Assembly: GCA_951406725.2 (NCBI GenBank)
Contig: OX597820.1
Span: forward strand, 122,388,001 to 122,452,000
DNA from: Octopus vulgaris
Lineage: Eukaryota
Reading direction: 5' to 3'
DNA: 64,000 nt
The notes beneath the pieces were generated by a model. It was not told the origin of the DNA, ran no database searches, and was given only the letters and a program-made list of their open reading frames with translations. Shown piece by piece: positions 1 to 64,000 of this stretch (position 1 is the first letter of the stretch; each line of letters begins with the position of its first letter). A program made the position numbers and the translations under genes.

Positions 1-195
1 GGTTACAGTGTGAGATAAAAAGCATACGACACACACACACACACACACACGTATACACACACGTATACAGACTTGAACAGTTTTGAATTTCTCCTGTTGC
101 TAAAGGAAGCATCGTTAAATATAAAACATTGTTTCCATTATTTTATCAAACTGCAGTATACATACATACATAAATTATACATATATATATATATG

Positions 196-236
<41 letters not shown>

Positions 237-1987
237 ACCTATGTGTGCATGTGTGTGTGTGGGGGGCGTACTTGTGCATATGTATGTGTGTATTTGTAGT
301 TGATAAGAACACATACACATAATGAAGAAGCTTCTACTGTGAAGAGAATAAAAGCGAATTTGAATAAGTAAGACATATTGTAGGAAAAGTATTGAAAAGT
401 AAAATGAAACAATAAGAGTCAGAGAATGTGAACAATGAAAGAAAATCTTTGAAATGAGAAGAAATGAAGCGGGGTTGAAACGTTGCAGGATTTTTAATCT
501 TTATTGCAGAAAAGCAAAAAGATTTAGAGAAAGTGGAGAATGAGAGATAAGAATGATGCCACTTTTATGGCTGTTTCTATTGTATATTCTTATTTATATA
601 CATGCATGTATATTTACATAATAAAACTAACATGTGTGCACACATGCTCATGCACACACACACACACACACGTGCGCACGCACGCATCAGGCAGCAGAGT
701 TTGGAATGTAACAATGCCATTTGATATTCGTTGCAGCTCTCTGCAGTTTGTGTTTAAATGGATTGAAGGTCAAGTTTGCCTTTCACTTTGGGGTCAATAG
801 ATAAATTATCAGTTGAGGGTAGTGAGTTTAGTGTAAACTGTCAGATGTGGTCAGTTCAAATGGTTAGCTTGGCCTACCCCCAGCAATAGATAAGCTGACA
901 ATTGTATGCCTGGGTTGCATTCAATATTTGATCAAAAATGGTTGGAGGGAAAAAACAAAAAAAGACACAAAATTTATTACTTCAATATTGGGGCTCGGTT
1001 TGACAACATGGTCAAACATGATGTCCTCTCTTGAGATGGTGGTCATCCATCATAGATAACTAAGATTACTAATTTCATCTGTCTTTATCCATAATACAGA
1101 ATACCTCTTAATCTATCTATCTATCTATCAAATCATTATCACCATCATCATAATTTTATGTCTGTTGTCCATGCTGGCATGGCTTAGATAGTTTGGCAAG
1201 CTGTGAGGCTGCAGCAGACTCACAGTTGGATGCCCTTCCTAACACCAACCACTCCGAGAGTGTAACGGGTGTTTTTACATGCAATTGGCATGGGTATTAT
1301 TTTCGTGACACTGGTATTTGCCACGACTGCAGTTTCCGTTGGCTTGATAGGCCTTCTTCTCAAGCATGGTATAATGCCAAACAGATTCAGTCATTGCCTC
1401 CATGTGGCCCAAATATTCATATATATCTATTTACATGCATATACACACACACGCATTTTGTAATACCCTGACAAGCACTGTGCTATGTCTATATGCTTTT
1501 CATGCTAGTCATTAAGGGTCATTCACAAATGATGGCACATTTGTAGATGTATGGAAGAATTTTGTGAATAAAAATTTCTATAAACACCAGAATGTGAAAT
1601 AATTATGCATATATATATAAATATATATATAAATTAAATTAAATTAGAGATAAAACCACTATTAGGTAACTCAAACAGTGATCGACATAAAACATAAAAA
1701 CAAAAAATAAATATAATTAATATAATATATAATATATATATAGAAAATATAAAATTTAAATTACTAAAATTTTAAAATTTTAATATTTTTTAATTATTAT
1801 ATTTTTAAATTTTTAAATTTAATTCTTTTTTTTAACTAACCAAAAAGTATAAAAATAGTTATATATAATATAATAAGTAAATACTTATTATATTCTCTAA
1901 TTTAATTCATATTTATACTATGAAATTTGATTTAATCCTAAATCTAATTTTTCCCTGTAAGTTTGGATATACTCCCTAATATTATTT

Positions 1988-2055
<68 letters not shown>

Positions 2056-2649
2056 ATATAATTGGCATTCTATAGTTTGTAGATTGTTTGTAAGAATTAT
2101 TATCCACGAAACTCTATTATTTTTATTTAACTACTGGACAACCCAACGATCAACATAATCTTTTTTTAGTTGTGTTTCAGAATGTTGTTCTATGTACTGC
2201 ATGTGTGTGTGTGTGTGTGCCTGTGTGTGTGTGTGTGTGCCTGTGTCAGTTTGACTGTGTAGCTCTCATCCATAACCACCACCACCACCACCGTCTCTGG
2301 CACCATGACTTTCACCTTCATTACAAAACACAACTGCCAACATCTACCCTGATATCTCTCAATCTTTGCAGATAAGACATATTAAAGAAGTAGCTATGGA
2401 AAGCAACATCTGCAATGAATCAGTGTTGTCTATTTGCAGTCGTTCCCCATCTCTCTCCCATCTTCTAGCGCTTCTTGTCTTTATTCTTTTTTTCATCCTC
2501 ATTCTTCTGTCTGTTGCTCTCTTGCTGCATTCCATTATGTCTTATCAGATCCTGGAAGAGTTCTGCTGTTTGTTTATATTTGCTTGAGTCTTCTGTGAAT
2601 ATATATGTATAGAGAGATCGAGTTGTGTGTATAAATATATGCATTGTTT

Positions 2650-2651
2650 GA

Positions 2652-2689
<38 letters not shown>

Positions 2690-2804
2690 CATGTACACAT
2701 ACATATGCATACACACACAATATATACATATATTTGCATGTGGAGGTATATCTATATGTGTGTGTACATATATATATGTGTGTGTATATATATATTTATA
2801 TATA

Positions 2805-2899
<95 letters not shown>

Positions 2900-3140
2900 T
2901 CATGTGTGTGTGTGTATATATATATATATATTCATATGTGTATGTATATATATATATATATATGTGTGCGTGTATATATATATATATATTCATATGTGTA
3001 TGTATATATATATATATGTGTGTGTGTATATATATATATATATTCATATGTGTATGTATATATATATATATGTGTGTGTGTATATATATATATATATACA
3101 TACACACACGCATACACACACATATGTATGTGTATGTGTG
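2650..3140. repeat. Compound (TA)n/(TG)n microsatellite
   Basis: Directly visible, with higher-order units such as TATTCATATGTGTATG(TA)n. Confidence 0.95.
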
Positions 3141-3556
3141 AGTTTCGGGTGGGTGGGTGGGTATGTGTACTTTGTGCATGATGAATGTACAAAAAGCAGT
3201 TACGTAAAAATAGATAGTTTTCATATATAATTCCTGTAGTGACAGTTAGTTTACAACGTAGATCCTGACTAGTTAATATACATTTGTACATATATATACA
3301 TAACACATGTAAACACAGGCACAAAGGTATACATGATTTATTATTTTGATTGCTCTAAAGGAAATTTACTCACAAAGTATTCATCTGAAAGCTATTTAAA
3401 AACCAAAATTTAGTGTAAGTTGCAGATATTGTTGTTCCTAGCCCCAATCTGATGGAATAAAGATGTTGATTGTGTGAGAAACACTCACTGGTGTTATAAA
3501 GGTAGAGTCAGATGGACGGCTAGACACGTACACTGACCATGTCATAACATATTTAA

Positions 3557-4000
3557 CCCTCTAGTGTTTAACCCTTTTGTTACTGTATTTATTTTGAGAT
3601 GCTCAGTGTTTCTTTCAATTATTTTAAATATAAGAAATAATTTAGTAAAATAACTTAGTTATCATTAAGTTAGTGTTAGGGATGTAAATTGTGACTAAGG
3701 CTTGGTGGAATATTTTAATTCAAAACTTATGAAAACAAGACATTTTACCACAGAGCCAGAGCCGGTTTTGGCCGGGTTTGTAACAAAAGGGTTAAACCGG
3801 CTATATCCGGCCTGAATATTCTACTCATTTTATGCTCAAACTGGCTAGAACCAGTATCTCACACCTACCCTGCAATGTCATTCTAAAGATAAACAATTAC
3901 ATCTTTCAAATCTTGAAGTTACTAGATAATACCAGATTAATTTTTAAAAATTTAAATGAATAAGGATTACTTATGACATATTAATTTGAATGCTAAAGGG
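3557..4000. mobile_element. piggyBac-type MITE (family A), interrupted by a second MITE
   Basis: TTAA|CCCTCTAG...CTAAAGGG|TTAA termini. An uninterrupted relative lies at about 40075-40296. Confidence 0.8.
3572..3791. mobile_element. piggyBac-type MITE (family B) nested in family A
   Basis: TTAA|CCCTTTTGTTAC...GTAACAAAAGGG|TTAA, i.e. perfect TIRs with a TTAA duplication. Confidence 0.88.
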
Positions 4001-5064
4001 TTAAGGGAATTCAGCTTTTTGCTGATTATTGGGAGTCCAATCCCTGAACTATGCAAGCACCATCATTAACACCCACTTTCCCATGCTTGCATAGGTCAAA
4101 TGGAATTTGTTGTGGTAGATTTTCTGCGACAAGATGCTATTCCTGTCATCAACCCTCCCCTGTTTCCCATGGTCAGATAAAATTTTTAAGAGGAGACTGG
4201 AAACCAACAGCATTGCTTATATGATGTTGGTGCATGTCTATAACTACATGATGCAAAGACCAATGTACACATGAACACACGCATGCACACATACACATAA
4301 TAGCTTTATTTTGATGTACGCTGTTTTTATTCCGATCTGTGTGGTGAAGCTTTGAGAAGGATATGTTGGTGTTCAATTCTTGATGTCTGTAGAATCTTAT
4401 TCAATCAAATAAAGATTGATTAATACACATGAATGATAATTTACAGTATTATGTAGTACCATTGTATCTGAAATATGGTGTAAGCTTATTAAAAATGTAT
4501 AAGCTTCCATTCTTTTGTCTGTGTGAGTGTTTCATCATCATCATCATCGTTTAACGTCCACTTTCCATGCTAGCATGGGTTGGGCGATTTGACTGAAGAT
4601 GGCTGTAAAACAGGCTCCAATCTTGATCTAGCAGAGTTTCTACAGCTGGATGCCCTTCCTAATGCCAACCACTCCGAGAGTGTAGTGAGTGCTTTTACGT
4701 GCCCCCTCGACTAAAGGTAGTGCTCCAGCATGGCTGCAGTCATATGACTGAAACAAGTAAAAACGTAAAGAGTATATACATATATATATCTATATATATA
4801 TATATATATATATATTTTTATATATATACTCTTTACTCTGCAGTCAAATGACTGAAACAAGTAAAAGTATAAAGAGTATATACATATATATATATATATA
4901 TATATCTATATACTCTTTACTCTTTTACTTGTTTCAGTCATTTGACTGCAGCCATGCTGGAGCACCGCCTTTAGTCGAGCAAATTGACCTCGGGACTTAT
5001 TCTTTGTAAGCCCTGTACTTATTCTATCGGTCTGTTTTGCCGAACCGCTAAGTAACGGGGACTG

Positions 5065-5256
5065 AAACAGGAAGTAAGAGTGAGAGAAAGTTGTGGTGAA
5101 AGAGTACAGCAGGGATCACCACCATCCCTGCCGGAGCCTCGTGGAGCTTTAGGTGTTTTCGCTCAATAAACACTCACAACGCCCTGTCTGGGAATCGAAA
5201 CCACGATCCTACGACCGCGAGTCTGCTGCCCTAACCACTGGGCCATTGCGCCTCCA
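5065..5256 (-). mobile_element. tRNA-derived SINE (family 1), 5' half only
   Basis: Reverse complement of about 7319-7510. Confidence 0.85.
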
Positions 5257-5979
5257 CCTGTCCCTATGGAACACTTGGATTAAAAGGAACAACAAAATTA
5301 AACATGCAAACCAATAAACAACTCTACTTCTAGTAACCTATTGCTAAAATAGTAAATATGAAACATCTTAAACAAAATCCATAACATAATATATTTCCTA
5401 AACTCCTTTGACTGAAATTCCTAGAGGTTCACTATAAATTCCTCTTATTATTTGAGCATTAGATTTTATTTTCATCCTTTTCTTTTTACAGTATTTAATT
5501 TCTCTTCTTTTCCCTAAATAATTCTTTGAACTTTTTCTTAAATAATTCCTGCTGTTTTATAGCTTTCTTGTACCATTTCTGGTTTCTAAATTCTCACCTG
5601 TGTAAAGAACTTTTTACATGTTCCACAGAATGTGGGAAAATAATTAAGTGGGTGTGTCTGTGTGCATCTACATACCTGTTCATCTATCAGTCTCTCTCTC
5701 TCTTTCTATCTCATTTACACACACATGCACACACTCACACACACAGGTGTAAAAGTCCTTGGAAGTGTACACTGAAAAATATTATTGATAGAAAAACTAA
5801 GTCAGAACGGAAGACGGAGCATTTTTATTTTAGATTGAGATATAAAAAAATCTCTGGATTTTCCTTAGGAAATGCTAGGCCACTTCTTATTTTGCTATTT
5901 GTGGTGATCTGCACAAAATAAATAGGGGTCCATCATTTCCTTGCCAAAATTCTGACTTTTTATATCTTCCTATATATAT

Positions 5980-6191
5980 ACTCTTTTACTTGTTTCAGTC
6001 ATTTGACTGCGGCCATGCTGGAGCACCGCCTTTAATCGAGCAACTCGACCCCGGGACTTATTCTTTTGTAAGCCCAGTACTTATTCTATCGGTCTCTTTT
6101 GCCGAACCGCTAAGTAACGGGGACGTAAACACACCAGCATCGGTTGTCAAGCAATGCTAGGGGGACAAACACAGACGCACAAGCATACACG

Positions 6192-6260
<69 letters not shown>

Positions 6261-6424
6261 GACGGGCTTCTTTCAGTTTCCGTCTACCAAATCCACTCAC
6301 AAGGCATTGGTCATCCCGGGGCTATAGCAGAAGACACTTGCCCATAAGGTGCCAAGCAATGGGACTGAACCCGGAACCATGTGGTTGGTTAGCAAGCTAC
6401 TTACCACACAGCCACTCCTGCACC
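5980..6424 (-). mobile_element. tRNA-derived SINE (family 2, internal (TA)n(TG)n)
   Basis: Head GGAGTGGCTGTGTGGTAAGTAGCTTGC and tail GACTGAAACAAGTAAAAGAGT. Several copies in the window. Confidence 0.88.
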
Positions 6425-6780
6425 TATATGAGGATAAAACAAAACAAATACATCTTATTTCGAAACAAAATCAAAACAAAATCTTATTTTATGTCTTTAT
6501 TAAAATATATATGTGTGTGTGTGTGTGTGTGAAGATGTAAGCTTGTGTCACTATGTTTTCGTATGTGTGTATGTGAGTGAACTTTGTTTTATTTTTTTCG
6601 TTCTTACCCTCTCTCCCTCTCATTGCTATTCTTGTTAATCTCGACCCCCTCCTTACCTAGGACAATGATAGCTCTCATCTCTCAACCCCTGTTTTCTCTG
6701 AAGTTGTTTCTTTATCTTTTGCCTCACTTCTCCCTACTATTATCTATTACTAAATTTTAACAGGGCAGAATATATATATA

Positions 6781-6960
6781 TAACTTATAAAATAAGGGCA
6801 AAAGAAAAATTCTAATGCCAAATATGCCAAAAAAAGACAAAGTGTCAATAACCATTATAATTTATAATTCTTATTATAAATTATAATGATTATTGACAAT
6901 TTGTCTTTTTTTGGCATATTTGGCATTAGAATTTTTCTTTTGCCCTTATTTTATAAGTTA
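6781..6960. repeat. Near-perfect palindrome, 88-bp arms, 4-nt loop
   Basis: 6781-6868 is the reverse complement of 6873-6960 with about 2 mismatches. Starts at a (TA)n tract. Confidence 0.95.
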
Positions 6961-7049
6961 TTTATAAATTTAACCTTTAAAGATATTTTTTGTTATGCTG
7001 GCCATTGATAAATTTTTTTTTTCCGAAAAAGATGTTATCCTACATTAGT

Positions 7050-7089
<40 letters not shown>

Positions 7090-7318
7090 TAGATTTAGTT
7101 GCACATCACAAAGGGTAGAAAGTGAGAATGTAATTAGTAGAAGCAAATGGCAAAGGAAGTGTTACCAGCTTGTTTGTCTTCACCTCAGTTCAGAAATCCA
7201 CATATACTATAGAGAGGGTAAATACTATACAATTGGGCAGTACATTAAGCCACATCCCTCAGTTCCCTGAACTGGCAAAAATATGTAGCAAAACATAAGC
7301 AATGTATTACCAGAACAT

Positions 7319-7705
7319 GGAGGCGCAATGGCCCAGTGGTTAGGGCAGCGGACTCGCGGTCGTAGGATCGCGGTTTCGATTCCCAGACCAGACGTTGTGA
7401 GTGTTTATTGAGCGAAAACACCTAAAAGCTCCACGAGGCTCCGGCAGGGATGGTGGTGATCCCTGCTGTACTATTTCACCACAACTTTCTCTCACTCTTA
7501 CTTCCTGTTTCTGTTGTACCTGTATTTCAAAGGGCCGGCCTTGTCACTCTCTGTGTCACGCTGAATATCCCCGAGAACTATGTTAAGGGTACACGTGTCT
7601 GTGGAGTGCTCAGCCACTTACACGTTAATTTCATGAGCAGGCTGTTCCGCTGATCGGATCAACTGGAACCCTTGTCGTCATAACCGACGGAGTGCTTCCA
7701 TATCC
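7319..7705 (+). mobile_element. tRNA-derived SINE (family 1), full length
   Basis: A box TGGCCCAGTGG and B box GTTTCGATTCC. Approx. 12-bp TSD attac(c/t)agaaca. Near-identical copy at 49639. Confidence 0.88.
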
Positions 7706-8614
7706 ATTACTAGAACACAAACAAAGCTATCATTTGGTAAGCAATAGGTCTAACTTTTACCTACTTTAGTCATAAAAGAAATTTATAAAATAAGTAAAAC
7801 TGTTATTCAAAGATTTGCAGTAAATTTTAATTTACAATATATGGTACCCTATATAATTAAGAGAGAACGATATTGAGTAGGATGGTGTTGTAGTATCAAG
7901 TTTATAAACCCCGCTGTCTTGTGTGCAAATGATGTTGACAAAATGCAACTATTAACCAAACTGAATATTCTATTATATCCTCAAAGTCTTTTCTATCAAA
8001 AGTGGGTTTTGAAGGAAGTTAGATATTTGGACCAGGATAGACCTGGGGAAACGAGTGAGGCTTTTGCTGCTGTGCCCAGTGGACTTTGTAGGTAAAGAAA
8101 GGGGATCATGTCAACAAAGAGGTCTGTAGGAACAATGCGAGGAGTCTTGAGGAGCAAAATGGAATCTGTACAAATGCACAAAAAATTTTTAAAAAAAACT
8201 GGTGCCCCAACTTGACTGAAACCAATAGAAAAAGACACCCAAACATTTATTACTTTTTTGTTTCATTATATTATTATTTTTATTTCATTTTCTTTTTAGG
8301 AATTATTGTTTTATTTTATTTTTAACTCAACTTTTGTTTTTAGTTTTAATTTAATTCCATTTGCTTTTGTTAATTTTGTAAATTTAGTTTTATGTTTATT
8401 TTTATTTGTATATCCTTTAAAGTGTTTACACAGTTTTCCTTTCTTATCAGTTTTGAATTTAATTTTTATTTTCCTTTCATGCAACAAATAGGATAAAAGA
8501 ATAATAAAGTAAATTACAAAAGCATTAATCTTTTACACATTTCCATTTCTAATTTGTTTTTGACCTCAAACTCACTTCATATCTTATTTTCATTTTTTTT
8601 TTCCCACCTCATAG

Positions 8615-8827
8615 TGGACTGCATAAACAACTGCTCTAGCAATGGCCTATGTAGCCTGGGTCGATGCATATGTTTCCAGGGCTACAAAGGTCCTAGTTGT
8701 AACCAGCAGGACATTATTAACCTTGAGCATCTCTGCTCTAAGGACTGCTCAGGTCATGGTACCTATAACATTAAGACGGACCAATGTAACTGCGATTGGC
8801 ACTTCACTGGTGAAAAGTGTGAAACAG
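8615..8827 (+). CDS. TENM: Teneurin internal exon: EGF repeats 4-5
   Basis: Pyrimidine tract + tag acceptor, AG|gtaacc donor, phase 1-1. Encodes DCINNCSSNGLCSLGRCICFQGYKGPSC...CSGHGTYNIKTDQCNCDWHFTGEKCET. GHGTY (Tyr in place of the third Cys) is typical of teneurin EGF5. Confidence 0.93.
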
Positions 8828-9040
8828 GTAACCAAGCTGAACAGACAAGCAGCCTTCCTGCCCGACGTTTTCTTTTGAAATTCCTACACCCCCCAGTTTT
8901 AATTTGATTCCTCCCAAGCAAGTGCATCCATTTGCCGCTGCATGCCACAGATGATGCTAAAAAAACGTACACATCAGCAGTCTGAAGGAATACATTTGTT
9001 TAACTATTAGTTGCTGCATGCACACAAGATATGACAAATT

Positions 9041-9077
<37 letters not shown>

Positions 9078-9350
9078 AATATATATATATATATATTTAC
9101 ATATATATATATATATGCACATACATATATATGTATGTATATTGCATGTGTACTAATATTTAATAGAGATACATCACGAATTAATGTAGTAAGTGCATAA
9201 GGTCAGTCATGGAAAAAGGCCTTTTTACTACATTTATCTTTGTCTACGTATATGATATATAGATATATATGTATATGTGTGTATATGTGTGTGTGTGTAT
9301 ATATATAGGTATATATATATATATATACATATATGTATATATATACATAT

Positions 9351-9394
<44 letters not shown>

Positions 9395-10639
9395 ACATAT
9401 ATATACATGTATATATATATATACACATATGAGCATACACACGTATAAGTCTGTGTGTGTGTGTGTGTGTATAGGTGTTCTATTTGTTAAAATAATGCAA
9501 CAGCTGTTGAGTAACAAAAGCATGTTAGTCCTCCTTGCTGCCCTTCGAATCTTCATTGCATTTTCCATTCATCTTTATTCATTGTGAACAATCATTGTCA
9601 TCGTCATCATTCTACATCAGCATCCCTATCAGCATAAACATCATAATCTGTTTCTTTTCCCTTGGCATTAGTTTATTTATTTCTGTTGAGCTTTGTACAA
9701 TATACCCAACCTCTCTTGTTTGTCAGAGCTCCATCCCAGCAAGGCATAAATCCTAAACATCTGAACTGATATGGACCCTTTTGTCAGGGACAAGCATTTG
9801 CAGTTTCTGTTGATAGACTTTTAAATATTTTTTTTGTTTTATTTTGTTTTCTTTCATATTATACTTTTTGTGCTGTTTTTTTTATAAATTATGCATCCAA
9901 CAATTTAGGAAAATTTCTAAAGTTAATTTTGTTTTTTGCATTTGGTTCACAAGATACTTGATGTGAAATTATTTTTTAAACAGATTTTGTTGTATCTTGG
10001 CTGGGTCATTATGCCAATAAAGCACAACCTCAAGTTCTATTTCATTTCTTTTGTCATTATTAATAAACCATCTAAACAAATAATTGTTTGATTAATTGCA
10101 TAGTTAATCAATGAATCAGCTAGGGTTCTCAGAGTCCTTTCATCGCCATTTGCAGTGTACATCCCTTAAAATGTTAGGAAAGCAAATGTAACAGCTGAAC
10201 CACAGCATATATAAAAGGGGACTGCTGAGAGCTTGGCTGAGAGAATGGAGGTGCAGTTCAAAGAATGATAGGGAATCTATGTCAGTACTCTATCAGCATG
10301 CTAAGGTTAAGCAGGACAGTATACTGAATAACAGAGATATAGAAACCATATCGAAACACCTGTATGTGCAACATTATGACAGTTATATGAATCTTCGGTG
10401 ACAAGTGAATAGAAACCATCACTTCATAAACAATACAGGTAAAATGCAATGACCACACCACCACTTCCACCTGCCACAACCTACCACCCGGGACAGGCTG
10501 TATAGTATAATGTACAAATCCACATGTATGTGCATACCTATCAGATAATGCTGCTGACATGTTAGATTGTGTCTAGCAGTTCCCTTCAGAGAAAAAGAAA
10601 AAATTTATACCTTGAGTTTAGAAAATATACATTAGAAAT

Positions 10640-10935
10640 TCTTAAGCAGATCAGCCCGAAAATGTCGCTAGAAGCTAGGATCACCAAGCATAGATTGGCA
10701 TATTTCTGTCATATTATGCAGAGAAAATCCCTGGAGAAGGACATCATCCTCGGAATGGTGAGTGGCAAGAGAGGAAGGGGCCGACCAAGAACCCACTGGC
10801 TTGACACCATCAAGAGTGATACCGGAATGGACACAGCCAATCTGAAAGAAGCAGCCCAGGATAGAACTGACTGGAGGACACTGATCCATCGAGTAACCGA
10901 GAGTCGACTTCCACTGAGCGGATAGATAGATAGAT
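10640..10935 (+). mobile_element. 5'-truncated RTE LINE 3' end, BovB-like
   Basis: SLEARITKHRLAYFCHIMQRKSLEKDIILGMVSGKRGRGRPRTHWLD...DRTDWRTLIHRVTESR, then a (GATA)n tail. Matches the RTE/BovB ORF C-terminus pattern. Confidence 0.85.
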
Positions 10936-11674
10936 TGTGTGTGTGTGTCTATAAGCATTTGCGTATTTGTGTGTGAAGTAGGATGGTAGATAAATTCCTT
11001 ATTCCCTTGACTTACTAGAATGAAAGGTAAAGTGATAATGTGATCGGTACCGTTGAGCACCATCTTCCCCAAAACAAAGCGACCAGACTAGAATGTACCA
11101 AAACACACACACACACACTTTTTTCTCATGTTTTTTATTCACATCCTTATGAATACAAATACATAAATAGAATCCGAAAAGTTGGAGACAGACAGATCCA
11201 GTGTTGAGAGGGCACATTGTTGGTGCAGGTGTGAATAGCAAAGAAAGGACTCTAATGAACCAAGCTAGTTGATTGATTATACAGTTAATCAAACAATTTA
11301 TTAATAATTTAAATAGTTAACTGTCAACTAATAATAATAATAATAATAGAAGTGAAACAGAGCCAGTGCATATGTTTCTTTATTAGAATAATGACCCTCC
11401 CAAGCTACAACAAATTCCAATGCTATTACCATTATCATTACTTGGAGTTGATCATGGAGGTAGGGAGCTGAATCAGTTGTGTCCCTTTGTATTCAGAGTT
11501 TGTAAGACGAGTATTTCCCAAACCTGTAGATGTTTTAAACCTCAGATGTCTTATGGATACCTTTCAAAATAATAGACATATTTACCTGTCATAATCATGG
11601 TTGATTATTCAAGTTTGTACCTAACTTCTATGAATATAATCTTATGTATGTTCAGTCAGGGACTTGTTATTATT

Positions 11675-12650
11675 AGAGCTGGCAGAATTCTTGGACAAAG
11701 TGTTGTATGGTTTTTATTCTTGCAGTTTGCATTCTGAGTTCTAAGCAAGGTCAACTTTGTGTTTCATCCTCCCAGGGTTATTAGATTAAGTAACAAGATC
11801 AAAAGTAGGAATTAAACCCACCCCCACCTCACCTTGAAATTGCAAGCCTCTTGCCTCCATTAGTGATTATCGTGATGATAATGATGATGATGATGTACCT
11901 AAATTGGAAGTCATCACCATTATCCTTATAATTAGGGTAGTGAGCTGGCAGAATTATTAGCTCGCTGGGCAAAATGCTTAGCAGCATCTCGTCCATCCTT
12001 ATGTCCTGAGTTCAAATTCCACTGTGGTCGACTTTGCCGTTCATCCTTTTGGGGTCAACAAATTAAGTACCAGTTGTTACACTAATAAGACTCTTCTTGC
12101 TTCTTGTCCTTCTGTGGTCAATAAAATATTATCTCCTGATTTTGACTTATCTCCCAGCAAAATTATGATTGATTACTCAGATGTTTATTAATGTTGTTAT
12201 TATTAGTATTTGGCAAGTGGCAGAATGGCAGAACTGGTAAATGAAATACTTTGCAGTATTCTGCTAGTAAGTTCTAACCTCAGCTGGGTCAATTTTATTT
12301 GCCAACCTTTTGAAGCTGGCAAAAAATACAGAAATCAAATAAATATTCTCAACCCACAAAATTTCTGGTCTCCTCCTCCTCCTCCTGTTAGAAATTAATT
12401 TTCTTATCGTTTAGTATTGGCAATATAGCAAAACAATCAATTATAAGAGCCTTGGGCTAAATTACTTTGTGGTGTTCATTTCAGCTCTTTATGTTCTAAG
12501 TTCAAATCCTGCCAAGGTCAACCATGTATTTCTTCCTTTCGGAACTGGTAAAATAAGCTTTCAGTCAAGTATTAGAATCGATTTAAATGTCTAACCATTT
12601 CTTCTCAAAATCTTTGACTTTGTGCCTTCATTAGAAATTATTATTATTGT
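11675..12650 (+). mobile_element. Cluster of about four decayed copies of SINE family 3
   Basis: Recurrent GAGCTGGCAGAAT...TGAGTTCAAAT...GTCAACTTTG..TTCATCCT units separated by (TTA)/(TGA) tails. Confidence 0.65.
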
Positions 12651-15600
12651 TATAGAAACAGAGTAACAGAAATGGTAAAGCAAAAGACTTACTATCATGT
12701 GTACTGGCACCAACATTAGCTTCTTCTAAACTCATTACAATAATTGAAAGAAGAGTGAGTCACATTCTCACTGGTTGGGAATCCAGGGACCAAATCCAAT
12801 CCCCTCCAGCCTATGGCTCTGTAACCCTCTACAATGAAAAAAAATCATCCTTTTTTGTTTTTATCATTGATTTTTCATCTTTATTTCATATAAATATAAT
12901 ACAAGTTTTATTTTATGATTATGTTCTGAATTGATACAATTATTATTACTACAAATACTACTAATAATAATAATACTTCAGAATTAGAAGACAGAAAGGA
13001 GGAAAAAGAGACAGGGAAGAACAGTTTGTTGAAATCCAGTGTGTTAAGGGAGCTACAAATGTGTGAGAATGGGATTAGAGTGTTATCCGACAAACTTGAG
13101 CTGAAAGGACAGAGAGGAAACCCTCGCTGGTGGGATGGTCTGTCTCTTGGCCCACGCTTCTCAGAAGACACATTCAGGGAGTCACAGGAAAGACAAAGAG
13201 AACTGTCGTTCTTAGGTAACTTATGCGCACAGCTGTAGAATAGAGCTTCTGCTCTGAAATGAAGAATTAGTCAAAAGTCACCAGTTTCTGCTTAACCCCA
13301 CTGAAAAACAAATGTATACACTTGCATATATATATGTGTGTGTGTAGACATGCATGCATATATGCATATCCCATGCACATAATATTCATGCATTGTAGCT
13401 GCCACCCCAATTTACACCATTAAACCTGCAATGTAGTTGGCCATCCTTTTAATCTCATTGATATCAACTTGTTAGTTTTTATTCTAAAGTCTGCCTCCCT
13501 TATTTTAAGAGGTTGGTTGTAGAGACTGAGCAGTTGGTTGAATCAGGATAGATGTAGTCTATTCCATGCAAAATAAAATAATTAAAATTAGTTCTTAGCC
13601 ACTGGAATCTCCCATATTTTTTTGTTGTTGCTTCCATTACATAATTCTCCCAACCTCATAATTACTGTCATTAGTATATTCATTGTGTTTATTAAAGTAT
13701 CTATTAAAGCCATTAAAACCATTATTTGAATTTCTTTATGAATTCAACTCACCAAATACATTTCGATATACTTGGTGTAAACTTTCTTACCTTCTCTGTT
13801 GTCAGTATTCTTGACACATTTCCACTGTATCCCACCTTATCAATCTGACCTACCATCTTTATATAAAAACAAAAATGAATGTTTGAGAAGTAACCCGCCA
13901 AAATATGGGACAAATAATGTATATGAATGTATCTTATTTACTGCTTTATCATTGAGTGAGAGAGCAGCACATGCCATCAAAGTGACACTGGGGTACTAGT
14001 ATATGAGACTCGATATACCGATCATGGTTACCTGTCTGATAAGTGTACACCAGGCACATGCATCACAAACCTATGTGCATAACATTGAGAACTCATATCA
14101 AGATAAACAACACATGACCTTGCAGGTGAGGGCCCAGTTAGAATTCTCTTCTGGTCGAGTAGCCCACCCCGCTCAAAAGGTCCCTGAATAAGGTTTAAGG
14201 ATGATGAACAAAACACCCATGTTTCCTCAGGTGAGATATCCAAACTCCAAAGAAATTCCTCTCAAACCATGGCTATGATGCTCTCCCACTACTTCTGCTC
14301 GTGATTAGAGATGCACATATCGTCAGCCACTAAGGAATATACTCAACTGGTTAAGGTCAAACAACTGACAAGTAAATCTGTAGTATTGAGCAGAATATTT
14401 ACTGTAACCCATCTTTTAGTATTACTTTTTTTTCTTATTTTATTAGTCTTGTTTACATGCAAAACCCTCACAACTACTCACACACATATGCACACACATT
14501 TTTTTTGTTTTGTCCTGTGCTGTACATAATGTCTTCTTTGTGAAAATAAAGAAGTCATTATTATTATTATTATTATTTTATTATTATTATTATCGACATT
14601 AACAAGTTAGAGAATTTGCAGAAATAGCAGTTTAATGAACAATTTTTTGCAAAGTTAATAAATTGAGAGCCAGCAAAATAAGGTGTCCATATAATTGACT
14701 ATAGCTCCTTCCACTACCAAATTTGTCACCCGGTTCCCCATTCAGTTCTCTCACATAGTATCTTAACTTCAAATCTGGCAGTGACTGCCTTTGGCTGTTA
14801 CCTTTGCTGGGAGACTAAAAGGAGAGCCTCTGTTTATACGAATGAAGTTACAGGTGTCTGTAAATCATTATCGTTATTTCTAAACATTTACTTTCTTTAC
14901 GTTTCAACAAAAAAAAAAGAAAGAAAAAGAAAGAAAGAAAGAAAAAAGATTAGAGAGAGAAAGAAAGTAAGGAAAATAGAATGGGAAGAAATATAGAAAT
15001 GGTTGTCAAAATAAAAATTCTGTCCAATGCTTGTTGGGAATGTTAGCATTGTGATTTCAAATCCTGATAAGTTTAGTCTTGCCGTTCATATGTGCCATCA
15101 ATGAAATGAACTCCATTTACTTTACTAGGGTTTATTCATTCAATGGTAACACTTCCCCAACAATAATTCTAAAACTAAAGGCAAATTAATATATTTTGTT
15201 AATATTGGGGCTATTTACTATTAAAGTATACATTTTTTAGATATCAGTTCTGCAGCAGCCGATATTAAACAAATTTGGATGACAACCTCTGTGGATCAGA
15301 CAAGACTTAGGCAAGGTGTCTATCATTAAAGTGTATGTATGTGTGTGTGTGGGTGCATGCTTGTATGCTTGTGTATGAATCTGTGCAAATGTTTACATTC
15401 TTCATCTCTGCATAAAATTATGTGACCAACTGCAACTGTTGTGTTGTCATGTTGTGTTGCTTGTCAACGAACCATCTTGTAGCTCTGTCTCTTGAAAGAT
15501 GAATGGCATAAAAAGTCCCATGCTTGGAACACAGGTAAGAGTCTGTAGGGGAACATTTGCCAGTAAAATAATGCCTAAATAATGCAAGCACACACACAAA

Positions 15601-17406
15601 CACAGATGCACATCAATATAAATATCTATGTGGGAAGTTCTGTGTGAACGTATACAAATGTGTGTGTGTGTGTGTGTGTATGAGTCTATGTAATTCTCAA
15701 GGGAATACTGTTTCTTTCTCAAAGAAGATCTTGACCTCAATGCAATATCATTGACCTTTTACACTGTCAACTCCATCATCATACCATTGTACATCAACCC
15801 TTTATTTCCTTAGCTGTGTGTCATCATTTGATCAAATATTTCTCACCAGAAGGGCACAAAGAGTATTTCACTAACAACAGCTTGCCAACCAGTCTTGAAA
15901 TAAATAATAAAAAAATTTTTTTTTTAAAAAGTAAAAAAAAAACATACACTTGCCTACTAACTAACTAACTACTGACGTCATGTTGTTGCAATTTCAGTGC
16001 TTACCAAGAAAAGCCAAACTAATTTACTTTTCACTAATGTCATCCATTGTTTTATATGTCAAAAGTTGCTTGCTGAGGCAGTCGTCCTTTTTGTTTTGTG
16101 TTTTATTACTTATAGTAGACGCTACAAGAGAAATAGGGGTAGATTTAGAGATAGGCTACCATTGAATACATGAGACACCAGATCCTTGCTTTGAAAATAA
16201 TAATAATAATGATAATAATAGCTGGAGGTATATAAAATAGGTATGCAGAGAGACAGAGTTGGTGAGTGTGAAACACAAAGATTACCTTAACTCATATCAA
16301 ACTCACTGCCAAAATTTTGGGGGACAATCCCATTTTTTTTATACAACAGTACAGCTTATTGACATTAATTGCTCCCAGAGAAATGTGGATGAATAGAGAT
16401 AGCAAATTGCTAGTCTGATAGACATGCATACATGTGTGTATACATATATGTGCATACATACACTCATATATGTGTATAGATAGATTGACTGACGGATATG
16501 CGCACCATGAGTGTGTAAATAATCAATTTGTGTCTGATTCTGTATGAGGGAGTGACAGAGTTAACAAAAGTCTCAATTCAACCCATATTAAAAGGATTTT
16601 TTTTTGCTGTTTTTCTGGTGCCCATGATATTGCAGCTACAAACAACCACCAACTAACCACTGAATAACCACTGTTGCTGCTGCGACTGTTATTGCTTCTC
16701 ACGCCCTACTCTTTAAAAATATTAACCACAATCCCTTCAACTAACCCTTAACCATTCTTTTTCTGTTCTAGCATTTTCATTGGAAGGCATTAACAAAGGT
16801 ATATAAATATGTGTAACTAATCTGATTGCTGTTGTTGTTGTTGTCATTGTTATTGTCATTTCATTGCATTTCCTTTTGCCCTGTCAGCATCTGTCTGCAC
16901 ACATCGTCACACAAACATGCATAAATATGTTTTGAAACCCCATAGTAAGGGCTAAACCCCAAAGTAAGGGCTAAATTTTCCGAATTATTGGTAGACCCTG
17001 GGCTGGTATTCATCCCTGGTTCCCATGATGTTCTCTACATATACTAGACTTATTCTTTTATCATATATCGCTAAATCATTTCTAGGCGACCTTATATGGA
17101 GATGGAGAAATGAAGTAATTTCTTCTTGGTAACAATTTGGTGCTCATTCTCATAGGCAGCATATTCACAGAATGTGGAGAACACCTTGTCTGGGATTTCA
17201 CTTCAGTGAAATGTTTCAACTGGTGCCAGAGCAAAGTTACAAAGATAACACTCACTTTTACCGGAGTGGTTGGCGTTAGGAAGGGCATCTAGCTGTAGAA
17301 ACTCTGCCAGATTAGACTGGAGCCTGGTGCAGCCCCTGGCTTCCCAGACCTCGATCGAACCGTCCAACCCATGCCAGCATGGAAAACGGACGTTAAATGA
17401 TGATGA

Positions 17407-17479
<73 letters not shown>

Positions 17480-18149
17480 TATATATATGTATGTATGTGT
17501 ATTTTTAAATATTTTTTTCATTCTAGTTTCAGCTCAGATTTGTGGCCATGCTGATGCACCGCCATTTGTACATATATATATATATATATATATATAAGGC
17601 AGAGGGGAGAGAAGGAGGGAGGGAGTTAAAATTGTCTGCCAAGCATTAGATGTTTAATGGACAAGCTTTTGTTGTTCTGCACCAGGCTTCTCCAAACTCC
17701 CTGATATACTGCACACAGAAACCAAATCTGTTGCTCTTGAAAAACCAGTACCTCTGCCCCCCCCCCCTCTTTCCCTCCCCCACACACATGTACAGTAGAT
17801 GCACATTTTCAGTGGATTCCCATCTTTTATGTCTTTGATACTTTTTCCATGAAAAAAAAAAATATGACAAAAATACCAATAAAACATTTCATTGAAAATA
17901 TAATCAAATGATTAATATTAAACAACAACTATACAACAACAACAGCAACCGCAACAACAACTGCCGCCGCCGCATGTTTATTTATTTTGATTATCAACAT
18001 ATTTTTTTTATTTTTTCCTTTTTTGTTTCTTTATTTCCGTAAGCTTTTATTTCCTTTTGTATGTTTATCATGATTTGGTGCATCATTTCAGATATTTGTC
18101 TATTTTATTATTTCAGTGGTGTATCATATATATATTTGTGTATGTATGT

Positions 18150-18665
18150 ATGTATATATGTGTGTATATATGTGTGTATATATGTGTGTATATATGTGTG
18201 TATATATGTGTGTATATGTGTGTGTATATATGTGTGTATATATGTGTGTATATATGTATGTATATATGTGTGTATATATGTGTGTATATATGTGTGTATA
18301 TATGTGTGTATATATGTGTGTATATATGTGTGTATATATGTGTGTATATATGTGTGTATATATGTGTGTATATATGTGTGTATATATGTGTGTATATATG
18401 TGTGTATATATGTGTGTATATATGTGTGTATATATGTGTGTATATATGTGTGTATATATGTGTGTATATATGTGTGTATATATGTGTGTATATATGTGTG
18501 TATATATGTGTGTATATATGTGTGTATATATGTGTGTATATATGTGTGTATATATGTGTGTATATATGTGTGTATATATGTGTGTATATATGTGTGTATA
18601 TATGTGTGTATATATGTGTGTATATATGTGTGTATATATGTGTGTATATATGTGTGTATATATGT
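18150..18665. repeat. Homogeneous 12-bp tandem array (TATATGTGTGTA)n, about 43 copies
   Basis: Directly visible and nearly invariant from about 18260 to 18660. Confidence 0.97.
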
Positions 18666-20239
18666 GTATGTGTGTGTATTTAATGAAACTGTACCTTGTA
18701 TATTTCTATGCTTGATTTTCTTTTGTTCTTCCTTTATCGTGCTTGTTTTGATAGCTTGATGTCTGTGCACACATGCAGTATATGCACTAATAACATGCAT
18801 ATATATTATAGTATAAAATATATGTGCAAATAATTATGTATTTATGTTTGTAATATATATATATATACATATATATACATATATACATTCACAGCCACAC
18901 CCACATTTATCTGTCTTAACTGTCTATTTCTACTTATCTTCTCTCTACATATACTTATGTAAATAACTATAAATCATTTGGCTCCCTTTTTTACTCCGTC
19001 TCGCACTCCCTTTTCTTCTCTTACTCTGCTATCACTGCTTCCCTCTTTTCTTTGTTTCTCACCCTTTCACACACACACACACACACACACTCTCTATCTC
19101 TCTTTTCTGATTCGGTTGCTTATATGTAAGGGTACTTTTAAATGATATTTTTTTTTTCATTTAGAAGATATACCTTTCCAAAGCACAAGATATGTGAATG
19201 CGTACACAACAAACAGATATGAATCCCAAACATATTGAGTAATCGTAAAAGACACAACTCAGTGTTTGTCATAAATTCTTCAGTGAGCTCCTTAATTAAT
19301 ATCTGTTTTACAGCTAATTAGATTGAGCTGACTCTGGAGATTTTAGCATTTTGGCCACACAGCCCTTTCCCAGCCAGCACAGTTATGGCTTCCATATTTG
19401 TGTGTGTGTGTTCGTCTGAAAGCCTATCAGTGTGTCTTTGAATCTTAAGAAACTTATAGCCAAAAATATGAATAGAAATAATGTTTTATGCTGTGAGCAA
19501 GACACAAGTCATATGTTTTAGACACCTGACCTCTGGAGAAAGAAAAAATATGGGAAAAAGCTGTTGTTTACATTGAACATTAATCGTGAAGAACTATTTT
19601 TTACCTTAACAACAACAACAACAATAACAACACACACACACATACACATATATGTATTGTGTCTCTTCTAAGAAGTGAAACAGACTTCTCTTTTTGTTCA
19701 CAGTTTTATTACCAGCATCTCTCTCTCTCTCTCTCTCTCTCTCTTTTCCCTCTCTGTCTATCTATTTATCTGTCTGTCTGTCTCTAACACTACAACTTGC
19801 CCTTTTGTGTGTGTGTGTGTATGAATGTATGAGAATATTTGCCTTCCAACCCTTGCAAATCTATTGCAATTATGATATTTTTTTCAATTCAAGATTTAAA
19901 AGGTTTAATTTGAAATTGTTTATGTATTATTATTGTTGTTGGTTTTTTTTTTTTTGTATGACAAATGTACAAATGATGACTAAAAAGAGCAGAGACACAA
20001 AGTAACAAGCTCTATTTTAGTAAAGAACAATTCACTTCACCCAAAGAAGATGAATTGTTTGAAGAGTGAGAAATAGATGAAATGCAACCTTGTCAGTTAT
20101 AACTTCACACTTTTTCTTTCCTAATTCTCAACATCAGCAGCAACAACTCTGCTTGTCTCAAGGAGTAATTTGTAGTTCAGTAGTTTCTAGATCTGGATTG
20201 TGACAGAAGGATCTATACTTGATTCTCTCTCTCTCTTTA

Positions 20240-20448
20240 CTGTTTTATTCTTTTACTTGTTTCAGTCATTTGACTGTGGCCATGCTGGAGCACCGCCTTT
20301 AGTCGATCAAATCGACTCCGGGATTTATGCTTTGTAAGCCCAGTACTTATTCTATCGGTCTCTTTTGCCGAACCGCTAAGTGACGGGGACGTAAACACAC
20401 CAGCATTGGTTGTCAAGCAATGCTAGGGGGACAAACACAGACACACAA

Positions 20449-20479
<31 letters not shown>

Positions 20480-20701
20480 CATGCCCCAGCATGGCCACAG
20501 CTCATGTGCTGAAACTAGATAAAATAAAATAAAAAATAAATATACGACAGGCTTCTTTCAGTTTCCGTCTACCAAATCCACTCACAAGGCATTGGTCGGC
20601 CCGGGGCTATAGCAGAAGACACTTGCCCAAGATGCCATGCAGTGGGACTGAACCCGGAACCATGTGGTTGGTTAGCAAACTACTTACTACACAGCCACTC
20701 C
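20240..20701 (-). mobile_element. SINE family 2
   Basis: Near-identical to 5980-6424, with an extra short tail-like insert at about 20482-20540. Confidence 0.86.
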
Positions 20702-21654
20702 GGATTAGATCTGCAGTGTAGCTGTAGTGTGAGAGTACATAATGTGGTTGAATCAGTACTCTAGGATGGTACCCTATCAGCTGACATGTAATTATGTCCT
20801 CTGAACCCCCACCCTACCGATCATCTTACCAGGGCCTTATTTTCATCAGTGCAGCAGCTGTGGGCTGGAAGATGCTGAGTGGCCGGTCCTACACCAAATG
20901 GCTGGACGTGATTAAGAAGTATGTTTAGAGGCTTGATGTCACCTTGGAGGATGCAGAGGGGCTGACATGGGAGCACCAGCAATGGGTGGGGGTGTGGGCA
21001 CTGGTGGACCTGATGAGCACTATGCATGGTGACACATCTGGGACCACTAACCTGGAATGACCCCCCAACCCAATTGTACAAAATCATAGAAAGAGAGAGA
21101 GAGTTATCACTGAAACCTATAATAGCCAGTTGGAAATGATAGTGGCTGGTTATGGTTTCTAAATTATTTCCTTGCTATCACTGGGATATGTCACTGAAAT
21201 ACTGATTAAACTGGTTTTCTCCAAATATAATTATTTTAATCGAGATTATTATCATTGCTACTGTTACTTCAAGAGTTCCTTCAAAGTATAAAGTGCCACT
21301 TTCAAAATATTTATATAAAGAGTCCTTTTTGAAAACGTCCAAGTCTAGTGTTTTCTGGCACAAGTCTGCATCTATCTCCTAAAAGTAATCTCTTGCTATT
21401 TCCACAGAAGCAATTGTTTATCATTTAATTTCTATCAGTTACCAATAGAAGGACGAGTTCCTTTCTTATAGTCCTTATTTAACAGATTGGCCAATGTAGT
21501 CCCTTACCTTTTACCTCACTTCCTACATGGTAGCATAACGATTTACTATTATCATAAAGGCAATTATTCAAACACTACTGGTTTGTTGTATATCATGCTG
21601 AAAGTATAAGTTTAAAGTCTATATTATTATTATTATTGTTGTTGTTGTTGTTAA

Positions 21655-21878
21655 GGCAATGAGCTGGCAGAATCGTTAGCATGCTTGACAAAAGGCTTAC
21701 TGGTATTGCATCCATCTTTATGTTCAGAGTTCAAATTCACTTGAGTTTGACTTTGCCTTTCATCCTTTCGGAGGTCAATAAAGTAAGTACCAGCTATGTA
21801 CTGGGGGGGGGGGGTCAATGTATTTGACTATCCCCCTACCCCAAAATTCCAAGCCTTGTGCCTAGAGTAGAAAGGATT
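21655..21878 (+). mobile_element. SINE family 3
   Basis: GAGCTGGCAGAATCGTTAGC...GAGTTCAAATT...TTTGCCTTTCATCCTTTC...AAGTACCAG, flanked by (GTT)n. Confidence 0.72.
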
Positions 21879-22075
21879 GTTGTTGTTGTTGTTGTTATCG
21901 AAAGTCAGAAAAAATTTGTTTGAAGTTAATCTGCAGTTGCCCATTCAGTTTGTATTTTATTCCACTTCCAATTAAGTTTTGCATTCTAATTAAGTTCATC
22001 CAATGTGTTAATCACTGATAAAAATTATTGTTACCATTTTTACATGAATTTATCTATTCCTTCTTACGAAAACAG

Positions 22076-22258
22076 AAGTCTGTCTTTTGGACTGTTTCCA
22101 TGGTTACTGTGAGAATAAAGAGTGTGTTTGTCACAATGGATGGACTGGACCCCTCTGTGACATGTTGGCTTGTGATCCTCGGTGTGATAGTCATGGCTTC
22201 TGCAACAATGGAACTTGCATCTGCAAAACTGGATGGAATGGGAAACATTGTACCTTAG
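22076..22258 (+). CDS. TENM: Teneurin internal exon: EGF repeats 6-7
   Basis: cag acceptor, AG|gtgagt donor, phase 1-1. [37 protein letters not shown]...GWNGKHCTL. Confidence 0.95.
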
Positions 22259-24105
22259 GTGAGTCATATAACCGTGTCCTACCTTTTTTTTTTTTTTTAA
22301 ATTACTGCTTCTAGATTGTATTAAGCTGTTCCTTTGTTGTCTTTATGTATCTCTTGGGGTCAGCCATTCTGTAAATATTCCCATTGAATCAGTAAACCAA
22401 CTACAATCAGAATCCCTTCTGTACCCTCTTTGTGGTTTCATCTGATCCAGGATGCTAGGACATATAGATTATTCTTCAAAAAGAATGTTTCTGGCCAAAC
22501 TTCAAAGTCACTATCAACTATCAACAAAATTCTTCTTTAAGAATAATAAATTTGTACTCTACGAAAGTAAAGTGTAACCCAGAATATTGATGTAAAATTG
22601 TTTTTATAATAACTGAACATAATAAAAACAAGCATATATCTATATACATACATATATATATAAATATTTGAGTTCTGAAGAACTCAAATATGGGTACAAA
22701 CTGTTAAACTTCACAAAAATTGTTTTTTCTCTCTGATTTCCACCCAAAATTCTTTCTAATGTTTCTAATATTTGATAAGATGGATTCATTGGAACTGGTT
22801 GTATTTCATTAAACATTCTCTAAAATATTCATTCATGCCTTTTCCAACTTGTTCTTTTCCTGTCATGCAAGTTGCTCAGCAAACCTCCCTAGTGCTAGTT
22901 CTATGAAAAACCACACAGTCCACACTGCAAAGTGGTTGGCATTAGGAATGGCACGATGCCAAAACTGGCATTGCAGCTCGTTATAGCCCAATACAGCACT
23001 ACTGCAGCTCAGTGAATCTTGTTAAACTGTCCAACCTATGACAGCACAGAAAACAGAAGGTTGCATAATGGTTTATGGGACCGTCTCTTTTTTTTTCCTC
23101 TCTCTCCACCCCCTATTTCATATGGCTTTCTATATCTCATGTAAAGAGAAAATAGGCTTTCTGTTTTTCATGTAAAGAGAAAATAAAGTCGAGTTTAATA
23201 TGTATAAATATAGATAGGTTTAGATATTTGATAGCATGTCTTCACTTTTTTTTTTAATGCTTTAAAAGAAGAGGAACAGTAACTCACAACCCTTCAGTTA
23301 CCATTTCATTCTGCTACTATCTATACATAACCATGATTCTGACTATCCAAATATCTTGTTCTCATTCAACTGCTTCAATTCCTCTTGAACATACATCTCA
23401 CATCCGTTTTAACAAAAAAAAACCCCAATATTTTCAACGCCCAGATATATATATATATATATATATGTATATACACATTCTGTGGGTGTGTATGGATATA
23501 TTTATATCTATATATGCATGATTGTGTACACACCCACATAGTAGATATATTCAACATCTACTATATCGTCAACGGTCATGATGCCATTCTATGATCATGG
23601 GTCTAAATTCTAAAGCTTCTAAATTAGTTGTTTTACTTTTAGAAATAAGAAACAAGGTTTGTTTACATTTAAAAATGCAATTTAGACTTATCACAAGAGA
23701 TGAAAATAAATCTCTTTTATACTTTTACCAAATATCTTGAATTTGAATGCATAAGCCTCTTTTAATCAAGTATCTCAAACGTGGCTATTTCCACTCGTAA
23801 ATCTAAAACCTTGGATACATTGACAGTGCTGTATGCAGGAGTTGCTGGTTCCCTCATTTTTTTACTACATACACGCTCATTGATCAATGATGTTGTGTTT
23901 TTTACCTTTGATTTATAAAGATATCTTATCTGTGAAGTAATGCACAACTTACTCATATATGTCTTTTACTTATACTGAAAATATGTTTTCAACAGCATAC
24001 TGAAAAATCTACCAAATGTCTACTCGTATAGTTTCAGGCTGTATTGAACACCCATAAAATATAAATATCAGAATATATGTATATTGTCTTCATTATATTT
24101 TCTAG

Positions 24106-24252
24106 ATGGATGCCCTGGTGAATGTAATGGAAATGGGGACTGCCAAAAATACCTGGAAGGCTGGAAGTGCAGCTGTAACAAAGGATGGAAAGGAAAAGCT
24201 TGCGACATTGCCATTGAAAGTGCTTGTGAGGATCGTGTGGACAACGATAAAG
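24106..24252 (+). CDS. TENM: Teneurin internal exon: EGF repeat 8 and start of Cys-rich region
   Basis: ttctag acceptor, AG|gtgagc donor, phase 1-1. DGCPGECNGNGDC...CDIAIESACEDRVDNDK. Confidence 0.95.
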
Positions 24253-24347
24253 GTGAGCAAGGATTTCACATTTACGCTTTAGATGTGGATATGTAAATGT
24301 AGTAGATGAGAATATGTGAATAAGAGTGTATAAATATATATAATTCA

Positions 24348-24398
<51 letters not shown>

Positions 24399-24399
24399 A

Positions 24400-24643
24400 T
24401 AATAAATATTAGGGAATAAATCCAAATTTACAGGGAAAAATCAGATTTAGGATTGAATCCAATTTTATAGTAAAATGTTATATAATATTAAATTAGAGAC
24501 AAAACCACTATTTTGCAAATCAAACAAGGAAAGACTTAATCAATACATGAAAAAAATTTTAATATAAAGTAAATAAATAAATAATTTTTTTTATGTATTG
24601 ATTAAGTCTTTCCTTGTTTGTTTGGTTTTGTCTCTAATTAATA

Positions 24644-24648
<5 letters not shown>
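24400..24648. repeat. AT-rich fold-back element in (TA)n; same family at about 1630-1988 and 49320-49562
   Basis: Inverted arms AATTAGAGACAAAACCA...CAAACAAGGAAAGACTTAATCAATACAT. Shared block AATCCTAAATCT...CCCTGTAA(G/A)TTTGGAT. Confidence 0.85.
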
Positions 24649-24690
<42 letters not shown>

Positions 24691-24946
24691 CTCTTGCATG
24701 TGTGGGTGTATCTACATACCCACATACATACACATAGGAAAGTAAGTAAACCTACCACTTTCACTTGCACACACATATGCATATATATATATACAGACAC
24801 ACACACACTTATGTATTCACACATATATAAAAAATATATGTTTATGTACATTGATACGCTTCCATATCCATACTTAAACACATATACACACACATATTAT
24901 GTATGAACAAACACATAGATATCATCAACCTTATTTTCCATGCTTT

Positions 24947-24983
<37 letters not shown>

Positions 24984-25024
24984 CGCATATACATATATAA
25001 ATTTTTTGTGTCATAATTTTGCAG

Positions 25025-25232
25025 ATGGCTTACGCGACTGCCAGGATCCAGATTGCTGTGATAGTAGAGTCTGTAAAGGAGACTCAAACTGCAAAACTTC
25101 ACCAGACCCATTAGATATACTTTTGAGAAAGCAGTCGACCAGTACAACCGCATCATTTTTTGAGAAAATGAAGTTCCTAATAGAGAATAACAGTGTGCAG
25201 ACCTATGCTACCAGACATGCCTTCAATGAAAG
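25025..25232 (+). CDS. TENM: Teneurin internal exon: Cys-rich region
   Basis: tgcag acceptor, AG|gttagc donor, phase 1-2. DGLRDCQDPDCC...SPDPLDILLRKQ...SFFEKMKFLI carries the teneurin DCxDPDCC signature. Confidence 0.95.
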
Positions 25233-25525
25233 GTTAGCACAAAGCAATTCTTCCTTACCTGTGTTTTTTTTTCTTTTCTCTTATTCATGATAAGCATCAT
25301 CATCACCATCATCATTACTACCATCCTCATCATTTCTATCACTAACAGAGCCAAATATTTGTCCCTTTTCTGCTATGAAATTTGAGATATGTATGAGAGC
25401 ATTCTAACTCAGAAATTGAATCTCGATGTTTCGTGCAAAATTTAGTTAAAATAATTTTAATTATTGGTGTTTTCTGTGATGAACAGAAATATTGTGACAC
25501 GGAATGTAGAAGTCTTGGGAATTAA

Positions 25526-26049
25526 CCCTTTTGATACAGCCGAAACCATCTCTAGAGGAGGCACATGGCCTAGTGGTTAGAGCAGTGATCGAGGGATTGT
25601 GGGTTCGAATCTCAGACCGGGCGGTGTGTGTGTTTATGAGCGAAAACACCTAAGCTCCACGTGGCTCCGGCAGAAGGTAATGGCAAACCTCTGCTGACTC
25701 TTTTGCCACAACTTTCTCTCACTCTTTCCTCCTGCATCTTGCAGCTCACATGTGATGGACCAGCGTCCCATCCAGGTGGGGAACTTATATGCCAAGAAAC
25801 CGGGAAACCGGCCCTTATGAGCCAGGCATGGTTCGAGAAGGAACAAACAAAAAAAAAATACAAAACCATCTCTGGCTCTGAGTACAAACGTCATGTTTTC
25901 ATAAGTTTTGAATTAAAATCTTCCACCAAACTTTAGTCACAATTTATGTTCCTTAATGATAACTAAGTTATTTTACTAAATTCTTTGTTATATTTAAAGT
26001 AATTGAAAGAAACACAGAGCATCTCAACAGAAATAGAGTAACAAAAGGG
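25526..26049. mobile_element. piggyBac-type MITE (family B, opposite orientation) carrying a SINE insertion
   Basis: TTAA|CCCTTTTGATAC...GTAACAAAAGGG|TTAA. The body is the reverse complement of 3572-3791. Confidence 0.85.
25554..25862 (+). mobile_element. tRNA-derived SINE: family-1-like head, different 3' tail
   Basis: A/B boxes, shared GAGCGAAAACACCTAAGCTCCACG body, A-rich tail and 11-bp TSD aaaccatctct. Confidence 0.85.
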
Positions 26050-26409
26050 TTAAGTCAGTCAATAACTTTCAGTTTTGACTCAGACTGCATTTCATCTCAT
26101 ATCTGTCAGCAACATTTCTTGGAAAGATCTTCGCATCCTTACATATCGTTTCTCTGTACTGAAATGGTAAAGTAATATCTGGTCCAAAGGAAAAGCAGCA
26201 TGCTTGATATATGGTAAATTTGTATATCCTGTTTATGTTATCAGAAAGAACAGCCAAGATTAGCTCTACCATTCATCCATCCCACGTCACTACTCAAGAA
26301 CTGTTGGAGAAACAGATGATTGCAAAGTGAGTGACCCTGTACCTATGTTCAAAATCATTAAGATAATGATGATGATGATAATATATGAAGGTGTTGAGAG
26401 GGTTCCACA

Positions 26410-26925
26410 CAGATGATTTAGTCTACTGCATCATGGACTAAATCACATGTATCTTGCTTTATCACAATCTATCTCCTCACCTCTGTCTATGCCACATCCT
26501 TCGTGTCCGATGGCATCACTTTGTCTCCAACAATTTGGTGCGACACCAGTGCAGAATCACCTCCCTCCGACAAGTCATCCTAACGAGACATCTGCGTTGG
26601 CTGGGTCATGCCCTCTGTCGTCAACCAGGAGAATTCATCTACAAAGCAATTGCCCCAGCTCCCCTTCAGGGTTGGCGAAAGCGTCGTGGTGGACAAGGAA
26701 AAACCTGGATGATGATGGTCAAGGCTGATCTGGAACCCAACCTAGGACCCCATATCTATGGGATTCACTGCTGGAATAAGGAGTGGTTGGAGATCACGCG
26801 ATCGTTAGCCTAAAATCACCAGGTCTGGTTGGCGTTTGTGAGAGATGCAGCATTGAGGATAAATGAAGCCAGCTCAACCCACCCCGGGTGAATGCTGTAA
26901 GATGAAGAAGAAGAAGAAGAAGAAC
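26410..26925 (+). mobile_element. RTE-clade LINE 3' fragment
   Basis: LRWLGHALCRQP...WRKRRGGQGKTW...VKADLE, with an (AAG)n tail. Confidence 0.8.
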
Positions 26926-27466
26926 TGTGGAACTGAATCAACATCTTTGTTGGGAAGCAACCTTGTTAACCAGGCTGTCATGCTGGAGGTCATAGCCAAA
27001 GTTTCATCTACTACGATAATTGCACATAGGGGTGAGTGTGTGAGTGCACATGCACACACACACTTATTACTAATACACATATATACATGTAGTGTAAATC
27101 AATATTATAATTCTGATGTTGTGAGAGATTGTTCTACTGAATTTCAGACAAAATAGGTTTACTATTTAAATTTATTTCCTCCCCTTTTGAACTGTTTCCA
27201 TCATTAGGGTAACGTAGTCCTTCCAATAGAAGGCATAGGGAGCGTTTAAAAATATATTTGTCTAGAACAAAGAAATGAGAGAAGAATTATGTTTCATCAC
27301 AGGACGTCTTAATGATAGAAGCAAGCTCCAACTGTGAGAAATAGAAAAACATGTATTTCTTAACACTCTTCATGCTTTCAGGAAATATTCCCATGTATAC
27401 AATGGTTTTGCATACAGATTCTCTCATGCTGTCTCACCTTACCCACAATCTTAGTGTGTGCCTTTC

Positions 27467-27498
<32 letters not shown>

Positions 27499-28221
27499 CA
27501 TGTGTTTATCTAAATGCATGTGTGCATGTTTTTGTATGTAAAAAGACATTACACTTCTACTAAATATATCTACTTCCATTCTTTTAAGCTTTAATCTAAT
27601 TCACCCATCGCTCTATATATCTCTCCACTATTAGTTTTCTGCTAATTTCTTTCCTTCTCCTCCTTCTCTTTCTATAAACTACCTTTTGAAGTTATATCTA
27701 CTAACAGTTTTTTCTCAATAAACTTGATAGCATTCCCTTCATCCTTTATGCAGTCATCACATTCTGTTAAAATGCCTTATTGATGTGTTTGGTTTCTTTT
27801 TTTTTTTTGTTCCCTGATGGGAAGAATGCATTACTTTACACTATTTCATTCCTTCTGGAATAATACCAATGTTGTCTTCGAAACATATGTCGGAAGGAAA
27901 AAAATTTGAATAACACCTGTGTTTAACTCTATTTATTTATCTATATTATACAAATGATTTCACCTGATACTGGAGTTTCTACCTTTATAAATAGGCTGTT
28001 ACATCCTTGCTACTTGAGTGAATTTTTGCTACCCTGGTAACTGTTTATTTATTTTTTCTGTGTTATTTGTAAACACTGAAAAAAACACACATACATTTAT
28101 ATATGTGTATATATACATAAACACATATCTATATATATGTACATGTGTGTGTATATATATATATATATGTATATGTGTGTATGTGCAAAATCATATAAAA
28201 GAATATATATATATATATATA

Positions 28222-29380
28222 ATCATCCTCATTTAATGTCCACCTTCCATGCTGCCATGGCTTGGACAGTTTGACCAAGGACTTGCAAGCCAGGCTCCAA
28301 TCTCATAATGTTTCTACAGCTGGATGCCCTTCCTAATACCAAAAACTCTGAGAGTGTAGTGGATGCTTTTTATGTGCCACTGGCTCAGGGGCCAGTCAGG
28401 TGGCACTGGCCTTGACTATGCTCGAATGGTGCTCTTTATGTGCCACCAGCATGGGAGCCAGTCTGACAGCACTGGCATCGATCATGCTCAAATGGTGCTT
28501 TTTATGTGCCACCAACATGGATGCCGGTCAGGTGGTACTGGCATCAGCAATGACGATGATCTCACTTGACTCAACAGGTCTTCTCAAGCACATCATATTG
28601 CCCAATGATTGAATGGTACGCTTAAATGGGCCGGTTATGTGACAATAGCATAGGCCATGGCTAAGACCACACTTGGCTTGCTGGGTCTTCTCAAGTGCAG
28701 CATAACTCTAACGGTCTCGGTCGCTTGTCATTGGCCTCTGTGAGGCCCAACATTTGAAAGTCATGCTTCACCACCTCATCCCAGGTCTTCCTGGGTCTGC
28801 TGCTTCCACAAGTTCCCTCCACTGTAAGGGTGACATTTCTTTACATAGTTGTCCTCCTCCATATACATCACATGACTATACCGATGCAGACATCTCTCTT
28901 GCACACCACATGTTTCACTGCTGTGTAGCATAGCTGTTTGTACACATGCATTATACATTCTACCTTTTACTCTGAGCAAGAGGCCCTTTGTTACTAGCAG
29001 TGGTAGGAACTCCCTGCACCTTTCCAAGGCTATTCCTATACTAGCAGCTATAATCTAGGAGCATCCACCCCTCACTACTGATTTGGTCACCTAGGTAACG
29101 GAAGCTATTAACTGCTTCTAGTTTTTCCCTTAGCACGTGATGGAAGCTGTTTTCTGCATATTTTCATTGTTCATTGCCCCTATGCATCTGCCACATGCAA
29201 AACCTATCTTCCCAGTTAGCCTTCCTTTGATATTGCTGCACCTCTTATGTGGCCATAGCTATACACTGGGTTCATTTTATGGAGTTTCTACCTGTGCTGT
29301 TTCCACAGATCAAGCAGAGCCACCTACATGAATGGGTTTGTGATTTGTCTGCCTTTGGGTTTTGCCAGATTGACTCAAAG
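28222..29380 (-). mobile_element. Decayed RTE-clade LINE (RT C-terminus + 3' UTR, (GAT)n-type tail)
   Basis: REFLPLLVTKGLLLRVKGRMYNACVQTAMLHSSET. The 3' UTR with CAGCTGGATGCCCTTCCTAA is shared by many copies. Confidence 0.82.
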
Positions 29381-31669
29381 GCCTTTTGGTTCTAGATCTT
29401 GCTTCCACACCTGAAACCTCTCCTCTATATGTGTGTGTACACATGTCTGTTTACATGTGGCTGTGTGTACATATATAAATATGCATGTGTATATATGTGT
29501 GTGTGTGTATATATATACATACACACACACACACATGCATATATGCATATAGATGTATGTAATATGCACATACATATATGTACACATACACACACACACA
29601 CACAGATATATTTATATATATATACATACCCATATATTTATAAATGTATACATGTCTATCTGTGTGTACATATATGTATGTATAATCTGTCAGTATTTTG
29701 AATATAAACTACTTAACTGTTGTCTTATGAATTGAATCTTTTCCTTTTCCTACATAGATATGACTACTAACATGTCTATGTGTGTGTCTCTCTCTCTCTA
29801 TATATATGTGTGTGTATGTGTGTGAGTGCATGCGCTTATATATGTACACACACACACACACACACCTCTGTTTTATGCATGCTGATTATACATTTGTTAT
29901 TTTTTCTAATTATCTTATTTTTATTTCTTTTCTTCCCCATTTTTTTTCTTTTCTTCATTTTCTCTTTTATTAATTTCACATCATTTCCTTTTCTCGTTGT
30001 CTGATTATCTCCCCATTGTACTTTTGTCATCTCTTTACCCCCCCTCCCTCCCTCTCAACTCCTCTCACCATCTCTCTTTCTCTTCTGTTCTCATTTGGCT
30101 CTTGTCATTTTCAATTATTTTCCTGTAGCCATTCTCCTCATTACTGTCACCTTCGTCATAATCATTATCCCCTCCTCCTCCTCAGCATCATTATCATTAC
30201 CAGCTTCATCACATTTCTTACCACCAAAGTGTCAAATCTATCATTGTCATGCTCACCACCACCACCACCACCTCCAACAACGACACCATCATCATCACCA
30301 TCGTTGTGGTCTTCAGTGAGATGATCATCAGGCTTATATTCGTCATAAATTCACTTGTTTACATAAGGAGTATTTATTTAACAGAGTTAACAGTTAATCA
30401 GTTCTGGTGCCGCACATCATACCGTGGCTGTTCACCTTCCACACCACTGATCATTGTTTGGATATTTGGAGATGAGTCACAAAACTAAAGAGTCATCTTA
30501 TCAGCTGTCTATCCCAAGAGGAACACAGCAAACATTCTTTATATCTAATGAGAAATAGTGTTGTTGTCATTGAGAAGAGGTTAGCATTGGTGATAAACGA
30601 TTGGCGAACCCCATTTCTTATGTGCTTACAATAGAGAATCAGGTGTGGTAGTCTAGTGCATAAGTTGTTAAATTCTTGGCTCGTGGGGCTTGAAGTGATA
30701 TTCCAGTTTTTAATTGATTTTATTTTGTAGCTTTTTACTTTGCCTGCTTTCACTCAGTGTCCCTCGCAGTGATGAGTAGGTATCATAGAGCAGCGTTAAT
30801 TATATTAAACTGATATAACTTGTAAATAGGCATCTCTTTACTTTGAGAAATTCGAGTTGGGTAACAAACCTGAATTATACGTATTAGGGCCAAGGTGACA
30901 TTGACAAAATATCTTTCTCAAATTTATATCATTTTGACCCAACACTGTATCTTTTGGATTATTTTCCATCATGAATAACTGAAATCAGAAAGATAGCATT
31001 TGACGAAGGCCAGGTGAACTGGCTTTGTTTGTCGTCATCTTTTATTAAACATCTAGCTCAGCATCTTCTCTGCCCACTGAAACACATACAGTCTTAGTAA
31101 ACAGGATTTCTTTTATTTGAGACTATCTTCTATACAAATCATGTTTTGTTTTTAGTTTTTTGCTACAAAGTTCCTTTTTAGAACAAACACTATAAAATGA
31201 CAAATGTTATATTGTCATAGTTGGAATAAGTTGTCTGTCAACATGACAATGAATTTGGTGTTACATAAAATGGCCTGCAATGAATACTTGATGTTAATTA
31301 ATTTATGAAAGAGCTGAAAATTATTCCCATCAGCAATCTGTTTATGGCACTCACCCCTTTCTCTTGCACAGATTTCTTCTCTGCTGTCTCAGCTTAAAAG
31401 CCGAATGATTGTCAGCATATCTTCCCTTGGAGATCGATAAACAAACATCATTAATGCATTGGTATCAGTTTAATAATTTATCCTGACTACCTTCCAACAT
31501 TATCATTGTATTGAGTCAAAAGAAAGACAGAGATTATTGCATGGAAAATCACCCATCTTGATCCCTAAGAGTATGTAGCTCAAAGATTTGAGGTCTGTTG
31601 TTCAAATCCAGTCAAAGATTATTTTTGCTTGCAACTTCTTTGGCCCCTTTTAAGGTGGCCTGGCCTAGC

Positions 31670-31985
31670 TCTCCACTGGTTACAATGACAAAGTGTTCTA
31701 TTTGATCTGACCAGCAGAATAGCCTGCACATGAAATTAACAAGTGGCTGAGTACTCCACAGACACATGTACCCTTACTGTAGTTCTCAGAGAGATTTAAC
31801 TTGAGAGAAAGCGATGAATCTGGCCTTTTGAATTTAAAGCACAATACATTTTTGAAAGCTGAGTAAACTTGAACATTGTGAAATAAAGTGTCTTGCTCAG
31901 GGACACACTGTGCCTCCAAGAACTGAACTCATGACCTTGCTATTGAATGCCAAATCCCCTAACCATTGAGCTACCTGCCTTCACC
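31670..31985 (-). mobile_element. Decayed SINE sharing the family-1 3' tail
   Basis: AAGTGGCTGAGTACTCCACAGACACATGTACCCTTA closely matches the reverse complement of the family-1 tail. Confidence 0.6.
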
Positions 31986-32342
31986 GCTTTACGTAAAATA
32001 TTTCTTAACAGATAAGTGTGACAATGAGGATCATTTTGAAGCTGTGATTTCATGGTTGAAAATATATGAAAATAATTCCTCCTTTGTAGGATACCAGTTT
32101 ATTCCAAGTAACATTCACTCAAATACTTTGGTTATAGCTTCTAACAGCTGGAGCAACTACGAATATTGCTACATTTAACAGAATGGATTTACTTGGTTGC
32201 TCTATTGCTTACCACTTAGCAATTCTCTAAAACAGTGTTTCCAAAATTCTTTCATGTCAAAATTGCCAATTGAAAACAAAGGATTTAGTGCTATTTTCTC
32301 TTAATTGCTTATGTCTTTCACTGTAGCAAAAAATATAGCTAT

Positions 32343-32660
32343 ATATGAGGTTCAGCTGAACAGTGCATACACGTGGAATGTGACCAAATGACATTTATTT
32401 TTTTAACAAAGACCCCTTGTGGCCCTCACATTTCTTCCATTAGTGTTGCAGTGCTTGGATTGCATGGAAGAAGATTTCATCCAGTTTGTAAAAAAAAATC
32501 CTCAACAGTAGATATGATGTCATCATCACTGCGATACTGGTTCCCATCTAAGTGGTTTTTCATGTTGAGGAACATATTGAGGGGTCAGATGGAGCTAAAT
32601 CAAGAGAATAGGGATAATGATCAACCAGCTGAAAACCATGCTCATGCACAGCAGCTATTG
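32343..32660 (-). mobile_element. Probable mariner remnant
   Basis: TA|TGAGG...TGAA terminus and body resemble mariner 3' ends. No intact ORF. Confidence 0.4.
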
Positions 32661-32789
32661 AGGGGACAAAAAAGGGTAGACAAAGGGATTAAGCCAATTA
32701 AATCGACCTCAGTGGAATTTGAACTCAGAAGACAACTGCAGGTGAAATACCACCAAGCATTTTGCCCAGCTTGTGTGTGTGTGTGTATG

Positions 32790-33255
32790 TCATCATCATC
32801 ATCATCGTTTAACGTCCGTTTTCAATGCTACCATGGGTTGGATGTCTCGACTGGTGTCTGGGAAACCAGGAAGCTGCACCAGGCTCCTGTCTGATCTGGC
32901 AGTGTTTCTACAGCTGGATGCCCTTCCTAACTCCAACCACTCCGTGAATGTAGTGGGTGCTTTGTATGTGCCACCGGCACAGGGACCAGAGGAGGCTGGC
33001 AATGACCACGATCAGTTGGTGCTTTTTACGTGCCACTGGCACGGAAGCCAGCCAGGACAGCTCTGGCATCGGCCACATTCAGATGGTGCTTTTTATGTGC
33101 CACCGGCACGGGTATCACAACTACAATTTCCATTTGATTTTTATTTTGATGTTGATGTACTTGACTCAATAGGTCTCCTCAAGCACTGCAGGTCACCCCA
33201 CGATCCAATGTAAGGACCGCAGGCCATCCCGCGATCCAAGGTACTTTGAATGGGC
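32790..33255 (-). mobile_element. RTE-related 3'-end element ((CAT)n...GTTTAACGTCCGTTTT family)
   Basis: Other copies at about 1140-1390, 4533-4705, 17260-17410(+), 22880-23060(+), 41205-41437(+), 43233-43480, 44716-45140, 45600-45885(+), 51840-52060, 59722-60115 and 60425-60580. Confidence 0.8.
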
Positions 33256-33743
33256 ATATATAAATAATTGTTAAACAGGACAGCAAGCATTCAGGCAAAG
33301 CAAACAACTCAAGTCATATACAATATTATTTATAGGAAGAAATTCAAAATCTTCCAGCTGTTACTGGGATATCCCTAAGTAGGATATTCCACCATGGGAG
33401 ACAAACAGGGAAGAACTATCTTCTCCATTTTTGTACTTGTTTATGGTATTTTTATACCTATAAAGAATGTTTTCAACTGTTATTTTCATATTCTTAATAC
33501 TTACTCTGACTGACTTTTATGGATAATGATGAATTTTTTATTGGAAATTATTTTTTCTCTCTTTTTGGATCCTTCAAAAAGTTTGAATTGTTCTTTTTGA
33601 AATTATTTATATTTTATAAATATTTAAAAAAAATATATGTATTGATATGTATTAATATATGTATATGCATTTTAAGTCGAATTTATAAATGTATGAGTAT
33701 GATTGCCTAATTTGGTTTTTATATCTTAGTTCTCATATATATA

Positions 33744-34128
33744 TCTCTCTCTATATAAACGGCAGTTTGTCTGTGCGTGTTTCTGTGTGTCTGTTTGCTT
33801 GTACCCTCACCCTGACCACGGCTTTCAACCGATTCTGATGAAACTTGACACACACATAGCCCAATGTCATAATTCAAAACTAACGCAGCGAAAATTTTGA
33901 AAAGTTCCCCCAGTTCTCAAAAAAATCGATAAATTCGACATGGGGTCGAGAATCAGGAACACAAACCACAAACTTTGTAGGTGACGCAACTCCACCTTTT
34001 TTAACTATCAAAAAAAAATTTACCATAATTTTTTCCGTTTTTTTTGCTATTTTTGGGCTATAACTCTCTAAAAATGCTTTATAGTTATTTCCCTTACAAA
34101 CCTGAGCAACGCCGGGCGATACTGCTAG
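33744..34128 (+). mobile_element. Non-autonomous Helitron-type element
   Basis: A|TC 5' end, CTGT-type microsatellite, ACCGATTCTGATGAAACTTG motif, subterminal GC-rich hairpin and CTAG|T 3' end. No TSD. Confidence 0.75.
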
Positions 34129-34144
34129 TATATATATATATATA

Positions 34145-34229
34145 CTTTATTTAAAGCAGCAGAAAATTCAACAAAACCTGTTACTCTGAGTTTCCCGTTT
34201 TGTTGAATTTTCTGCTGCTTTAAATAAAG
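34145..34229. repeat. Perfect hairpin, 33-bp arms, 19-nt loop, in (TA)n
   Basis: CTTTATTTAAAGCAGCAGAAAATTCAACAAAAC pairs with GTTTTGTTGAATTTTCTGCTGCTTTAAATAAAG. Confidence 0.95.
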
Positions 34230-34300
34230 CATATTACTCTACCTCTGGTATTTGAGTACTCTTTTTTCCACCTTGTTTCACATTTATGTGATTACTCCGG

Positions 34301-34336
<36 letters not shown>

Positions 34337-34402
34337 TACATATAAAGATGTTTCTTGTTTATTTTGTTACAATCTTTTGACTGTTTCTTCTTATTCTTGC
34401 AG

Positions 34403-34522
34403 CCAAGTATCCGTGATTAGTGGAAGTGTGCTGACCAGAGATGGAAGTTCCCTTATTGGTGTGAGAGTAGGAGTAGTCACTCAACCGCTTTATGGATATA
34501 CATTTACTCGAGCTGGAGGAAG
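34403..34522 (+). CDS. TENM: Teneurin internal exon: TTR/Ig-like domain, part 1
   Basis: tgcag acceptor, AG|gtcagt donor, phase 2-2. QVSVISGSVLTRDGSSLIGVRVGVVTQPLYGYTFTRAGG. Confidence 0.95.
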
Positions 34523-35142
34523 GTCAGTTTTTTGTTGCTCTCCCCCACTCTTTTGCTCTCTGTAAAGTCAAGCAGAGAGACAGATAAATAGGCTGATAGT
34601 TAAAATTTGGAAAGCTTAACAGATTGATTGATAGAAATATAAATATAAGTTAGAACGGTTTCAGACATTATTGGCCCAGGCCATGACTAACTTAATAACA
34701 CCATCTAGGGACACCATATATATACATATATGTATGTATGTATATGTATATATATCAGTTTCACATGTGTGTGTCAGAAGGGAGGGGAAGAAGAACTTAA
34801 AAGACCAAGTATGTTATCCCTCTTCTTCCTCTTGAGACTATATATAAAAAAAAACATTTAAAAATTTTTTAAAATCATAAATACACAAAGTAATTTAACA
34901 AAGCAACTGAAACATATCTCTCAAAAAAAGACAGCAACAACAACAAGCAATTTAAGACAATTTCCTGTCTTAAACAGTGGTTATCTTTTATGCTCCATAG
35001 CAGTTTTCTTAATCATACCACATCATGGTTTATTTTTGAAGTAATGTTTTACAGCTGGTTACCATTCCGGATACTATCCCTTTTAGTTGCTTCTCAAGAT
35101 ATGTTAGGATGCTGTCAATCAATTCTAAAACTGTCATGTATA

Positions 35143-35506
35143 GGCACAGGAGTGGCTGTGTGGTAAGTAGCTTGCTTACCAACCACATGGTTCCAGGTTC
35201 AGTCCCACTGCATGGCACCTTGGGCAAGTGTCTTCTACTATAGCCTCGGGCCGACCAAAGCCTTGTGAGTGGATTTGGTATATGTGCGTGTGTGTTTGTG
35301 TGTCTGTGTTTGTCCCCCTAGCATTGCTTGACAGCCGATGCTGGTGTGTTTACGACCCCGTCACTTAGCGGTTTGGCAAAAGAGACCGATAGAATAAGTA
35401 CTGGCTTACAAAGAATAAGTCCCAGGGTCGAGTTGCTTGATTAAAGGTGGTGCTCCAGCATGGCCACAGTCAAATGACTGAAACAAGTAAAAGAGTAAAG
35501 AGAGTA
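35143..35506 (+). mobile_element. SINE family 2 (internal deletion)
   Basis: Reverse complement of 5980-6424. Confidence 0.87.
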
Positions 35507-36420
35507 ACATAGAAACATATCTGAACCAAGCACTCTGCCTGAGCAGTACCTAAATAAACACTTGTAAATTGCCAAACTGTTTAATCCACCAAAATCAAAA
35601 TGTGTAGAAAATCTAGTTGGCAGTGTATATAGATCTTGATTTTTAGATGTACAGGTACCTCATCATTTTGGAACAGGTTGTCAATTTTCCATCTTTGTAT
35701 TTGGTTTGCAAGATTCATAATGTAAAATTCTGAGATCAAATAGATATTTTTTGTATTTTGGGCAGGTCATTATGCCCAGTTGGCTGTCAGATATTGAACT
35801 TTTATTTGTGCTTGTATAAGAAATAACAATTCAGTGTATCTAGTGAGATAAAAACCAAAGATTTATCTTTCATTAAATTAGTGACCTAAACACAAAGTAA
35901 TACAAAACTGTATTTTGTGTGCCTTTAAAGGTGCTTGGAGACAAATTATTGACTTTTTAGAAGACTGATGTTTAATTTCAGTATGACCAGTTTTGCTGGT
36001 CGTATTGACAAAGACAAGGTTTTTTTGTCTTTTAAATGAGACTCAGTGAAACTGGATGTCAACAAACTAAGTGAGCCATATCAGGCATTATTAAGACCAT
36101 CGACAAATCATTAATATATCCAACTCATGAGCAAAGAAATAATGTTTAAAAGAAGAACAAAAAAACCAGAATTGCAAGAGCAAAGTTAATATCTTCCTGT
36201 GTCCAGTGAATCATGAGAGGACACTTTGGAGATCACTGACTTGTATCAAATAAGCTTTAAAAACATCAGAAAAATGGGATAAATAATTACTGTGCCTCCT
36301 TAATCATTGGGGAAATTACTGAGTCATGAATATATATAATTGAAAAGAAGTCATTGATTTCTGAATTTACATGTTTGTAAGTTTTTAATAAGGTGGTAGA
36401 ATAATTAATTAAACTTACCT

Positions 36421-37425
36421 CATCGTCATCATCATCATTTAGCATCCATTTTCCATGCTGGCATGGGTGAGATGGTTTGACTGGAACTGGTAAGCTGGAG
36501 AGCTGTACCAGGCTCCAGTCTGATTTGGCTTGATTTCTATGACTGGATGCCCTTCCTAATACCAACCACTCCATGAGAGTAGTGAGTGCCTTTTATGTGT
36601 CACCAGCATGGTTACCATTTACGTGTCACTGGCACTGGCCATGATTATGATTTTACTTGGTTTGATGAGTTTCTCAAGCACAGCAAATCGACAAAGGTCT
36701 TGGTCACTTGTCATCACTTCCATATGACCCAACATCCAAAGATCATGTTTGATCACCTCATCCCATGTCTTCCTGGGTCTACTTCTTCCACAGGTTCCCT
36801 CCACATTTAAGAGATCGGCACTTCTTTATGCAACTGTCCTCATCCATATGCTTCACATGACCATCCTAGAGCAGTCTTCTTCCTTGCATACCACATCTAA
36901 TGCCTCATATGCCGAATTCTTCTCTCAAGGTGCTCACACTCTGTCCTACACATACATTGACATTGCACATCCAGCAAAGCATTCACATGTCTTCTGCAGT
37001 CACAGCCCATGTTTCACTGCCATATAGTATGGCTGGTTCACACAAAGGCATCATACAGTCTGCCGTTCACTCTGCAGGAGATCTCTTTCTTGCCAACAAA
37101 GGTAGAAGCTCTCTGAACTTTGCTCAGCCAATTCTTATTCTTGCAGCTATGCTCTTGAAGCATCCACCTTCACTGCAGACTTGGTCACCAAGAGAATGGA
37201 AGCTATCATCTACTTCTAGGTATCCCCCTTAGCATTTGATGCAGTCTGTTTTCTGTACAATTCTAGTGTTTATTGTACCGATACATCTGCTGCACACAAA
37301 GACTACTTTCTTTGTTGACTTCCCTTTCATATTGCAGCACTCCTTATGTGTCCATAACTTGCACTCGGTATACCATATGGAGTTTCTAGCTAGTTCTTTT
37401 CTACATATTGAGCAGGGCTGCATGT
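36421..37425 (-). mobile_element. Decayed RTE-clade LINE, same family as 28222-29380
   Basis: EGTCGRSRPRKTWDEVIKHDL, PCSICRK...CKLWTHKEC and the shared 3' UTR. Confidence 0.82.
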
Positions 37426-37819
37426 AGAAAAGGTGTAGGTAGTAACTCTATAAGGTGTACAACAAAGTTATTCTATTCCTCACAGGTAGAAATGTAGAAA
37501 AAAAAAGAAGATAAAAATGCTCTAGGATTTGTTTAAAAACTTAACTGGTCTTGACAGAGCTGCATGACATTCAGCTCTCCATCTTTCTATATCAACTTTG
37601 GAAAATCAGGATCATCTTACCATTTCTGTCCCACCGTTGTCTTTAACAGTTTGTGAGCCATGAAAAAGAGACAAATTTAAAATGATCACAAATCTCAGTC
37701 AGACAAAACTAGATTTGACAGAAAGCCACATGACAAAATGATTTTATCTGTTAATGTATTTTTTGTTGCCTAATCTTTTACTTTTCTGGTTTTGTTGATC
37801 CCAATCTTTTATTTTGCAG

Positions 37820-38099
37820 GTTTGACATTTTAGTCAATGGTGGTGGCTCAGTGACACTACAGTTTAACAGAGAGCCGTTTCCTGCTCAAAGTGCAAGCGT
37901 TCTCGTACCTTGGAACCAAATCATAACAATGGACACAGTTATCATGACTTTGGAAGATGATGACTGGATAGCACCAAATCCAATCCTGTGCAATGTTGAA
38001 CACCAATACTATCTGCTACGGCCAGTTGTCCTCTCAACTTGGCAACACACCCAGCTTGGTGCCTGTCCAGAGAAGACCACTATCATCCCAGAGTCTCAG
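37820..38099 (+). CDS. TENM: Teneurin internal exon: TTR/Ig-like domain, part 2
   Basis: tgcag acceptor, CAG|gtgatt donor, phase 2-0. FDILVNGGGSVTLQFNREPF...VPWNQIITMD...IIPESQ. Confidence 0.95.
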
Positions 38100-39258
38100 G
38101 TGATTAGACTTTTGCTTTATGAAATTATGAACAACAGTAATAATATCCAGAAACATAACTAAGTGTGGTGTAACAGTGAAACTGCACAAGTGGGGGTGGG
38201 TGGGTGACACAACTTCAAAATGATTTAAATGACAAAAGAAAATTTGAAAGATCAATAGATTTATGATTTTAGATCCAAGTGATAACCACAAACAATGAGA
38301 AGGTAAAACGATATTTCACATTTCTAAAATGATTTGTAATATCAATAGTTGTTAAATGTACATAGGCCATTAAATTCTCCTCTCACACAGATTAAAATCT
38401 GCTGTTTTATGAGTATTATACATGCAGTTACATGCACATATATATATATATATATATATATATTAATAAATAAAACGTATGCATATATATATATACATAT
38501 ATGTACGTACCTCCCTCTACATGTATATATACATGCATATATGAGTACAGGACACCAAAATACGTCGAACACAACGAGAAACGAAAACATAGACACAAAC
38601 CCAAGGAACTGGACGTTTTTCTTAAACAACAAAAAAATAGAGTACAGGACAAATAACACAAGGAAAAAACCCCTCCTTCAGTCGCCATGGTTTCATCTAC
38701 TCTACGTTTTGTATACAAGAAGTTTCAAAACCACATTTGGATAAAAATATTTTCAAACTGGAATTATAAAATTTCTCAAGACAGTCTAGCCTTTAATAAC
38801 TACTATCTTTTTGTAAAAATCCCATAGCACCAAGTAATTAACAAGCAGCTTTCTCCGTGATAGTACATAGATATATATACACATATAATGTCCTGGGTAT
38901 GACCTTAAATACATCAAGTGGTGGAGTTTATCCATGAGTAAAGTAATAGTAAGTGTACCTGGGGCTTGGTACTTGCTTCTTGAAAGAGCCAATGCACAGT
39001 AGAGGTAGAGATAAGTTACTGGTTCTGCAATATCATCAACCAACGATAAAAACTGCCAACCATACATGTGTGTGTGTGTGTGTTTTATTCCAAGACCAAC
39101 TTTACCTTTAATTATTCCACAATTAATCAAGCAATCCCCAGCAAATTACTAATATGCATTTTGTTAGACTCCTTCTACAAAAGATGGTCCTTCATGCTTT
39201 TATTATTAATTGTCTTAAAGAAATCCATTTTACAGTTTCTTTTTGCTATTGTTTGCAG

Positions 39259-39526
39259 GTCCTACAGGAGAGCTTGTCCATTCCTCACACCAATGTTCAT
39301 TTAGTCTATCACAGTAGTGAATCTGCCGGATATATGTCAGTTATTTTGATTCAGATGACGCCTAGTAGGATCCCAGAATCCTTAGCTGTGGTGCATCTGA
39401 GAGTGTCTGTAGAAGGAATTGTTATGGAGAAGGTCTTTGAAGCTGATCCAAACCTCAAGTATACTTTTTCTTGGAATCGTCGAAATGTTTACCGCCAGAA
39501 AGTTTATGGTATTGTTACAGCTAGAG
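39259..39526 (+). CDS. TENM: Teneurin internal exon: FN-plug domain
   Basis: tgcag acceptor, AG|gtaagt donor, phase 0-1. VLQESLSIP...VHLRVSVEG...FEADPNLKYTFSWNRRNVYRQKVYG. Confidence 0.96.
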
Positions 39527-40074
39527 GTAAGTATATTTTGGATTTTGATGGAAAACCATTAATGGAAAGAATATCGTTATTACCTGTTTCCTCACAGGCT
39601 AATTTGAGTCTCTTGGCTAAGATTCTGCCAAAGAAGCACACATTTTAGGGGTTTTCTTGTTATGTTTTTTATAATGCTAGAAAATCATTCTTTCACAAAT
39701 CTTGATGATCCATTAGGATTTTAATCGTTTTTTTGGAGAGAGAGAAAGTTATACTCTTGGGTAGGGTTTCAGTTTATCATAAGGATCTGTGAAGAGCTAA
39801 AATTATCGGTTCAAGCCCCACAAAAGATATTTTGCTGTACTTAAAAGTAATGGTTCTCAAACAGACAAATACCAGCCCCCCCCCCCCTCACACACGCTCA
39901 CTGTAAAAGAAAGACATTTACATAACTGAAATTGCTTCTCCCTCTCTTTATTAATGAAAAGAAAGAATAGAATTACATCGATATTATGCTTCTTTCTTCA
40001 CCATCGCATTGAGCAAATGTATGAAATTTGCAACTCTCTAAAATTTAATAAAATTTAGTGCCTTATGAGAAAAA

Positions 40075-40296
40075 TTACTTTAGCATTTAAACCGGCCATA
40101 TCCGGCCAAAAGTATTTTGCCTGTTTTATGTTCAAACTGGCCAGATCTGGTCTCTCACACCAACCCAACAATATCGTTTAAAAAATGAACAGCTACTTCA
40201 TCAAAATCTCAAAGCTACAAGGTAATGCATGATTAATTCAAAACAATGTAGATGAAGAAGCATTAATTTTGGCAGAATAATGTGAACACTAAAGGG
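40075..40296. mobile_element. piggyBac-type MITE (family A), left end degraded
   Basis: Similar to 3557-4000 without the insert. Right end CTAAAGGG|TTAA. Confidence 0.72.
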
Positions 40297-40718
40297 TTAA
40301 AATGTACAAGCAAAGAATTAAGCCATTTTGTGGTAGTCAAAGGTGGGTTTAGGATGTTGACACTTAAGGATGCTTTTGACTGGACTCAGGTAGCAGGACC
40401 AGAATACCTGACCATTCAACCGTGTGCAACTTGTATGCTCGCAAAGGCTGAATTTATCCATTCACTTGTGCTTCATAAGACAAGTTGCAATGGTTATTAA
40501 CTCATGGCATGACTTGACATACCATATCATAATGAGTTCAAAACCTGCCGGTACTGTTATGCAGTGTCCTTGGGTAGGGGATATTGAACTTGGTGGTTTT
40601 AAATCTAGATGTTTGCTCGATAACTATTTCTCTTATTATTTCATAATTGAATGATTAGTGGTACAAGGTGACTGAAATTTATTAGTGCAAACAAATTCAG
40701 AATGGATAAAATGATCAC

Positions 40719-40749
<31 letters not shown>

Positions 40750-41612
40750 AGATTAGAGATTTCAGAAGGCCAAGTTCATGGAGCACAAGCAGTTCATATC
40801 CACTCACCAGCATTATTTTACCCAAGAAAACGACTCCATTCTGAATCTCTCTCTCTCTCGTGTGTGTGTGTGTGTGTGCATGTGTGCCTGCATGCATACA
40901 TACATACACACATGAGACATGAGCTTAGAAAATGCAATACATATATCTAAAATATGCAACTGAAATTAGAGAAAAGGACATATTTATACAATGTATGGAC
41001 CCCAAGTAAAATGGTGGTTTATCAGTTTCCAAAGCTGATTCAACTTGTGGAGAAGAGTCTTTAGTGGCAAATCTGGGGGCAAACTTCCCTTCCATTCATC
41101 TGAATATTGGCTGATTTTCATGGCTGGTTTATTGGCCCTGTTTCATGTCCAACTCATTATGCACAGCATTCAGCATCAAGTTGGTGTAAAATATTTGTGT
41201 GTGTGTGCCAGTGGCACGTAAAAAGCACCATCCGTCCATGGCCGTTTCCCAGCTCCGTCTGGCACCTGTGCGGGTGGCACGTAAAAAGCACCCACTACAC
41301 TCACGGAGTGGTTGGCGTTAGGAAGGGCATCCAGCCATAGAAACACTGCCAGATCAGACTGGGCCTGGTGCAGCCTTCTGGCTTCACAGACCCCAGTTGA
41401 ACCGTCCAAGCGGACGCTAAATGATGATGAAGATGATGTGCATGCAAATTCCTGATACTTTTGAGGAATTTCTTTGAAAATGAACCATGTTGTCAGTTAT
41501 ATAAACATGTGGGAATCGTCTTTTGGATTTAATGTGTTTTGTATTTTCAATGTATTCCTAACAGTGAACCAAACTCTCATTCATGTATTGCAATTTTATT
41601 TGTGTTTCCTAG

Positions 41613-41753
41613 TGTTTGTTGGGTACCAGTACCAAAACTGTCATTACATCTTCTGGGAAGCTCGGAGTACAACAATGAGTGGCTATGATTTAACATCTTC
41701 TGAGATTGGTGGATGGAATTTGGATATTCACCATACATATAACTTTCAGGAAG
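41613..41753 (+). CDS. TENM: Teneurin internal exon: FN-plug C-terminal part
   Basis: cctag acceptor, AG|gtaagt donor, phase 1-1. VFVGYQYQNC...SEIGGWNLDIHHTYNFQE. Confidence 0.96.
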
Positions 41754-41832
41754 GTAAGTTCTCTTATCAACAACTTTATTCCAATCATGAAGACAAATTT
41801 TACAATGAAACTTTTTAATATTTCATATCTGT

Positions 41833-42234
41833 TACTCTTTTACTTGTTTCAGTCATTTGACTGCAGCCATGCTGGAGCACCGCCTTTAGTCGATCAAATC
41901 GACCCCGGGTCTTATTCTTTGTAAGCCCAGTACTTATTCTATCGGTCTCTTTTGCCGAACTGCTAAGTGACGGGGACATAAATACACCAGCATTGGTTGT
42001 CAAGCAATGCTAGGGGGACAAACACAAACACACACACACACACACACACATACATATATATATACATATATACGACAGGCTTCTTTCAGTTTCCGTCTAC
42101 TAAATCCACTCACAAGGCATTGGTCGACCCGGGTCTATAGCAGCAGACACTTGCTCAAGATGCCACGCAGTGGGACTGAACCCAGAACCATGTGGTTGGT
42201 TAGCAAGCTACTTACCACACAGCCACTCCTGCGC
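41833..42234 (-). mobile_element. SINE family 2
   Basis: Near-identical to 5980-6424. Starts about 80 nt after the exon ending at 41753. Confidence 0.87.
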
Positions 42235-43598
42235 CACTCCTGTTAATTACATTGAACAAATGGATGAAAGGAATCTCAAATTAAAGACAGTTTTACAATT
42301 GTAACTATTTTTTGACACAGCCCTGGACTCAGTGGTAGCCTGTGGCAAGTTTAATGAAATTGGTTCCAAAAAAACTTGCTGGAGGTTGAGTTTTGAAGCA
42401 TCTTTGTTTTGAGCCCTTAAGCAGTATTGACTGGATCTAGATTAGGAAGTTTTCAGCCATTAATTCTGTCAGCTGCAATTTTTTTACCATTCACATTTAG
42501 AAATAGACACCATTTTCATTGATAACGAACTGGTAATTATCAATCGAAGGCAATGTTCTATTGAAAAATAATTATGATAGCATTGACAGCTAGACTGATA
42601 TTGGCAGAGATGACAATAAGGGAAGATAACAATAATGGTGTGCTGCTGCTGCCACTGCTGCTGCTGCTGTTGGTGATGAATGAACATTGGAATTAATGAC
42701 ATTGGTTCCATCTATTTGCATTCTGGGATTGTCTGTGACAACATGGAAGCAAAGGTGCATTCGGCCATACTTTTCCCTTCAACAACATCACTGGCATTAA
42801 GATGGGGAACTTGCTGCATGGCCAACATTGCTCAGATATGCACCCTGAAGAGCAACATTCCAGGTGCACTAACCTAGCCATCCCAGTATAGATGTAGGAC
42901 TTAGATAGGCATGCATACTTATGTATGTCTGTATCTATATATAACATCATCATCACCATTTCCCATGCTGACATTTCGATGAGATATAATGGTATTTTTA
43001 CAGGTACCTGGATAATGGCATTTTTACAGGTATGTGTATATGTGCCATATTTGGAGTCAGTGCGTGAGCAGATTTGAATGTTTTGTTTCACGTATACATT
43101 CTTATGCATATAGTTGCACATCTCGATATGCAAGCATATTTAAGTAATAAACTTCTGGAAAGTTTTACAAATATTTATAATTCTAATGATGGTTTGGATC
43201 TGTCTGCCCGTCTGTATGCATGAATGTACCTTGATCATCATCATTGAACATCTATGTTCCATGTTGGCATGGGTTGCACAGTTTGTCAGGAGCTTGCAAG
43301 CCAGAGAGCTGCACCAGGCTCCATTTGTCTGTCTTGGCACAGTTTCTACACCTGCTTAACCTTCCTAATGCCAACCACTTTAGAGAGTATGGACTGGGTG
43401 ATTTTTACATGACATGAGCACTGGCACTTTTGACATGGCCCCAACACCAGAGGGTTGCCAAGTAACTTGCAAGATAAAAACTTCTCTGCTAGGATAAGGA
43501 ATGGTACTGCAGGTTGAGAGGTTAAAATGTGTGTGCAGATGAAATTCTGGAAATTCAGTTTCCTCCAAATTTACAAATTGATTTGTTTTTGTTTGTAG

Positions 43599-43851
43599 GA
43601 ATCCTGCACAAGGGTGATGGCACCAACATTTACCTGAAAGAGAAACCGAAAAAACTTGTTAACATTCTTGGAAATGGTTCCCGTCGCAAACTACTTGGAG
43701 ACAACTCTGATGGGAAGGCACTGGACAAGCAGCTGCTTGCACCAGTGGCCCTTGCAAGTGGACTTGATGGGAGCTTGTACGTAGGCGATTACAACCTGAT
43801 ACGCAAACTGTCTCCAAGTAGAGAAGAAGTGGCTAGTATCTTGCAGATGAG
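43599..43851 (+). CDS. TENM: Teneurin internal exon: start of NHL beta-propeller
   Basis: tgtag acceptor, AG|gtaagc donor, phase 1-2. GILHKGDG...LLAPVALASGLDGSLYVGDYNLIR. Confidence 0.96.
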
Positions 43852-45285
43852 GTAAGCACTCTTTTTTTTCAATTTCTTTGTATGATGGGATTAATTCCCT
43901 TTTAGTTAGAACTGGAGAGGATAGCTTTGTATTCTTATTCTGCTTTCTCCCACCTTCTCCTTCCCGTCTTTTTCATTATTGTAATCATGACTATAATTTT
44001 CTTCAAGCAGTTGCACACACACACACACACACACACTCATTCATTCATTCATTCATTCATATACATGTGTATATATGGCATAGATTAGATGGTTTAATGA
44101 TCTGATGTATCTAAGGACTGCAATTTACTCTAATTTCTGGATGCCCTTCCTGATGCCAAATCACTTTACAGTGTGGAGTGAATGCTTTTTTCATGCCATG
44201 CACATTATTGAGGTCACTATGTAGTTTGCAGGGCTATGAGCCCTGGTGGGGTGGTTGGGAAGTTAGTTTCATGCTAGGGAATGAGAGTCTTACTATGAGA
44301 GAGGAGGTGCAAGGCAGGGTCCTGCATGGTTACATCTAGTGGGGGAAAAAGAAAAAGACAAAATATATAGAAGGAGCTGCAAGACATAGATAATGGCAAT
44401 AAGGTGCTCAGATGCCCACCCTCCACAAGTCACAAGATGAGTAGAAGCTTGATTTACAAAATTGTCTGATTGCATGAGTGAATGGAGTTTGGGAAAGCAG
44501 ATTGCTAAAATGGATAGGGCTGGAGGGTAGGGGAGACAAGGGCTACGAGCTGAGGGAGATAGAGGGATGCAGAAGTGTGGCAGTGGGGTGGGAAGCTGGA
44601 GCAGTGAAGAGAATATAGTTGCTGGGGAGGGGGAAGGAGCAGGCATAATGCATGGATGGGGAGTCACCGTTAGGGACGGGGAACCCAAAATATAACATTT
44701 CCAGAACTCATATCAGCATCATCATCATCATCATCTCCATCATCATCATTATTTAAGGTCCACTCTCCACATGCTGGCATGGGTTAGATGCTGGAGCTGA
44801 TAAACCAGATGCCCTTTCTAACACCAAGCACTCCAGGAGTGTAATGGGTGCTTTATATGGTACCGGCAATGACCGTGACAATTCACAGGTGCCCTTCACA
44901 TGGTACCAGCAATGACCCCAGCTATGATTCATGGGTGCTATCTACATGGTAGCAGCTACAACCATGACTATGATTCATGGATGTCATTTTCATGGCACTG
45001 TCAACCACAATGGTTCATACTTTACACAGTACCAACAATGTCCATGACTACAATTCACAGGGGCCATTTACACGGTATCATCAATGACCACAACTATTCA
45101 GAGGGGCCAACGACTAGAACTACAATTCATGGCTGCCATTTATATATGTGTATATATTATAAAATACGTAAACATGAAAAATCAGAGTAAACAATATTTT
45201 GTACAAAAATTCAAATAATAAATTAATCAGTTTTAATAAAAGTTGTAGAGAGTGTTTCTGCTGGTTTAGCAACTTCATAGACATT

Positions 45286-45479
45286 TACATTATTTAGATT
45301 ATTTACATTTGATGGATATTTGTCCTCGTCTTGTTTGTTGTTAACACAACGTTTCAGCTGATGTACACTCCAGCCTCCATCAGCCGAAATGTTGTGTTAA
45401 CAGCAAACAAGATGAGGACAAATATCCATCAAATGTAAATAATGTAAATAATTCCTCATCTCTTAAATATAGAACTGTG
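45286..45479. mobile_element. Penelope-like fold-back insertion with TSD and a degenerate hammerhead core
   Basis: 75-bp inverted arms (45289-45363 / 45378-45452) and a 12-bp direct repeat TTCATAGACATT on both sides. Minus strand reads CTGATGG-AGGCTG...CAGCT-GAAACGTT. Confidence 0.8.
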
Positions 45480-45562
45480 TTCATAGACATTGCCCTCAAT
45501 GCTTGTACAAAGAAAGGATTGACCGAATTGCATTTGGCAAAGTACAACAGTTCTCAATACAT

Positions 45563-45600
<38 letters not shown>

Positions 45601-46869
45601 GCCAGTGCCGCCTTGACTGGGTTCTGTGCCAGTGGCACATAAAAAGCACCGACCAACTGTGGTCATTGCCAGCTGCCTCTGCAGTGGGTGCTTTTTACGT
45701 GCCAGTGACATGTACAAAGCACGCACTACACTGTCGGAGTGGTTGGCATTAGGAAGGGCATCCAGCTGTAGAAACACTGCCAGATCAGACTGGAGCCTGG
45801 TGCTGCCTCCTGGCTTCCCAGACCCCAGTCGAGCCTTTCAACCCATGCCAGCATGGAAAACAGATGTTAAGATGATGATGATGATATATTTCAGTTGAAT
45901 TTTTTCTTAATTTCAAGGATTTAAAAGTGGTTGAGTATCTCTATTGCAACACAGGTTCACATCCCATTGTCTCTAGACTCTAAGTATATTCCCAGTCAAG
46001 AAAAGAAAAAAAAAAATAAATGGAAATATGGAAAATCTGAAACATAGATTATGAAAGTAAAAGTTTGTGGGGGAAGAAATTCTGACAGCATTTAACATAA
46101 ATTGGAGGAAAAGAAAATGAAGCAACAAGATGAATTGGAAGAAGAAAATAGTAAAGGAAGGAGGGGGTGAAGTATATAGAAGGAATGCAAATAAGAAATA
46201 GAAGCATAAAAGTAAATAGATGAAGAAGAATTGTAGGGAGATGATGGGGAAATGTTTAAGGAAGGGGAAAGATATAGTAGTAAGAAGATAGAAAGAATGA
46301 GGAAGTCTGATAAGATTGGAGGAGGAGGAGGAGGAGGACTAAGACAATGGGAAATGGAAATGGTGGAGAAGTAGAAGAATGGAGGAAAAAATAGCAGAAT
46401 AAAGAGAGAGGAAGTCTGTTGAGGAATAAGGAAGAAGAACTGAAAAAGAAATTAGTTTTATAAAGGATTTTTGTTATTGCAAGTGTGTGTAATTGGCAGT
46501 GAAACATGTCAAATATAATTTAAGCAAGAATGTAGAAAATAAAAGTCAGTTTGATAGAATGTAATGCGAGACAAACAAACTAGAGAAAACACACACACAC
46601 ACACACACACAAGCGATATGTAATTGCATATATTTATGAGGACATAAATTTATTTACTCCTACACTAACAGGGTCTATGTAAACTGTGTATAAACAAGTT
46701 CCTATAAATTCTTAACATTCACAAATATGTTCCATATATTAATATACACAGAATGACTATAACAACAACAACAACAACAACAAAGATTTATGTACGAATA
46801 AACAACCACTGCTAAAGACAGGTGTATATTGAAATATACTCACAACACACTCACACACACACACATACA

Positions 46870-47555
46870 CACACACACATGTTTACATTAAAACACACAC
46901 ACACACATCCACACACATGTTTACATTAAAACACACACACACATCCACACACATGTTTACATTAAAACACACACACATCCACACACGTTTACATTAAAAC
47001 ACACACACACACACGTTTACATTAAAACACACACACACACATGTTTACATTAAAACACACACACACACATCCACACACATGTTTACATTAAAACACACAC
47101 ACACACATCCACACACATGTTTACATTAAAACACACACACACACATCCACACACATGTTTACATTAAAACACACACACACATCCACACACATGTTTACAT
47201 TAAAACACACACACACACACATAATACCAAAAAATGACATATATTAAAATGCAAACAAGCAGGCATGCATTTGAACAAATGCACATACATATACATGCAC
47301 GTATCTATGCCTGTACAAAAACTGACACACACATCCACACATATGTTTACATTAAAACACACACACACATCCACACACATGTTTACATTAAAACACACAC
47401 ACACACATCCACACACATGTTTACATTAAAACACACACACACACACATAATACCAAAAAGTGACATATATTAAAATGCAAACAAGCAGGCATGCATTTGA
47501 ACAAATGCACATACATATACATGCGCATATCTACGCCTGTACAAAAACTGACACT
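46870..47555. repeat. Minisatellite CATGTTTACATTAAAA(CA)nTCCACACA with a superimposed segmental duplication
   Basis: About 14 units. Block about 47195-47325 is repeated at about 47421-47552. Confidence 0.92.
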
Positions 47556-48489
47556 TACACAAAGAAGTGCACACACACACAGACACACACACACACACAC
47601 ACACACATGCACGTGCACACAAACAAACACAAGAAGCATAGTCAAAAACATAGACAAACACACAAACCCACACATTCACTTACAATGCTTTCTCCATACA
47701 ATGTATAAAATCCTCACCAAATACATGAGCAGAAATATTTAAAAGCATTGAAACATGAAGAAACAGAACTATTTAGTGACCTATAAATAGAACAACTTCA
47801 CTAATGATTCGAAAATTATGGTAAACTATGCCTGTGTTTCAATCAAATATAATAATAAATATAAATTGACATAAGGCTCCAAATTTTCTGAGTAAATTTA
47901 GCAGATAGCATAATACTAAGAATATTAATTAAATATAATTTATCTGATCCCAACGAATGGGAGGCAAAGTTGATTTAACATTGAAAGTAAAAAAGATGTC
48001 ACTCTTTTTTTGTTTGTCCACCAAGTTGAGTAATATTGGTTTCAAATTTTGGCACAAGGCCAGCAATTTCAGGAGAGGGGTTTAAGCTGATTACATTGAC
48101 CTCAGTACATAACTGGTACTTATTTTATTAATCCTCAAAAGATGAAAGGTTAAGCTGACTTTGGACCAAGTTGCGTATTATAATTAAGGAGATGGTGGTG
48201 GTGTAATATTGGTTTTGTGCGAAACTGTTTGTAGGAGTGGAAATATTGGCTGTAGATAAAGTTTACACTTGAAAATACTTTGGGTGGAGGGATGGAATTG
48301 CTCTGTTGTTTATTTTTGTCTGTAAGTCCTAAATATCCATTCATGCTTTTCTTGTTGTTATTTCTGAGAACATCTCTTAGAAACAGGATAAAAAATTTAC
48401 AAGACCTGACTGTCCTGTCTTTCTGTGTCTGTGGTATTCCATTATCTGACAAATTCTTCCTGATAAGATGATTGTGTGTTATATGAGGG

Positions 48490-49110
48490 GTATCAGCAAT
48501 TCAAGTTAACAACAATGGGGTAAAAAGATTAGGGAGATGAAAACAAGGTTGTGAGTCAATCAGGGATAGTTGCAGACATGCTGAAGATAAGTGACGAAGA
48601 AGAATACGTGATTAGCACCTGGTTAGTTAATCAAGTTATATCAGGACGTATCGGACCCAATGACCTGCAAAATAGTGCCATCATAAACTGCTATAAAGTG
48701 AAAGGAGAGGCCTTAAAGAGAGGACATTATAGGGAAATCAGACTTCTGGATCAAGTTCTAAAGGTGATAGAGAAAGTCTACACAAATGATCCATGATAGG
48801 GTAGACCTGGATGGGATTCGGTTTGACTTTGTGCCTGGAAGAGGTGCTACGGGTGGAATCGTCATAGGGACGTAACTGCAGAGGAAAATACTTCACATTC
48901 TGCGATTTGGTGGTCACTGAAGAAAGCAAGTGTAGAAAAATGTTTGTGAAGGTGGCACAAGATGTGTACAAAGATGAAAGAAGGAAAGTGAGACATGACA
49001 ACAGATTCAGTGATGAATTTAGCATGAAGGTAGAAGGCCATCAAGTAGTTTTCTATTCATTATTGTCCCACAAGACATCGCAGGGGAGTTTAGAGCAGAT
49101 TGTATTTTTA
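48490..49110 (+). mobile_element. Decayed RTE LINE reverse transcriptase fragment
   Basis: SGIVADMLK...IINCYKVKGEALKRGHYREIRLLDQVLKVIEKV; frameshifted. Confidence 0.75.
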
Positions 49111-49638
49111 CCTCAATCCTTAAGAGACCAATCTAAAGCAGAGAGTATAGCTTGATGCAGTTGTTTAGCTTTTGACATTGCCTCTACTCAGAGTTACAAG
49201 CGGAATATAGCTCATTTGGAGCACTACAATTCCAGTCTGTTATATATTTTGAGTATTGTTATCACTAGCGATCTCAAGATATAACTTTGTATTTTGTATT
49301 TTATGTATATGCATTTACAAAATATATAAAATATAAAATTTAAATTATTTAAATTTAAAATTTTAAATTTATATTCATAAAATTTATATTTTTTATATTT
49401 ATTTTTATGTTTTGGTTTATGTCTTGCACTGTTTGATTTGCCTAATAGTGGTTTTATCTCTAATTTAATTTATATTTATTTATATTTATACTGTGAAATT
49501 TGATTTAATCCTAAATCTAATTTTCCCCTGTAAGTTTGGATATACTCCCTAATATTATTATTATATGCATTTACATATACATATATGTGTGTCTGTGTAT
49601 GTGTGCACGTGTGATATCCTGTATATATGTATGACAGT

Positions 49639-50026
49639 GGAGGCGCAATGGCCCAGTGGTTAGGGCAGCGGACTCGCGGTCATAGGATCGCGGTTTCAAT
49701 TCCCAGACCGGGAGTTGTGAGTGTTTATTGAGCGAAAACACCTAAAAGCTCCACGAGGCTCCTGCAGGTGATGGTGGTGATCCCTGCTGTACTCTTTCAC
49801 CACAACTTTCTCTTACTCTTATTTCCTGTTTCTGTTGTACCTGTATTTCAAGGGGCTGGCCTTGTCACTCTCTGTGTCACGCTGAATATCCCCGAGAACT
49901 ACGTTAAGGGTACACGTATCTGTGGAGTGCTCAGCCACTTACACGTTAATTTCACGAGCAGGCTGTTCCGTTGATTCGGATCAACCGGAACCCTCATCGT
50001 CGTAACCGACGGAGTGCTTCCATCCA
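49639..50026 (+). mobile_element. tRNA-derived SINE (family 1), full length
   Basis: Copy of 7319-7705, with TSD tat(g/c)tatgacag. Confidence 0.88.
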
Positions 50027-50093
50027 TATCTATGACAGCATCTTTGTGTATTTGTTCACTGGTTCACTGAAAATCAATGTTTTATTTTTGCAG

Positions 50094-50329
50094 CACATCA
50101 TCCATAGCCTACAAATATTACATGACTGTGAGTCCTGTTGATGGCCGCCTCTACATATCAGACTCTATGAGTCATAAGATTCTGCGAGTAAAGACAATGG
50201 GTCCAGTACGACGCCTTGAAGAAAACTTTGAAGTCATTGCTGGTAATGGGGAGGAATGTACACCTGGAGAGACTGCTCTCTGCGGGGATGGAAGCTTGGC
50301 TGTGAAAGCTCGCTTGAGTCATCCTAAAG
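50094..50329 (+). CDS. TENM: Teneurin internal exon: NHL repeats
   Basis: tgcag acceptor, AG|gtagga donor, phase 2-1. YKYYMTVSPVDGRLYISD...AGNGEECTPGETALCGDG...LSHPK. Confidence 0.96.
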
Positions 50330-50409
50330 GTAGGATTGTGTGTTACCTGTTACTTTGCATTTGTTTTTTTAATTTCACACTTAATGAAACCATATTGGCA
50401 GAACTATAT

Positions 50410-50730
50410 ATTCCCAACCACATGACTGAGTTCAGTCCCCCATGTGGCACTTTGGGCAAGAGTCTTCTTTTATAGCCTAAGCCTTGTGCATCATGGATTT
50501 GGTAGAAAGAAGCCCATTGTATATGTGTGTATGTGTGTGTGTGTGTGTGTTTATGTGTGTGTGTATTTGTCCTTGAACACTACTTGACAACTGGTGTTGA
50601 CGTGTCCCTGTAACTTAGTGGCTCAGCAAAAGAGACCGAGATAGAATAAGTACTGTGGTTGATCTATTTGACTTAAATACCTCGAGTTGTTGCCCCAGTA
50701 TGGTCCCAGTCTGACGAGTGGAACACAGTA
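50410..50730 (+). mobile_element. SINE family 2, older diverged copy
   Basis: CCAACCACATG...TTGGGCAAG...GATAGAATAAGTACT motifs. Other partial copies at about 4706-4775, 4912-5062, 58760-58990 and 62010-62160. Confidence 0.7.
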
Positions 50731-51138
50731 AGTACTCCCACAACCGGTAACTCTCAGGCATGTTTTCATGGAAGACTTTAAAGCTTGTTAAAAACCATCA
50801 TGTGGCGTCAAGACAAAGACACACAGACATTCATGCACACACTCACTCACACACACACACACAAATAGAATGGAATGATAAGTAATTGCTTATGGGAGAC
50901 CAGAAAAATCTAAGAGCCTGGGGATTTTTAGTTGCCTGTTTTTTTTTTAATTAAACCTTAATGCAGGAACTACTGTGTGGTCTACCATAAATACTGAGTG
51001 CTTTATCATATTCTTCAACAGTCCCAGCACAAGCAACATTGCATTGTCTGAATTTTACCATAGATTTTTTTTCTGATCATCTCTTCTGGTGTCAGGTGTA
51101 ATAACTTATTTTGGTTACATTTTCTTCCTTTCATCCAG

Positions 51139-51296
51139 GTATTGCAATCAACAAAGATGGTGTCATCTACTTCGCTGATGGTCCCAACATTCGCCATGTC
51201 AGTACCAATGGCCGCATCAGCACCCTAATTGGTTCTCAAGAACTGGTTGGTAAATGGACACCATTGCCATGTGATGAAATTGTATCTGCCGACAAG
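51139..51296 (+). CDS. TENM: Teneurin internal exon: NHL repeats
   Basis: ccag acceptor, AAG|gtaaat donor, phase 1-0. GIAINKDGVIYFADGPNIR...WTPLPCD. Confidence 0.96.
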
Positions 51297-51397
51297 GTAA
51301 ATATTGCTCACTTCATTTCTTTCTTCACATTGCATAATTATCTACAAAACTTTATACCTATTTTGAGTTACTCGCTATATATATATATATATGTATG

Positions 51398-51551
51398 TAT
51401 ATTAAGTATAGGAAAGAATGGAGCTGAACGAAGATTTAACAAAATTCCCTTATTTTATTTTCGACATATGTTTCAAAACGTATGTCAAAAATAAAATAAA
51501 GGAATTTTGTTAAATCTTCGTTCAGCTCCATTCTTTCCTATACTTAATATA
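51398..51551. repeat. Near-perfect palindrome, about 76-bp arms, in (TA)n; Penelope-like
   Basis: Arms differ at 3 positions. The centre carries GAAACATATGTC on the minus strand. Confidence 0.93.
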
Positions 51552-51704
51552 TTAAATTAAACTTCAAATTTCTGCACTAAGGCACGGAGTTTATACCCTA
51601 TGGTCGTAACTTCAACCGTGCTTTTTCTGTTGTGAGTTTGCTACCAGGTATCGGTTATCTTTCGAATTATCCGTAATAAGATAATTCATTTGTCTACTTA
51701 TATA

Positions 51705-51742
<38 letters not shown>

Positions 51743-54039
51743 ACAAAACCTTTAGAAACTAGAAACTGTTGAACAAGTAATACTTTTACCAGAACTGGAA
51801 TGCTTATGAAGCACAATCACACAGTATCTTTGTATATCATCATCGTCTCATCGTCCTCATAATTTAATGTCCATTGTCCATGCTAGTGGCATGTGTTGAC
51901 TGGATCGACAGGATCTGCTGAGCCAGAGGACTGCACTGAATTTCAGTGTTTGCTTTTTTATTGGTTTCTATAGCTGGATGCTCTTCCTATCACCAACCAT
52001 TACACAGAGTGTATTGGGTGCTTTTTATGTGGCACCAGCACTAGCAGAGTAACTTGCAAGATAGGACCCACAGCTGTGGAGGTGCAGTGTTGAGGGAGGT
52101 GTTTTAATGCTAGGTGAGGAGAGGTTAGAGTATGGCAGAGCATCAGAAGCATGTGTTGCTGTAGAGTAGATACATGGCTACCCCAGTTAAAAAAGAGAAA
52201 TGTGGCAAAAATGTGACAGGAGGATGAATAGAAGAGAATTAGTTTAAAGGAGAGGACAGGGTGAGTGGGTAGGTAGGTAAGTAAATTTGCAAGGATGCAA
52301 AAGGAGTCTAACAGGTGGATGGAGATAGGGGTGAATGTAATCAATGGGAATCTGGGTGGAGGTGTGGTCAGTTGTGGGGGAGGTGAAAGCGGTAGGAGTG
52401 GGTCAAGGAGATAATGAATAGCAGCACAGAGGATGTGAAATGTTTGGGGATGAGGTGCAAAAGAGATGCAAGGTGCCAAACGAGGTCAAAGGTTCACAGG
52501 AATGAAAATACTGGGGGTTGAATCGAGGTAGCAGGTGAGAGGTGCTTTTGGCAAAATATGCAGAAGAAATGGAAAGGTAAACAGGGTGTTCAGAGGGGAA
52601 TAAGGGGGTAAGGAATGATAGTGAGAATGCAAGAGACAAAGGAAATAGTTCCAGGGAGAGTGAGAGGTACGTTTGTCTTAGGAGCTGAATGAACAGTGCC
52701 AATGATGGACACAGGGTGTAGGGAAGATGAAGAGGTGTTAAAAAAGGGATACAACAGGAAGAGACTGGATCCAGAGGTAATGACATAAACACATATTTGC
52801 TGTGATAGAGAAGGTAGTGGTGAGGGTATTCGGTTCACAATCGTAAGGGTTTCACTCCCAGCAGGGCCTTGCATAATTGAACAAGACGGTTTATTTCCCA
52901 TTGCTCTTGTCCCCACCTCAGATGGCAAAAATTAGTTGTACATGCATTTTAAAGGGCCACTTATTGTGTTATGATGAATCAAGGTATCATGAATTCAAGG
53001 AATTCAAGATTGTAGAGTGCTCAGCCACATGCCCATTAATTTCATGAGCAGACAGTTCTGTTGATTGAATCAACAGGCTGCCCCATCCCCATAGCTGATG
53101 CGGGGTACCGGTTTTGCTGTGATGCAGGAGTCTTCTTCAGCACAGCATGTTGCCAATCAACTTAGTCCTTTCTCATCTCCTCTGTATTCCACTACAACTA
53201 CAGATCATTTTTCACTACTTTGTCCTGCATTTTCATTGGTCTTTCTCTTCTACACATTCCATCCTCTTTGAGAGGTCAGCACTTTTTAGGGAGCTGTCAG
53301 CATCCCTCCACATCATAAGACCAAACCAGCACAGTCATCTTTCTTGCACACTGCATCTAATTCTTCTTATGTATGTCTGTGTGTGTGTACACAAGCACAT
53401 ACATCTAATGTATAGGTATATATAAATATATATATATATATACACACATACATATACACATTTATATATGTATAATATATAGGTAGATAGGTACACACAT
53501 ATATACACACATATACATTTTTCATTTAGAAAATTAACTGACCATACCATATTCCTCCCTCCAGTTGTTGAGAGTTTATGTGCCTATATAGCTAAGTGCC
53601 TTACATGTGCAAAAGCAACGGTCACTCTTAGACAGCCATAATAAGCCACCATATAAATGTACATAAATATAAATATATAGAAATGTATACATATATACAC
53701 ACACACATTGATCAAGGGGAAAGATATAATCATGGTAATCATTTCCTCAGCGTATTATGCCGGATCCTAAGCTAGCACAGTCTTCCAATAATCAAAGGGA
53801 GGTTAGTGAAACTCCGACTAATTAGAAAGGGGAGCACTTTGAAACTCCCACTAAAGCCGCAGTAGGCATAATATACACTCTGCAGAGTGTATATAAAAAT
53901 AAAAATAAAAGTAATTGAAGCAAGGAAAGAGTAAATCTAACTGAGGCTTTGTTCAGTTGCAGGAACCAACATAACCGGGATTTTGCTGCTTCTTTCCTTA
54001 CTTTCATTACTATAATGTCATCTCTGGCTGCTGTCCATC

Positions 54040-54660
54040 AGGCATCAGCTTTGGCTGTTCTTGTCCAGTATTTATCTCTAGTAGGCTTACATCGGGGCCT
54101 CAAGGTCAGTTCTTGACCTGCAGCTGCAATAGCATCTGCTGCAGGGGGAGCTACTTGATGCAACAGAGAAGTGATGCCTCTCATGGGCTCTTTCATATTC
54201 TCTCTGTTGTTTCTCTTCAATGGCTGGAATTGTGTTCTTCAGTGATTGGAACTTTCCTCTCTGGAGTCTGGTGGGATGCCGGAGTTCTTCAAATGTCTTT
54301 TCAGCACATCCCTGTATCACAATATCTGGCCATGTTGGCTCCACCTACCCTGATGCACTTCAGCATAGCAAACTGCCTTTAGGAGTCAGCCACTCTCCAT
54401 CCTGCAAACATGCCCTGCCCAGCGGAGTTGCAATGAGGTAATGAGGGCATCCACACTAACTGCACTAGTGCACTGCAGGACCTCTATTTCGGGAATGCAA
54501 TCCTGCCATTTGATATGCAAGATGAAATGCAGATGATGAAGTTGGACCCTCAGGAGAGGGCCAAGTATTCTATGGCATAGAGGAGACACCCATACACACA
54601 TATAGAATTTTGGTGATGCTAGAGCTACAGGGGCTAACATTTTCAGTGGGACTGGCCACT
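54040..54660 (-). mobile_element. Decayed RTE-type LINE 3' fragment
   Basis: ILHIKWQDCIPEIEVL...QLRWAGHVCRME motif. Confidence 0.75.
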
Positions 54661-55029
54661 CTGGGCAATATGACTGGGAACAACCTTCTTAACTGCACAA
54701 CACCACACACACTCATACACACACACACACAACCTACATATAGATGTAGCTGTGAAAACAGAAAATTCAATAGAACACTCTTACAGATGGAAAGTACCAA
54801 GTTGTCCACTTTTTTCCCCATCTCTTGGTGTACCTTACCCAATTTGCTGTCTTTACAGCTATTCTCTTGCACTCAACATTTCCTTCATCTCTAAAAACAC
54901 CTACTGACTTGATACTTCCATGTTTGTTTATAAAAAGTGGTCTCATACATACATACATACATACATATATATATATACATGCATACATACATACATACAT
55001 ACATATACATATATATATATATATATATA

Positions 55030-55245
55030 TAAAGTTAATCCAAACAAGAAAACACAAAAAAAAACAAAAACACAACAACGCGAGGACGTGGAACAAATAA
55101 AGTATTATTGGATGCTCAGGAAAGAAGGGAAGAAGGAGGTTTAACGTTTTGAGCGGAGCTCTTCGTCGGAAACATAGGAGAAGGAAAGATCCCGAGAAGG
55201 GAAGACAGAGGAAAAAAATCGCCAGTGGTACTCACGAGGTCACAT
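55030..55245 (-). mobile_element. Penelope-like terminal fragment with degenerate hammerhead ribozyme
   Basis: Minus strand GTTT-CCGACGA-AGAGC-TCC-GCTC-AAAAC-GTT-AAAC at about 55139-55173, inside (TA)n. Confidence 0.65.
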
Positions 55246-55399
55246 ATATACACATATATATATACACACACACACATATATATATATACACACACACACA
55301 CATATACATACACATGTATATATATATTATATTTATATTCCTATTTGTGCTATTGTTGCTGCTAATTTATTGACTTTGGTTTTATTCTTTTATTTTCAG

Positions 55400-56474
55400 G
55401 TGAGCCTTCGTTGGCCAACTGCTTTGGCCATTGACCCTCTGGATGATACGCTTCACATACTCGACAACAAGGTGGTGCTGAAATTCACCTTGGACAAGAA
55501 GCTCATTGTTGTTGCTGGTCGACAAGCGCACTGTCCATTAAAACAGACAAGCTTCTTACCAACCGGCATCCTCTCTGATGACGAGCAGGCCTCAAGTATC
55601 GCCAACCATGTTAGTTTATCTTCTCCTGAAAGTATGACATTCAGTCCTCACGGAGACTTGTATATTGTAGAGAGTGACAGTCACCAAATCAACCGAGTGA
55701 GGGTTGTTACGACTGATGGAAGAATTCATCATTTTGCTGGAGCAAAATCGAAATGTGACTGTGAAAAACCGAACTGTAAATGCTATGATTCCAAAGAAAC
55801 CCTGGCAGCTCAAGCGTTGCTATACACACCCACATCAATAACAGTTACACCCGATGGCGTGATGCATATAGCTGACATGGGAAATTTGCGCTTGTATTCT
55901 ATTGTTTCTGAACTTCCTCAACCTAACTTGCTCAATCAATATGAAGTGATGTCTCCTGAAACTCAAGAATTGTATATATTTAACAAGAACGGTCAGCACC
56001 AGTATTCAATAAACATAATGACCAATCTATTCATGTACAACTACACATACAGTGTCAATTCCTTCTATGGGAAACTGGTAGAAGTGTCTGATGCAGCTGG
56101 CAACCGCATCCAAATTAAACGCAGCTTTGACTTGCAAGCACAGTTCATTTTGGCACCAGATGGTTCAAAATGCAAGATCAACACAGACAACATTTACCTG
56201 CTGCACCGTTTTATTGCACCTGACAACAAATCATCCACATTCAAATATCTCCCAAGCTCAGGACTGCTGGTTTCCAAGCACATGTCCAATGGGAAAACCT
56301 ACTTTTATGAGTACGACATGATGGGACGACTCCTGAAGGGGAGCCAGCCAACTGGAGAGATTACTTCATTGGAGACAGATGTGAACACAACAGGTTCCAT
56401 TGTGCATGTAACTACTGATAGCAGTGATGCAGTCGCGTTGGCTACCTATGGACGTGTGCAGTCTGTTTTGCATG
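55400..56474 (+). CDS. TENM: Teneurin large internal exon: end of NHL propeller and start of YD-repeat shell
   Basis: ttcag acceptor. VSLRWPTALAIDPLDD...SKCDC...HIADMGNLR...ELYIFNKNGQH...FYEYDMMGRL...PTGEIT. The 3' boundary is inferred at CATG|gcaagt (GC donor), after which the sequence becomes intron-like. Confidence 0.92.
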
Positions 56475-58129
56475 GCAAGTTGGCAGCTTTTTTTACGTTT
56501 CTCTGCCCCACTTTCAAATTTTCCATTACCTCCCCATCAAATCCTGTAGGCAATCCCAACCGTTTGTCTTTACAATCTACCCAAAAGCCTAATATGCGAT
56601 TCCTTTTTTTAAATAGTACTCGAATTTGTATGCTATTTTTCTACTACAAGTATTTAACTGCTTCCCAAAGAATTTCTTTTATACATTTTACAAATCAATA
56701 ACAAAGTCTTTCTCCTTTCTTATGTTTTCGAGGTATTCAGCTGTTCTGCAACTCCAACATGTTTTTACTGAGATGAGTTTTACAGGAGACGAATCAACAT
56801 CAGATGTAAATCACAAACCAAAGCACAGTCAATATTGCAACATAAACAAACACAGCCATTAGTCATATGTCTATCAACGGCACAAACATGCATACACACA
56901 AGCATACATGCTCACATATTATGCACAGCCTATACACCATATTTGCTGGCATATAATGCACACATTTTAAACTAATTAATGTATCAAAAATTTACCCTGC
57001 ATCTAATGGGAGACTAAATGTCAAAGGCTAGAGAGTTGGATAAGCATAAGTGCAACTGATAATGAAATCTTGGAAACAAGTCAGAATATCAGAGTTTGGT
57101 ATCAGAAACTTAGGACAAATTGTTTACAGTATGTCAGCAGTAAAGTGGAGTTAATTATCTAAATGAAAATTGTTCTAGAAAGATGAAAGGAATATTAAAT
57201 TTGCATTTGCTAAACAGTTATTTGCCACAAGTGGATGACAACAAAAACATAGCAGTGGTGTACCATTCTGGTAGCCAGTTGCTGCTACAGCCAAAACTAA
57301 AAGTTTTACATCCTGTATGGAAATTGTTTTGACAATAATGTAAACAATTATACAGTTGGAATATAGTTCTCATTTAACATACTTTATTCATGGCTTCATA
57401 CTTTATTCCAGTCTAGTGTCAGAGCATTGGATTTATATGCGCAGAATCACATATTTTCCTCTACAAAACCATGTTAAAATATCTTTCAGTAGGTCTATAA
57501 TGAAACATACTAAATTTGTTTTTTCCACAAAATATACTTGTAAAATAGTGGTGTGTCTGATGCAAGGGGATCTCTTATATGCTGGCAAATATGGTAATAC
57601 TTATAGGTATGTGTAGATGCATATAGTTATATACATGTTCATAGATATGTATACAACACGTGTATATGTATGTGTGTACACACACACACACATAATGTAT
57701 ATCTGCCCACACACTTGCATATATATATAACATTATATGTACGTATGCTATATGCATATATATATATTACATTCACATGTATGTATGTATGTATATACAT
57801 ATATATATATATATACATACATACATATATATATATATACACATGTACCCATACACATATGAATGCACACACACTTACATTCAAATAAGTATGATAAGTA
57901 ATAGGATTTATCTGCCTGGAACTCTTGGTTAATTCCTTCCCTACATTTGGGAAGGATAATCATTCCTGAAATACTATAAAAACATTCTATTATCAAGAAA
58001 ATGTTATACAATATCTTTTCTTTGTGATTTCATTTATTGACATCACCTTAGGTATTTTGCATAAATTGTCACCTGCTTTGCTCAGAAGCTTCTTAAATAT
58101 TTATATAATTTATACATGTAATTTGATAA

Positions 58130-58133
58130 GACA

Positions 58134-58164
<31 letters not shown>

Positions 58165-58236
58165 GTGTATATGCATATATATATATGCGTATATATATAT
58201 ATATATATGCATATATATATATATATATATATATGC

Positions 58237-58270
<34 letters not shown>

Positions 58271-58442
58271 GATATATATATGCTTGTATATATATATATA
58301 TGTATATATATATGATATATATATGCTTGTATATATATAATATATATATATATATATGTTTATATATATTTGTATATATATTTACGTTTATGTATATATA
58401 TATATATATGTTTATATATATATTTGTATATATATTTACGTT

Positions 58443-58484
<42 letters not shown>

Positions 58485-58511
58485 TATATATATATTTGTA
58501 TATATATTTAC

Positions 58512-58545
<34 letters not shown>

Positions 58546-58720
58546 GTTATATATATATATATATATTTATGTTTATGTATATATATATATATATATATAT
58601 ATGTTTATATATATATGTATATATATTTATGTTTATGTATATATATATGATATATATATATATTTATATTCATATATATATATGTTTATATATATTATAT
58701 ATTTTTATATGCATAATATA
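58130..58720. repeat. Compound (TA)n microsatellite with TTTACGTTTATG sub-units
   Basis: Directly visible. Confidence 0.95.
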
Positions 58721-60579
58721 TGTTCCCATATTTGTGTTTTCATTGATATTATAGACAAAGGCATGGGTGTGGTGACTGTGTTGTGGAGAAGTTTGCTTCC
58801 CAACCATGTTGTCTTGGTTTCAGTCCTGCCATGAGCTATTTGGGGCAAGTGTCTTCTACTACATCCTCAGGGAAGCCAAAGTCATGTGACAAGATTTTGC
58901 TGATGGTTGTGTGTGTGTGTGTGTGTGTGTGTGCATGTGTACCTGCGCATACCTTTGTTTTGACACCTCATAATGGTTGTAAATGATGGTGACCTTCATA
59001 CAGGGGATGTTGTTGGTTTCCACTCTTCCATGAAGATCATGTCTTGTGATGGGGAAACATGTCCTTGCATGGGAACAGGCAAGGGTTGGCAACAGAAAGA
59101 ACGTCATGCCATAGAAAATCTACCTCAGTGAATTCCATTCAACTGACGTAAGTATAGGAAACGGGTGTTAAGTCAATGATGATCAACGACACACACACAC
59201 ACTCACACATGCACACATGTATATATATTTGTATATATGTTTGTGTAAGTGTATGTGTAATGTTCAAAAGGTCCTGGTGGGCAGTTTAGATGTACAGAAA
59301 AATGTGGATGTGATAAGTCCTTTCAGGGCCAAATTTAGCAATCACAATCTGTCCTTTAATATTCAAGAGTGACACAATGTCACAGCCATGGCTTGGAATA
59401 TGTGGACATTGAAGGAAAATGGCATGGATTACATCAAGTGAAGAATCCTGGAGAAGTGCAAGCCTTATTTTAGGAGTCACAGCATGTACAGGTTATGCCC
59501 AGACAAGAAAAAATTTTGCCGAAAAATTTCCCCACATAGACATTTACCTCAGCTGCAAAAGCAAAATTTAGTTTTCTCTCTCTCACACGCACACGTGTGT
59601 GTATAACATATACTTCTATTTGTGATATTGATATATATAATGTATAATGCATATATATATATGTGTGTGTGTGTGTGTGCATATGTATACATATATACAC
59701 ATACACACGCATACATATACGTATCATCAACATGTAATGTCCGTTTTCCATGCAGGCATGGGTTGGACAGCTCAGCAGGAACTTGCAAGGTCAGGCACCG
59801 CACCAGGTTCCATGGTCTGTTTTGGCCTGTTTTCCACAGCTAGATGCCCTTCCTAACAACAACCACTATGCACAATGTACTGGGTGCTTTTTACGTGTCA
59901 CCAGTACCCATACCAATGACTTTTATGTAGCACCTTGGTCTTAGGATTTGAATTTCATTGTGGTGGACAAGTCTTCTTAAGTATAACAATGCACCACATA
60001 TCCCAGTCCTTTGTCATCTCCTTTGTAATGCTCGACGTTTTCAGATCAGCCTTCAGAACTTCATCATATGTCCTCCTGGGTCACTCTCTTCCACAACTCC
60101 CTCCACTTAAAGTTATCACCCTGGAAACTCCTATATGCTGGTAATTTCGCTCTCCGTAGCTGATTTCCTAGGGGAATTAGAAAGGAAATTCCATACAAGG
60201 AGACTAAACCTAGACTTGAGAGCTCATTTTTGACAATGACTGAGATTTTAGCTAGTAGGAGAGAAGGTAGGACCTTAGTATCTTCAGCTAAACAATCTTG
60301 CTTGATCTGCAGTAAAGGAATTGGTAGGAACATCATACACTATACCCAGTATGCAAGAGGGGCAGTAAAGTTACAGGCAGACTTTTAGAGAAAGAAAACT
60401 TCATTTGTAATATATGCACAGGGCCATCACCATCATCATCGTCACTTAACGTCTGCTTTCCATGCTGGCATGGGTTGGACGGTTTGACTGAGGACTGGTG
60501 AGCCAGAAGGCTGCACCAGGCTCCAATCTGATCTGGCAAAGTTTCTACAGCTGGATGTCCTTCCTAATGCCAACCAACT

Positions 60580-61620
60580 GTAGAAACTGCCAGTATGTAC
60601 TAAAAACAGACTCTTTTGTTTGTCCAGATGGCTTATTTAAAGTAGTTGAAAAACTTACCTTACTGACTCACTTAACAGAGGAGGTGGTTGCAGTGAAAGT
60701 GTGGCAGCCAGGACAAGAACAGGTTTGAAAAAATTAAGGGGCTTCAGCTGTTGTTTCATGCAAGAAAGGTATTTTCTCTCAGAGTGAAGGACAAATTGCA
60801 TGATGCATGTATTAGAACTGCACAACTGCATGGTAGTGAAACATGGGCTTTGAATGCATAGGATACCAGAAGACTAGAGAGAAATGAAGTGAGCAAGCTC
60901 AATTGTATATGCTATTTAAGTGTGCATGAAGGACATCATTCTGAGAGAAAAAGTGGGCCTAAGAGGGCTGAAATATAGTGTTCAAGGAAAAACGACTAGT
61001 ATAGACATGATGCATAGGAATGATAATAGCTGTATAAAAAAAGGGGCTAGTAGGATGCCAAGAGCACCATCCGAGCGTGACCTAGTAAGGTGCCAAGAGC
61101 ACCATCTGAGTGTGATTGTTGCCAGAGCAGCCAACTGGCTTCTGTACCCGTGGCACGTAAAAGGGCACCATTCAAGCGTGATTGTTACCAACGTCGCTTC
61201 ACTGGCACGTGTAAAAAGATTCGAGCGAGGTCATTGCCAGTACCGCCTGACTGACCCCTGTGACGGTGGCGCGTAAAAAGCACCCACTACACTCTCGGAG
61301 TGGTTGGTGTTAGGAAGGGCATCCAGCTGTCGAAACTCTGCCAGATCAAGATTGGAGTCTGGTGCAGCCATCTGGTTTGCCAGCCCTCATTCAAATCGTC
61401 CAACCCATGCTAGCATGGAAAGCGGACGTTAAACGATGATGATGATGATGATGATCACTAAATGTACATGGAGCTTGCAAAAGAGGGAAACCAGAAAGAC
61501 TTGGAATGGAGAGGTGAATGCTAATCTCAAGACCTAGAACCTCATGGAGGACATGACAAGGGGATGGGATAACTAACAATATGCAGTTCTGGAGAAAACC
61601 TGCCAAACTTGGTGCAAATG
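60580..61620 (+). mobile_element. Decayed RTE LINE with a younger same-family 3'-end insertion (about 61025-61455)
   Basis: Remnant SLRVKDKLHDAC...LHGSETW. The inserted unit ends AAGCGGACGTTAAAC(GAT)n. Confidence 0.7.
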
Positions 61621-62194
61621 AGTTATGGAAGCATTGTGTATGTGTGTGCATGCGTGCACAACTGGGCCCTTTGATCAGTTTCCTCTCCAAGACCATCCTT
61701 CATCTCTAAGTGCAGATTTTCCTTGATACCCCTAGGTTTCTCACTACCCAGAATTATTTGATGTTTTAATGTCCAGTTTTCCCTGCTCACATGGGTTGGG
61801 GGGACTTTTGCCAAGGCAGATTTTCTACGTCTAGATGACCTTCCTGCCATCAGTTCTCTTTCTGTTTTTAAATAAGTTAAATTCTGTGACATGTTGCAGA
61901 AGATAGGAAATGACCAACACCATTCGTATGACAGGGACACTCTTTTACAACGATCACATGATGTCAAGACAATGAAACAGTAACACCTACACATGCACAC
62001 ACACACTCATTGATATCACTTTCAGTTTCCACTGACAAGATCCAATCACAAAGTTTTTGTTAGTAGAAGACACTTGTATTCCAAGGTGCCACACAGTAGG
62101 ACTGAACCTAGAACCATGTGATTGGGAGGCAAGGTTCTTACCCACACAGCCATACACATATATAAATTCCTCTGTGTGTGTGAGTGTATGTCTG

Positions 62195-62225
<31 letters not shown>

Positions 62226-62279
62226 ACTCACACATTTCTGTGTGAAAATATATTTGTGTGTATTGTATACACACACATA

Positions 62280-63460
62280 CAGGGATTAAACAAAGTAATG
62301 GAAACACTTTGTTAAGAGCAAGTTATATCACTCAATACAGAGTTAGTCAACATCAGTTACCGCTTTGATCCATTGACAAATTGACTTGTACTAATTCTGG
62401 ACGGTCATTGGGAGAATTTTCAGCCACTCTTTAAGCAGAGCCTGCTTCAAACTCTTTCAGTATCGATGGCAGATGAAGCATCCTCCTTGCTTTCCGCTCC
62501 AAAAAGTCCCATAAATGTTTGATTATATTTAGATTCAGTGATTGTTGGGGAGTCAATCCAAGTGAAAACTTTCTTTCTTTTGTATTCTTCATCCCAATGT
62601 GAATTGGTTCATTTATTGTCTTGGAAGATTGTGTTACCAACAGGGAATGATCTTTGTACCATAGGATGAACAGGATCAACCAAAATACTCAAATAATTCT
62701 TGGAATTGGCTCTGCCATGTAAAACAGCTAAAGGGCTGAGAGAATTCCATGATATGCATGTCCCTCACAGCAGAGCCATCTCCATGCTTCATGGTAGGGA
62801 CCAAACAGTCAAGGCTGAAGATTTCTTTGTCTCCAGTCATAAACTTGTCTCAAAGTGAAGCAAAATGGTGAATGATGATTTTGCAAAGACAACATTGTTA
62901 CATTGTGCCATTAACCACTTCTGATAGTCTTGATGCCATATTTTTCTGCTCATCCATGTTGATAGGTAGAAGAGAGGGTTAGCAATCACTGTCACCAATT
63001 TTGCTGCTGTGGTGCTGAGACACAATATCTTTCACTCTTCTGTTGTTCCTCTTCTCTTTGAGCTTCAACTTTTATCCATAAATGTGCTAACCAAAGTTGC
63101 TTTTACCGTGGTTTGGAAATGCTAAGATGAGTTTTAAGTGTACCCCTCTAAATATCAAACTATTCAGCGGCGGCAGTTTTTGTGACTGAATCTCCAACCA
63201 TCATTGTTCCAGCCATCCATGCTCCAACAATTTGTTCTCTTTGAAAATATGATAAGGTCACACTTCTTAACTTAGTTAATTATTAATATCTGAAGAAAAA
63301 AACGAAATGAAGAATAGAGCTTATGTCTTGAAGTACATGGCACATGAAGCATGTGAATGCATAGATACGAACTGGAACGGCTCTGGCTTTGTCATACTGC
63401 CAATAGAAAGAAAAATAGTTAAGTAAAAATAGGTGTTTCCATTATTTTGACTAACCCCTG
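62280..63460 (-). mobile_element. Decayed Tc1-family DNA transposon with TIRs
   Basis: TA|CAGGGATTAAACAAAGTAATGGAAACAC ... GTGTTTCCATTATTTTGACTAACCCCTG|TA. Minus-strand remnants QIVGAWMAG, LVPTMKHGDGS and QSLNLNIIKHLWDFLERK (degenerate SPDLNPIE motif). Confidence 0.88.
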
Positions 63461-64000
63461 TAATTGTTACATAGATATGTGTGTCTGTGCATGTGAGACA
63501 TAGGTAGGCAGACAGAAAGGCAGGCAGAATGCGAAAGAGAGAGAAAGAGAAAATCAGTATACGAGTTTTGTTTTTTATCAATTATCCTCCACAGCATTTG
63601 AGACATTGCAGTACTTCAGAGTATTTTTTAAGTGCCACTTGTAGAGAAGCAGAAGGGTGTGGGTGATTGCAGCTTGTCTTGCTCATAATTAGAAGAAGTG
63701 TAGGTATGTGAGAGGGTTTCTCTATGGGCTTGTCTCTAAGTGTGCAAAAGAAATAAACTAACAACACAGTAACTAAATGCCTACTGAATGGAAGATTTGT
63801 TAGCATTGACGATAGGAAATAATTATATTTTAACTGGATTTTTTTTTTTCACCTCATGGGAATTAAGAAAGATGACTCACAGTTAAGAAGTGAGCATTGA
63901 TAGGAGCTATGGTGGGAAATGAAATAGTAAGTTGTGTGTGTGAGTGACACAGAGACAGACGGGGAGAGAGAGAGAGAGAGAGAGAGACTGGGACACAGAG

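What the first reader, a model, noticed from the sequence alone, without database searches (positions are those of the whole stretch)
6781..55245. Dispersed fold-back hairpins and minimal hammerhead relics in teneurin introns (Penelope-like)
Seen: five long inverted repeats with mutually unrelated arm sequences (6781-6960, about 24481-24648, 34145-34229, 45289-45452, 51398-51551). Four of them abut (TA)n tracts. Hammerhead-like motifs occur at about 22670, 27850, 34180, 45350, 51465 and 55150. Established: Penelope-like elements carry minimal dimer-acting hammerheads and often have inverted terminal repeats, and coleoids have very high ADAR A-to-I editing. Inference: several Penelope-like families target TA microsatellites and leave compact dsRNA modules in this neuronal pre-mRNA. 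Three hairpins and one hammerhead relic lie within about 100-250 nt of exons and could affect editing or splicing.
Basis: partly seen in the sequence, partly recalled or inferred. Interest (0 to 1): 0.72.

Follow-up and report, generated by a model that had tools for sequence, protein, structure and literature searches.

The report
Two-armed Penelope insertions litter teneurin introns
The five hairpins in this octopus-type teneurin gene are short back-to-back insertions from five different families of Penelope-type jumping elements (one a protein-free ribozyme repeat), likely made when the enzyme copies its RNA from both cut DNA strands; nothing found shows that they regulate the gene, and one is missing in another animal.

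Summary
All five hairpins are real. Each belongs to its own multi-copy family and has Penelope-like (PLE) anatomy: an inverted arm without a tail, joined to a direct arm with one. Over five families, 139 of 169 two-armed insertions end one arm at each of two fixed sites, and only 3 use one site twice. Four families run upstream into GIY-YIG coding sequence (one copy has an 896-codon RT-EN frame). The 6781 family is an ORF-less ~470-nt tandem hammerhead unit (retrozyme-like). The 45289 copy is not TA-targeted: it has a 12-bp target duplication and a tRNA-box head. No hammerhead in the window is intact, and 22670 is not one. The regulatory idea is unsupported: exon proximity depends on the threshold, the 51398 insertion is absent from another animal's DNA contig, and the neighbouring exon splices normally. 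Editing of the arms could not be tested. The anatomy and (TA)n-targeting octopus Hydra elements are in print. This scan has already noted the twin-primed retrozyme and tRNA-headed families on other DNA of this genome.

The parts
6781..7050 (+). Family F6 insertion: tail-less inverted arm 6781-6868, direct arm 6873-6960, tail to 7050, between TA tracts. A truncated piece of a ~470-nt ORF-less tandem hammerhead unit; the ribozyme lies ~75 nt upstream of the kept part and is missing here
22663..22691 (.). 12-bp fold-back at the truncated end of an old repeat (22678-22850, ~80% identity to other copies); not a hammerhead
24408..24648 (-). Family F24 insertion: tail 24408-24480, hairpin 24481-24648; cut short before the ribozyme. 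A longer copy (L148) holds a hammerhead and RT and EN pieces
27546..28090 (+). Family F27 one-armed end repeat with a hammerhead relic at about 27809-27897 (long stem II; last core A changed to G); other copies run upstream into a Hydra-like EN
34145..34300 (+). Family F34 insertion: hairpin 34145-34229, tail to 34300, TA on both sides; only the 3' half of the hammerhead is kept (about 34170-34194, - strand)
45274..45491 (+). Family F45 insertion: 12-bp target duplication 45274-45285 / 45480-45491, hairpin 45289-45452, short tail to 45479; hammerhead relic on the - strand at about 45344-45383. Longer copies carry (AAT)n, a tRNA-box head and, upstream, a GIY-YIG frame
51398..51698 (+). Family F51 insertion: hairpin 51398-51551, tail to 51698, in a TA tract; two hammerhead 3' halves at the joint (51463-51486). 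Absent from the contig of another animal. Longer copies end an 896-codon RT-EN frame (L144)
55030..55243 (-). Family F55 one-armed end repeat with a minimal hammerhead at about 55135-55175 (first G of GAAA changed to A), antisense to teneurin; no coding partner found
8615..56474 (+). Host: 12 teneurin exons (8615-8827, 22076-22258, 24106-24252, 25025-25232, 34403-34522, 37820-38099, 39259-39526, 41613-41753, 43599-43851, 50094-50329, 51139-51296, 55400-56474)

Best explanation
Each hairpin is one short insertion of a Penelope-type element, made of a tail-less inverted arm joined to a tailed direct arm, and it likely forms when the element's enzyme nicks both target strands and starts reverse transcription from each, once at each of two fixed sites in the RNA. 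Both cDNAs would stop early and be joined head to head, often at a few shared bases, which gives a fold-back with a variable centre; hammerhead pieces survive only when an arm reaches back to the ribozyme 50-100 nt upstream. The TA-targeted families F51, F24, F27 and F34 end Hydra-like coding elements. F45 ends an element of the Penelope/Poseidon type (clade name from recalled motifs). F6 has no ORF and would borrow such an enzyme, probably from a circular or multimeric RNA. In the teneurin pre-mRNA the arms are predicted to pair and may be edited by ADAR incidentally, without a selected role. Shown: anatomy, two fixed ends, ORF links, target duplication, empty site. Inferred: two-strand priming, single RNA template, the enzyme used by F6, neutrality.
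For: Two-armed insertions with one arm ending at each site: F34 32 of 38, F45 37 of 46, F51 20 of 24, F24 24 of 24, F6 26 of 37; the same site twice in 3 of 169; the other 27 had one end I could not class. The F34 and F45 loci were picked by a short pattern, not by architecture. The tail-less arm reaches further upstream in 40, the tailed arm in 39, and they are equal in 60 of 139, so the arms are cut short independently. A subfamily letter agrees between the arms in 14 of 14 F34 insertions, at allele shares of 22 and 45. In vitro, an anole PLE nicks and extends both strands and starts at two sites that bound the tail (PMC11167929). ORF links: L144 has an 896-codon RT-EN frame (Atlas 0.98 to HTH_animal/GIY-YIG clusters; 51 homologs at E<=1e-30, nearest named from Argonauta); F24; F27; F34, EN piece ~1.3 kb upstream in 1 of 2 long copies fetched, E down to 8e-6; F45, 8 of 68 loci run past the head, and 6 of them translate as an EN C-terminus. 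Target duplications of 8-14 bp in 18 of 46 two-armed F45 insertions, TA on both sides in 2 of 46. F6: 9 of 27 pattern-picked insertions run from tail into the next head; 471-nt monomer, 33% GC, longest Met frame 46 aa, circular fold z = -5.2. Empty site: contig 8 of run X15 spans 51365 to 51749 with 40 nt instead of 383.
Against: Two-strand priming is read from end products; no enzyme from this genome was assayed. The F51 and F24 loci and about half of the F6 loci were picked by BLAST with the hairpin as query, which favours this architecture. Arm concordance could also come from subfamilies active at different times. No coding partner was found for F55 or F6. Pfam gave no hit on L144 or on the F45 EN, and Rfam gave no tRNA hit on the F45 head. 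Neutrality rests on one empty site in one run and on contigs that cannot show rare editing. The first exon-proximity tests were nominally positive (p 0.010-0.047).
Confidence: 0.75

Rival explanations
1. One priming event only: the first cDNA folds back or switches to itself as template, and the second arm is a DNA copy that the endonuclease trims at the inner site.
For: It also gives one arm of each kind and matching arms. Craig et al. suggest that the tail comes from EN resolution of an intermediate (PMC8557442 passage). 60 of 139 insertions have arms of equal reach.
Against: The tail-less arm reaches further upstream than the tailed arm in 40 of 139, in some F6 copies by most of a unit; a snap-back copy cannot do that without a later deletion. 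Both strands are primed on RNA in vitro.
Confidence: 0.13
2. One reading: the hairpins near exons are kept as dsRNA modules that steer ADAR editing or splicing of teneurin.
For: Long stable stems with 26-68 paired A's. 3 of 5 lie within 250 nt of an exon, p 0.010-0.021 under uniform placement. Young repeats are the main ADAR targets in animals, octopus included (10.1101/2020.01.19.911685 passages).
Against: Against other repeats in the window the excess is p 0.047 (4 of 8 vs 6 of 40) and p 0.10 once two more PLE-like remnants are counted (4 of 10 vs 6 of 39); it is not significant at 150 or 400 nt. The nearest hairpin is absent from another animal. Three RNA-type runs join the exon normally with no other letters. 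The families have thousands of copies (4951 and 4281 exact motif matches), so some will fall near exons.
Confidence: 0.07
3. The hairpins are MITEs or fold-back DNA transposons that target TA.
For: Short, high-copy, inverted arms, TA flanks.
Against: The tail is on one side only, the centre varies from copy to copy, many copies have one arm, and long copies run into RT or GIY-YIG frames and hammerheads.
Confidence: 0.03
4. The palindromes are assembly artefacts.
For: Fold-back reads can create palindromes (general knowledge). No read spanning a window hairpin was seen.
Against: Arms differ by 5-22%, ends are fixed family-wide, one copy has a target duplication, and the site has an empty counterpart.
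Confidence: 0.02

Closest known systems
Hydra clade of C-terminal EN+ PLEs, including Hydra-1_Obim of Octopus bimaculoides (Craig et al. 2021, PMC8557442: passages, section 11, supplement searches)
   Same: RT plus C-terminal GIY-YIG, DKT motif, CxxC and CxH round the EN end, hammerhead near the 3' end, (TA)n targets, tail and inverted 5'-truncated arm; L144 follows the printed Hydra-1_Obim protein motif by motif (compared by eye).
   Different: Different families: six motifs of the window families were not found in that supplement (line breaks could hide a match). L144 has an Asn-rich insert in place of the CxCX5C linker, RWL for RWK, and is longer than 3 kb with its 3' region.
PAc, Poseidon of Anolis carolinensis (Frangieh et al. 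2024, PMC11167929: main text read)
   Same: Two RT start sites that bound the tail, both strands nicked and extended, AT-rich targets, uncleaved hammerhead in the template.
   Different: In the text read, the paper does not count how the two sites pair across the arms of genomic insertions; here tails run 30-150 nt, and F45 carries tRNA-type boxes right after the stop codon.
Metazoan non-LTR retrozymes (Cervera and de la Pena 2020, PMC7229834: part 2 of 6 and passages; Li et al. 2026, 10.64898/2026.07.22.740005: abstract, passages, section 14)
   Same: F6 is an ORF-less, low-GC, self-paired tandem monomer with a canonical type I hammerhead.
   Different: 470 nt, slightly above the 150-450 range given; inserts as two back-to-back arms with two fixed ends into (TA)n. 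Those papers infer PLE mobilisation from co-occurrence and homology; 'tail', 'twin' and 'octopus' do not occur in the 2026 main text.
Schistosome Sm-alpha / Sj-alpha SINE-like elements (seen second-hand in the review PMC6765202, passages)
   Same: Pol III-type head followed by a hammerhead.
   Different: The F45 head is part of the end repeat of a coding element, and copies insert as two-armed fold-backs with a tail.

Membership tests
Penelope-like elements (EN+) | ORF with RT and GIY-YIG endonuclease linked to the repeat | tested here: met
   F51 whole frame; F24 RT and EN pieces; F27, F34 and F45 EN. Not found for F55 or F6.
Penelope-like elements (EN+) | One-sided tail and inverted 5'-truncated copy | tested here: met
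   139 of 169 two-armed insertions in five families; F27 and F55 are one-armed in the window
Penelope-like elements (EN+) | Type I hammerhead in the end repeat | tested here: met
   Descriptor hits near the locus centre: F51 8 of 9, F55 16 of 19, F27 12 of 19, F24 4 of 7, F45 33 of 70, F34 15 of 70, F6 20 of 30 (counts include some neighbours from other families); window 0
Penelope-like elements (EN+) | Ribozyme self-cleavage, as monomer or dimer | not testable with these tools
   Short palindromic stems III in six families fit the dimer type (review PMC6765202); no assay
Hydra clade | DKT motif; CxxC and CxH round the conserved E and N; (TA)n target | tested here: met
   L144 has all; L148 has DKT and CxxC; TA flanks
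Hydra clade | CxCX5C linker | tested here: not met
   Absent in L144 (F51), present in L148 (F24); F51 is therefore called Hydra-like, not filed as a member
Hydra clade | RWK motif | tested here: inconclusive
   RWL in L144, KWK in L148
Hydra clade | Groups with Hydra references in an RT tree | not tested
   Reference sequences were seen only as supplement text; no tree was built
Penelope/Poseidon clade (F45) | RT motifs and tree position | not tested
   Only the EN C-terminus with C-x-C and two His was recovered; the clade label comes from recalled motifs and earlier notes
Non-LTR retrozyme (F6) | Short tandem ORF-less monomer, low GC, canonical type I hammerhead, strongly self-paired | tested here: met
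Non-LTR retrozyme (F6) | Expressed as linear and circular monomer RNA | not testable with these tools
   Only contigs were on offer
tRNA-derived SINE (F45) | tRNA-derived head | tested here: inconclusive
   A-box and B-box motifs read by eye; no Rfam tRNA match
tRNA-derived SINE (F45) | Stands apart from any coding element | tested here: not met
   8 of 68 loci continue upstream of the head, and 6 translate as an EN C-terminus ending about 25 nt before it
MITE | Equal terminal inverted repeats at both ends, fixed interior | tested here: not met
   One-sided tail, variable centre, one-armed copies
Intronic editing or splicing element | Editing on or near the stem | tested here: inconclusive
   No other letters in exon 51139-51296 in 3 runs; intron flanks not covered; contigs drop rare variants
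Intronic editing or splicing element | Present in other individuals | tested here: not met
   51398 insertion absent from contig 8 of run X15; the other four not tested

The most novel reading that the evidence does not exclude
Octopus PLE enzymes of two clades prime both ends of one DNA break on a single RNA with a strict one-site-per-strand rule, and the same footprint on the ORF-less F6 repeat is direct genomic evidence that a non-LTR retrozyme circle is copied by a PLE enzyme; one coding family has also moved a tRNA-type promoter into its end repeat.
Probability: 0.55. Interest if true: 0.65.

Novelty: new variant of a known kind. Interest (0 to 1): 0.45.

Why it matters
How PLEs make their tail and inverted ends, and which enzyme moves animal retrozymes, are open questions in the papers read (PMC8557442, PMC7229834). 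These young, abundant families give a countable footprint (one arm per start site, independent truncation) and an intact 896-codon frame with which to test it in vitro. The process also seeds the genome with thousands of ready-made long hairpins in an animal with very active ADAR. For teneurin itself the result is ordinary: intronic mobile-element debris, at least partly polymorphic.

Tried and rejected
1. A C/G difference between the two arms of F34 looked systematic. In pattern-picked loci 12 of 12 scorable pairs were G/G (the 100 listed matches were all of the G form), so it was ascertainment by my query. 2. A fixed 5' end of F34 near the ribozyme: rejected, copies run further upstream. 3. 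F45 as a stand-alone SINE: rejected. The RT fragment beside L222 led to other PLE families; F45 matches turned up in 4 of the 49 loci screened, none shown to be contiguous with those frames. 4. A record of A-to-I editing in the copies: no A>G excess on the ribozyme strand in any of 6 families; T>C exceeded A>G in F6, F51 and F45, uncorrected for shared ancestry and not interpreted. 5. Rfam: no match at gathering score in 7 loci. 6. Pfam misses L144 and the F45 EN; BLASTP of the F45 EN against another PLE gave only E 0.009. 7. No RNA holder listed as such; run kinds are guesses and all are contigs. The intron flanks had no RNA cover. Only the 51398 hairpin was laid. 8. No exons were found before 8615 or after 56474; missed exons would change the distances for 6781. 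9. Literature: 1 paper listed for Penelope-like + hammerhead + octopus; 0 for Penelope + twin priming + inverted + both strands; by title and abstract start, none of the 5 or 13 papers listed for SINE + tRNA + Penelope describes such a head. Subscription journals, Repbase reports and bioRxiv supplements were not searched. Lunse et al. 2017 is not held.
Full report
Setting. The window lies at G000:C7:122388001-122452000 in a 2.8-Gb genome. Pfam places teneurin EGF, NHL and YD-shell domains on the + strand. The nearest named teneurin is from a cuttlefish (89%) and the nearest named homologs of the element protein are from Argonauta, so I infer an octopod. Twelve exons from 8615 to 56474 join in one frame without a stop.

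Observation. All five inverted repeats are present, with 78-95% arm identity and strong predicted folds. Four abut (TA)n. The fifth (45289) does not; it is flanked by a 12-bp direct repeat. Of the six hammerhead-like sites, 27850 (+ strand) and 55150 (- strand) are whole motifs with one core letter changed; 45350 keeps the core on the - strand without the 5' side of stem I; 34180 and 51465 are 3' halves; 22670 is a 12-bp fold-back on an old repeat whose joint happens to spell the 7-mer. A descriptor finds no intact hammerhead in the window.

Families. Each hairpin is a member of its own family: 40 of 40 scored candidates matched in each search (also 27, 28 for the two lone relics). Exact 25-26-nt motifs occur 4281 times (F34) and 4951 times (F45). 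Copies share one plan: an inverted arm that stops at an inner site, a joint at a variable place, and a direct arm that runs on through a 30-150-nt tail to an outer site. This is the anatomy described for PLEs: a tail at one end, an inverted 5'-truncated copy, a hammerhead in the end repeat (PMC8557442, passages).

Link to coding elements. Long F51 copies run upstream through the hammerhead, a TATA-like motif and a 3' region into an 896-codon open frame in L144. [quoted passage not shown] It carries DKT, CxxC and CxH as the Hydra clade does, but lacks the CxCX5C linker, which the F24 copy L148 has. Hydra elements with (TA)n preference are already listed for Octopus bimaculoides, though six motifs of my families were not found in that supplement. 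F27 loci hit the same EN, and 1 of 2 long F34 copies has an EN piece upstream. I first read F45 as a tRNA-headed SINE because most of the first 30 loci stop at or inside a head with A and B boxes (Rfam gave no tRNA hit). Earlier scan notes said it is the end repeat of a coding element. Testing this, 8 of 68 loci continue upstream, and 6 translate as a GIY-YIG C-terminus that stops about 25 nt before the head. No partner was found for F55.

A retrozyme-like family. In F6 the tail runs straight into the head of the next unit: 9 of 27 pattern-picked insertions cross that joint. The 471-nt monomer has 33% GC, no Met frame over 46 aa, a canonical type I hammerhead and a circular fold 5.2 SD below 100 shuffles. 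That fits metazoan non-LTR retrozymes, whose mobilisation by PLEs is proposed from co-occurrence and homology (PMC7229834; 10.64898/2026.07.22.740005; its supplements were closed). I saw the tandem unit before reading earlier notes, which report the same kind of element, possibly the same family, on other DNA and which prompted the formal end count.

Mechanism. Of 169 two-armed insertions, 139 end one arm at the inner and one at the outer site, 3 use the same site twice, and 27 have an end I could not class. F34 and F45 were sampled by pattern; F51, F24 and part of F6 by BLAST with the hairpin, which favours this form. The tail-less arm reaches further upstream as often as the tailed arm (40 vs 39; 60 equal), which argues against the second arm being a snap-back copy of the first. 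A subfamily letter agrees between arms in 14 of 14 F34 pairs, and 21 rare changes are shared within F34 insertions against 235 unshared; this fits one template but also succession of subfamilies. The anole enzyme PAc nicks and extends both strands and starts at the two sites that bound the tail, on uncleaved RNA (PMC11167929). I therefore infer priming from both strands, one site each, early stop, and head-to-head joining.

Host role. Three hairpins lie 101-228 nt from an exon. Under uniform placement p is 0.010-0.021, but the 250-nt limit was chosen from the data. Against other interspersed repeats, classed by eye and leaving out simple repeats, the test gave p 0.047 (4 of 8 vs 6 of 40) and p 0.10 with two further PLE-like remnants counted (4 of 10 vs 6 of 39); p was 0.36 at 150 nt and 0.07 at 400 nt. 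In run X15 one contig spans the 51398 site with 40 nt in place of 383, so that animal lacks the insertion on at least that haplotype. Three RNA-type runs join exon 51139-51296 to both neighbours with no other letters; whether those animals carry the hairpin is unknown, and contigs cannot show rare editing. Young repeats are the main ADAR substrates in animals (passages), so incidental editing is likely, but no function is shown. The copies themselves carry no A>G excess on the ribozyme strand.

Verdict. Real, Penelope-derived, and mostly of known anatomy. What goes beyond the papers I could search is the one-site-per-arm count, its presence on an ORF-less retrozyme-like unit, and tRNA-type boxes in a coding element's end repeat. 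The editing and splicing idea is not supported. Interest 0.45.

Noticed in passing
   Followed up: partly
window 38500-38702: TA-flanked multi-copy end repeat whose relatives show the two halves of a hammerhead core in swapped order; perhaps a Naiad-type end (label by eye).
   Followed up: partly
window 4706-4979: A sixth long inverted repeat made of two pieces of a common SINE-like repeat with TA tracts; not of the PLE type described here.
   Followed up: no
window 56474-56480: The large teneurin exon seems to end at a GC donor; not checked with reads.
   Followed up: no
L161-L180 and L281-L350: Families F55 and F34 carry C in place of the usual U at the second position of the hammerhead core in nearly all copies.
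   Followed up: no
G000; L261-L266, L278: Dozens of young PLE copies with open frames of 750-870 codons (Pfam RVT_1 and GIY-YIG on L263); L263 and L265 end in (TA)n with a variant hammerhead. They suggest active elements.
   Followed up: partly
L141, L142, L144: The full F51 element sits in a duplicated segment; two of three places are within 300 kb of a contig end. Its 5' part is inverted relative to the ORF, and the RT-EN linker holds an Asn-rich insert.
   Followed up: partly
L358-L387, upstream of the hammerhead: The F6 unit has a splice-donor-like motif about 35 nt before the ribozyme; meaning unknown.
   Followed up: no
L042, L046, L175, L324, L385: Different PLE-type families pile up at the same TA tracts, and one inserts into the internal TA run of another.
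   Followed up: no
T>C exceeds A>G on the ribozyme strand in F6, F51 and F45; may be shared ancestry or CpG polarity.
   Followed up: no
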